Source: Azolla caroliniana
Taxonomy: Eukaryota; Plantae; Polypodiophyta
NCBI GenBank assembly: GCA_043228905.1
Contig: JBHGNT010000010.1
Span: forward strand, 19,654,001 to 19,718,000
Direction of reading: 5' to 3'
Length of the DNA stretch: 64,000 bases
Shown: one piece after another, positions 1 to 64,000 of the stretch
How positions within the stretch are numbered: position 1 is the stretch's first letter
Layout: each line of letters opens with the position of its first letter
Notes under the pieces: model-generated
The model's input: the letters and a program-made list of their open reading frames with translations, nothing else
Databases searched by the model: none
Told to the model about the DNA's origin: nothing
Made by a program: the position numbers and the translations under genes

Positions 1-671
1 AAGAAACACTTTGGTTGAACCTTCGTGTGGACAAGCCCACAAAAGGGATTACGTTGAGCCCACTATGTTTTTGCATTTCCTAAGATGAGGCATCACCCAA
101 TAGAGGGAATCCAATTTTTCTGAAACCGAAGATGTAAATTCTAATCTCTCCACGTACCATATTAAAGAACCTTGAGTACTTAATGTAAAACTTGGCCTTT
201 TGACGTTTTTTCCTTCCACACACCACATCACTAAAAGGGTTCGAGATCAAAATAATAATATTAAGGAAAAGAATGGATTAAGAGTGCTTAACCATGTTGA
301 ACACCTCGAGCAATTTTATGCCTTGGTAGTGGAATAAAGGATCCAAAGAAGAGAGATTTGCCTTACTGAGAGAGTCTCAATTACAACTCAAGGTATTGTA
401 ACGAGGAGTGTTGCTATGAACCCCTTTATATAGCCCAACATCGAGAGATCCATGATCACCACATGTTCGCACATGTCATAGAACCTTATGGGTTTGCTCA
501 AATTCTTAGAATAATTGGTTTCCCAACTATCTTATCCTTAACCCATTAAAATTAATTATAAATTTGGTCTATAAGTTTATCATAAAACATCCTTATAGAA
601 AGTTTTTTCTTTATTGGGTGTTCTATTTTAGAACCATCTCGATATTGGTGCATGGGGGATGTACTACCATC

Positions 672-913
672 TAGGGATTGGCAACGGCTCGGCTCAAGCC
701 TAAACCGTTTGACTAAAGCGGCTTAGCGGCTCAGCTTAGGCTTGAGCCTGCCTTAACGGTTTGAACTCGGCTCGGCTCGGCTTGGCTTGAGCCTCGCCAA
801 ACCGGCTCAAATTGGTTAAGTTGTTTAGAAACTTGAGATAGAGGGAGGGAGGGAGGGAGGGAGGGAGGGAGACTACACAGACGAGGAGAGTCAGAGAGAG
901 AGAGGGAGATTAC

Positions 914-955
<42 letters not shown>

Positions 956-1198
956 CAAGGAGCTTGTATTCTACGTAGTGGATCGTCTAAGAGAGAGGGA
1001 GCTAGGGAGAGAGAGAGAGAGGGAGGTTTCCAAACCGTTTCACAAGCCAGTTTTCAAGCCGTTTCCCAAACCGGTTTAGGATCGGTTTGGTTCAGGTTTG
1101 AGAACCCCAAAACGGTTTAGGCTTAACCGGTTTGGCCTTAGTTTGGCTTGGATAAGGCCAAACTGGCTAAGCCTAAACTAAACCTTTGTCGATCCCTA
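672..1198. mobile_element. hAT-type MITE
   Basis: Termini TAGGGATTGGCAA / TTGTCGATCCCTA; 8-bp flanks CTACCATC (664-671) and CTATCATC (1199-1206), 7/8 match; subterminal CTCGG/AACCG repeats and internal (GA)n. Confidence 0.8.
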
Positions 1199-2394
1199 CT
1201 ATCATCTACCTTTTTATGGGGGTGAGACAGACAAGAGCAAGCTAATAATGCTTAATCTTAACTACTAAACCAAGATCTAAATGAAATCTACCCCTTAATC
1301 ACATAGAAAGATACTAATAAGTTTGATTTAAAACCGAGATACTTTATCATATTTGTCATGCGCTCCGTAGAAGAACAAAGAACAAGAAATCACCAACTCA
1401 CTTAAGTTAACATGACTCCACACTTAATCAATTACTAGTTATTGATAATATAATTATTAGGCTATTAACTTATAAATTAGGAGAATGATTAAGGAGAGAA
1501 AAGTTTTAGGTTTAGCTCTAGGGAGTATATAAGAATGGGGAAGAACCCTTGGTCAAATGTTTATAGTGTCACTTTTATACTTCTTCCTTCATTTAATTAA
1601 ATTACAACTATGTTCCTTTCACACTTGACGTATATAAAGTGTATAGATGTTACCATTATATCTCATTTACAATGTTAATCTCTCTCTCTCTCTCTCGGTA
1701 AAAGCACACAGTTATATTAATTGTATGTAAAATCCACTTAGTTACAACACTTCTTAGTCTCCTCTACTTATCACAATGTCTATGTAGGGAGAGGGACATC
1801 TTGTAATACCATTAAAAAACCTGAATATGCATTTGAGTCTCTCTCTCTCTCTCTCTCTTGCATACTCTAAGATGTCAATGTGAGACAATAACTCATGTGC
1901 CTGAAGTTGTGTTTCGTAAGTAACAACATTTTTTAGAAATGTGGAAAAAGGCAGAGGTATTCGCCTCTTTTGGGGAGAGAATAAAGTGGAGATATGCTCC
2001 ACCAAGTTGGCCTTTTCTACCCCTAGTCTTGGAAGGACCCCGAGTTTAGACGTATAAATGTAGTTGCTAAGGTAGATGCTTGAGGGCTTTTGCCATTCAA
2101 CATGTCGGTTGATGAGGGTATGATGGTTACATTTTCCTGTATGAGTTCTTTGTAGTAATGCCAACGTGAATCTTTTATTAAAATAAATCTCTCTCTCGTA
2201 ATTAGATGACCCTAGTGATAAGTTTACACTACTAGCACTACATCTTAGGTTCGAAACCCAATTTTCTCACCTATCTATTACTCCATAGATGTCTCTTATT
2301 TTACTACATGCCACTTGTGGAATATAGGGGTTGAACCAATGACCACTTAGTCTCCATTAGGCAACCTTACCAATTACATCTATCTAAGCTCTCT

Positions 2395-2430
<36 letters not shown>

Positions 2431-2568
2431 CTATAACGACTCTTAAGGGTATCCTAGACCAAAGCATCAAAGATGATAACTGACTTCAATAGAGCTGAAA
2501 AACACTCCCTACATTGCTACCCCCCTCCTAGATGAAAACCACCAAGGATTGCATGGTGTTGATTATGA

Positions 2569-2927
2569 CAATTGTTTTAGAATACTTAGCATACAATACA
2601 TGTAGAATACATATGCTAAGTATTCTATCTTTTTTTAATACTTAAAATACGTATTCTATAGATAAAATATGTTATTAAGTTTTAACTACGTAAAAAATAT
2701 ATTTTGAATACATTAAATACATAGAATGCATGTAAAATACATTAAATGCTTCTTAAAATTTTAAGTTTTTTAAATTTAATTTTTTGGAAATGTTAAGTAC
2801 ATGTTAAATACATAGAATACTTGAAACATTTTTAAATGGAAGTTCTAATACGTAGAATACGTGTAGAGTACTGCAAAGTATTCTAAAATATAATCTAAAC
2901 ATAAAATGAGTGTTTTTTAATAACGAG
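2569..2927. mobile_element. probable hAT-type MITE, degenerate TIRs
   Basis: Perfect 8-bp direct repeat GATTATGA at 2561-2568 and 2928-2935 around an AT-rich block of repeated GAATAC/GTATTC motifs; TIRs weak. Confidence 0.5.
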
Positions 2928-3269
2928 GATTATGACCATGATTAGGGCTTGAATTTGAGGGGTTAGTATTAAAGTTTTTTTACATGCATTTTTTAAAGAT
3001 TTATGTCATATGACATGAGAGTGCAAAAACTAACATGTCATTTGACATACAAATTTTAATAATGAAAATCTCTATATGATGCTTCATTGTTATACATTTC
3101 ATTACTATAGAAAGTACACAAAGATGCACAAATAAACATAACTACCTCACAAAGATAATGAAATACATAAAATAAATATTGTGTTAATGTTTTTACTAAT
3201 AAGTATGAAAAAAATAAGGTTAGTAAATTTTTTTGTTTAACTTAAAAATTTAGGTAAGTAAAAATGGGA

Positions 3270-4322
3270 TTCACTAGAGGTATGGTGGCAGAAACCGGGA
3301 ATGAACAAATTGGAAAGGTTTTTCGAGTACAGAACTAAGTTAGGAAGGCAAATCATTAGCTCCAAATCAATGGGCGCTGCTCAAACTCACAATAGTTGGA
3401 GGGATAAAAGCATATCTGATTACTTGTTGAAGTCATTTTGGAGGAGACTATGGGCGTTCAATATGCCAGAAAAAATAAAGCTTTGGTTGTGGCTTCTTAG
3501 CCATAAGGTGGTACCTGTGGGGGAGTGGCTGAGGTGTCGTGGTGGGGAGGCTGGTTGCAATATATATGGACACTCCTTGGAATCGATCCCTCACTGTTCT
3601 TGGAATTGTGTAGAGGCGATTAACATTTGGGGTAGAGGTCTCAGGATTGTGGCAACATGCAGAATGAATGGGAGAGTTATATGGGAGTCCTTACCGGGGC
3701 TGAAGTTAACAAGGGAAGGTTGGACGGAACAGTTAAAACCCCATCCATGGTCATGGATTTATAGTGCATGGTGGCAATGTGTTTCAATGTGCTAGAGTTC
3801 GATCTAGCACAAACTCTGCATTTTTTTAGGAGATATGGATGATGGTGGCTTGCTTATCGGTCTAGCACATTTGGACCAGGTGTTGTAAGTTTGTTTTTCA
3901 ACAGCAAAAGCTCCCAAGCGGTGAGGTGTTTTTAAACATCTAGTTCAAGTTGGTATCTTGGTTGCGGGGACAATACGACTCGATTAAGGGGGAATCAGAT
4001 TAAGCAGAAAGAGCTCGGTCAAAGTTTCTACTGAAATGGGGCAGTTCTCCTATGGTGGTCAAATCATCATCAGGGCCTAAATGGAACTATCAAGCACCCA
4101 GATGGTTGTTTCCGCCAATGGCTTCCATTAGTGACCAGGAGCTGTAAATATGTATAATTGTGTTACAAGTTAATTACCATGTTAAAAGCGTTGATGGGAT
4201 ACTTTTGTTGTAAATGAGGGGGTGAGGACTATGATCACTTTGGTGAGAACCCAGAGTCGGTCTTTGATGTACTTTGTTTGCTAATTAATGCGAAGTAGTA
4301 ATTTTTTTTTTGAAAAAAAAAC
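3270..4322 (+). pseudogene. 5'-truncated LINE (L1-like ORF2 C-terminus, zf-RVT region)
   Basis: ORF 3301-3795 has FWRRLW..MPEKIKLWLWLL.H and C...ESIPHC.WNC motifs typical of zf-RVT; stops downstream; ends in an A-run near 4313-4322. Confidence 0.7.
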
Positions 4323-4556
4323 GTAAAACTTTAAAATCAAACCTAGAGTTTACACTCTTAAAGAATTTAATAAATGATATTGTTTAAAACTTCAATTAAA
4401 TTTAATTAATATTATTAGTAAAGAATAAATATTTGAGAATATTATATCATTATTACATGATAATGATATTATTTTCAGCGTGTTACAAAAAACATATAGT
4501 ATTTAGAACAGAAAACATATAGTATAAAAATATTATTATACACACTTCATAGTATC

Positions 4557-5020
4557 CATAGTTCTAGCCATACTTCCCATTCGTGCCATACTCATACCTC
4601 AGTATTCGTATCATACTCATACGTGAAAAGGCTCCAAGTATGATTGAAATCTATACGCGAATCGCGATACATAGATATATACATACATACGGTGTGCATA
4701 GTGTGTGTGTCCCAAGACCATAACTTATGGAGCTGCCATATCCCAACCAATTCCTCCCAAGACAATTGCCGTCTCCACTAAACGTCAGAAACAAACTATT
4801 CTTCACCAAGATGGGAATCAACTTTTGAAAATTGGTCTTTGAACCTTGTTTCTCACTCCTCACTGCTTAAACTTCAGTTTGTGATGAATATCAGCAAAAA
4901 AAAATCCTAAAAAAAACCAAAGGAAAAAAATAATTTCATATGAATGTCGCGTATCATACGCGAATGTATGCAAACGTTCACATGCGTTCATTTGGACGTA
5001 CACGAATATTAGGAACTATG
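4557..5020. mobile_element. hAT-type MITE
   Basis: Termini CATAGTTC...GAACTATG; perfect 8-bp TSD ATAGTATC (4549-4556, 5021-5028); CATACG/CGTATG internal motifs. Confidence 0.85.
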
Positions 5021-7393
5021 ATAGTATCCATAATAAGTGACATATGTTTATATAATATATATGACATGGAAAATAGAATTTTAGCATTCCGTTTGACATG
5101 CATAATTTGTAGGGGCCTTTCACATGAAAATGGAAATTTAAATTTTATATGTCACTTGACAGACATTTTTATTATGTGTCTATTTTTTACGGGCAAAATG
5201 GCCTTTCACGGGCACGAGACCCGTCAAATTCTTGCCCTGGCCATTCATCAACAAATATATTAACCTACCTTATTTCACCATTCAAGCACTCGTTGAACAA
5301 ATAAAACTATTGTGCATATTCCTTTTAATAGGTCCAATATTCCAAGGACATTATTAATACCATGATTGTGACAAGATAAAATAAGGGATGACTTGCTCAT
5401 TGACAACAACAAAAAATCCATTCTATTCAATTTTTCCTCTCTTTAAGCTCAAGCTCCTTAAACCTCTTTATAAATTAATCTCTCTCAGTAGCTTAGTCCA
5501 ACCACTTGAAGTTTATTTAATCTTTGTAACATCCTTTTGAGCTTCAACAAATTTGTGAATGTTTATGGTTGTGGAATAAAAAGATTTGGTTGGTAGTATC
5601 TCTTTTGTGATTTCCTTAGTGTTCTTTGTATTCTTAATCTATATGTGAAATTTGAATAATGTTTCTATTAACTCTATTAGCATTTCTCACACCACATTTT
5701 GACATCGTGTGGTCACTTGTTTAGACTTCGCACAAGGCTCAAGGTTTGGCTATAAGCATGGTATGAGGTCAATGTTGACTTCCACAATCATTTTATCTTC
5801 AATTGTCATAAATATGAACGACTTATTAGAAAAAAGGTTTCGAACTTTTGGCTTGAATCTCATTTGCTCTTCCTCTAGTACATGTGCATAAACAAATTTT
5901 TGAAGACATTACAAATTACAATATAACCAATCCATTCTCCTTTACTAGGGCTTTTGTGGAAAGCTACATTGCACATTCTAGAATTTATGCACTAATACAT
6001 GAGATAGATGATGATGCACATGACATGTTTGTCTAAATCATCATGGTTTGGATCACTTCCATGAGGACGTCCCACAAGTACGTCATTTTGTTAAGGCATG
6101 CATCAATACTTCAATTGGCAACAAAGTACTACTCATTAGAGGAAGGTCAAAAAATCCATCTCAAGAGCAATTGGATCTTCATGCTAGTTGCTTTTTCGAC
6201 AAGACTATAAAATTCGCAAATGTATAAGGATAGCACTCTGCTTTTGCAACAAGGATTTGAATTTCCCACTTTGAGTAGAACCACTTTGTGAAATGAGTGG
6301 CAAGTTGATGAAGGTCACATAATATTGATTCACATTCACTAAGAGTCTTCATCCATGTGGCTCCCCATACACCCCACTTGATAATGTCTAAGACATTGTT
6401 ACTCACATTTCTATCTTATGGCAATGGATAGTGGTGATTCTTTTCAAGTTGCTTGCATTTGCATCTCTTTGAAGGTGATTTAGTACAATGTCTCATGATT
6501 ATAACTCCCACAACTTCCGAAAATATTGATGCGTTCAAACCATTGAACAACTCATCAAACCCACTTGTGCTTTAATGTGTGTTCTTGTTCTAATTAAAGA
6601 AGGAGATGAATAGATTCTGAAGACAAACTTTCACACAATAATAGGTATGTTCACTAGTAATATGCTCCATATATTATGAGTTGGTTCTCATTCAACCTTC
6701 AACAAATAGTACATTCCGAGAAATTATCGTCAATGACATCTAACGAATTGTCAAAATCAATCAAATAAGGGCATGAGCATATCATTGCCCCAATATAAGT
6801 CGCGGAGTTGAATTATGAGAAAAGGACTAGAGTTAGACGCCAAATTGACTAATGTGGTTCTTGTCAAAATGCAATCAAATTCTTACAAGACCACATTGTG
6901 TGACATGATGTGTTTTGCCAAAGCATGGCACCAACTTCCAAGGAGCCCACCAATTTTATGAGTCTTAGTTTTTTGCTTCTTCTTTTTTGGTTTTTGTCCC
7001 TTTATCTACATATTATGATTGGGAAAATGAATTTAATAGATTTGGTCAAGATTTAAAATACTAAGAATAATGATGATGGAAAATGAGAACATTATAAGGT
7101 AAATAATTAGGACGGCAAAGTGAGTTGACTCTGATTTTGCATTTAATAGTTGGTATAACCATCCAATCCCTTGTCTCTATTGAAGCCAAAATCTCTCTCT
7201 ATATAATAGCTGGATAAATTCATGTTTTGATCATATTTAGTATCATCTAAAGCTTATGTGTCTATTGAATCTAATATCATTCCATTGATGCATAAGTATT
7301 GATTAGCATCAAATATCTAGTTCAGTTTCTGATACTCAGTTAAAATTTGCATTTAAAATCAATAATTGGCAAAGTTCTATCAGAAATCTCATC

Positions 7394-8383
7394 ATGTATA
7401 CTAAGAAATCAATCAATTGTGATGGTACTAGTATAATAAGATCATCTAATGTTCTTAGAGCACTCAATTCAATTCTGCCTATTATCTTCATATCCGTGGT
7501 GTTGTCCGGGCCGCATCAAATGAGGCATGTGATCGCTGACGATCTAAGCACTGATGCGTCCGCCCTGCTGGCATTCAAGAAGAATCTCTTGAATCTCGTG
7601 TTCGATGAGAGATTCAATTCATGGAACGAATCGGGGCCCATTGTCACAAACGCGAGCGCGGTGTGCGATTGGTTCGGAGTGCATTGCATAGACACGGATC
7701 GGGTCACGGAGCTACGGCTCCCGGGAGTGGGCCTCAACGGATCCATAGCGGCCTCCACACTCGGGAGATTGACGGGCTTGCAAACCCTAAGCCTCCGGCA
7801 CAACTTCCTCTCGGGGGCACTCCCCGCGGACCTTACGAATTGCCGGAGCCTCAAGAAACTGAACCTCAGCTCCAACTCCTTCTCGGGATTTCTCCTAGAT
7901 CCGTCCTCCTCCTTCGACTTGTCCGCAAATTGGTCCAGCCTCGAATCACTAGACCTATCTTTCAACCAATTCGCAGGATCCATCCCGAGCTCCCTGGCCC
8001 AAATCGCGTCCCTCGCCACTCTCCGCCTTCAGGGAAACAACTTCTCGGGCACCATCCCTAGCTTCTCCCAACCGCCCCTCGAAGATCTAAACCTCGCCAA
8101 CAATAACCTAGGCGGTAGCATTCCCTCTTCTTTGGCGGGCTTCTCGGCCAACGCATTTAGCGGGAACCCTAACCTCTGCGGATCCCCGCTATCGGTGCAA
8201 TGCCAAAATCAGTCCGTGTCTGTCTCGGCCCCGGCCCCTTCCTCTTCGGTTGCGGCCCCTTCCTCTCAGAATGCCGAGACCGGGAGAAGTCTTAGCCGGC
8301 AGTCGATTGCATGGATAGTCATAGCGATCGTAGTATTCTTGTTCATACTATGTGTCGTTATAGTGAGTTTACATCGTCGGTAA
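7394..8383 (+). CDS. LRR receptor-like protein (LRR-III/RLK902-RKL1-type ectodomain + TM, no kinase)
   Basis: 329-aa ORF: hydrophobic N-terminal segment, LRRNT (D..ALLAFK...SWN...CDWFGVHC), RVTELRLPGVGLNGSI, ~5 plant LRRs, C-cap FSGNPNLCGSPL...C, S/P/A-rich stalk, TM IAWIVIAIVVFLFILCVVIVSL, then HRR-stop. Confidence 0.9.
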   Translation: MYTKKSINCDGTSIIRSSNVLRALNSILPIIFISVVLSGPHQMRHVIADDLSTDASALLAFKKNLLNLVFDERFNSWNESGPIVTNASAVCDWFGVHCIDTDRVTELRLPGVGLNGSIAASTLGRLTGLQTLSLRHNFLSGALPADLTNCRSLKKLNLSSNSFSGFLLDPSSSFDLSANWSSLESLDLSFNQFAGSIPSSLAQIASLATLRLQGNNFSGTIPSFSQPPLEDLNLANNNLGGSIPSSLAGFSANAFSGNPNLCGSPLSVQCQNQSVSVSAPAPSSSVAAPSSQNAETGRSLSRQSIAWIVIAIVVFLFILCVVIVSLHRR

Positions 8384-10946
8384 TCCAATGCTCCGGCACT
8401 CCCGAATTAGGGCTGCCAGTTTCTTCGAAGATATATTAGCTCAAACTTGTGTGTGTGTGTGTGTGTGTGTGAGCACACTCACATTTTGAGAACATGTGTG
8501 ATTTCCCTTTGTAGTAACTTGTGTGTGCAGAATGGGAATCTTGTTTTAGATTCCCTCATTGATTTGGATTCTGTTTTAGATTCCCTCATTGATCTCTAAT
8601 CTTCATTCATTGTTTCTATTGCTCTTTGTTAGTAAAGAGAGAGACACTACTGTATATAGACCAAGTCCAATCCCATGTATTAAATGATCTTTAATCCAAG
8701 TTGTTTTTTTTTAAAGCCACTTACTTTGATGTATGTTCCACACACATTCACACACACAAAACTTCCTATTTGTCTTTGTTTGAGTTATATCAATGTTGGG
8801 CCTAAACCTCCCTAATCTTGTTCTTTACATGTTATCGAGGTGTTTTGTATCAAGGTCAGGCCTAAACTTTGTAATTTGGTTCTTTACATGTTATTTGGGT
8901 GTTTTCTACAAACTCAATAGTATCCAACTATTTAAACCATACCCTTGCACACCAATTCTAAAGCTAACTTTAATGGATTAAGGGCAATATAAGTTTGGGA
9001 GCCAATTATCCAAGGACTTTGAATAAACCCATAACGACCTATAACACATGGGAACATGTGGTGGTTTTGGGCTCTTGTGTGTTAAGTTGAGACCAATTCT
9101 TCGGATCCATTATTTATCTATCAAGGTATAACGTAATGTAATATTTCGTGCTATGGAACACTGGATTGGATGATATTATATGTTTGACTTGACATGTCCT
9201 TCACTCAGGGGTGGTTGGTGTGGCTAAGCACCCTTAATCCATTCTTTTCCATGATCTCTTATTATATTGCTCATCATTATTTCGATTTGTAATACCATAT
9301 TGTGTACGATCTAATGTTTCATGCACACACCAAAACATCTTGAGGTGCACTAGAACTACATCCAATAGAAGCAAATTGTAGTAGGATATATCAACATAGA
9401 TGTTTAAGTTATTCACCAAGAAACTCGGAGCATATAAGCTTGGATTTGGATAGCAATGACACTTGCCCTACATTCACTTGATCTGCCTACCTTGAGGGAG
9501 AGTGCAAACGTAGGAAAAACTAGCTTGTAGTACTAAGGATTGTACAACACAATTGAGAAGCAGTGTGTTGAGAAGTCAAGCTCAACCAAACCTTGTGTGT
9601 GCGCACACTCGTTAGAAAATATGTATGATACCTCTCTGTAATAAGTGTTGATCCTTTGTTTCCCTTTTTTTTTGGGTTCATGACCTTAGAAATAGTGTAT
9701 CCCTTAGTGTATTATGAACACGTCAACTCCTTATAGCAATTCTATATAGCTTGACTCCGATATCGTTGCTTAATTGCTAGAATAGTAGCATTAAGTTTAA
9801 AGATTAAATATTTAAAAACTTACATTGAGGCCATGAAAATGAACCAATGTATTATCATACCATTTTTTTGAATGTTATGTACAACGATCGTGTATACATG
9901 GATGTTTATGAAATTAAAGTAATTTTTATTACATAGAAAATCCAAAATGGGTCTAAGCCTCACTTTTAACAATTTAATAAGACAACACATTTTATGTAGG
10001 CTTTTAAAAGACCTTACCCACATTTGACCAATTCCAAAGTTTCCTATGTCATTGTTGAGATTTAAACCTAGAAATAATAATTGATCCTTGAATAGGTCAA
10101 GTTCGTATAGGTTGATTAGCTTTTGTATATATAGAAAAACATGAGAGAGAGATTATGTGTGTGTGTGTGTATGTTTGTGAGTTGGTGTGTGTGAGATATT
10201 TAAACATCCACTGTGGGACCAACAATCATTGCCAAACACTTTCTCCATATGCGTAGGTGGGTGATTTTTAAATGCAAAACTAACTAAAGAACTACACTAA
10301 AACATTTTCTCCATCCGTGTAGGTGGGGGTTTTTAAATGCCAAAATTTAATGAAATACTAAACCAAACACTAAAGTGAAAAACTAAAACCCTTTCCATCT
10401 CTTAATAGATTTTTTTATTATAAAAAAAGCTCTCTTTTGTAGATTTTATTTTCATCCTTGGAGGTCTAATATGACCTATAAGATCCAAAGTGATATTTTG
10501 ACATTTTGTATGTGTACAATTTATAGTGACCCTTGATGTCCATGAAGTTTCCTAACATGCCAACTTTGACCATACATTACGACCACAAGAGGAATGTCTG
10601 TAGGGATTGGAGTGGATTGACCATGTGTTAAAAGCAAACTCAAATGTGTTTGAAGGCAGAAATTTTTATGAATTGCCACACTCAAAACGTGAACTTAAGG
10701 CAAAATATTCATAACTAACAAGTTTCTTCTCTTGTGCTCCAACACATTGTCTCACATAAAAGAAAATTGAGCTACATTGTGTGGAAGCAATGGTGCATAT
10801 GGTAGACATCTATCAGTGAGTGTGGTTTTCCCATTTATGGTCTCCATGGAGTATGAGAAATGGGTGCTTGTCCGATGGGTCAATATATGACGAAGACAGA
10901 TTATGTGAAATGTGTTATTGTTTGATGGTTTCAGAAAAGTACCCGT

Positions 10947-11609
10947 TGTCGTGAAGGATTCCGGTCATAGGAAGAAAAAGGGGCCGGATGCGCGTGGACA
11001 GGGGTGTGCATGGATGCACACGAAACTATCGTTATGTACAAACATGTGTAAATATCATAGTATTAGTTTGAGTGTTGGTGAATACTAGGTAGGAATGATT
11101 TAATAGGTACTTTATGGCCACACGGATAGAGGAATAAAAGGTGATTGACTAGAGGAGATCAAGGAGAGAATCAGGGACAGAAAGCCTGTGTGCTCCTGAT
11201 TGCAAGCTCACTAGCGTTTGTGTGGGGAGCTCGAAGCTTTGTCACCGACTGAGCTTGGCTGTATTTTTTTTTTCTTATTAATTCCATTTCGTTTTCGTTG
11301 AATCCGATTGGACTCTCTGTGTTGGGTTCGCATCTCCATTCTGTTTCTATTTGCCCGCGTGTTTATATGAGTCTCGAGCCCATGTGCTCATCGCTTGCTA
11401 CCAGGCATCATGTCTTGAACAATACACGTGTCTAAGCCCATGCGCTCACTGTCCGGCATCTGGAGACTGATCTGTTTCGGATACGTGCCCGGACCGCGTC
11501 CCGGCGAAGATATCCGATCCGAACAATCTCTCTTCCCTTTCCGGCTCCTTGGTCTGAGACCCCGGTGGTCCCGCCCTGTTTCAACACATTCATGGGGAAA
11601 TCCACGACA
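10947..11609 (+). mobile_element. solo LTR, Gypsy TGTCGTG-type family
   Basis: TGTCGTG...CACGACA termini; 4-bp TSD CCGT (10943-10946, 11610-11613); clearly homologous to 54848-55669. Confidence 0.85.
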
Positions 11610-11627
11610 CCGTGTCTTGAAAGGAAA

Positions 11628-11985
11628 TTTGATTTAGTCATTTTCACAACTAAGCTTTGAGGGGCGAAGACCATATCCTTGGATGAATTGCCCTTATCTC
11701 ACTCTTACAAGACCTTAGATGGTTTATCTTGCATAAGATTCTCATTATTGAAGTAGTGGCATCTTTTGGTTTTTATATCAATATGTTCATGAAATAGACA
11801 TAATACTTTGATTTAGTCATTTTCACAACTAAGCTTTGAGGGGCGAAGACCATATCCTTGGGTGAATTGCCATTATCTCACTCTTACAAGACCTTAGATG
11901 GTTTATCTTGCATAAGATTCTCATTATTGAAGTAGTGGCATCTTTTGGTTTTTATATCAATATGTTCATGAAATAGACATAATAC
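11628..11985. repeat. tandem duplication, 2 x 179 bp
   Basis: TTTGATTTAGTCA...CATAATAC repeats at 11628 and 11807 with about two substitutions. Confidence 0.9.
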
Positions 11986-13499
11986 TTTCATGTTGAAAGA
12001 AAATAGAAATGAAAGATGCCTCCCTACATTGCAAGTGGCATGGACTTCCTATATATGAATTGTTAAATTCTTATTTATGAGCGAGAGACAAAGAGAGACG
12101 GTTGATTCAACACAATTTCTTCTTCCTAAATGTATTCTCGACATTATCTTGACCATATCCACTGGTTTTGCACATTCATGTGTATGTTACTTAGTCAAGG
12201 GAATTGTCGACAATAAGTCATTATTGAATACAAAGAAATGACAATGTAAGTAACATAGTTCTATGGCCTAGACACAAATAAATAAATAGCTTGTTTGTGG
12301 GAAGGATATAATGGTATTGTACTTAATATACATACAATTATTTACATGATATTCGTGTCAACGTATGCTTTTGTCAACGAAATATGGGTAAAAGCAGAAG
12401 GGGGCATCAAATTGGTTTTTGCAATAATAAGATATGTACACATTCCAACATGATTTTGAAAAATAAATTTTGTACTATATCATATATGTGGTTTGATTTT
12501 GTTAGATTAGAAGACAAAGTTTGCAACAAAATTGATATTGTTGCCGAAATTGAGAAGATATGTTAATAACTAATTAATGTATCTCAAGTATGATAGAAGG
12601 AGGCCAATTTTGACCTATGGGACTAAATAAACATATCATATTGTATGTGTTTCCTTCCTAAGAAAGGGCTTACTGTAAAGATTATCTATGCAAAAACAAT
12701 GCACACGCATATGTACCACTTAAATTACCTAACTTATGTTGAGAATTGAGTATGGCACTTAAATTATTACGCCCATCTAACGAGGCATCATACTTTTCGT
12801 GAATTACATTTTATGTTGAGCATGTGAAAAATAAGTGATATTGATCCTCAACTAGGTTTTCAATGCTTATCTTCAAACTATGGTGATGATGTCATTACGT
12901 TACCTCACCACCTAATTTGTATAAGCGAGTCATAAGAGCTATTACGACTCTTCGTTAACTAGGGCTCATGGGGGTAATAAGAGGTGGTTGGATATATTCT
13001 ACCATTTTTACCTTGTATACTAACATTGAGAGTTAGCATTTGCAATGTAATGTTCCAATTTTGACATTTAACATCTCACCACTGTATCCTTAGTGCCTAT
13101 AATAATATATCCTTGATTATCATATACTCCATAACATCACTTGAGAACTCAAATAAATCCTCTCCTCCCCCTCTCATGAGAGGGAAAGAGAGAAATGAAA
13201 TGGGGCTTTGTATTAATGTGGGCAAAGTGATCTATTAAATAAGAAGTTCCATCATCCCCATTTTGTTAATAGAAATCTGTTTGCTTATACTTTGTCTCTG
13301 TGTTCTGTGTCGAAGTCTCTATTTGTGTTGAGCGTCTTTGAGTCCATTTGTTTACTTCTCCACAGTCACAGTAGTTTGGTTCATGTAGGAAATATGTGCG
13401 GTCAGACTCCACTAAAAAGTACTCGTCGATACGACCATTCCCCGACCACAAGACCCTGATTTGGATACCAACGGGACGAGTATCTGGTACCGTGTTACC

Positions 13500-13930
13500 C
13501 TAGGCCGGTAATAGTCAATTTTACTTGGTCGATGATGTATACTCAGGGTACAACTAGTTCCAACTAGCCATCGAAACTAGGGACATTGCGACAATGCGGA
13601 CCCTGATCGGTTTACTTTGGATGTGTACTCTGCCACAAGGAGGAACAAACTCGGTCTCACACATGGTGAATGCGATAAACAAGGTTCTAAGGGATTGCAT
13701 CCCGGACATCACCATGTCGTTCCTGGACGACATTCCGATCAAGGGATATCTAGAAGATGAGAAGGACGAGACGCTAGACGGAGATGAATGCTGGAAGATC
13801 CTATAGAGGTTGGGAGGAGCACGCTTAACCTTGTCTGGAGAGAAGTTGGCATTCGGCCAGTCGGAGATCTTGGTGGCTGGACACCTATGCGGATCATACG
13901 GCCAGAAGCCATCCCCAACAAAGGTTGATA
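13500..13930 (+). pseudogene. isolated RT fragment of the A/E Gypsy lineage
   Basis: TLPQGGTNSVSHMVNAINKVLRDCIPDITMSFLDDIPIKG matches the RT of elements A and E; stops; no LTRs of its own. Confidence 0.85.
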
Positions 13931-14376
13931 GAGGTGGTTGTAGTGAGAGAATATAGAGAGAAGGTGACTACATAAGCACCTTCTTCTCTTCTTTGTAATT
14001 GTTGGTTGTTTTTACCTTGTTAATACAAATTTCTTGTTTTCTATATACTATGTTGTCGTTAACGGAGATGAATGCTGGAAGTTCATAGCCGACCACATTG
14101 CCAATTGCGAGAAGATCCTATAGAGGTTGGGAGGAGCACACTTAACCTTGTCTGGAGAGAAGTTGGCATTCGGCCAGTCGGAGATCTTGGTGGCCGGACA
14201 CCTATGCGGATCATACGGCCAGAAGCCATCCCCAACAAAGGTTGATAGAGGTGGTTGTAGTGAGAGAATATAGAGAGAAGGTGACTACATAAGCACCTTC
14301 TTCTCTTCTTTGTAATTGTTGGTTGTTTTTACCTTGTTAATACAAATTTCTTGTTTTCTATATACTACGTTGTCGT
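13778..14376. repeat. tandem duplication (~280/315 bp) spanning RT fragment, flank and LTR junction
   Basis: Copies start ACGGAGATGAATGC at 13778 and 14062; first copy lacks ~33 bp bounded by GAAG; both end CTATATACTAYGTTGTCGT. Confidence 0.85.
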
Positions 14377-14966
14377 GGGGAAAACCGCCCATAGGAGAAA
14401 GGGGGACCAAAGGCACGTGAATCGCCACTTACGGGAGGCACACGAATAATAACTACTTGCAAAGAACCTAGGATCTAAGCAAATCGTTGTTGGGGGGTGG
14501 CCGAATTAATTACATGATGTAACAACCCGCCCTCCTTGGTATATAAAAGGCTCAGGGAGAAAGGGCTGAAAAAAGGGGGGCTACGTGTTTTGAGGGGAAG
14601 GAGGTGCTGTCAGACTATGAACCGAGCATCGGTTTTCTGTTTCCTGTTTTCAGATTTCTGTTTCTTGTATCCTGATCTTGGGATTTTGTTGTCTTGGACG
14701 CATAGACGTCTCTGTTTGCGTAGGAAGCCCGAGTGTTCCCGACAGAGGCCCTGTTGTGTCACGACTGTGGAGTGCGTGTGTTGGTAATTGAGCTCGTAGC
14801 TCATTCCCGATTGAGCCGGTTGTAATTGCCCTTTTAATATAAGTTGTTTCAGTACTCCGCATGTCTTGAGTTTATTTCTCTCATCTCCCTTCTTGCACTC
14901 CTCGGTCCAAGGCCTCCGCGGTCCCGCCTACGTTTCCTCGCATCTACGCGAAGTAACATGACATCT

Positions 14967-14984
14967 TGGTGAACCCGATGTGAA
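14967..14984 (+). promoter_or_regulatory. primer-binding site of element A, tRNA-Trp type
   Basis: TGGTGAACCCGATGTGAA, 3 nt after the 5' LTR; 17/18 match to the complement of the plant tRNA-Trp 3' end as recalled (TTCACGTCGGGTTCACCA). Confidence 0.8.
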
Positions 14985-16961
14985 ACATGCGGAAGAGGAA
15001 TCCTGAAGATGAGGGGAGCGGAACTTGCTGAGGCCATGGCGGCGGCGGTAGACCGTTTGGTGAGTGCTCGCGAGGGCACGAGAGCCCTTGATAGGGCCAT
15101 CGAATCAATCGTTGGAGCAATAGGCCAATTTGGTGGGAAAAACGCAACAAGCTATCTTGAGGCTTACCGGTCTGAGATAGTAATGAGGGACATACCAGTG
15201 GAAAAACGATTGTCCGGATTCCCTCGGGTCGCCGAACATTCACGCGGAGGTGCTCGAGGTGTAGGCAGCCTGCCGAAATTGGGAGGAGTTCGAAAGACGA
15301 CTCCTCGAGAGGTACGAGTACAATGACTCGCTTCGGCTGTCAAAGCGGGAGTTCATGCATGGACTGGGTCGAGAGTCCCGGGAAAGAGAGGAGTACGTTG
15401 GCGCTCCTCCAGGAGTTTGAAAAACGATTTTCTTGACTCTCGATGCTCGATCAGATCGTGCTCGATACGAGCCGGGTCCTACTCTTCATCAAGTCGGTGA
15501 ATGCGCTTGATCGGAAAAGTGTGGGTCCTCTGCTGGATACAGATGAGGGGCTTACGACCGATTGGGTCGTTGTCAAAGGGGTCTGCAGCCGTTTCGACAA
15601 ATGGTGTGAATGGAGCGACCAGGGCCTTAGGGCAGCGGGCGCGACAGTCGGGAAGAGATCGGGGGAAGTGACCCCGACAAAAATGGAAGAGACACGAAGG
15701 TGGTTTGAGGCTGTTGTGGTCCCGACCGATGCAGTCAAGGAGCCATCAGGAGGCACGACTCTTGAGGAGCTCATGAAGATGGTACGGGACCTCCAGATTG
15801 TGCAGGCCCGAAGGGACAACGGGGGACAGGTTCGCAACCGAAAGCCTCTAACCGATCAACGGTGTATGTGGTGCGATGCGATCGGCCACACTTGAAGGGA
15901 TTGCGCGGATTTCACAGAGGCACTCAGAAGCAATGTGGTGTACCTGTGGAATGGGCAAGTGCACGAGAGTGAAACTCGAGTGGCCTTGAGATGGAACACT
16001 GGTCGGAGCGTGATGAAATGGTTAATGGAGGAGATCGTGACGCAACACGTCGAGGCCATCCATTACTCCGCATTGGCCGGTATCCGGGTCAGGACTGACG
16101 GCGGCCAGAAACCAAAAGACTCAAGGTTTTGGCCACTAATGACGGAAGGCCTTTCTGGGGTGCAGTTGAGGAAGGAGGAAGTAGACCGCATAGAGAAACG
16201 GGTCCGGGAGGTTACGGGGTGGAACGATCCGGTCGAAGAAAAGACCGGTTTCGTGGAAGTGGCATGCCAGAACTACGAGGTCCTACTAGAACATAAGCAT
16301 GCGGGAAAGGGCGACGGAACAGGACCCTTTAACCGGTACGACACCCGGAGCGGGCTGAAGAAGAACGATGCGGAGGCCTCCGGCTTGCAGGAAAGAGCGA
16401 AGCCGGCGGGTTACCGACTGGGCTCCGAAATAGAAAGAGGGACGAACTTACAGAAGGTCCTCAAGGAACGGATCCTTGATATCCGAGAAGAGTTATCTCT
16501 GCAGGAAGCGCTAGGGATCACCAAGAAGGAGTTCCACGACTCCATTGTAGACTTAGTAAAGCGCAAGAGGCTCATGACCGAGCCAGAGCCGGAGAAACCT
16601 GTGGAGGTGCGCATAACGCGCCTAGAGGATGCAACTGTGTAAGACGAGATGGCAGAGAGCCATTAATTGAAGCTGCATTGGGCAAGAGCAACCACGGAGA
16701 CCCCCGTTCGGATCGGGGACGTCCAGGAATTGGTGGTAGCCCTAGTGGACCACGAGTCTGAGATCAACTTGATGTCCATGGATTTCTACAAAAAAGGGGA
16801 AATGGCCGATCAACACCAAGCACGGGTGGAAGATACGCGCAGCCACGCGTGCCACGGAGGAGCTACACGGGGCGTGCTCGAACGTGCGAGTAAAGAGACC
16901 TCTTCGCACCCGGTGATTTTCGGAGAGCCGTACATTACGGCATCCCATATGGAGACGAAAG

Positions 16962-19900
16962 TGTTAGGATTTCGGTCCCTCCGGATGGGATATGAGTGCC
17001 CGGCAAAGAAGACCCGGTGAGAATCGGATGATGAGAACCGGATGATGCAGGCCCCCGGATGAAGGGACATATATGGAAATATGTCTCTGAGAGCCCATTG
17101 GGGCTATATCCGTAAATAGTCCTAAAGTCATTTTAGTATAAATATGACCTAGGGCAAACAAAGTGTGTGTGAATATAGTTGTTGGTGCAACTGATGTACA
17201 GTGTGTAATAGTGAGAGAGAGAGAGTGAGAGGGAGAGAGAGATACAGAGTGTGTCTCTGTTTTAACTGCTGCCAGGCAAAGATCGGGAGCACGAGGTCAT
17301 TGCCTCTGTGTTCCTCTGTTGTATTCCTCCTACATAGTGATAGTTTGGAGTCTGTGGGCTCCCATGGTTTTTCCCTCTCAGGGTTTTTTCCACGTTAACA
17401 TACCGTGTTCCCTCTCTCATATTATCTGTGTGCACGTGTATTCACCTCTATTCCTATTCTCGGTGTTCAATTCGAAACGACACGATCTGAGACTCGGTTG
17501 TGGCCGAGTCATATTCCGCATATTTCGCGTCAATCTGGTACTAGAGCGATCAACACAGAAAATGGAAGAATCTCTCGGCGGCATGTTTAAGCTCACCGGC
17601 TCCAACTACTCAGTGTGGAAGTCGAAGATGAGGGACATGCTCGTGGTTAAAGATCTTTGGTTGCCAGTTCTGTTCAGGGACAAGAGACTGAACAAGATCG
17701 ATGCCACGTTATGGGAGGTGATGCACATGAAGACAATGGCGTGCATACGGTGCTTCATCGACATGAGTCTATACAACAACTTCAATGAAGAGAGTAAGGC
17801 TCATGAGCTATGGGAGAAGATCGATATTATGTTTCAGAACAAAAATGTTGTTAATCGGGTTTCGGTATTCCGGAAGCTAGTAAGACTCCGGTACCAAGAT
17901 AGCTGCAGTATGGCGGAGCACATGAATGCCTTCCAGGGGCTGATATACCAGGCCACATCGTTGGAAGTACCTCTCGCCGATGAGGTATTTGCTCTACTCC
18001 TGCTCGGTTCCCTCTTGGATAGCTGGGAGACGTTAGTTGTCACTTTGGGCAATGCCGGGCCGGATGGAAAACAAATATCCCTAGCAAGAGTCAAGTCGAG
18101 CTTGCTAGATGAGGAGGCGCGTCGGAAAGACAAGGATACGAGCTCTGACTCCAAAGCGCTCCTTATTGAATCAGAACGCGGAAGACAAAGGAATCGGAGT
18201 CCCCAGAACCGGGAAAAGTTGGGGACATGGTCAAAGTCAAGGGGAAGGCCCACTTGCTTCTACTATGGGAAGCCGGGGCACTTCCAGAAGAACTGTTAGC
18301 ATTTCCGGAAAGACAAGGAAACCGACAACACCGATTCGAAGTGGTCACTGGACTGGAACGGTAAAGACCGGAGGGGATCAGACCGGAAGGGAACGACGGC
18401 AATCACGGCAAGTGAAGAAGAGTTGATGCTCATCATCGAGGAGAGTGAGTTGAATCTTGCCGGCGATGAGACAACGTGGGTTGTCGATTCCAGAGCATCG
18501 TTCCACCTTACCCTGGACCGGAAATGCTTCTCATCCTACATAGCCGGTGAGTACGACTGTGTCAGGATGGGGAATGAAGGGACATGCCAAATTATCGGCA
18601 TAGGAAATGTGTTGTTGACCACATCGATTGGATGCAAGTTGCTGCTGAAGGATGTCCGATACGTTCCAGAGGTTCGACTGAACTTGATATCAGCCGGTCG
18701 GTTAGATGATAAAGGCTACAAAGGTAGCATCCGAAACGGTGTCATGAAGTTCTGCAAATGGAACCTAATAGTGGCTCGGGCTCGGAAAGTCAACACATTG
18801 TACCTAATGAATGCCCGATTATACCGGGAAGAAGTGAACGTGGCATCCGACACTGCCGGTGAGTTGTGGCACAAGAGACTGTGTCACATGAGCGAGAAGG
18901 GGATGAGAAGGCTTACTGATGAAAACCTCATTCTGGTGAAGGATGTGCATCTTGAGACGTGCACCGACTGCCTGGCCGATAAGCAAAACCGGACCTCCTT
19001 CCGATCAAGGCCACCGATGAGACGTAATGCACCACTGGAGTTGGTGCATACCGATGTGTGTCAAGTGGACACAAAGTCACATGCCGGATCGCAGTACTTC
19101 ATGACGTTCATAGACGACCACAGCCGGAAGCTGTGGGCCACACCGTTGAAGACGAAGGATCAGGTGTTATCCGTCTTCAAGGAGCTCCACGTGAGAATGG
19201 AAAGAGAATCCGGCCGGAAGCTGAAGGCGGTTCGAGCAGATAACGGAGGAGAATACCGGGGGCAGTTCGAGGAGTACTACTGCTCGAAGGGAATCCGGCT
19301 CGAATTTACTGTGCTGAAGATGCCGGAACTAAACGGGCTGGCCGAGAGGATGATCCGGACCATAATGGAGAGGGTCCGGAGTATGCTAGCACATGTTAAG
19401 CTAACCAAGACGTTTTGGGTTGAGGTGATGTCGACGACGACGTATGTGATAAACAGATCACCCTTAGTGCCCCTGGACGGAGACACGCCGCAAAGAGTGT
19501 GGACCGGTAAGGAAGTGTCTTACCGGCATCTGAAGGTGTTCGGGTGTCTCACTTACGTGCATGTTTCAAAGGACCAGAGAGCAAAGTTGGATCCAAAGTC
19601 TTGGCCTTGCATATTCCTCGGATACGGGGATGATGAGTTCGGCTACCGAGTGTGGGATCTAGTCAACAAAAAGGTTTTCCGGAGTCGAGATATTATCTTC
19701 ATGGAGGACAAGACCCTTGCCGATTGGGAGTCAGAGAAGAAGATAATGAACTCTGAGTTGATCGGTAAGGATCGGTTCGATGAGATTCGGACCTACCCGG
19801 CTAAGAGCCGGTTGACACTCGAAGAACCGGCCTGTTACAGTGAGGATACCGAACCGGCAGAAGAAGAAGAAGAAGAGGAAGCTGAAACCAGAACCGGCCA

Positions 19901-21876
19901 ATATCCTGAATTAGATTCGGATGAAGAACAGACGCAGGAGCCGTTTACCGAAAACCGAAGTCGGAGATATCCTCTCCGGGATAGAAGAGCCCGCTAGAGA
20001 TTTCCGGAAGCAGAGCATGTGTTGATGACCGATGAGGGGGAGACGGAAAGCTTCGAAGAAGCAAAGGAGGACACCCACAACCGCAAGTGGCAGAGTGCCA
20101 TGCAGGACGAGATGGATTCCTTGCATGAGAACCACACATATGAATTGGTGGAGTTGCCGAAAGGAAAGCGGGCACTCCAGAATAAGTGAGTGTACAAGTT
20201 GTAACCGGGAGATGCCGACAACCCCCCAAGGTACAAAGCCAGGATCGTGGTGAAGGGGTTCCAGCAGAAGAAGGGAGTGGACTTCGATGAGATATTTGCC
20301 TTGGTAGTAGAGATGATTTCCATCTTGACGGTGTTGAGCATAGCGGCAAGCTTGGACCTCGAGGTAGAGCAGTTAGACGTGAAGACGACATTCCTCCACG
20401 GCGACCTCGAAGAGGAGATATACATGCAACAACCGGAGGGATTTGTGAAGAAAGGGAAGCAGCACCTGGTTTGCCGGTTGAAGAAGAGTCTCTACGGTTT
20501 GAAGCAAGCTCCTCGGCAATGGTACCGGAAGTTCGACTCCTTCATGACGGATCAAGGATACCACAAGACGCAGGCCAATCACTGCGTGTTTGTGAAGAAG
20601 TTTGAAGGTGGAGACTTCCTGATACTCTTCCTGTACGTGGACGACATGTTGATCGTCAGACGAGACCAAGTCAAGATACGAGCACTGAAGAAGGCTCTGA
20701 ACCGGACCTTCTCAATGAAAGACTTGGGTCCGGCAAGAATGATACTGGGGATGCATATCATCCGGGATCGGTCAAAGAAGCAATTGTGGCTGTCACAGGA
20801 GAAGTACGTGACAAAGGTGCTTCAGCGGTTCAACATGTCAGATGCGAAATTGGTCGGATCGACACTCCCGGCAAACTGTAGGTTATTCGGTAAGCAAAGC
20901 CTGAAGACGAAGGCAGAGAAGGCGGATATGATGAAGATACCATATGCCTCTGCCATTGGGAGCTTAATGTACGCAATGCTGTGTACTCGACCGAATATCG
21001 GATATGCAGTCAGAGTGGTGAGCCGGTTCATGAGCAATCCCGACAAGGAGCACTGGAATGTGGTAATGGATACTCCAGTACCTGAAAGGCACCTCAAGTA
21101 TGTGTATCCGATTCAGCTCCGTTAAACCCCAACTTGACGGTTTCACCGATTCGGATATGTCGGCTGATGCGGATACCAACTGGTCCACATCCGGATATGT
21201 CAGGACATACGCGGGGGGAGCTATTTCGTGGTAGTCGAGGCTTTAGAAGACGGTTGTGTTGTCAACCATGGAGGCGGAGTACATGGCGGTTGTGGAAGCC
21301 GGCAAGGAAATACTATGATGAAGGACTTCATCGAAGAGCTGGGGATCTGGCAAGAGGAATATCTGCTCTATTGCGACAGTCAAAGTGCCATCCACCTTGC
21401 GAAGAACGCAGTGTATCATTCTAGGATGAAGCACATCCAGCGGAGGTACCACTGGATCCGGGAGCGAGTAGAAGATCGAGAGTTCGTGCTGACAAAGATC
21501 CACATGGAGGAAAATGAGTTAGATATGCTCAACAAGGTGCTGACACCCAACAAGCTCAATGCATGTTGGAAGCGGATCAGGCTCACGAGGCATCCCATGC
21601 CGGAGTGAAGGGGGAGTTTGTTAGGATTTCTGTCCCTCCGGATGGGATATGAGTACCCGGCAAAGAAGACCCGGTGAGAACCGGATGATGCAGGCCCGGT
21701 GAGAACCTCTCACCGGATGAAGGGACATATATGGAAATATGTCTCTGAGAGCCAATTGGGGCTATATCTGTAAATATTCCTAAAGTCATATTAGTATAAA
21801 TATGACCTAGGGCAAACATAGTGTGTGTGAATATAGTTGTTAGTGCAACTGTTGTACAGTGTGTACAATGTGTAAT

Positions 21877-21923
<47 letters not shown>

Positions 21924-22211
21924 CAGAGCGTGTCTCTGTTGTAACTGCCGCCAGGCAAAGATCAGGAGCACGAGGTCGTTGCCTCTGTGTTCCTCTGTTG
22001 TATTCCTCTTACATAGTGATAGTTTGGAGTCTATGGGCTCCCATGGTTTTTCCCTCTCAAGGTTTTTTCCACGTTAACATACTTTGTTCCCTCTCTCATA
22101 TTATTTGTGTGCACGTGTATTCACCTCTATTCCTATTCTCGGTGTTAGATTCGAAACAGTACGATCTGAGACTCGGTTGTGGCCAAGTAATATTCCACAT
22201 ATTTCGCGTCA
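16962..22211 (+). mobile_element. Copia LTR retrotransposon B (Tork/Tnt1-like), inserted in the protease region of A
   Basis: LTRs 16962-17532 and 21619-22211 (TG...CA); TSD GAAAG; PBS TGGTACTAGAGC 17536-17547 (tRNA-Met-like); PPT GAAGGGGGAG; removal restores METKVLDNG in A. Confidence 0.95.
17562..21608 (+). pseudogene. Copia B gag-pol with stops and frameshifts
   Basis: Gag UBN2-like region and GKPGHFQKNC knuckle, PR WVVDSRAS, INT VHTDVC/RADNGGE, RT LYVDDML, RH YCDSQSAI; order PR-INT-RT-RH. Confidence 0.9.
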
Positions 22212-24355
22212 GAAAGTACTGGACAATGGCTCGACATACGCGCGAGTGAAGAACCAAGACGGGCGTAACTCCGTCCAAATTTTGACGGTTCGCCCTAACC
22301 ACGAACTGTGGATCTCTCGGCGGTAATGACCAGGAGGATTTTTAAAGAGGGCTACCAAGGCGTGGGGCTGCGATAGTCCGGACAACCCGAAGAAACCCCA
22401 CACGTGTACCATAGGTAGGAAGTTTTGGTTCTCCGACAGCGGAGGTTTTACTATAGCTAGCATCAATGGCCGGGAAAAAAGAAAGGTCGAAGAACGTCTA
22501 AGGGCGTGTGGTGCCCTTGGCTCCGACGACGAGATTGGTGTGTCGTGGAGGCGGTCTCATTTGATTACACCCTGGGAAAGATCGGTAGGGGGATGAAGGC
22601 CTAAGTGAAGATCGAGTCATCCTAGTCGGAACTGTGGAGATGTATGAAGTCATCGCGGACTTCGGGGAGATGATCTGGTCGGAGGAAACGGCCCAAGTTA
22701 ACACAAAGTACAAGAATGTGGACCGGAAAGTAAGGCCAGTCGCGGCTCCCTTGTTGGAGGGTAGTGAGGAGCGAATAAAAGAGGTCGCGTCGGACCCAAG
22801 CTTACGAAATCCGGTCGGCATAGGACACCGGTTCACCGATGAGACGCTACGAGAGCTGAAGATCGGTGGGGGTGGCTTCCTATTGCCGATGGAGGAGGAC
22901 CGTTTTTGAAGGATGCTCGGAAGTCATTGGAGGGCCTTTGCATTCTCGCTGGAGGAGATCGGGTGCGTCGACCTGACAATCATAGAGCCAATGGTTATCT
23001 TCATGATACCGCACGTACCATGGAACCTCAAGCTGATCCTGGTGTCAAGAGATCACATCCCAAAGCTGATGGAGTTGCTCAAACAGAAAGTGGATATGGG
23101 CATCCTCGAACCATCAAGTGCTCCATATTCCAATTGGTGGTTCATGGTACCCAAAAAGAATGGCACGTTGCGCTTCATTTAGGACCTGCAGTTAGTCAAC
23201 AAAGTGACCATTCAGAACGCAGAGATCGGGCCGACTATTGATGAGTTCGCGGAGGCTTTCGCCAGAAGGTCGATCTATTTGGTCGGGGGTTTGTACTCAG
23301 GGTACGACTAGTTCCAGCTAGCAGTGGAAAGTAGGGACATCACGACGATGCAAACCCCTCTCGGTTTAGTGCGGATGTGTACCCTTCCACAAGGAGGGAC
23401 CAACTTGGTCATGCACATGGTGAATGCAATGAACAAGGTTCTGAGGGACTGCATCCCTGACATCACCATGCCATTCTTAGATGACATCCTGATCAAGCGA
23501 TTCCTGATAGAAGAGAAGGATGAGTCGGTGAGATCGGATGGGTGCCAGAGGTTTGTGGCAGACCACATCGAAGACTACGAGAAAATTCTGGAGAGGCTCG
23601 AGCGTGCTCGGCTCACATTTTTTGGGGAGAAGTCGGCTTTCGGGCATCTGAGTGGGCCATACGGACGGAAACCGTCTCCGGCGAAGGTAGAGACCATCTC
23701 TACGATGAAAGAAGAATGTAGGTTGGTCATGGAAGTTTGTAGGTTCCTGGGCGCGTGCGCGTTTTATCACATTTGGATTCCGCACTACGTGCACATCGCG
23801 GAGCCACTCTACGGACTACTAAAGAAGGGTTGTAAATTCGAATGGAACCAAGAGCACATGTAGTCGGTGCAAAAGCTGAAGGGGGCATTGATGGTGGCAC
23901 CGGCCCTCAGGAAGGCGGTTTACGAGAGGGACACTCTGGTTTATGTGACAGTGGACACGAGTTCGACCGGAATCGGATGGGTGGTCAATCAGGAAGATGC
24001 GGATGGTACTAGATTCCCCATCCGGTTCGGAGCAAAGGTATTGAGTGAGCGTCAGGGAGGATACACCCAGGTTAAGCGCGAACTCTGGGGTATCGTCTCG
24101 GCGGTTAAGGCCAATAAGGATTACCTGGTCGGGGCAGGGGTTATAATCGAGACAAACTTCCTGCTGATCTTCGGTATGGTTTCCGGATGTGCGACTGCGG
24201 ACCTGGCTATGCTCAGGTGGATCGCGTATATTAAGTCCCTAAACCCGGAAATACGGCATATCTCCGGGAAAGACAACACTATGGCCAATATGCTTTCAAG
24301 GGCAAGGTTCGACGATGAAGATGGCATGATATCGGAAGACGAGGAAGTTGGCGTA

Positions 24356-25139
24356 TGACAAGAACTAATCGTTCCTTATGCGCAATGCTCGGCCACAACC
24401 GAGCTTAAAATCATACACAGAAAACGGGAATGAATGCACGACACAAGAGAAGAGACGAGTACGCAGGATGTTTACATGGAAAACCCAAACTAAGGGAAAA
24501 AACCACGGTAGCCCACAGGCTGCAAACTATCACTATGCTAGAATGTACAATAGTGAGTTCATGGAGGCAACGACCTCGTGCTCACGATCCTCGCCACAGG
24601 CGGCGGTTACAACAGAGGCAATGACCTCTTTCTCTCTCTCTCTCTCTCTTTGTACACAGTTCCGCGCTCTCTCTCTCCTTGCACCAACAAGAATAACAAC
24701 TACACACTCTAAAAGTCTGCCCTAAGTCATATTTATACTAATATGACTTTTCGGCTATTTACAAATATAGCCATGATGGACTCTCATAAGCATATTTACT
24801 ATTAATATGTCTCTTCCTCCGGTGAGCACTCCTCACTGGGTCTGCACCATCCGGCTCTCTGTAGCTGGGTACTCCTCATCCGGTCCTCACCGGGTCTGCA
24901 CCATCCGGCTCTCCGTAGCCGGGTACTCTTCATCCGGTTCTCACCGGGTCTGCACCATCCGGCTCTCCGTAGCCGGGTACTCTTCATCCGGTTCTCACCG
25001 GGTCTGCACCATCCGGCTCTCCGTAGCCGGGTACTCTTCATCCGGTCCTCACCGAGTCTGCACCATCCGGCTCTCCGTAGCCGGGTACTCCTCATACGGT
25101 TCTTCTCCCTTCCCATCCGGAGGGACCTGTCTCCCAACA
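24356..25139 (-). mobile_element. solo LTR related to the Copia B LTR family, inserted in A pol
   Basis: Minus-strand start TGTTGGGAGACAGGTCCCTCCGGATGGGA resembles the B LTR start; ends ...TGTCA; flanks GCGTA/ACGTA; removal restores EEVGVDFFE. Confidence 0.85.
24834..25095. repeat. ~5 x 54-bp tandem repeat inside the solo LTR
   Basis: Unit CCGGGTCTGCACCATCCGGCTCTCCGTAGCCGGGTACTCTTCATCCGGTTCTCA; produces the 18-aa periodic ORFs in the track. Confidence 0.9.
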
Positions 25140-27220
25140 ACGTAGACTTCTTCGAGTCGGCCCAAGTAATGGCAAAAGGAAGGAGCACTCCGGCACTGAA
25201 CGAATTCGACGAGAACGAGTACGAGGGGCAGTGGCTCCGGATCGGTAGGTTCTTGAAGACGCTGACCCTGGACGAGGTGTGGACGAAGGAAGAAGCGAAT
25301 CGAATCCGAAAGAAGGCGTACGGTTTCTTCCTGCGGGACGGGAGTATATGGAAGCACCCAAAGAAACGTAGAGGCTTTCCACTCCGAGTAGTGGTAAGAA
25401 GAGAGGAGAAGAGGGTGCTGTTGTCGGAATACCACGAGACCCCTTGGTCCGGTCACCGTGGGACGTAGGCAACGTTCGAGAAGGTGAAAGAGAAGTATTG
25501 GTGGTCGGGAATGTACCGCGACGCACAGCACTTCGTGACAACCTGCGAGAGCTGTCAGACCCACTCGACGATCTGACATAGGGACGAGTTGCACCCAACG
25601 TACCCACCGACCGTTCATTTCAAATGGATGGTAGACTTAGTGACCATGCCGATGGGGATGGGGCGGATGTGGTACATGGTGCTGGCATGCGAAGACCTGA
25701 TGAACCAAGTGGAGGGCCGAGCACTACAGAACAAGACAACGGCGGGAGTGTGTCGGTTCTTGATCGAGGAGGTTTTCTGCCGGTACGGGTGCGTGGGAAA
25801 AATCGTAGCCGATCGAGGGGAGCTGAATGCACAAGAGGCCGAGGAGCTGTTTGGACGGCTAGGTGTTAAGCTCTCTCTCACCACGACTTACAATCCAGAG
25901 GCGAACGGGAAGGTGGAGCGCAGACACGGACCCATCGTGAAGGCATTACTGCGAGCATGCGAAGGACAAGTCGGGAATTGGCTGTGGCTCTTGCCGTACG
26001 TGTTGTGGGCGGACCGAACTATGCACAACTTGGTGACTGGGTTCATGCCGGTGGAACACACGATCTCCTCATGGGTGGCGATCAACTGGACGGGTGAAAT
26101 GAGCCGAGAGGAACTATTGGTGGCAAGGATTCGGCAGCTTGAATGGAGACCGGAGGACGGGGCGAGGGCGAAAGCAAAATTGTGTGTGGCGCGGAGGAAG
26201 AGCAAGGACCAGTTCGACCAGACACGCCGGTTGCGACCGAGGAAGATAGAGGAAGGCAACTGGGTGTTGGTGTATGATAGCAACCTTGACAACCAGCATC
26301 AGGTGTCATGGAAATTTGCGAGGAGATGGTTCGGCCCTTACGTGGTGACGAGCGCAAACGACAACGCCACGTACCATATCACGGAGCTTGACGTGACGAG
26401 GATAGCAGTGCCGGTCGTGGGAAAACAGATGAAGGTCTTCAAGAAGTGGCATGAGGACAAACCGGGATTGGACAATGAGCACGAAGGTGACGACCCAGGG
26501 AGAACCGATGAAGGCGAGGAAGGCGGCAGTACGGAGGAAGACGAGTAACGTGTGGCCGGGTTTTCCCCCACACTTTGCTCCTTTCCTGGCACATTCCGGA
26601 GGATGTGCGGGTTTGATGGGGGTGGATGTCGTGGGGAAAACCGGCCACAGGAGAAAGGGGGACCAAAGGCGCGTGAATCGCCGGTTACGGGAGGCACGCG
26701 AATAATAACTACTTGCAAAGAACCTAGGATCTAAGCAAATCGTTGTTGGGGGGCGGCCGAATTAATTACATGATGTAACAACCCGCCCTCCTTGGTATAT
26801 AAAAGGAGGGAGAAAGGGCTGAAAAAGGGGGGGCCTACGCATTTTGAGGAGAAGGAGGTGTTGTCGGATTGGGAACTGAGCATCTGTCTTCTTTTTCCTG
26901 TTTTCGAATTTCTGTTTCCTGTATCCCGAACCTGGGATTTTATTATCTTGGACGTATAGACATCTCTGTTTGCATAGGAAGCCCGAGTGCTCCCGATAGA
27001 GGCCTTGTTCTGTCACGGTTGTGGAGTGTGTGTGTTGGTAACTGAGCTCATAGCTCATTCCCGGTTGAACCGGTTGTAATTGCCCTGTTAATATAAGTTG
27101 TTTCAGTACTCCGCGTGTCCTAAGTTTCTTTCTCTCATCTCCCTTCTTGCAGTCCTCGGTCCAATGCCTCCGCGGTCCTGCCTACGTTTCCTCCCATCTA
27201 CGTGAAGTAACACGACAACG

Positions 27221-27253
<33 letters not shown>

Positions 27254-27307
27254 ATGTAATATTTTTGGTCTCATAGGTTATATTTGACCTCCGAAGACGA
27301 TAATATA

Positions 27308-27339
<32 letters not shown>

Positions 27340-27419
27340 CTCTTTTTTCGTAAATAATGGCTTTCATTCCAAAAGAAAAAACACCACCATGACTAACTTA
27401 CTACGAATTATAGAACCCT

Positions 27420-27714
27420 TCTATCTAGGGATCTAAAGAATATTATGACACCAAACTCAATGCCACCCTACACACCAATTCAAATGGCGAGTATGATGAT
27501 ATGTGACCTTGCAAAGTTCACTCTCTTCCTGGTTGAGATTTCGTGACTTCTCTAGAACTGTCAATTGCCACAAAAGAAATCCTTTTAACTTTAGAACATA
27601 TTTTCTCACCCCAACTTGCGAATAAAAAATGAAGGCATTCCGCATATTCCAATTGAACTATAGCCCCCAATACCTCAAGAACTCAAAAATAATTTGAAAA
27701 TGAGGCATCGGTTC
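27420..27714 (-). pseudogene. LINE ORF2 3' remnant (continuation of 48586-50293)
   Basis: Joins 48586 across TSD GGTTC; reading WVFAHMENNEP-MPHFQIIFEFLRYW continues the zf-RVT-downstream region. Confidence 0.7.
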
Positions 27715-28660
27715 TGTCATGATATGGCAAGACTCGAACCCATGACCTTAGGTTATATGGGTCGAGCTCTTGACCATTATATCGTATATTATTTTCATTT
27801 ATATTTTATTATAGGAAATTAATGTATATTCCAGATTTCTCTGGAACATTCTAGAAGTTTCAGGATTACTCCTGAGAACACTATAAAAGAGGGCACTAGG
27901 CATTATGTTGAACCAAATTGGTTCAACGCCAGTCTTTAGCCTCATAGCCCTTTTGTACTTACTCTTCTTATAATATATAATCTATTATCATCATCTCTCT
28001 CTCTCTCTCTCACACTCGTCCTCGCTATCTCTCTCTCTCTCTCCTCTTCTCTCTTCCTCTCTCGGGAGTCTTACGTAGTCCCGTCCTCTTAGTACTAATA
28101 GTACCTCCCTTCTCTAGTACTAATCCTCTCTCTGTTTAGTACTATTCCTGACAGTTTGAACCAATTTTCCCTTCTGTCTCTCTCGCTTCATACTAATCTC
28201 TTATTCCTCTTTTCTTTTTCATCCCATGGCCACAGTTAGCGCTCAGGAATATCAATCTGTTTTTTCAGAGTTTCAATGTTTGAAAGAGAAGTTCCTAGCT
28301 TTGGAACAAGAAAATCAACGGTTGCTGGGGGATCTTCAACAAATCTCCTTAGAAAAGCAACAAACGCAACAACAACATGGGGAACTTGCATTACGCGTGC
28401 AACAACTCGAAGCAACCATCGTAGCGATGCAACAACAAGGCCTCGGAACACAAGGGATTCATAAGAAACCCAAGATTGGCCTTCCCACAAAGTTCAATGG
28501 AACACGATCACAGTTTAGAGGGTTCCTTAATCAGGTACGATTAGTTATTCAAATGCATCCTTCTCGATATCCTACCGATGCATCACGAGTGGGTTTAGTA
28601 GGGACGTTGTTAAGTGGCTTAGCGTTGGCATGGTTTGCTTCATTGTTGGAAAAGGAGTCT

Positions 28661-31600
28661 AACACGTTTGCGTTCACAAGTGGAAGGATTGCGCATTCCA
28701 CTTATAGATTCCTTTTATAATCTTGCGATTTTAGACTATTTTCAAAAACTTGATACACCAGTATCACATGTTTTAAATAGCATGTAAAAATTTGCTAGTT
28801 TTTTGAGATTTACAAGTTTCAAAATGATCATTTCTAAAATGGAATAGTTTTTCAATAAATGTTTAAATTTTGATGGTTTGTAGATATGAAATGTAGTTAA
28901 CTTAAAGAAAATCACAATGGTCAACTCAAGGCACAAGTTAAGGTTAATGGTTTCACCATCTTGAGGAGATTAAGATTACATCTATTGTTAGACTTGAAAA
29001 TGTTTTAACTATAAAAGGTAACATTGCAATCCTTAATGTCATCATCTATAAATTAATGCTCACTAACATCCATAAATTCACAACTCAAGAAATGTAGACA
29101 ATATTCATAAACAATTTTGATAAATCCAAAACTCCTAAAATGTAGACGATATTCATAAACTGTCAAACTTTAGATGTGAACATTAATATATCAATTTGAA
29201 CATAACACATAGTTATCAGGGTATCTACAATGTTATCGTGTTCTTCCTTATAAGAATTCCCCTTCAAAATTTGTGACGTAATGGCATTTACAAAGTTCAG
29301 TTACCATCAACAGAATTATTAATGGTTTTCTGAATCTAATAAATGAAGCACATGTTTACCATAAGGTATTTTGTTGTGCAACATACATCTTTAAAAACCT
29401 CTTTTATTTGAAAAACAACAACAGTTTTAAACATGAACACGATATGTTGTATTGAGTTGATGTAAAAAATAGAGTTTTCATCATAATTCTATACAATATA
29501 TTGAGTTCATGTTCAAAGTTTTTTTACCGAATTAAACAAAAATAATAAAAATTATAAATTAAGCTTGAGTTCATAGAAAAACTAGATTTTTCATCACAAT
29601 TCGATATAATGTATCGAGTTCATGTTTAAAGTAATTTTTTCAAATTTTTAAATTTTTTATTTTCAATTTGTTTCAAAATTTTTTATTTTTTTTCAAATTT
29701 TTTGATTTATTTTTATTTTTTATGGAAAAAATAATAATTTAAAACATGAACTCGATACATTGTATCGACTTGTGATAAAAAGTCTGGTTTTTTCATCACC
29801 TATTAAAGCACAAAAAAACTTTCTAAGACAGTGACGAAATTAGTACTAAGAGAGAAATATTAGTACTAAGAAGAATAGAAGGTGTAGAACACTTGAGAAA
29901 AGAAGAGAGAGAGAGAGTGAGAGTGAGAGAGGGACTAAGTGGGAATGATGATGACAGCGATATATTATGTGAGAAGAATATACAATGAAGGCTAAGAGGC
30001 TTAAGTCTGGCGTTGAACCGATTTGGTTCGAAATAATGCCTTGTGGCTCCTTTGATAGTGTTCTAAGGCTTGCTAAAGTAGTTGAAAATGAAAATATTCT
30101 TTGTATTACAATGTATGGTTTAATGGTTAGGAACTCGACCCATGCAACGTTAGGTCATGGGTTCAAGTCTCACCTTACCATGACATGAAGAAAACTAACA
30201 TTTTTAGATGAAAAAATCATGCTTTTAAACATGAACTCGATACGCCGTATCGAGTTCATGTAAAAAAGTAGCATGAACTCGATACGGCGTATCGAGTTCA
30301 TGTTTAAAAGCATGATTTTTTCGTGCAAAAATATTAGTTTTGTTTCATGTCATGGTAAGGTAGGACTCGAACCCATGACCTTACGCTCATGGGTCCAACT
30401 CCTAACCATTAGACCATATATTGTAACACAAGATAAAATCATTTTTAGAAATATTATCAACACTAAGAATACTATATTAGCTTTTTAACATGAACTCGAT
30501 ACGCCGTATCGAGTTCATGTAAAAACGTTAGCTTTTCAACATGAACTTGATACGGCGTATCGAGTTCATGTTTAAAAGCGTGATTTGTTACATGAACTCG
30601 ATACGGCGTATCGAGTTCATGTTTAAAAGCGTGATTTGTTACATGAACTCGATACGGCGTATCGAGTTCATGTTTAAAAGCGTGATTTGTTACATGAACT
30701 CGATACGGCGTATCGAGTTCATGTTTAAAAGCGTGATTTGTTCATTTAAAAAAATTTAGCTATATTGAAATCATGATATGGTAGGACTTGAACCCATGAC
30801 CTAATACTTCATGGGTCTAACTCTTGACCACTAGACCACTAGACCATACTTCATGGGTCTAACTCTTGAAGTTTCTAAAATTATAAATAAAAATTCGAAA
30901 AAAAAATTGAAACAAATTAGAAAAAAATACTTTAAGCATGAACTCAATACATTATATTGAATTGTGATGACAATTATGGTTTTCTAGATGAACTCAAGCA
31001 CAAATTATTATTATTATTATTTTTTAAATCTAGTAAAACAAACTTTGAGATTATTATATCGAATTGTGATGAAAATTATGGTTTTTTGGATGAACTCAGA
31101 TGACAAGGAAACTTGCAAGAACTCAAGATGGGGATATTAATAGCTACACATGTAGATGGCCATGACCTAGGGTACCAATTCGGCATTGGTAAAGTTTTGG
31201 ACGTGATGATGCATTAAACCTTTGTAATACATCTATGATTAACATTAATGAGGTGGATATCATTATGTATGACTTTACACACACAAAATTTGGATGTTTA
31301 AGGACAACAACGATATACATAATAAAAGAGATATTAGCAAGTCTAGAAGATATCTCAAATTGAAGGGGAAGAAGATTTACTGCACACAATTTGGAGATAC
31401 CATTTGGTGAAGACAATGATTTGATTGGTACATTGGAAAATGAGGAGGAAGAGTCACGATTGTATATTATCTATAGTAGTGATTGTTATGAAAAGAATGA
31501 TGATAGTCATGCAAATAACTCCCAAATGTATTTGTTGTACAACTATATGTAACAAATTTAGACAACATTTTATCGAATGGAATAAAAATGTTCATTGTTT

Positions 31601-31878
31601 TGAAGTATTGTACTTTCAATTTCCTTAAGATCTAAAAACTTATTAGCTGTCATTTTTCCTTAAAAATCCACAAGTTACTTTTCATATTTGACCCAAATTT
31701 GGCATTTTTCAATTTTACCAAATGGTGAAAATTTCAACTTTTTCATCAAGTTTTCGAGAACATGTGATACTAGTATCAAGATGTTTTGTGAAATGGCAAA
31801 AAAACCCCAAAATCAAACGGAATATTCCTTATCCTTCCACTTATGCGCAATCCTTCCACTTGTGAACGCGAACGTGTT
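28661..31878. mobile_element. non-autonomous TIR DNA transposon, 36-bp TIR, 4-bp TSD, superfamily unassigned
   Basis: TIR AACACGTTYGCGTTCACAAGTGGAAGGATTGCGCAT at both ends (1 mismatch); TSD GTCT; extra subterminal inverted repeat near 28745-28775 / 31757-31787; no transposase ORF seen. Confidence 0.9.
29430..31100. repeat. fold-back block of palindromic CATGAACTCGATAC-N3-GTATCGAGTTCATG units
   Basis: About 7 near-perfect 31-bp palindromes in 30230-30723 (four in a 51-bp tandem) plus degenerate copies; 29563-29640 is mirrored at 30921-30999. Confidence 0.9.
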
Positions 31879-32720
31879 GTCTCCATTACTCAACAACTTT
31901 GAAGAGTTTATAGGTGAGTTTAAAGCATGCTTTGGGGATACTAACAGCATAAGGACTGCAATCAACAAAATCCGGCGATTACACCAAGGAGACCGTCCAA
32001 CCTCCACATACGTTGCAGATTTCCGTCTACTCGCCGCTGACATCCCTTGGGATGATCAAGCGTTGATGGAGAAATTTCGTTATGGTTTACACAACGATGT
32101 CAAGGATTTACTCTTGACTTTCCCTGAAGAGCCAAACTCCTTAACAGAAGCAATCAGTTGCGCGGTGAGATGTGACAACCGCCTCTTTGAGCGACGTTCG
32201 GAACGACAACTACATATGCCGAGGGAAAGATCAGAGCCCACCTACGCCTCAATGGTAGCAAAACCTTTACCGAGGGAGTACTATAATGCGCCTCCAGTGA
32301 ATACTCCAACTCCGATGGAGATTGACACTACACGTCGTCGAGGGCCATTATCCGAAGAAGAAAAGCAGCGACGCCGAACAAATCGACTATGTCTCTACTG
32401 CGGTGGACCAGGACACATTGCAATAAATTGTCCCCATAGGCCAAGTAGATAGGTAAACCAAATAGTTGCTAGTTCTAATTGTACTAAACCCGAGCCTATT
32501 ACAGTAGGGATATCTGATAGTACTAATAGTACTAATAGCCTAGATCTAGCGAACAAATTTGATGTTCTTAGTCAGTTAGAAGAGGAGTTAAACGACTAAG
32601 TCCAGCCAAAATAGGAGCCGTTTGGTTGGACAACCCTAGATCTGTGCAGCCCATTAGTGGTTCCATTTCCTCAAAGCAAGTTAGCAATGTATTTGTAGCC
32701 CAAGTAACAGTTAGTACTAA

Positions 32721-33069
32721 TTGTTGTTGTCATTTTCTGTTTTGCATGAGATTAGTGTGCGTAACTGTGTACAGAGAGAGAGAGAGAGAGAGAAAGAGGT
32801 CGTTGCCTCTGTTGTAATCGCTACCTGTGGCGAAGATCCGTGAGCACGAGGTCGGTGCCTTAGTGAACTCACTGTTGTACATACTTACATAGTGACAGTT
32901 TGCAGCCTGTGGGCTGCCGTGGTTTTTCCCCTAGTTTGGGGGTTTTCCACGTAAACCTCCTGTGTATCTTTCTCTTCTCCTTGTCGTGTTTTATTTCCCG
33001 TTTTCTGTGTATGAAAAGAATCTCGGTTGTGGCCGAGCGCTGGACATAAGGAACGTCCAGATCCTGTCA
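32721..33069 (+). mobile_element. 3' part of a Copia-B-related LTR at a deletion that removed PR-RT of C
   Basis: Aligns to the reverse complement of 24356-24710 and ends ...GATCCTGTCA; C pol resumes at KVKTVVEW with no protease or RT core. Confidence 0.8.
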
Positions 33070-35313
33070 CTAAGGTCAAGACGGTGGTAGAATGGCAGAC
33101 TCTGTGCTCGGTGCGGGATGTGCAATGCTTTTTTTTAGGCTTTGCCAATTTTTACTGGAAGTTTATAAAAGATTACTCAAAGCTCGTTTTGCCTCTCACA
33201 CAACTTACCAGGAAGGGACAATCGTTCATTTGGTCTGAAGAAGCAGATATGGCTTTTGAGAGTCTTAAAAAGGCTTTTACATCGGCTCCAATTCTAGCTC
33301 ATGTCGATTCGGAAAACCCATTCATTATCGAAGCTGATGCATCGGATTTCGCATTGGGGAGCATTCTGTCGCAACGGGGTAATGATGAGAAGCTACATCC
33401 TGTGGCTTTTCACTCACGCAAGTTTGACGCCGCCGAAATCAACTACGAAATTCATGATAAGGAGCTATTGGCAATAGTGGACTCGTTTATGCAATGGAAG
33501 CATTTTTTAGAGGGATCCTCTCATCAAGTCACCGTATTCAGTGACCATAAAAACCTTGCCTACTTTTAGGATGCTCGTGGGCTAAATCGATGTCGAGCTC
33601 GGTGGGCCCACTTCCTCACGCATTTCAACTTCAAAATTACATATCGTCCGGGGAAGCACCAAGGGAAGGCAGATGCATTATCACGACATTCGTATCTAAC
33701 ACCGCGTCCCGGCAAGCCAGCTTTCGATAATCAAAAGCAAGTAATCTTGGGACCGGCACGACTGCAAGCAACACAGGTTTTTGGCATGCGCATGGATTCC
33801 CACGTTATCAATATCATACGTGCGGACCTGAAGACAGATGCTTTCACCCAAGCTATACTAGCACAAATTGATCCCTCTCGAGCATCATGTTCACAATCGC
33901 AACCACTAGGTACAGACTATCGGCAATTCAAATACCATGATGGATTACTCTTCTTTAAAGAACTTTTGTATGTTCCTAATGGTTCTTGCCGCCTTCGAGT
34001 AGTACAAAACTATCATGACACATATATAGCTCGGCATTTTGGTAGTACTAAAACAGTAGATTTAGTACAACGATCATTCTGGTGGCCCCGTATGCGACAA
34101 TTTGTCGAAGATTTTGTTCGGACTTGTGATACATGCTGTAGAGCGAAAAGGCCAAGGCATCATCCATATGGTTTATTAGAACCATTACCAATTCCAAACA
34201 AGCCGTGGCAATCCATTGCTCTAGACTTCATCATAGATCTTCCAGTTTCTAAGGGGTTCAATGCGATTCTAACAGTGGTAGATCGATATATGAAGATGGC
34301 TCATTTCTTGCCATGTACTAAGGAAATCTCCAGTGAAGACACCGCCAAAATTGTCATGCGTGAAGTATGTCGACATCATGGACTTCCCGATAGTATCGTC
34401 AGCGACCGTGGACCCCAGTTCGTGTCAAAATTCTGGAAGCACCTTTTTAAAATGCTCAAGGTCACTTGTAACCTCTCCTCCGGCTACCACCCACAAACCG
34501 ACGGCCAAGCCGAACGAACAAATCAAACACTAGAGTAGTATTTGCGGTGCTTTCTCAGCTATCATCAGGATAACTGGGCAGAAATTCTCCACTTCGCCGA
34601 ATTTGCCTATAATAACTCTATCCACGCATCGACTAAAGTTACGCCCTTTTATGCTTATATGGGACGTCACCCTCGGTGGAATGTACTTGAAACCCCAGAG
34701 GTGTCCACAAATCCTTGCGCGGAGGATTGTTTGAAGCAGTTACGCAAGATACAGGCAGATTTATCTACTCATCTCCAGCAAGCTCAACAAACACACAAGG
34801 TCTACGTGGATCATCATCGACTTCCATCTAGTTTTAACATTGGAGATCGGGTGTGGCTGTTGAGACGACATATCAAGACTACTCGCCCATGTGAGAAGTT
34901 GGATTATCGGCCATTAGGTCCCTTTCGTATTATCGGAAAGATTAATGATGTCGCTTTTCGTCTCGATCTACCTCCTCAACTTCGGATACATCCGGTGTTT
35001 CATAGTTCTCTCCTTAAACCCTATCACGAGAGCACCATCCCAGGACGTATTATACAACCTCCACCCCCGATCAAGCTTGAAGATGGACCAGAGTACGAGG
35101 TTGCCACCATCCTTGATTCCAAGATTGTTCGCAACAAGCTCTACTATCTAGTCGATTGGCTAGGCTATAGTCCCAGCGAACGTACTTGGGAACCAATCGA
35201 GAATGTGACCAATGCTCGTGCGCTTCTTGAAGACTTCCATCGTCAATATCCACACAAACCGAGTCCTCCATCCAAAATGACTCGTGACACTCGTCGTTTT
35301 AAAGGGGGGATAG
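33070..35313 (+). pseudogene. element C RNase H - integrase - chromodomain
   Basis: EADASDFALG, EIHDKELLAI, SDRGPQF, TDGQAERTNQ, GPF module, chromodomain EYEVATILDS...YLVDWLGY...TWEP; in-frame stops. Confidence 0.92.
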
Positions 35314-35864
35314 TGTCATGATATGGCAAGACTCGAACCCATGACCTTAGGTTATATGAGTCAAGCTCTTGACCATTATATCATCTATTGTAATACGTAG
35401 GATATTATTTTCATTTACATTTTATTATAGGAAATTAATGTATATTCCAGATTTCTCTGGAACATTCTAGAAACTTCAGGATTACTCTTGAGAACACTAT
35501 AAAAGAGGGCACTAGGCATTATGTTGAACCAAATTGGTTCAACGCCAGTCTTTAGCCTCATAACCCTTTTGTACTTACTCTTCTTATAATATATAATTTA
35601 TTATCATCATCTCTCTCTCTCTCGCACTCGTCCTCGCTATCTCTCTCTCTCCTCTCCTCTCTTCCTCTCTTGGGAGTCTTACGTAGTCCCATCTGTCGAA
35701 TACAAGTGTATAATGGACGTATTCACACTATCCCTTTGGGCCATTTGTGTAATTAGCATAAATGGTAGTTGCCCTAAGTCGGTCACTATATATAGTGACC
35801 TTGTAACCTTTTTGTAAGGTTGGGTGTTGTATTATTGCTTTGTGGAATAAAGAGTTCTCTTGTG

Positions 35865-35904
<40 letters not shown>

Positions 35905-38900
35905 TCTGTGCACGACCTCAGAAACGATCATACGCAGGTACTCAGAACAGAATCGAATGCTTCTTGATCTTCCGCATAGACGACTTTGATCTCCAACATC
36001 TGGTATCAGAGCCTGCACATTCAATCCGCTGTCGGACGTCGTCTCAACCTGCACAGCATTCGGTTTCTTGCATCATTCGAAGAAGAGAGAAGAAGAAGAA
36101 AAACGAGGCTCGCATCTCATCGCGTTAGATCATCTTCGCTTGGAGTAAGCCAACAGGTTGTACTCTGTTCCTTGTGATCGTAACCGCTCGAGGTGAAATC
36201 CCCTTGTGCAACATTGACACGATCGTGCTCCACTCGGTTAAACGGCATCCGAAGAGGTCACCAAACGCTGCTCGCCGCTCATTGTAACCACTCGGTGCAG
36301 ATCGGTCTCAAGACAACAACCCCAATTCGTGCTTCATCCGCCTGATCGACATTCGAGAGGATCAGTTGGATCTGTCTCTCTCGTCGCTACAGCCACCCGA
36401 AGCAGAATCGGCCCAGACAATCGGTTTCAATAATCGGTATTCGGCACATATATCCGAAGCGAACCGGGCTCACTCCGACTCGGCAACATTCGGGAAGACC
36501 AGTCGGTTCTGTCCCTCAAGTTACCGGAGTCAATTCGAGCAAGTTCAACAATACATATATCCGAAGCCGAACCGACTCGGGTTCAAATCCGACTAGAACG
36601 ATATCGGGTGAGCCAACCGGTTGCACTCCCACAAGGTTCGTAGTCAACTCCGAACCGAGCTTCGTCAACCGAAACCAAATTTGATGGCATCAACATCCGG
36701 CTCGTCAGAAATGAGTCTAAGAAAGTTCGATGGATCGAACTTCAACTTCTGGAAGGAGCAAATGCAGGACTATCTCATAGTCAAGGGGCAAATCGATCCC
36801 ATCGAAAATGAAGAACCTCCAGAAGGATACAAACCAATTGAGTGGCAGAAGCTGGACAGAATCGTCCGCGCCACGATTCGGATGCACCTATCGGAATCGG
36901 TATATTTTACGGTGCAATCGTGTACGACAGCATTCGAACTGTGGAAAACACTGTCGGACACTTACGAAAAGAAGGTCACCGCAACGAAGATGTTTCTGAT
37001 CCGGCGCCTCTACAACTTGCGGATGAAAGAATCCGATTCGGTTCAAGCACATCTCAATGAGTACGAAAGCATAAGCTCCCAAATCTCGTCACAGGGGACG
37101 GCAATCGAGGATGAACTCAGAGCAATGATACTCATGAGCAGCCTTCCCTCATCATGGGAAACTTTCGTCACAACCGTGTGCAGCGCGTCAACCACGGCTG
37201 TTAAATACTCCGAAGTCACGAGCGCAATCCTGACCGAAGCAGCTCGGAGAAAGTCTTTCGCCAAAGATTTCAACAGATGACGCTTACGTAGTACAAGGTT
37301 CGACAGACCGATCGAACATACGAGGAAGAGATTCCTCACGGCCGCCGAACAATCAGCGAAGACGGAGCCAGTCACGGGATAACCGAATCTGCAACTATTG
37401 CAAGAAACCCGGACACATCAAAGCCGACTGCCGTGCACTCAAGAACAAGAACAACAAGAAGAGTGGCCGGCATGAGGAGATCAATTACGTCAGCTTCTCA
37501 GCTGATGTGCTACCAAACGACCCGAATATACTATCAATCGAAAATCCAGTCGGCTCAGAAGTTCTGCTCACGACTGAAGAATCAAGCACATGGCTCTTGG
37601 ATTCGGGCGCGTCATTTCACGTGACTCCTCATAGATCCCAATTTCGGCAATATACGATCCATCACTCCGACTCAGTTCGAGTCGGCAACTCACAACACTG
37701 TGACATCATCGGAATCGGCACAGTAGAGCTCAACCTTGCAGGTGGCTCTACACTTGTACTTCACAATGTCCGACATGTACCCGAGCTCTCAAGGCCATTG
37801 ATCTCAGTCGGACAACTAGATGAAGACGGCATTCGTGCCGGTTTTTCTTCGGGAGGGTGGACACTCCACAGGGGGAACCTCCTGCTTGCTAGAGGACCCA
37901 AGATACACTCACTGTATCCGTTACATGTTACGCTCAGAGAGGGTAACCTGTTTTTGGTGGATATTCCTGTGTCATCACTATGGCACCGAAGATTAGGACA
38001 CCTCAGCAAGGCCGACATTACGCATCTATCTAGAGCCGGATACATCCCCAAACTCTCCTTCTCCGACCATCAATTCTGCGAGCATTGCCAGTATGGCAAA
38101 CAAGCAGCCGCAACACACCCGACATCAGCACCAAGAGAAACGAGACCTCTCGATTTAGTCCATTCGGACGTCTGTGGCCCAATGCCGCATCAGTCTCTAG
38201 GCGGTGCCTCTTACTTCGTCAGTTTTATTGACGATTCGACTCGAAAGGTGTGGGCTTATCCAATTCGCACCAAAGATCGTGTCTTCTCGATCTTCTCCGA
38301 TTGGCTCGCTATGGTAGAAAATCAAACCGACCGAAAGCTGAAATGCTTTCGGACAGACAATGGGGGAGAGTTCAAATCCGAAGAATTCGTCAAATTCTGC
38401 CGACAACGCGGCATCCGACGTGAATTTACGGCACCACACAGTCCGGAGCAAAACGGGATTGCCGAACGCATGAATCGGACAATCCAAGAACGGATAGTTT
38501 CCATGCTCCAACACTCCGGACTGTCGGATGGCTTCTGGGCAGAGGCTCTACTCACGGCAGTACACATAATCAATATGTCGCCAAGTAGACCTCTAGGACT
38601 TCAAATTCCTCAGGAACTATGGATCGGCAGTAAGCCGAATTACGACAAGCTGAGGATCTTCGGATGCGAGGCGTTGTCGAGATATTACGCAAGTGCGTGC
38701 GGAATAGAGGCGGGACCGCGGGGGTCTCGAACCAAAGAGCAAGCGAGGGAGGAGAAAGAGAGAGAACCGGCTACGCAGGACCGGGGATACACAGGGACAC
38801 GGCCCTTCAGCACGGAGAACGCGAACAGACACCGACACAGACGGATGCGAATGACTAAATATGTGTATTAACAAAATGGCTAACACGACTACAACCCCCG

Positions 38901-39545
38901 ATGGGGCACAGGTTGGTTGCAACCGAACAGGCCGGCGAACAGATGCCGATGCCTGTTCGCTTTGACGCACAAACGGGGAAATGGGGGGGGGGTAGCAGGT
39001 CGGAGGTGCTGCCGGAAGCACTCGGGCGTTCCTCGAAACAGCGCGAGCCTCCCCGGAACCCTGCACAGAAAGCTTTGGAGCTCAAGAAGGAAGGAAACGG
39101 AGAGAGCGAAGCGTCCAGAAACGGTCCGACAGCACTTCGTCCTCTCCGCGCCCGATCCCCGCAACAGCTCTTTCCCGCTCCTTATATAGGCCGACGAACA
39201 GGCCGTCGTGTCAGCTTTATTCCCTGTCCCTTTTGGACAGGGATCCGCTCCGTTTTTCACAGATCCGCGTAGTTACGCCGCCGACTCGTACAGTTCGCGC
39301 GCGCGACCGAAAAGACTGTTCGCGCGGTCTTTGTCTCCACTTGAGTTAGGGCCCGTTCCTGCCGATTATCCTCTCAATTCGTTTCTATGTACAACTCGGA
39401 GCGTGCGCGCGTGAAGAACCGGTTCCCACGCCTTGGTGCACCGATTCCGCCTATGGACGGTTTTCTTCACGACATCCGCCCCCACCTAACCGCGCATCCT
39501 CCGGTATGCGCCAAGAGAGTTGGGACGTAGAAAACCGGCCCGTCT

Positions 39546-42500
39546 TCATTCCTCGCCCGTCGGTTCTTCTTCATTTTCGGATCGTTCGTCACTGCCGACC
39601 AGGAGAGCCGGGTCTGGCTCGTCGTCGTGTCGCTTCTTGAACGCTTTGATCCGCTTCCCTGCAACCGGTATCGCCATTCTCGTGCCGTCAAGTTCCGCCA
39701 GGTGATATGTCCCGTTGTCATTGGCGCTCCGTACCACGTAAGGCCCGAACCACCTTCGTGCGAACTTCCGTGTAGCTCGGTGCTGGTTGTCGAGGCTGCT
39801 GTCGTAGACGAGCACCCAGTCACCTTCTTCGATTTTCTTCGGTCGTAGCCGGTGCGTTCGGTCGAACCGGGCTTTGTTCTTTGTCCTCGCCACCCGGAGC
39901 TTCTCCGTAGCCAGTGCCACGTCCTCCGGCCTCCGCTCGAGCTGTCGTATACGTGCGACCAACAACTCCTCCCGGCTCATCTCGTCCCTCCAGTCGACCG
40001 TTGCCCACGAGGAGATCGTCCGTTCAATCGGCATGATCGGCGTCTGGCCGAACATGAGCTCCGTCGGCATGTACCCGGTTACCGAACTGTGCGTGGTCCG
40101 GTCTGCCCACAAAGCATAAGGTAGCAGCCGCGGCCAGTCACCGGCTCGGCCTCCGCATGCCCGAACCAACGCCTTGACGATCGGTCCGTGTCCGCGCTCC
40201 ACCTTTCCATTCGCCTCCGGATTGTACGCAGTGGTGAGCGAGAGCTGGACTCCCAGCCGGTCGAACAGCTCCGCGGCTTCTTCGGCGTCCAACTCCCCTC
40301 GGTCAGCCACGATCTTCCCGACGCACCCGTACCGGCATATCACGTCCTCGACTAGGAACCGACACACGGCCGCGGTCGTCTTGTTCTGAAGGGCTCGGCC
40401 TTCCACCTGGTTCGTCAGGTCTTCCCGCGCTAGGACCAGATACCGCATCTGTCCTACCCCCATCGGCATCGTCACCAGATCTACCATCCATTTGAAGTGG
40501 ATAGTCGGAGGGTACGTAGGGTGAAGCCCGTCCCGGTGTCGGACTATCGAGTGCATCTGACAACTCTCGCAAGTTGACACGAACCGATGCACGTCCCGGT
40601 ACAATCCCGGCCACCAGTACTTTCCCTTCAGCTTCTCAAACGTCGCCCACGTTCCACGGTGTCCAGCCCAAGGGCTGTCGTGGTAGGCCGCCAGTAGCTC
40701 CTCCTATTCTTCCTTCATCGCCACCACTCGGAGCGGGACGCCGTCCCTCTTCTTCGGGTGCTTCCATAGATGCCCATCTCGGAGAAAGAATCGATATGCT
40801 TTCTTCCGGATCCGGTTGGCCTCGTCCTTCGTCCATGACGCATCGGGCGTCATCGTCTTCAAAAACCCGCCGATCTGCAGCCATTCCCCGTCGTACTTGC
40901 TCGCGTCGAACTCGTTAAGCGCCGGAGTGCTCATCCCGTCGGTCGTTATGTATGCCGCCTCGAAGAAATCCACGCCGACTTCTTCGTCTTCCGAAACCAT
41001 GCCGCCCTCGTCGTCGAACCTCGCCCTCGAAAGCATGTCGGCCATGGCGTTGTCTTTCCCGGAAATGTGTCGTATTTCCGGGTCCAGGGACTTGATGTAC
41101 GGTATCCACCTGAGCATCGCCAGGTCCGGAGTCGCGCATCCGGAAACCATACCGAGAATCGGCAGGCAATCCGTCTCGATGATCACTTCCGTCCCTATCA
41201 GGTAGTCTTTGTCGGCCTTAACCGCCGAAACAATACCCCAGAGTTCGCGTTTAACCTGGGCGTACCCTCGCTGCCGTTCACTGAGGACTTTCGCGCCGAA
41301 TCGGATCGGAAACCGATTGCCGTCCTCGTCTTCCTGGTTCACGACCCATCCGATCCCGGTCGGACTGGTATCCACCGTTATGAATACCGGGGTACCCTTC
41401 CCGTAAACCGCCTTCCGGAGTGCCGGTGCCGCTGCAAGGGCCTCTTTCAGCTTCCGGACCGATTCCGCGTGCTTGTCTAGCCATTCGAACCTTCGCCCCT
41501 TTTTCAGCAACCCGTACAGTGGCTCCGCGACGTGTGCGTAATGCGGGATCCATATGTGGTAGAACGCGCATGCCCCCAGGAATCTCCGTACTTCCGTGAC
41601 CGAGCTGCAGTCGGGCTTCATCGCGGAGATGGCTTCTACCTTCGCCGGAGACGGTTTCCGGCCATATGGTCCGCACAGGTGTCCGACCACCATGATTTCT
41701 GACTGCCCGAAGGCCGACTTCTCCCCGGAGAAGGTGAGTCTCGCATCCTCTAGCCTTTGCAGCACCTTCTCGCAATCGTCGACGTGCGTCGCCACGAATT
41801 GCCGGCATCCGTCCGGCCCGATCGTCTCGTCCTTTTCTTCCACCGGGCCTCCCTTGATCGGGATGTCGTCCAGAAACGGCATGGTAATGTCCGGGACACA
41901 GTCCCTCAGAACCTTGTTCATCGCATTCACCATGTGGGCCACCGAGTTGGTCCCTCCTTGCGGCAGTGTACACATCCGAACTAGGCCGAGGGGAGTTCGC
42001 ATCGTCGTAAGGTCTCTGCTCTCCACGGCCAGCTGGAACTGGTCGTACCCTGAGTATAGATCCCCGACCGAGTAAATTGACCTTCCGGCGAAGGCCTCCG
42101 CGAACTCGTCTATGGTCGGTCCGATTCCTGCGTTCCGAATGGTCACTCGATTGACCGGCTGCAGGTCCTGGATGAAGCGCAGCGAACCGTTTTTCTTCGG
42201 TACGGTAAACCATCGATTCGAATATGGGGCGCTCGACGGCTCGAGAATTCCCATATCAACTTTCTGCCTCAGCAGCTCCATCAACTTCGGGATGTGAGCT
42301 CTCGGAACCGGGATTGGCTTGAGATTCCATGGTACATGCGGTACCGTGAATATCACCATCGGCTCCACGATCGTCGGGTCAACGCACCCGATTTCCTCCG
42401 GCGAGAATGCGAAGGCTTTCCCGTGCCTTCCGAGCATCCTCCGAAACCGGTCTTCCTCCGCCGGCAGTAGGAACCCGCCCCCACCGATTTTGAGCTCTCG

Positions 42501-43043
42501 GAGCGTCTCGTCAGTGAAGGTGTGCCCTATGCAGGCCGGATCTCGTAGACTAGGGTCTGATGCAACCCCTTTGATTCTCGACGCGCTGTCCTCCGGTAAG
42601 GGTGCCGCTACTGGCCTTACCTTCCGGTCCACAGTCTTGTACTTGGTGTTTACGTGGGCCGTCCGAACTGACTCAAGCCCTCGACCGAAGTCCGCGATGA
42701 CTTCGTACATCTCCTCGGAACACACCGGTATCGTCCGGTCGTCGTTAAGGCCTTCTTCGACTACCTTTCCCAGCATTCCCAAGGTGTCGTCGAATGAGAC
42801 CGCCTCCACGGCTCCGTTGATTTCCTCGTCCGGGCCGAGAACTCCGCACGCTCGAAGTCTCGCCTCCGTCTTTGTTTTCTCTCGGCCGGCGATGCCGACC
42901 ATCGCACACGCTCCGTTGTCGGAGAACAAAAATTCCCTACCTATGGTACAAGGTTTCTTCGGTTTTATCGTACAGGTGTGGGGTTTTCCCGGGGTGTCCG
43001 GACTGTCGCGGCCCCACGCCTTGGCAGCCCTCTCTAAAAATCC
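39546..43043 (-). CDS. pol: element E Pol (RT-RNase H-integrase) in the -1 frame; one in-frame TAG at 40704-40706
   Basis: RT LPQGGTNS/MPFLDD, RH VDTSPTG...KRELWG...ADMLSR, INT WMVDL/VADRGE/NGKVERGH and GPY; ORFs 42929-40704 and 40604-39546 share a frame. Confidence 0.88.
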
Positions 43044-45160
43044 TCTCGGTTATCGGAACCGAGGGAGTCGCGGTTACGCTCGTGGTTCGGCCTAACCGTC
43101 AAAAACTGGACCGAATGGCGGCCGTCCTGGCTCTTGACCCGCGCATAGGCCGAACCATTGTCCAGCACCTTGGTCTCCATTCGCGCCGCCGTGATGTACG
43201 GCTCTCCCAGTATGACCGGATGCGAAGACGTCTCCTGCACGAAGAAGTGCTGGTCAATCTCGACGTCGCCGATCTTGACTCGCACATTCGGACAGGCCCC
43301 GTGCAGTTCCTCGGTGGCGCGCGTTGCTGCCCTTATTTTCCACCCGTGCTTGGTGTTGATCGGCCATTTGCCCTTCTTATAGAAGTCCATGGACATCAAA
43401 TTGATCTCCGATCCGTGGTCCACCAAAGCTATCACCGGTTCCTGGACATCGCCGATCTTCACCGGGGTTTCCGTGGTCGCTCGGGCCCAGTGCGGTCTCG
43501 AATAGTGGCTTTCCGCCCACTCGTCTCCCAGCGCCATGTCGTCTAGGTGCGTCGTCCGCACTTCCACCGGTCTTTCCGGTTCTGTCTCCGTTGACAGCCT
43601 CTTCCGTTTCACCAAGTCCACGATGGAGTCGTGGAACTCCTTCTTGGCGATTCCAAGCACCTCCCGTAGCGACAGCTCCACCTTGCTGTCGAGGATCCGT
43701 TCCTCCAGGACCTTTCGTAAGTCCGTGGTTCTTTCTATCTCCGTCCCCAGACGGTACCCGCCCTTCTGGGGTTTATCTTGCGTACCGGCCCTGCCGGCTT
43801 CGTCCCGTCGTGGCCCGGACCGGGTCTCGTATCGTTGTGAGGGCCCGGTCGTCCCGGGTTTTCCCACCCGCTTCTCTTCTACCAGAGCCTCGTAGTTTCG
43901 GCAAGCGGCTTCCACGAAGCCCGTCCTTTCCTCGACCGGGTCGCTCCACCCGGTCATCTCCCGTACCCGTTTCTCCGCACGGTCCGATTCCTCCCTTTTA
44001 AGCCCTGCACCGGCAAGGCCTTCCAGCATCGTCGGCCAGAATCCGGCTTTGCTTTCCTTTCGGGCCTCGCCGCCCCCGACTCGGATGCCGGCCGACGCCG
44101 AGTAGTGGACGGTTTCCGCGTGTCGGGCCGCCGCCTCTTCCATCAACCTTTTCATACCACCCTTTCCGTCGTTTCGGCTCAGGGCCCTTCGGGTGTCGCT
44201 GGCATGCACCCGTCCTTCCCACAGGTACACCACCCGGTCCCTCAGCGCCTCCGCGAAGTCGCCGCAGTCCTTCCGAACGTGGCCGACTTCATCGCACCAC
44301 ATGCACCTGTTTCCTGCCGCCGGCCGTCGGTCACGAGCCGGTTCGCCTCCTTCCCTTCGGGCCTGCGCGATTTGGAGGTCCTTTATCGCCTTCGTCAATT
44401 CCTCCAGCGCCGCTCCTCCGGTTGAGCCTCTGACTACGCCGGTCGAAGCCGAACCGGTTTCCAACCACTCCCGGGTCTCTTCCTTGCGCACCTGTGGCGC
44501 TGGTTCGAGCTTCCTTGCTGCGACCGAGCCCGACCCAGTCGCCCCGTTATCCGCCCATTCTCGCCGTTTGTCGAAACGGCCACAGACCTTCCTGACAGCC
44601 GCCCAGTCGGTAGTGAGCCCGTCTTCGGTTTCCAGCAAGAGGCCCACTTGCTCCCGATCCCGCTCGTCGACCGACTTGACAAACAGCAAGACCCGGCTCG
44701 TGTCCAGGATGGTTCGGTCGAGCGCCGAAAGGCGCGCAAAGTTTTCCTCGAACTCCCGGAGGAGTGCCGACGCGTTTCTTCCCTTCCCCGGGGACTCCAC
44801 CCATTCCATGAACCTTCGCTTCGAAAGCCGGAGCGCGTCGTCCAGCCCGTATTTCTCTAGGAGCCGACCTTCGAACTCCTCCCAGGTACGGCTCTCCGCC
44901 CGCACCTCGAGCACCTCCGCATGGATGCTCGGCATTGCCACTCGGGGAAAACCGGCAAGACGCCTTTCTTCCGGAATGTCCCGCATCAACATTTCTGCAC
45001 CGTAGGACGCCAGATACTTCGTGGCATCCCTCCCATCGAACCGGCCGATCGTGCCGACGACCGCCTCAATAGCTCTGTCGAGGGCACCGGTACCCTCGCG
45101 CGCGTTTACGATCCGATCCACGGCCGAAGCCATGGCCTCTGCGAGATCCGACCCCCTCAT
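43034..45160 (-). CDS. gag: element E Gag-protease polyprotein
   Basis: Open frame from ATG (MRGSDLAE); knuckle CMWCDEVGHVRKDC; protease ALVDHGSEINLM...VILGEPY; stop TAG at 43034-43036. Confidence 0.9.
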   Translation of the reverse strand: MRGSDLAEAMASAVDRIVNAREGTGALDRAIEAVVGTIGRFDGRDATKYLASYGAEMLMRDIPEERRLAGFPRVAMPSIHAEVLEVRAESRTWEEFEGRLLEKYGLDDALRLSKRRFMEWVESPGKGRNASALLREFEENFARLSALDRTILDTSRVLLFVKSVDERDREQVGLLLETEDGLTTDWAAVRKVCGRFDKRREWADNGATGSGSVAARKLEPAPQVRKEETREWLETGSASTGVVRGSTGGAALEELTKAIKDLQIAQARREGGEPARDRRPAAGNRCMWCDEVGHVRKDCGDFAEALRDRVVYLWEGRVHASDTRRALSRNDGKGGMKRLMEEAAARHAETVHYSASAGIRVGGGEARKESKAGFWPTMLEGLAGAGLKREESDRAEKRVREMTGWSDPVEERTGFVEAACRNYEALVEEKRVGKPGTTGPSQRYETRSGPRRDEAGRAGTQDKPQKGGYRLGTEIERTTDLRKVLEERILDSKVELSLREVLGIAKKEFHDSIVDLVKRKRLSTETEPERPVEVRTTHLDDMALGDEWAESHYSRPHWARATTETPVKIGDVQEPVIALVDHGSEINLMSMDFYKKGKWPINTKHGWKIRAATRATEELHGACPNVRVKIGDVEIDQHFFVQETSSHPVILGEPYITAARMETKVLDNGSAYARVKSQDGRHSVQFLTVRPNHERNRDSLGSDNREDF

Positions 45161-45182
45161 CTTCTGCTCTTCTGCCGCCTCT

Positions 45183-45200
45183 TTCACGTCGGGTTCACCA
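45183..45200 (-). promoter_or_regulatory. primer-binding site of element E, tRNA-Trp type
   Basis: Plus strand reads TTCACGTCGGGTTCACCA, the 3' 18 nt of plant cytosolic tRNA-Trp as recalled; 4 nt from the 5' LTR. Confidence 0.85.
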
Positions 45201-48200
45201 AAGATGTCGAGATATTACGCAAGTGCGTGCGGAATAGAGGCGGGACCGCGGGGGTCTCGAACCAAAGAGCAAGCGAGGGAGGAGAAAGAGAGAGAACCGG
45301 CTACGCAGGACCGGGGATACACAGGGACACGGCCCTTCAGCACGGAGAACGCGAACAGACACCGACACAGACGGATGCGAATGACTAAATATGTGTATTA
45401 ACAAAATGGCTAACACGACTACAACCCCCGATGGGGCACAGGTTGGTTGCAACCGAACAGGCCGGCGAACAGATGCCGATGCCTGTTCGCTTTGACGCAC
45501 AAACGGGGAAATGGGGGGGGGGGTAGCAGGTCGGAGGTGCTGCCGGAAGCACTCGGGCGTTCCTCGAAACAGCGCGAGCCTCCCCGGAACCCTGCACAGA
45601 AAGCTTTGGAGCTCAAGAAGGAAGGAAACGGAGAGAGCGAAGCGTCCAGAAACGGTCCGACAGCACTTCGTCCTCTCCGCGCCCGATCCCCGCAACAGCT
45701 CTTTCCCGCTCCTTATATAGGCCGACGAACAGGCCGTCGTGTCAGCTTTATTCCCTGTCCCTTTTGGACAGGGATCCGCTCCGTTTTTCACAGATCCGCG
45801 TAGTTACGCCGCCGACTCGTACAGTTCGCGCGCGCGACCGAAAAGACTGTTCGCGCGGTCTTTGTCTCCACTTGAGTTAGGGCCCGTTCCTGCCGATTAT
45901 CCTCTCAATTCGTTTCTATGTACAACTCGGAGCGTGCGCGCGTGAAGAACCGGTTCCCACGCCTTGGTGCGCCGATTCCGCCTATGGACGGTTTTCTTCA
46001 CGACAGCGTATGCCCTTATTCCGAAAGATGATCGCCGAAAACTTGCACCTCGGTCCAGGAAATGCATTTTCCTTGGATATGGATCCGACGGCGAAATGGG
46101 ATACCGACTCTGGGATCCCGAACGCAGACAAATCGTCCGAAGTTCGGACGTTGTGTTCAACGAGTCGGCTATGAATCCATCAGTCGAAAAACCGATCGAA
46201 GTCCGAAGGGTAACATTTTCCGATGTGCCGACCCTTCAAGAAGGCCCCGCTCTTAACACACGGTCAGCTTCACGGGTAGCTGAACCTTACACTACCGATT
46301 CGGACAACTCTGACTCGGCACAGCAGCTTTCGGACCATCCGACCTCGATACCCGATGCGACCAGTCCAATCATACCTCGACGATCCGAGAGACTGTCGCA
46401 ACCTCCGGAGAGGTATTCTCCTGGAATTTTCTTCACCGACGCCGGCGAACCGACGTCTTACGAAGAAGCATCGACATCTGTCGATTCAGCCACCTGGCAT
46501 CTGGCGATGGAGTCGGAAATGCACTCCATTCGGGCAAACAAGACTTGGGATCTGGTCGAATTACCTAGGAACCGACGTGCTCTTCCTTGCAAGTGGGTTT
46601 ATCGACTAAAAGAGACGTCTGATTCGACCACCCCAAAGTACAAGGCCAGATTAGTTGCGAAGGGCTTCCGACAAGAATATGGCGTCGACTTCGACGAGAT
46701 TTTTTCACCAGTGGTGAAAATGACAACCCTTCGTTTTCTACTCGGCGTAGTGGCAGCCGACAACTTGGAGCTGATTCAGCTAGATGTCAAAACAGCCTTC
46801 CTCCATGGTGATCTTGAAGAGGAAATTTATATGGAGCAGCCAAAAGGCTTCGTGGCACCTGGCCAAGAACATCTAGTCTGCCGACTCAGGAAGAGTCTAT
46901 ACGGCCTCAAACAGGCACCGCGACAATGGTACAAGAAGTTCGACGACTTCATCCAATCGATCGGCTTCTCAAAAAGCGATGAGGACCATTGTCTTTTTAC
47001 CAACACAGCTCAAGATGGATCACCCATCTTCCTCATCATTTACGTGGACGACATGCTAATTTCTGGACGCCACGCGGGCGAACTTGCCGATCTCATTCGG
47101 CAACTGCGGTTGAAGTTTGCCATGAAGGACCTCGGTCCGGCACGACACATACTTGGCATGAAGATTAGTCGGCATCGCGATCAACGACATCTTTTTTTGT
47201 CTCAGACCGACTATATCGGACGTGTCTTGGAACGCTTCAACATGCAATCAGCCAAATCTGCTTCAACCCCGCTCCCCATGAATCTTCGGCTCTCTCAGCG
47301 AGACTGCCCGACATCCGGTCCGGAGGGGGAAGATATGAAGTCGGTACCGTATGCACCGGCAGTCGGCTCCCTTATGTACCTGATGGTCGCGACACGACCT
47401 GATATTTCTCACGCCGTAGGAGTCGTTAGCAGATTTATGCACAATCCCGGCCGATCGCATTGGAACGCAGTCAAGCATGTGTTCAGATATCTGGCTGGCA
47501 CAAAAGACCACGGCATTCTTTTCGGCCCGAACCGAACCTCAGGCGTAGTCGGTTACACCGACTCGGACTTCGCCGGCTGTATAGACAGTCGGAAATCAAC
47601 AACCGGATACTGCTTCAAATTCGGCAATGGAGCAATCTCGTGGAAGTCGAAACTTCAGGAGTGCACAGCGACCTCAACGACCGAAGCAGAATATGTAGCT
47701 GCGTCCGACGCAGCAAAAGAAGCCTTGTGGCTCGGTCGGCTGGCGCACACGTTTCGACAAGTCGACCATGACTCGGCCCCAGTTGTCTATAGCGACAGTC
47801 AAGGTGCTGTTGCCTTGTCGAGAAATCCGGTTCACCACAACGCCTCCAAACATATCGACGTTCGATATCACTTCGTTCGGGACTGCGTCATTTCAGGGAA
47901 AATCGGTCTAGAGAAAATATCCACAACCGACAATGTCGCAGATGGAATGACCAAGTGTCTTTCGGCAGACCGCTTTCGGTTTCTTCGGCATCAGATGGGC
48001 GTAACGACAAACCAGTCCGGTTAGAGCCGGACACAGAGCAGGATGGTTCCCGACAACCGAAATCAGTTCCTTAATGATCAGCTTCAACTGTTCCGACCCG
48101 ACCAGTTCGGTCTTCTGCCTTCGGACCCTGCCGACTCGAACAAAGCTGATATGTCCGAGAACCTAAGTCTATACCTGTAATCTTAGATAACCCATGTATA

Positions 48201-48585
48201 CGCCCATTACGGGGGAGTGTCGAATACAAGTGTATAATGGACGTATTCACACTATCCCTTTGGGCCATTTGTGTAATTAGCATAAATGGTAGTTGCCCTA
48301 AGTCGGTCACTATATATAGTGACCTTGTAACCTTTTTGTAAGGTTGGGTGTTGTATTATTGCTTTGTGGAATAAAGAGTTCTCTTGTGCCTCTCTCTCTC
48401 TCTCTCTCTCTCTCCATCTCTGTGCACGACCTCAGAAACGATCATACGCAGGTACTCAGAACAGAATCGAATGCTTCTTGATCTTCCGCATAGACGACTT
48501 TGATCTCCAACACCATCTTCTTAGTACTAATAGTACCTCCCTTCTCTAGTACTAATCCTCTCTCTGTTTAGTACTATTCCTGACA

Positions 48586-50293
48586 GGTTCATTGTTCTCC
48601 ATATGTGCAAAAACCCAACTGAATGAAGATAGATTTACTCCTGTTAGAGACATCCACACTAAACTGATACACCTCCAAACCATCCTTGCCATCAGGCATG
48701 AAATAAATCGATGCCTACTATGTTCCAATTCCATTGAACAAAAGAAACACAATCCTTTAGTAATGTTTCTTTTGTTTAATCAATCCCCTAATGGTAAAGC
48801 TCCAACCTATTACCGATTAGGAACACGGTCTACGGTCAATCCTTCGACCTAGACCTCAAAGTGATTGTGTTGCAACGAATGGTACCATCGTAGCGTAATA
48901 CTTAGTGGGATACCTCCCGTATCCTAGTAGTGTATAAGAGAGACGGCTACAACCGAACTCTTTAGACAGTGGACTAGCAACCACACTGTTACGCACGCCT
49001 ACGCTCTTACGACTGCGCTATGCCACCAAGAATCACAGACACACAGTAGATTAACCACAGATACGCACATGGATCAAAGAAGATAGAACTCTATTAAGAT
49101 ACGCCTTTTACATTCCAAAATTACATGCTACCTCTATCAGAGGATTTCTGCCCTTTATATACATAGGGTCTTTTTAGCTATTCACGCTTACCGCGTGAAC
49201 CGTTAACATGCGTTACAATTTTACTATATTATATTCCTGCGCTCCTGTCCGTCGGTTACTATTCCGGCGGAGAACACAACCATAACTCTCCAAATAAATA
49301 CCTTGGCTCATAGCATCAATCGAGAACACCAACTTGCCTTGATCACATGAAACCACCAAGTAATGGGCTTATGAAAACCCCATATCTTTATAACCCTTTC
49401 TTCCAACCACTTATGTTTGTCAATCAACTTGTGATAAGCAACATTCATTGAGATCATAGTCAATTTCTTATTTCCAACAAACCTTCAATCAAGCTCTTGA
49501 GATCGCCCATCTAAATTTGGAATTGGCTCATGCGAAGATAGTATTTGTTGCAACTTATCCCAAATAAAGTTATAACCTTTTGGAATACGAAATGTTGATC
49601 TTATTGTTCGAAAAGCCATTACTCTTGTTTGTGAAACCAACATAGCATCCTTAACTGTTACCAAACCCAATCTAGCCATCCGATTAAATTGAAGGTTAAG
49701 AATTTGTTTACCTTCCCACCTCAACAACCTTGATGTTGCCAAAACCTCTATTTGTAATGAATTGGCACATCCCATGTCTTGTGGGGGATGCCATTCCACA
49801 AAATCCAACATACTTTGCCAAGATGTCAACAAATGATTAACTATCATAGACCCTCTACATTTGACATCCCTGTCAGAATTAATTACATTCCACCAATTCG
49901 CTTCAACCTTCATGTTTCCAAGCTTTATTCCGTTCTTCTCTATAAAGTATGCCACCATTTCTGTCCAAGGTTGTACACCTTCAAACATGAATCGAATGAA
50001 AGTAAATCGATGAGCCACCATATGCTCATATAGATTCAATATTGATAACCAATCCACATTATCATAGGCTTTCTCGATATCCAATTGTAACAACACTAAT
50101 TCTTGTTTAGCCTCCTTTGCATAGTTAATTGCCATTTGAACATTTAAAATATGATGTAAAATGTCTCTTTTTGCTAAAAACCCATATTGATCATTATGAA
50201 TAATAGAAGGTAAAACCTTATGCAACCTATTGGCCATCACTTTTGCAAAAATCTTGTACATTCCCCCCATCAATGAAATAGGCCTCCATTGTC
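48586..50293 (-). pseudogene. decayed LINE ORF2 (partial RT with internal deletion, zf-RVT)
   Basis: WRPISL-MGGMYKIFAKVMANRL...QYGFL...LDIEKAYDNVDW; KVFIWRVMVGALP; CFFCSMELEHSRHRFISC..ARMVW. Confidence 0.85.
48808..49276. mobile_element. solo LTR (unassigned family) in the LINE
   Basis: 5-bp TSD CAACC (48803-48807, 49277-49281); ends TATTACC...GGAGAACA (TG probably mutated to TA); removal restores WRVMVGALPLG. Confidence 0.7.
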
Positions 50294-50788
50294 TCTCTCT
50301 CTAACTCTCTCTCTATCATACACACACACACACACACAAAATCATACCCAATTCTCTTTCACTACACAGAATCATACCCAATTCTTTACATGTTTTAATA
50401 TGGTGCATTCAAAGTTTGTAATGGCCCAATAGTTTTGAAACATCTTGAATCAAGAAATGTTTGTTAAAAGTTTTAAATAATTTAGCACCATAGCGCATTG
50501 AAAGTTTACGATGAGCCAATAGTTTTGTGACATTTTGAATCATGAAGTGTTTATTAAAACATTTTAGCTAATTTGGCACAAGCTCCTAGGTTGCAAAGCA
50601 CAATGTGTACAATGTACTATCATTTTAACAATCAAATTGATACATAAGATATTTGAGAGGATCTTAAAAAGATTACTTTAAATATCTAACATTATTGACT
50701 ATTTGAATCCAGGCATTCATTTGTTTTTTACACACTCTTTATTACTTGCTCTAACTCACTGAATATGCATGCTTCGATGAGTTTTACG

Positions 50789-51326
50789 TAGCAATGAGCA
50801 CGGTTTCGGCTCAAACCGAACCGAACCATTAAGTCATGGTTTAACGGTTTATTGGTTCCAAAACTTTTAATGGTTTGGTTTGGTTTGGATTTTTGATAAA
50901 CAGTTCGGTTTGGTTCTAAAACTCAAGTTTATAAGTTTGGTTTAAAGTTTTATAGGTTTTTGGTTAACATTTTTTTTACCTTAATAGTTTATTTATTTAA
51001 TGGTTTTTTATTGATTTAATTCATTTAACTTAAATGTTTATTTTATTTAATGGTTCAATTAAAGTTTCTTTTATTGATTTAATAAATTTAACTTAAATGC
51101 TTATTTAATTTAATGTATTTTTGTTTATTTAGATGTTTAATTAGTTTGACTTAAGTGGTTAGGTTTAAATTATTTATTAAACGGTTCAGTTTGGTTTCAA
51201 CTTTTCCCTAAACGGTTTGGTTTAAATACTGAGAGTTCATAAATGGTTTGGTTTGGTTTTGTTTTAAATAAACGGTTCGGTTCAGTTTCTTTGCCTTGAA
51301 ACAGAACCAAATCGTGCCCATTGCTA
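50789..51326. mobile_element. hAT-type MITE
   Basis: TIR TAGCAATGRGCACGRTTT; perfect 8-bp TSD GTTTTACG; subterminal AACCG/CGGTT repeats. Confidence 0.9.
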
Positions 51327-51897
51327 GTTTTACGCATATTATCTCTATGAACACATATACAATTGTAACGAGTCTTTTTATTAAAGTTTCTTATTGATCT
51401 TATGAATTCAACTAACGCCACATTGTCATTTAGCATGTGGTCTTCCACTACATGATACATGTGTAGAAAACATGTGTGGTTGCCATATGATTACGTCCTC
51501 ATATCATATAGCTCATAACATGATGAGCAGTGTGCATAATGGGGTGAAAGCATGTGAATGGAAACACTATTATAACTAATATGTAGCTAAAATGACCACA
51601 ACTAAGTAGTTTTTTATAGCTAATTTTTAGTGGGAAAATCTTAAAGATACATATCATTTATTATGGGGATGGAAATATTACCATTTATGGTCCACATTTA
51701 AGCTAGTCTTTATTTGAGATTACATTTTAATAAATTATCACTAAAATTGCCAAAATATGCAAATTACATGCAGCTTGTTGCATAGCTAATTAGTTATGTC
51801 AAGGACACAACTAATTGTTCCCATTCCCAGCTTTCACCCAACACTCTTTGTGGAGGGAGAATTCCACTTCGTAGAAAAGAACCACATTAGATGCATT

Positions 51898-52195
51898 CAA
51901 AGTAACTCCTAATATTCGCATACGCCCAATCTAGTAGACATATACGAATGTTTACAGTATAGGTTCGCATACAATAAGCGATATTAGTTTTCCTTCTTTT
52001 TTTATGGTCTTGACCTTTGTCTATAAAAATGTTGTTGATTTTTTATTTTTCATATTTTTTTAAAAACAAATAGAATAATAAATATAAATATAGACGAATG
52101 GATTTCAATCATAGTTGGAGCCAGTTCACGTATGAGTATGATAGGAATATTCACGTATGAGTATGGCATGAATGGGAAGTATGGCTAAAACAATG
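51898..52195. mobile_element. hAT-type MITE, same family as 4557-5020, inverted
   Basis: GAATGGGAAGTATGGCTA end is the reverse complement of the 4557 start region; flanks GATGCATT/GATGTATT (7/8). Confidence 0.75.
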
Positions 52196-52377
52196 GATGT
52201 ATTAATTAATGGTCAATATACTCTTTGAGACAATAAATGTACTTCACCTATGATAGAGATCTTCATGTTGATCAAGATTAGGTTATGGTGACGCGATTGA
52301 GAATATGCAAGAGAAGTTGATGTAGACCAAGTATCTCCCATGAAATGTCATCCAACGATGAAGAGTCAAAAGAGAAT

Positions 52378-53000
52378 CTATTGGAGAACCAATGGAAGAT
52401 TATTTATGTCATTGATTCGAGAGACTATCTCAATCATTGTGGGGCGAGCATCACAATGAACCACACAAGACAATGCGATTTTGAGGAGTTGTGTCATCTC
52501 TAGTTTGATATGGTTGAAGTTTTCCTCAGATCTCAAGGTCTTCGAATCAAAAACCTCAGCCACCCATCGTTCTTCATCGATGGACTCAACCCATTGTGGG
52601 AGGAGTGTGTGACCACGACTAATCGTAGCATCGACCTTATCACTAGGGGGGGTGATAGTTGTTGTAACTTTGGAGGATTTTCCGGTGATAAGCTCTAGTA
52701 GGAGAATGCCAAAGCTATAGACATCAGTGGAGGGATTGGCGGCCTCAGGATGGAAACCCATCGAAAGTAGCTCAGGTGCGAGATATGTTGTCATGCTGGA
52801 TTTAGCGTTGGGATAAAAGAGCGCGATTTGTGCCAACCCGTAGTCAGCGAGGTGTGGCTCCCATTGTTTGTCCATCAACACATTCGATGACTTCAAGTTG
52901 CCATGGACAATGTTGTGCTCGTGTAGGTATAACAATGCCTCTGCCATAGCCAATGCCACTCTTAGCCTCTTCTCCCATTCCATGGAACCATCCCCTGATC
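52378..53000 (-). CDS. LRR-III-type receptor kinase, exon 2 (kinase C-terminal half)
   Basis: Acceptor TTTCAG|G at 53001/53000; MEWEKRLRVAL, VHGNLKSSNVL, ADYGLA, YLAPE, DVYSFGILLLELITGK, WVAEVFD, RPTM. Confidence 0.9.
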
Positions 53001-53346
53001 CTGAAAGACCAATATTAATATATAACACTGCTAATATATCATTCTAATTTCTATATATAATGCAATATTTTAATTCCCTTTTCTCATTTCTCTATGTATA
53101 TTTTAAGAATACATGACGTCCCTAGTGAAATATGTTACAAATGAAAACAATAAGCTAGGAAATGTTCCACGGTGCTGAGTGAATGTGTACTTACACATGA
53201 AAATATCAAATTGCTCTTAACATTTCCCACCCTTAGGAACGCACACTCTTGCTCTCACTCTTCAACACCATATGCACCCATATATTAATCTTGCAAGACA
53301 CCAATCACAATTGAGCAAATAATGATAGGTGAAGGAAAAATCTAAT

Positions 53347-56300
53347 TGAAAACATTTATGTGCGGAAGCTTAACAGAATACAACTGGCTCAACCGAACAA
53401 CAACAGAGAAAATACAGAGAACCAATGGAGAACTCGGAAGAGACAAAGACAACGACAAAGAGCAGAAGACTAAAAAACTCAAATTCAATTTAATACTTCT
53501 CTGTACAAACAAATGTGTTGAGAGAGCACTTTTATACAAGTCCTTAAAGGACACGCTCGAAGTACTAACAAGTACTTCAATGCTCATAACTAAGCTAATG
53601 ACTCTAACTCCTACAAATATAACTACCTACTAAGTTAGGAGTGTAGGCCTCAAACGGCCTACCGGCTTCCCGTAGATCAAGCTCTCCAATCCAGTCCTCC
53701 AATCCGGTCTGGGCCTAGCCGATTGGTCTTCATCTGATCCAGCTCTCGGCTTATGTAGCCAATGGAGCCCATCTTGAGCTTACTTCTCAACACTCCCCCT
53801 CAATCTCAACTTGAGGTTCCTTTTGCTCTACCGGTTCCTTGCCTCGGCTCCTCTTGCCAGCTTGTCTCCTTGCACGCGCTCCTCGACAACACATCCAATC
53901 CCACGCTCTTCGACCTCCTCGGTCGGCTTGTCTACTCTTCAGGTTTTCCTTAGCTCGCTCATTGTCTTGGCAGTGGCCCAACTTGACCCATCTATTCCTT
54001 CATTTCGGTGTCGGCTTTGGTTGCTCTCTCATTTTCCTGGTCTTCATATGATTTGGCTCTCTCGAATCAAATTCCTTGACCGAATCGGTTGTCTCCGATT
54101 CGTTCCCGCTCTTGTCCAAATTGGTTGTCTCCAATTCGTCATCCTTCTTCAGGCCCTTGACCACATTGGACCATGTCTTGGTCCTACCCTTTTTCTTTCA
54201 ATCGGCTCTGTCCTTCTTGACTCTGCCGCCTTTCCCACTTCCTCCGGCTCTACCGGATATTTCAACTTCCTCAATCGATTCGGCTTCTTCTTGGGCTATC
54301 CTCTTGCCATCGATCAGTTCTCTCGGTTCTTTCTTCGGCTCATCATCTGCTCAGTGTGGCAAGTCGAGGTATTGGATGCCAAGCATCTCCGAGAAGTGTT
54401 GTAACTTGTCCGTCCCAAGGGCCTTGGTGAAAATGTCGGCAACCTACCGATCGATTCGAACATACCAGAGTTCGACTTCACCACTCAGGACTCGCTCGTG
54501 CACAAAGTGATAATGCACTTCTATATGCTTAGTATGAGCATGGAATACCGGGTTCTTGGCCAACTGCATGCTACTGATATTGTCGTAATAGATCAGAATC
54601 AGAGTGGGAACTTTGACCCGTAAGTCGTACAACAACCGTCGGAGCCATATAGCCTCGCAAGTTGCGACGATGGCGCCTCTATACTCAGCTTCGGTGCTAG
54701 ACAAGGCCATTGTCAACTGCTTCTTGCTGCTCCACGTTACAACCGCGCTCCCAAGAGAGAACATGAAACCTGATGCCAAGCGTCGATCTGTAGCGTCTCC
54801 AGCCCAGTCGGCATCAATATAGCTGACTAGCTGTTCGGCTATGCCGTTGTCGTGAAGGATTCCGGCCATAGACAGAAACAAAGTCGGATACGCGTGAACG
54901 GGCATGTGCATGGATGCACACAAAAATTAAGCCTTTATGTACAAACATATGTAAATAGAATAGATTCACTAGAAAGTACGAGGGAGTAGGATTTATGGGT
55001 ACTTTAAAGACCCACATAGATAGAGAGGATACGGGGAATCTCTAACAGTAATCACGATGTAACGGTCTCCCCTTGTCCTATAAAAGGGGAGGTTTGAGAT
55101 TGTTTCGAGGACAGAAGTTTTTGGGGGGACGAGGTGTTGTCGGACCAAGCTCTGCATGCTTCCTTCCTATTCTCCGTTTTCCAAATTTCCTTGTCGTTGT
55201 GCTGCGAGGCCTCCGTTTCACACTAGTAGCTTGTGTGCTCCCAATCAGAGGCTCGCTAGTGTCTATGTGTTTTTTATATTGAGCTCGAAGCTCTTTTTCC
55301 AGCCACGACCAGCTGTAATCTTTTCATGTTTCCTCTGTTAATTGATTAGTTCGTTGAGTCTCTCTATGTGCTTTGGGTTTCCCGTGTTCTTGCCTTTGAT
55401 CTATTTCTGTCACGTTGTATATCTGAGTGAGTTAGAGCTCATCACTGCCAACCAAAATCTAGTTTGGGGCCATACGGGTCCCCGAGTCCGTGTGCTCATC
55501 ACTGTCTGGCATTCGGGAACCGATCCGGACCAAACACGTGACCGCTAACCGATCTGACGAAGATATCAGAACCCAGATCCGGACAACCTTCCTACCCTCA
55601 CTGGCTCCTTGGTCCAAGACCCCCGTGGTCCCACCCTGTTTCAACATATCCACGCGGAATTCCGTGATACCGTGTCGGTACAGTAGTCCTTGATTCTTCG
55701 TGCCGCTCACATATCGCAATATTCGATGTGCGCACTAAAGATGCTCGACAGTCAGTCTCTACATGAGCTGACTTACCATGCTAACCGGATAGCTAAGATT
55801 GGGTCGGGTGAAAGTTAAATATATTAGGCTTCCGACAATTTGTCGGAACCGTTTCTCATCGCAAGTTGCTCCCCGGTCAGAACAAATCTTCAGGGTTCTG
55901 TCGAGAGGAGTAGAGATAGATCGACAATCCGTCATGCCAAGTTTGTACAGCATATTGAAGACATAATGTCATTGAGTGAGCAATATGTCATCGGGGGTGT
56001 GGATCACTTCAATCCTGAGGAAGTAATGAAGGTCCCCTAAATCCTTCATTACAAATGCTTCTGACAATTGAGACCTGACTTGGCTGATTTCAACAAGGTC
56101 GGGGCCAATGATGACTAGGTCATCCACGGATAACGATATACACACCGGACCCTTCGAACATTTCCGGATGAACAGGGACGAGTCGGACTTCGAGACTACA
56201 AACCCCACCTTACACAACCAGTGCGTGATTTTCCAGTTCCAAGCACGAGGGGCTTGCTTCAGGCCATAAAGTGACTTCTGTAGTCGGCATATTGTCAATT

Positions 56301-59300
56301 TGTTCATCTTCGACTGAAAACCAAGGGGTTGGACCATAAATACCTATTCTCCAAGGTCGCCTTGAAGAAACTCGTTTTTTATGTCCATCTTATGAAGATG
56401 CCACCACTTTGCCACTACGACCGCCAGCACCACACAGACTGTTGTCATCTTTGCTACTTGTAGTCGATGTCATGGGTCTATGTGTATCCTTTCGCCACCA
56501 ATTGGGCCTTGTACTGGTTGACTGAACCGTCGGCGTTGTACTTTATTTGGTACACCCATTTGCATCCGATTGGTTTGTATTGTCGGGGAGGGTCAACCAA
56601 GTCTCGTGCCTCCTTGGAATCAAATGCCCGCATTTCTTCCTCCATGGCCGATCGCCATTTGGCATCCTGCGATGCCTCTGCATACCTCTCCGGCTCGTGG
56701 ACTTCTGTCACTTTCTTCATGTACACATAGTGATGCGTCATGTATTCGTTGTACCCCTATCGGATCACCAAGTTCTTGTGGCTAGTTGATCGGCATAACT
56801 TCTCATTAGCCAATTTCAGGGCCCTCTTGGCCGCAATTGACCTCAACTCTTGATGTTAGTCTTCGCTCCGGTTGGTGTTGGATTCTCTCTGATTCCGTGC
56901 ACCTTTGTTTGTGTCATACTCTGGCATCTTCATCTTCCCCTTCTCTTTACGTGTATATCTTCCTTGCGTGGGGAGTGCACGACCGAGCCTTCACTATTTG
57001 CCGGCCCTTCATTCGACTAGTCATCCCAACTCAACTCCTCATTCAGCCCACTCAGCCGGAATGAAATCGAACTCTCTTCTAGAGTGCTGATATCTTCTTC
57101 TTCTTCTCAAATCATGTCGGCCTCAATAACCTCATCCTCAATAATTGGAATGGAGTCGGGGGTTGGAAGGGAATACCAGGACGCTGACTCGTCGAACACG
57201 ACATCTTGACTTGCTCGTACTTGCTTGATTTGAGGGTTGTAGCACTTATGCCCCTTTTGTTCATGTGAGTAGCCAACTATGATACATTTCTCCGACTTGG
57301 CATCCAGATTCTTCTACTTCTCATCTGGTACATGCACATATGCAATGCTACCGAATACCTTTAGGTGTTTTAAGTTCGGCTTGCGCCCGAAATACAGTTC
57401 ATGAACTGACACCTTCTCTCCAGTTGTCCAAATCTGATTCTGGATATATACAACAATCCAAACAACTTCAACCTAGTAGAATTTGGGCACACTCTTCTCT
57501 TCCAACATAGCTTGTGTTGCTTCCTTCCACAATTGACCGGTTCTTCCTTTCGGCTACGTAATTATGCTCTGGCGTATATCTACAACTGAATTCGCGCCGA
57601 ATTCCCATCTATTGCAAATAACTGTGACGAGCCGGAAAAGTATTCTTTTCCGCCATCCGACCGAAGACACTTGATTTTTTGTTATGTTTCTCTTTCGACA
57701 AGATTCTGCAAGTTCCGGAAACATGAGAAGACATCACTCTTCTTCTCTATCAGGTAAGATCCATGTGTGTCGGCTATAGTCGTCGATGAAGGAGACGAAG
57801 TATCGAATCCCGTCTAAGATCACATTCTGTGCTAGTCCCCACACATCCGAATGTATTAAGTCGAGCTTGTTGCGACTCCGATTACGCTCGTTGGGGGATG
57901 GAAGTCGGTGTTGCTTCCCTAGCTGGCAGACTTCACAAACTTGGGCCTTCCGGTCACTGAACTTTGGCAAACTAAACACGACTTGTTTCGTTTGCATCTC
58001 CTAAAGTCGATCCGCTTATGCCACAAGTCGATATCTTATTCAACTTTTTTCCTTTGGCAAACATTGTGGTGCCGACATCGTTTGTGTCGAGGATAAACAT
58101 CCTCCCTTCCCGGCACCCTTGCGCGATGATTTGGCCTTCTTCTTTGATGAAGCATCCGAGGTCTGTGAACCGGACCTGCATCCCTTGGTCAACAATTTGT
58201 TTGACCGACACCAAGTTCTTGGTGATTGTCGTCGGAACATGCTGGACGTGCATTAGTCTCCCCTTTTGTCCGACATGGCTCAAGGGGACATCACTAACAT
58301 CCTCGATTGGATGTGAGGTTTCGTCACTGGTTCGACAACCCCCGGTTATTCCGGTTTCTCCAAATATGAGAACTACTCTTCGTGGCTCGTCATGTGGTTT
58401 GACGCTCTCGAATCGACATACCACACCTCGTTCAGTTTCGAGGTGCTCAGCTTCATCGAGTTGGCCCTGTGCTTCATCACAAAGGTTGGGCCCTTTCCGG
58501 CTTGCTTTGAGCCTTCCGCATAGTGCAATCTTTGCCGATTTCCTTGTTCAGCTCTACTCGATCCGGATTTATCCATATCAGCCTTGAACTCTTCCAACAC
58601 TCGCTTTCTTTGTGGCCTTTCTTGACAGAATACTGGCATTCCGTCTCGGCCTTCGCTTGCTGGTTTCCGGTGCCTGCCCTGACTCCCCTTGCTTGTGGAA
58701 GGTCCGGAAATGTTGTCGGCATGCCTATTATGCCTCTAATTCTGCTCTTGTCGGCCGCCACTATTGTGTGCCAATCCACCTCGTCCTCCATGACCGTGGG
58801 GTCAATCCGCCTCCGTGTACAACACTCAGTTGTTTGATTGTGTGCTCCTTGACACACCCGCATGGTTCTCTTCGACCATAAGCATTGATTGCAGTTTAAA
58901 AAAATGACAATGGTTCCTCCCTTGTGCAAATAGTTGTTCGGATCGGCCCATACCTTTGAGCTAGACCACCGAGACAATTTTGCACCATTTCGTCCTCATC
59001 CACCGTCACCACCGTCACATTAATCGACCCCAAGCTGTCACATATTTCTTTGATTTTGGTGGTGTAGTCGGTCACCGTCATATCCCTCTGTCGGATATTG
59101 TTGAGCTCTTGATGGAGTTGCAACTTTCGACCCGTGGTACTCACAGAGAAAAACTTCATTAGATTTTCCCATGCCTCCTTCGGCGTCTTTGCATCTCGAA
59201 TGTAGCCTAGCATCTAGTCATGCACAAAGGATGCAAGGCAATACAAGACTCTACTTGCTGCTTGCTCCCACACTGGAAAATCCTTGTGTGTCGATTCTGG

Positions 59301-59624
59301 CGCTACTTCGTTTTCTTCATGGATGTAACTCCAGTAACCCTACCCAAGCAAGTATTGGTGCATCTTGTACTCCCAAGATGTGTAGTTGCTTTTGTCCAAG
59401 TTCTCTATCAGAAAAGCACCACCCATTCCACTATCCATTTTCTTCTTGTCTAAACTCGTCCGGGGATTAGGGTTTGTCTGAGTTTAATGCTTGTCGGTAG
59501 CAGAGGATTCTCAACCCTTGCGCTCGGATACCATGAAAAGATTTATGTGCGGAAGCGTAACAGAATACAACCGGCTCAACCGAGCAACAACAGAGAAAAT
59601 ACATAGAATCAATGGAGAACTCGG

Positions 59625-59674
<50 letters not shown>

Positions 59675-59920
59675 AGAAGACTAAAAAACTCAGATTCAAC
59701 CTCCCTGTACAAACAAATGTGCTGAGAGAGCACTTTTATACAAGTCCTTAAAGGACGGTCAGAAGTACTGACAAGTACTTCAATGCTCATAACTAAGCTA
59801 CTGACATTAACTCCTAAAAATATAACTGCCTACTAAACTAGGAGTGTAGGCCTCAAAGCTTACTGGCTCCCCGCGGATCCGGCTCTCCGATCCGGCCCAT
59901 GTTGAGCTTGCTTCTCGGCA
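53347..59920 (-). mobile_element. Copia LTR retrotransposon F, decayed, in the kinase intron
   Basis: LTRs 53347-53792 and 59534-59920; TSD CTAAT; PBS TGGTATCCGAGC 59522-59533; PPT AGGGGGAG; fragmented gag-PR-INT-RT-RH. Confidence 0.93.
54848..55669 (+). mobile_element. solo LTR, Gypsy TGTCGTG-type family, inserted in F
   Basis: Start TGTCGTGAAGGATTCCGG as at 10947; 3' end degenerate; TSD CCGT; removal restores YRHGIAEQLV in F. Confidence 0.85.
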
Positions 59921-60105
59921 CTAATCAATAGAGACCCAAGGTAACAATAGGAACATAAACGCAAGGAAAACTAACAACAAAGCCCACGATCATCGATGAA
60001 CACTCATTTGACATCTTAACCTTAATGTGTATGTACATGTCAATGAGATCATGTCATGCAAAATGCCATGGTCAGTCTCTAAAAGGAGAGGTTTGCGACT
60101 TTAAG

Positions 60106-60502
60106 TCAAAGTGGATGATATGACGTCAAGGCAAATAATATGAAATTAGAAATAAGAGACCTAAAGAATGTATGCATGGAAATATCTTCACAAGTTTATG
60201 CAAAACATGTATGTAATAAGAGGGAAGGTCATCATTGAAACCATGCAAGCAAAAAGCAACCCAACTTACGCTAGACAAGGCCAACTGGATAACAAAAGCT
60301 TCATATCAAAGTGGATGATATGACGTCAAGGCAAATAATAGGAAATTAGAAATAAAAGACCTAGAGAATGTATACATGGAAATATCTTCACAAGTTTATG
60401 CAAAACATGTATGTAATAAGAGGGAAGGTCATCATTGAAACCATGCAAGAAAAAAGCAACCCTACTTACGCTAGACAAGGCCAACTGGATAACAAAAGCT
60501 TC
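60106..60502. repeat. tandem duplication, 2 x 200 bp
   Basis: TCAAAGTGGATGATATGACG...AACAAAAGCTTC at 60106 and 60306 with a few substitutions. Confidence 0.9.
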
Positions 60503-62626
60503 GTTTAATAATGATAGTATTGGTATATATTAAACATATGATACATATGAACATAGAGCTACATTTGTAATACTAAAAGGTATGCCAAAAAATGGGGCCG
60601 GAACCTTTTAAACATTTCTTCCTTCTTTCAAGGATACACTTTTCCATGTTGAGGATCATTGTATACATTTGTGCATGATAAATGGGCAGGACCCAATTGC
60701 CTCGACTATGAATGTGCATACGTAGTATGTTGAGCACCTAGGAAATATTATCATTCTTCATCTACCAATGGGGTATATCCTAAAGTTGCTAATTTTTTCA
60801 TAAGTACAAAGGATTGTAGCCCCCAACAACAACAAGATGATACAAAGCTTATGTGGATTGATTGGAGATCAAATTAATCAAGATATTTATCATCAATCTA
60901 CATATTGTTGAGAATTATTACCAAATTACCTATTTTTTGGGTTGGGGAATTTAGGGTTGTTTATAATTAAACCAATACTTTGGTGGGGAATTTTATGCTA
61001 AGTCACTCTCTTAGTGAGCCCCCAATGGAGATTTCAAGTTTCTTTAGTTTTATATAAATTCATGGCATTGTTGGATCTAGTAGAACCAATATGTAGATCT
61101 ATCATCTATACCTCTTCTACAATAAACTAGTATGCACCTTTGTAACCATAAATTTGATGCTCTTCTATGTCTTAAGAAGCCTTTTTGACTCACTAGGAAC
61201 AAAATTTGTCTTTCTTGATCATCTTTTCATTCAATGGCTGTTTGTTTCAAGATCTACAAGTTGGTTGACTGATCATTGCAATTCTCTAATTAAAAAACAT
61301 TGCAACTTTATCTTAAACACTTTAGCTAGCTCATACAAGCATGAATATCTATCACATACCACGGTTGGCTATCAACTCTCATCCATTCTCCTTAAACAAA
61401 AAATGCACATATTGCCCATGCTAACTTTTTATTAATTTGTCTCACAAAAATTTTCACATGATTATTGTGTATGGTACTTATCCTAAAAGTTGTTCTTCAC
61501 TTTGTAAGCTCATTCTTCAACACACATATGTTTTGAGTATGTGTAAACATACACAAACCATATGTTGCTTACGTCTTCAATGTTCATATTCAAGTAAAGT
61601 CAAAGGTAAGTTAACTTATTTAATAAACTCATTTTATTTGCAAGGCTAGAGAGTAAGCAGTGGGTATAATCTCAATTACTCTAATAGACAAATGCTCGAA
61701 AGGGACATAATGAGTGCTTATAATATTCATAACTTTCATTTCTTGACCGATTCAAGATACTTTTCATTTGCTTTTGACTTTTAAAAAAGAAAGACATTTT
61801 TCCATACATACGCAGCCATGTGCAACTACAAGACACTACTATTAGAAGTTTTATTTAAAGAGAATGGCTATGATATGATGTAAGTCACGAAGTAGTCTAC
61901 ATCAATGGGAAGAACAAATGACTTAGTTTAAATGCAAAGTTTTCCTTACTAAGGTCCAATGTGGATTGAGCGAAGATAAGAGACACTTGCAAGCCCTACC
62001 TATTCTATACATCATAACAAGAGTGGACTCTTTCCTTACTAAGTTTTCCAAATTTCCATTCGTTCTCTAAAGTGGGTCACCATTAAGCAATTGGCACTAC
62101 ATGCCCAGATGATACACTAAGGGTAGGTGTTTGATTGGTTCTAAAACTCGGGTTTATCAGTTTAAGCGATTTGGTTTAAAGGTACTAGTATTTCATTCGA
62201 TGGCACCCATAAGAAAAACTTTACTATGTATATATTCGCGTTATTAATTATATATAAGTAATGCATTCTAAAGGATCTCTTGTTTGATTTGTGCAGGGTG
62301 TGAAACGAAAGAGAGAGATTGGAAAATGAATGACACTTAAGCATGCTACCTGTAAATACCAAGTACCTAGTCATTGAGGCAAGTGCAGAGAGGTCAACTC
62401 GGTGACTGCAAGAGCAATGCATGAGACCAACGGGACGGACATAGCTCATTGAATAAGGTTGTTCGACCAAGACTAGAAGGCAACATTTAATATTGGCATC
62501 TTGGGACATTAGGGAGAATATATACGTGTGTGTGGAAGTGGCATCCAATGTTGGATCTCAAGGCCTTGTGTTTTAGATGGTCAACTAGCTAGTAAAGAAG
62601 AAGGAGACATGTGAAGGAATTATTAC

Positions 62627-63548
62627 CATGGAGGAGAGTGGATAGGCTGCCATTGGGCATGTAGTCCATGACTAGGAGGGGTTGGTTATTCTTGCTTATG
62701 AAGTATGCGAAGAAGGGTGCCAAGTGCCGGTGCTCAAGCCCGCCGAGTGCCTCGATCTTCCTCCTTATAATCGACTCTTCTTCGCAATCATCATCATTGA
62801 TGCCAAGACTGTGGATAAGCCCCTTGAGCCGCTTAATGACGACCGTAAGCCCGCTCTCCAACACGGCCTTGTAGGACATGCCGAAGCTACCCTTCCCTAG
62901 AAGCACCGCGGATGCCCCCAAAACTTCCATTAGCTTGAATCCCGATCCGCCCCTCCTCATGAACACTAACTCTTTCGACAATGCCACTTCATTGACAATT
63001 CTATCATCATCCGCAGCCGATCCTGATCCGCCCACGATGATGTTCACATTGGGCACCTCCCTCTTGCCTAATGTCAACTGCTCCTTCCTCATGGTACTTG
63101 GTGATCCACCCCACCATTTATTCATATATGGCATCCAGCGGGCTCGCAATATTATGATGGCCACGATGCCACATACCAGGATGAAGCCTGCGATAGTTAT
63201 TCCTGCAATCACACCCACACTAAGGGTTTTCGATCGATTCTCGTCATTCTCGGGAGATGGAGATGGTGATGGTGATGGTGATGGTGATGGTGATGGTGAT
63301 GGTGATGGTGATGGTGATGGTGATGGTGATGGTGATGGTGATATATCCTGGGCATTCACTACTATAGATAGCAAGATTCGATCCGAGGCGATCCCTAAGT
63401 CATGGCATATTAATGTCAATGCGAAAAAGATTTGTAGAACTAGAATTATGTGTAGATTAGCATTAAGAAGAGATCGGATCGGCATAATAGTGTAAGAATT
63501 AGTGTCGTAACTGGATCTTAATTTGTTTGAATAGATTAGCCTTAACAT
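62627..63548 (-). CDS. LRR-III-type receptor kinase, exon 1 (signal-like segment, (SP)15, TM, kinase N-lobe)
   Basis: ATG at 63548 or 63485; hydrophobic leader ending VVNA-QD; (SP)15; TM VGVIAGITIAGFILVCGIVAIIIL; ELVF...FKLMEVLGASAVLLGKGSFGMSYKAVLE, VVIKRLK, DYMPNGSLSTLLHG followed by a GT donor at the usual phase-1 position. Confidence 0.88.
63252..63341 (-). repeat. coding hexanucleotide microsatellite (TCACCA)13-TCTCCA-TCTCCC = (Ser-Pro)15
   Basis: 90-bp GGTGAT array on + strand, in frame within exon 1. Confidence 0.95.
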
Positions 63549-64000
63549 GTTTGTTGTTGAGAAATCAATTGATGATATCTTTGAGGTTGTAAGGCTAGAA
63601 CAAAATGAGGGTCTAAAGTCAACCTTTTCATGGATAAATTGTGACACTTAACATTGTTAAAGGGAAGTTTGAGTGAGGAAAATCTTTATCAAACCTATCG
63701 CTCTCTAGACCACTTCAAAGTATAGCGGACAACTATGCATTCAGAAAATAAGATATTAATGCACGAAAAATAACCAACACTAGTATAGTCATTAGTATTG
63801 GTAAACATTATCACCTATTGAATTCTTTGATAACGATCATAACTCATACTTTTTTAGATGCCAAGTTCATACTCAAGAATATCTATGGTGATCTTTTAAC
63901 TGGCATGCTTTTTTTAGGTAGAAAAATGGTGCATCAACCACTAAGCAATCCTCCATCTCTAAAGGATGGTCCTTGGATGTGTGTATGAGAAACATCATAA

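Follow-up and report, generated by a model that had tools for sequence, protein, structure and literature searches.

The window analysed here, a stretch of 64,000 nucleotides, carries two genes that lie tail to tail (convergent) with 44 kb between them, one coding for an LRR ectodomain and the other for a kinase. The question raised by this arrangement is whether a single LRR-III receptor kinase has come apart into a sensor half and a kinase half, as the first-pass annotation proposed. Both truncated genes are real and intact, and such truncated copies are common. The explanation that we consider probable is that the locus holds two separate LRR-III structural variants, tail to tail and 44 kb apart in a transposon-rich region. 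The features that bear on this reading are as follows, in window coordinates.

7394–8383, + strand: LRR-only gene, a single ORF in a single exon, 329 aa (coordinates include the stop codon)
7451–7513, + strand: N-terminal hydrophobic segment, signal-peptide-like, residues 20–40 (hydropathy)
7547–7687, + strand: LRRNT_2 domain with Cys91/Cys98 (Pfam, residues 52–98; Cys positions)
7700–8203, + strand: about six LRRs and a C-terminal cap (Cys262/Cys270), collinear with LRR-III ectodomains
8204–8290, + strand: stalk rich in Ser/Pro/Ala (translation)
8291–8380, + strand: transmembrane segment followed by a basic 3-residue tail (hydropathy), with the stop codon TAA at 8381–8383
13514–48589, unstranded: nested LTR retrotransposon block of ∼35 kb (Copia/Gypsy matches)
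52378–53000, − strand: kinase gene exon 2, C-lobe with HGNLKSSN, ADYGL, YLAPE, DVYSFG and LPQWV, then stop (translation)
53001–62626, − strand: intron of 9.6 kb, GT..AG, phase 1, with the donor GT at 62626–62625 after ..STLLHG and the acceptor ..tctttcag
53347–59893, − strand: decayed Copia element in the kinase-gene intron (gag 59213–58899, Pol_BBD 58424–57975, RVT_2 56337–55972)
62627–63548, − strand: kinase gene exon 1, comprising leader, (SP)n stalk, transmembrane segment, juxtamembrane ELVF and N-lobe to ..STLLHG (alternative start Met22 at 63485)
63132–63227, − strand: kinase gene transmembrane segment (hydropathy)
63256–63342, − strand: hexanucleotide microsatellite coding for (Ser-Pro)n, 14.5 copies with 98% matches (TRF)
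63390–63470, − strand: hydrophobic leader, signal-peptide-like (hydropathy), with a GC3 of 39%, near that of the non-coding flanks

The + strand gene had been described as having the LRRNT, LRRs, C-cap, stalk and transmembrane segment of a receptor, and all of these are present: Pfam matches LRRNT_2 at residues 52–98 as well as LRR_1/LRR_8/LRR_4, the protein has two hydrophobic segments (residues 20–40 and 300–329), and its Cys pairs are 91/98 and 262/270. The LRR array thus stands as first described, while the count of about five repeats does not, as we count about six by eye. This ectodomain plan (LRRNT, LRRs, Cys cap, S/P stalk and a single transmembrane segment) places the gene in LRR-III, and the ectodomain matches the solved LRR-III ectodomains of PRK6 (5y9w) and PRK3 (5wls) collinearly and in a single stretch. 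It is likewise collinear with the Taxus RKL1-clade protein P0002, at 47% identity. Of the family-conserved columns the LRR half keeps 93%, where the references keep a median of 96% and no less than 80%, and it is 46% identical to the references, whose clades are 48% identical among themselves. The gene stops with three residues (HRR) after the transmembrane segment, as had been noticed earlier, and its stop codon TAA (8381–8383) is overlapped by a GT at 8380–8381. Since it has neither a juxtamembrane region nor a kinase domain, it is a kinase-less derivative and not a receptor kinase, and no kinase remnant was found on the + strand of the 64-kb window by inspection of reading frames, by tblastn or with 14 reference RLKs.

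An exhaustive search of representative proteins with the LRR ORF gave giant multi-LRR fusion proteins as its best 150 matches, ranked by their summed repeats. A metagenome scan returned a closest homologue, the ENA contig L002, that is 76% identical, and ten further matches at 29–38% identity. L002 is a contig of 1089 bp at 1.1x coverage that carries a 2-bp frameshift and ends before the transmembrane segment, so that it is silent on truncation of the homologue. Exact look-ups found no record of its ORF or of the ORFs of the window. The dN/dS check that had been suggested for the LRR half gives 0.25 against L002 (95% CI 0.16–0.38, an average over both lineages), which is purifying and not neutral; identity at the three codon positions is 83/90/71%, and 6 of the 7 coding indels have a length divisible by three. 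The GC3 of the gene is 63–70%, compared to a GC content of 33–36% in its flanks. Judging from these comparisons, the LRR half is a normal, constrained LRR-III ectodomain that appears to be under purifying selection, since dN/dS is low and all but one of the coding indels preserve the frame.

The − strand gene has the leader, transmembrane segment, LVF motif and LRR-III-type kinase that were first read in it, and LRRs are absent from exon 1 and from the 450 bp upstream, which reach the window end at 64000; over this span there is thus no LRR-III ectodomain. Its motifs run ELVF, GKGSFG, VVIKRLK, HGNLKSSN, ADYGL, YLAPE, DVYSFG and LPQWV, and the kinase core is kept (G-loop, VAIK Lys, HGN..N, DYG, APE and RP). 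Membership in LRR-III follows from the LVF motif, the GKGxxGxxYKA pattern, HGN(I/L)KSSN replacing HRD, and its only intron, which follows ..LLHG, the site at which database ORFs of the LRR-III exon-1 type stop. Canonical LRR-III proteins have an S/P-rich stalk, with which the (SP)n stalk can be aligned. An origin by internal deletion that left the LRRNT start in the leader was considered and set aside, as a combined SP+LRRNT profile scores 2.6 bits on the leader and matches its hydrophobic core only, with no sign of an LRRNT-start relic.

The kinase is also strongly diverged. A word-index search with exon 1 returned two distant matches only, both annotated RLK-Pelle-LRR-III, and no close relative of 194–616 aa in the database. 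The kinase half keeps 67% of the conserved N-lobe columns, below every reference, and its identity to the references is 47% in the N-lobe and 41% in the C-lobe, where the clades share 63% and 56% among themselves. Its terminal branches are ∼2 substitutions per site long, and its rate of evolution is two to three times that of the LRR half. The frames of both genes had been called intact, and they are: the LRR gene is one ORF, and the kinase ORF is unbroken across two exons whose GT..AG splice sites are intact. The LTR-like ends of the intronic Copia element are 81% identical, and over the time recorded by this divergence the neutral probability that the kinase ORF acquires no stop is ∼0.003. 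With a probability this low, the kinase ORF is unlikely to have stayed open without selection for as long as the intronic LTRs have been diverging. In both genes GC3 climbs sharply from the flanks into the coding sequence, and it is lower in the kinase gene than in the LRR gene. From its sequence, the kinase half reads as intact but unusually diverged, and its fast evolution could reflect early decay rather than a new function.

The DNA between the two genes had been described as transposon-derived, and it is dominated by nested Copia/Gypsy LTR elements spanning ∼35 kb. Subtracting them leaves ∼8 kb of transposon-free DNA between the two 3′ ends (8384–13500 and 48600–52377), within the 7–10 kb first estimated. 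The nearest transposon homology lies ∼2.5–5 kb downstream of the LRR gene, and none abuts its stop codon. The DNA 3′ of the LRR gene is AT-rich, with repeats and a (GT)n tract. No further LRR or kinase pieces were found on either strand of the 64-kb window, either by tblastn with the two gene models (nothing else at E < 0.17) or with the 14 reference RLKs (nothing else below E = 0.1), and an Rfam scan gave no match.

How the two genes are related can be approached from their family placement. The best database matches of both are LRR-III proteins, and both are derivatives of this family with complementary architectures: one has the collinear ectodomain, the other has LVF, HGN(I/L)KSSN and an intron that follows LLHG. 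A narrower assignment as RLK902/RKL1-type did not hold up: neither half lies closer to any one of the RKL1/At3g02880, At2g26730 and At5g58300 clades than to the others, and AU tests reject neither placement. For the LRR half, placement inside the RKL1/RLK902 subclade is not rejected (p 0.66). For the N-lobe, a quick tree falls within the At1g48480/At3g02880-like clade (SH-aLRT 97), which we did not adopt as evidence for the RKL1/RLK902 subclade, given the long branches and an AU test that does not reject a position outside (p 0.80).

The genes had further been called inverted duplicates. Self-blastn does not align the two gene bodies, tblastn gives no cross-match between the LRR and kinase genes, and inspection of the translations shows that the overlapping stalk and transmembrane parts have only the family consensus in common. 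The similarity beyond family consensus in shared parts or flanks that a recent inverted duplication should leave is therefore missing. An ancient duplication may still be the origin of the pair, and, since the genes lie close together, both probably arose when a single LRR-III locus was duplicated locally. The description of one receptor split in two fares no better, as the leader, stalk and transmembrane segment occur in both genes and the kinase evolves two to three times faster; since each gene keeps its own copy of these parts, they are not two non-overlapping halves. Gene fission would leave adjacent, collinear, non-overlapping pieces, and these genes lie in opposite orientation at a distance of 44 kb. 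A simple inversion within one gene would fit the tail-to-tail order, but cannot give both products a leader, a stalk and a transmembrane segment.

Under the reading of two separate structural variants, the first gene would encode an LRR-only, membrane-anchored receptor-like protein that has lost the juxtamembrane region and all that lies beyond it. As purifying selection still maintains the ectodomain, its most likely role is to bind a ligand or a partner at the cell surface, and the protein would need another protein with a kinase domain to act through, unless it is a decoy or competitor. The second gene would encode an RLK-only, membrane-anchored atypical kinase from which the LRR domain is gone, with a short leader joined to the family's S/P-rich stalk and the stalk presumably expanded by microsatellite slippage. 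Its catalytic loop, HGN for HRD, is the one usual in LRR-III, and the kinase has diverged much faster than is normal in the family, with its frame, splice sites and fold-defining residues kept. Most likely it serves as a scaffold or a co-receptor-type kinase with changed partners. It is possible that the two proteins signal together.

One or both genes could instead be non-functional relics, recently disabled LRR-III fragments whose frames have not yet been hit. The kinase does lack a third of the family-conserved N-lobe positions, sits on a very long branch, has a GC3 below that of the LRR gene and carries a 9.6-kb intron filled with transposon sequence. The LRR gene ends abruptly before AT-rich DNA with repeats and a (GT)n tract, its homologue L002 has a frameshift, and the neutral probability that its ORF is intact (0.07–0.27) is not negligible. 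We nevertheless regard this explanation as unlikely, because the dN/dS of 0.25 and the in-frame indels of the LRR gene, the intact splice sites and core motifs of the kinase, the sharp rise in GC3 over both coding regions and the ∼0.003 chance that the kinase ORF would have stayed open under neutrality for the time recorded by its intronic LTRs all argue against it.

The two genes might also depend on one another: inverted LRR-III duplicates could have undergone complementary domain loss and become an obligate, linked two-part receptor, for example one associated through its transmembrane segments. That each gene has its own transmembrane segment, that the architectures are complementary and that constraint is apparent on both would suit such a receptor, as would the AU tests, which leave membership of both in the same clade possible, and the closeness of the genes in a family that seems seldom tandemly expanded (PMC10739070). 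We judge it decidedly improbable, since the shared stalk and transmembrane parts and the flanking DNA lack any specific similarity, and since the unequal rates, normal for the LRR half and two to three times faster for the kinase, are not what tight co-dependence predicts. Moreover, LRR-only and RLK-only paralogues each make up ∼10% of the family, with no need for pairing. The fullest version, in which a linked pair from one LRR-III locus comprises an LRR-transmembrane sensor and a fast-evolving, (SP)n-stalked transmembrane pseudokinase as transducer, is a long shot. If true, the linked pair would represent domain-level subfunctionalisation, a CLV2/CRN-like split receptor derived from a single ancestral receptor kinase.

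It is very doubtful that the − strand gene is a full-length LRR-RLK whose LRR exon or exons lie upstream of 64000, beyond the window, which would make the 'leader' intronic. Only 450 bp separate the proposed start from the window end, the leader is non-coding-like in composition (GC3 39%) and a CAG directly precedes the (SP)n repeat. However, canonical LRR-III genes have a single exon that covers LRRNT to N-lobe, a plan found in dozens of single-ORF LRR-III database entries of 420–480 aa, so that an intron here would be new. The CAG also has two more AGs ≤15 nt upstream and a weak pyrimidine tract, and the hydrophobic core of the leader is signal-peptide-like and follows straight after the Met. 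Finally, that the LRR gene is not truncated and uses the GT overlapping its stop codon as a donor to distant exons is extremely improbable despite a usable donor (CG|GTAA at 8378–8383), as LRR-III genes are not interrupted by an intron here and our check for a kinase exon joined at CG|GTAATC, a possibility raised at the outset, found no kinase or juxtamembrane coding on the + strand of the remaining 55 kb.

Read as two structural variants, the locus adds a case of truncated LRR-only and RLK-only derivatives in this genome, in which, after truncation, the ectodomain copy has been conservative and the kinase copy quick to diverge. It is useful for annotation and for the structural evolution of RLKs, and is not surprising to a specialist. 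If the two proteins do work together, the locus would show a receptor kinase whose sensor and transducer have come apart but remain genetically linked, and would bear on how RLP/co-receptor systems arise.

Several known systems offer points of comparison. With the LRR-III kinases (RKL1/At1g48480, At3g02880, At2g26730, At5g58300, and PRK3/PRK6) the window genes share the ectodomain plan and stalk-transmembrane motif, and further the LVF motif, the GKG..YKA N-lobe, the HGN(I/L)KSSN loop and the intron after LLHG; unlike them, each window gene has part of the architecture only, and the kinase is 41–47% identical to references that share 56–63% among themselves. At the Brassica S-locus, the ectodomain-only SLG is tightly linked to SRK, a receptor kinase of the same family, but these proteins belong to another RLK family, the SRK protein is a full-length receptor, and SLG is a secreted protein with no transmembrane anchor. 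Xa21D of rice, reportedly described by Wang et al. in 1998 (cited in PMC7318236), is said to be an LRR-only, truncated member of the Xa21 family in which recognition function can persist, and to owe its truncation to a retrotransposon insertion. The LRR gene of the window is likewise a kinase-less derivative of an LRR-RLK paralogue, with the difference that no transposon abuts its stop codon.

CLAVATA2 and CORYNE are, respectively, an LRR-transmembrane protein with a short tail and a transmembrane kinase that has no ectodomain for ligand binding and whose catalysis may be weak. On paper, the window pair divides the labour in the same way, but CLV2 and CRN are unlinked where the window genes are linked. 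In addition, CLV2 is not a truncated LRR-RLK (PMC7318236). A parallel in kind comes from the survey of Man, Gallagher & Bartlett 2020 (PMC7318236), in which LRR-only genes make up 10.7% and RLK-only genes 9.9% of the LRR-RLK family, these truncated paralogues nest inside LRR-RLK clades and are mostly expressed, and RLK-only genes are plentiful in clade III_VIIa. The 'fission' cases of that survey are adjacent, collinear, non-overlapping pieces, unlike the window genes, which lie tail to tail within 56 kb and each have a leader, a stalk and a transmembrane segment; among its variant classes, the two genes fit LRR-only and RLK-only, one each.

As the first-pass annotation had claimed, the LRR gene (ectodomain and TM, without a kinase) and the kinase gene (without LRRs) form a convergent pair with complementary architectures and intact frames across a TE-rich interval, and the open reading frames, Pfam domains, motifs, tblastn searches and LTR nest all agree on this. 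The features are:

7394..8383, + strand: LRR gene, single ORF of 329 aa (ORF call)
residues 20–40, + strand: N-terminal hydrophobic segment of the LRR gene product (hydropathy)
residues 52–98, + strand: LRRNT_2 of the LRR gene product (Pfam)
8381–8383, + strand: stop TAA of the LRR gene, sharing bases with a GT at 8380–8381
63647, − strand: opening of the kinase gene exon 1 ORF, with Met codons at 63548 and 63485 (translation)
52378–52380, − strand: stop codon of the kinase gene (translation)

Besides LRRNT_2, Pfam finds LRR_1, LRR_8 and LRR_4 in the LRR gene product, which also carries cysteine pairs at 91/98 and 262/270 and seven N-glycosylation sequons. Its C-terminus runs from a Ser/Pro/Ala stalk through a strongly hydrophobic TM segment to HRR and the TAA, and AT-rich sequence lies 3′ of the stop together with a (GT)n tract. 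Its ectodomain matches the LRR-III ectodomain structures of PRK6 (5y9w, query 58–297) and PRK3 (5wls) as a single stretch, and is 47% identical to a Taxus LRR-III protein, with repeats matching one to one.

Exon 1 of the kinase gene encodes, in order, a hydrophobic leader, a (Ser-Pro)n stretch, a TM, ELVF, GKGSFG..YKA, VVIKRLK and ..STLLHG, which is followed by a gtaata donor. A motif scan located the remainder further along this strand, 9.6 kb downstream, where, after ..tctttcag, the phase 1 frame resumes with the C-lobe (HGNLKSSN, ADYGL, YLAPE, DVYSFG, LPQWV and ..ARPTM..). Since LRR-III exon 1, called as a single ORF of 420–480 aa in many database entries, ends at the same ..LLHG point, the intron is at the canonical LRR-III position. 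The (SP)n stretch, encoded by a 14.5-copy hexamer microsatellite, lines up with the S/P-rich stalk of canonical LRR-III members, and the parts absent from the gene are exactly the LRRNT, LRRs and cap.

The 5.8-billion-protein collection and the contig index contain neither gene product. For the LRR gene a metagenome scan returned a single close homologue, the ENA contig L002 (ERZ1034379, 1089 bp, 1.1× coverage), with 76% protein identity across residues 1–248; it stops before the TM, so that it is uninformative on truncation of the homologue. Over 202 codons dN is 0.15 and dS 0.59, giving a dN/dS of 0.25 (bootstrap 95% interval 0.16–0.38), with identities of 83/90/71% at the three codon positions. 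Of the seven coding indels, six have lengths divisible by three, and the remaining one, a 2-bp frameshift in L002, may be a read error at 1.1× coverage. The LRR half keeps 93% of conserved LRR-III positions (73 references: median 96%, minimum 80%), and is 46% identical to full-length references from four named clades, as against 48% between clades. Upstream of the start codon, 380–450 bp can be aligned between window positions 7016–7393 and L002 1–450 with many indels; identity in aligned columns is 80.6%, close to the coding-region value, a hint that a promoter or 5′ UTR is conserved. An antisense ORF overlies the coding region in both sequences (window 7516–8019, − strand, 167 aa; L002 387–878, − strand, 163 aa), most likely as a side effect of GC-richness and repeat constraint on the sense strand rather than as a gene.

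A homologue near enough to allow dN/dS did not turn up for the kinase gene. The frame runs unbroken through both exons, with intact splice sites and the core motifs in place; coding GC3 is ∼50% against 32–37% GC in the flanks, and in a substitution-only simulation over the divergence between the two LTRs in the intron (0.109 per lineage) the probability of a stop-free ORF was 0.003. These data argue against a long-dead gene. The kinase half has nonetheless diverged unusually: it retains just 67% of the conserved positions in the N-lobe, lower than every reference, its identity to references is 47% in the N-lobe and 41% in the C-lobe compared with 63% and 56% between reference clades, its terminal branches reach ∼2 substitutions per site, and the N-lobe-to-LRR distance ratio is 1.1–1.5 here versus 0.46–0.73 in canonical genes.

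No additional LRR or kinase fragment turned up on either strand of the window at E < 0.17 with both gene models as tblastn queries, or below E = 0.1 with 14 reference RLKs. Nested Copia and Gypsy LTR elements occupy 13.5–48.6 kb (LTR pairs 89–99.75% identical), a decayed Copia (LTR identity 81%) lies in the kinase intron, and TE-free DNA between the 3′ ends of the genes amounts to ∼8 kb. The − strand carries a very young element of Gypsy type (38675–46005, within 35694–48512; 800-bp LTRs, 99.75% identical), which sits inside a Copia element whose LTRs are 96.7% identical. This Gypsy element has RT/RNaseH (40704–42929) and gag-like, DUF4100-containing (43034–45187) ORFs; its reverse-transcriptase ORF matches the liverwort Riccia sorocarpa, the sole named species among the hits, at 46–67% identity and ENA contigs at up to 78%. 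The Gypsy element at 27.7–35.7 kb holds an array of 51-bp units, each with an internal palindrome (30488–30775). A 164-aa ORF with zf-RVT upstream of the LRR gene (3301–3795) is a non-LTR retroelement fragment. Two-copy tandem duplications, 96–98% identical, lie at 11628–11988 (179-bp unit), 13794–14376 (317) and, within the kinase intron, 60106–60502 (200). Members of one repeat family in direct orientation, 71–80% identical, lie 2.5 kb beyond the 3′ end of the LRR gene (10943–11616) and in the kinase-intron Copia (54844–55676). A 104-bp inverted repeat of 88% identity, with one copy 2.7 kb 5′ of the LRR gene (4554–4657) and the other 180 bp past the stop codon of the kinase gene (52095–52198), looks like a short mobile repeat, and no link between it and a rearrangement was found.

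The reading of the pair as one split LRR-III receptor kinase finds partial support, in structure and constraint, and none for subclade, for partnership or, beyond proximity, for shared origin. In trees with 73 LRR-III references, joining the LRR half to the RKL1/At3g02880 clade is not rejected (AU p 0.66), its position being weakly determined; a quick tree puts the N-lobe within that clade (SH-aLRT 97), the AU test equally permits it outside (p 0.80), and the C-lobe has no firm subclade placement. Because the N-lobe may thus fall in or out and the other parts are loosely placed, the trees are compatible both with a shared clade for the two halves and with unrelated ones, and the label ‘RLK902/RKL1-type’ is not established. 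The proposal of inverted duplicates found no backing either: self-blastn detected no mutual similarity in the gene bodies and immediate flanks, tblastn gave no cross-match, and by eye the translated stalk/TM overlap has only the family consensus LS..IA.I.IA in common. The genes are 56 kb apart, and common origin by local duplication, drawn from this proximity, is the simplest reading. Plain inversion of one gene matches the tail-to-tail order but leaves two leaders, stalks and TM helices unexplained.

That the two products work together as a two-part receptor is a hypothetical partnership that we consider improbable. CLV2/CRN, RLP/SOBIR1, Xa21D and SLG/SRK we take to be functional analogies only, none of which tests this locus.

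In nine plant genomes, LRR-only genes make up 10.7% of the LRR-RLK family, RLK-only genes 9.9% and fission candidates 2.8%, and most such derivatives have normal expression levels (Man, Gallagher and Bartlett 2020; PMC7318236). Clade III_VIIa often contains RLK-only genes, and LRR-only derivatives last longer because the promoter is retained (PMC7318236). The window pair fits these already described classes, with one gene in each, and the same picture is matched by a conservative LRR-only copy set against a fast RLK-only copy whose leader, at 39% GC3, has a non-coding-like composition.
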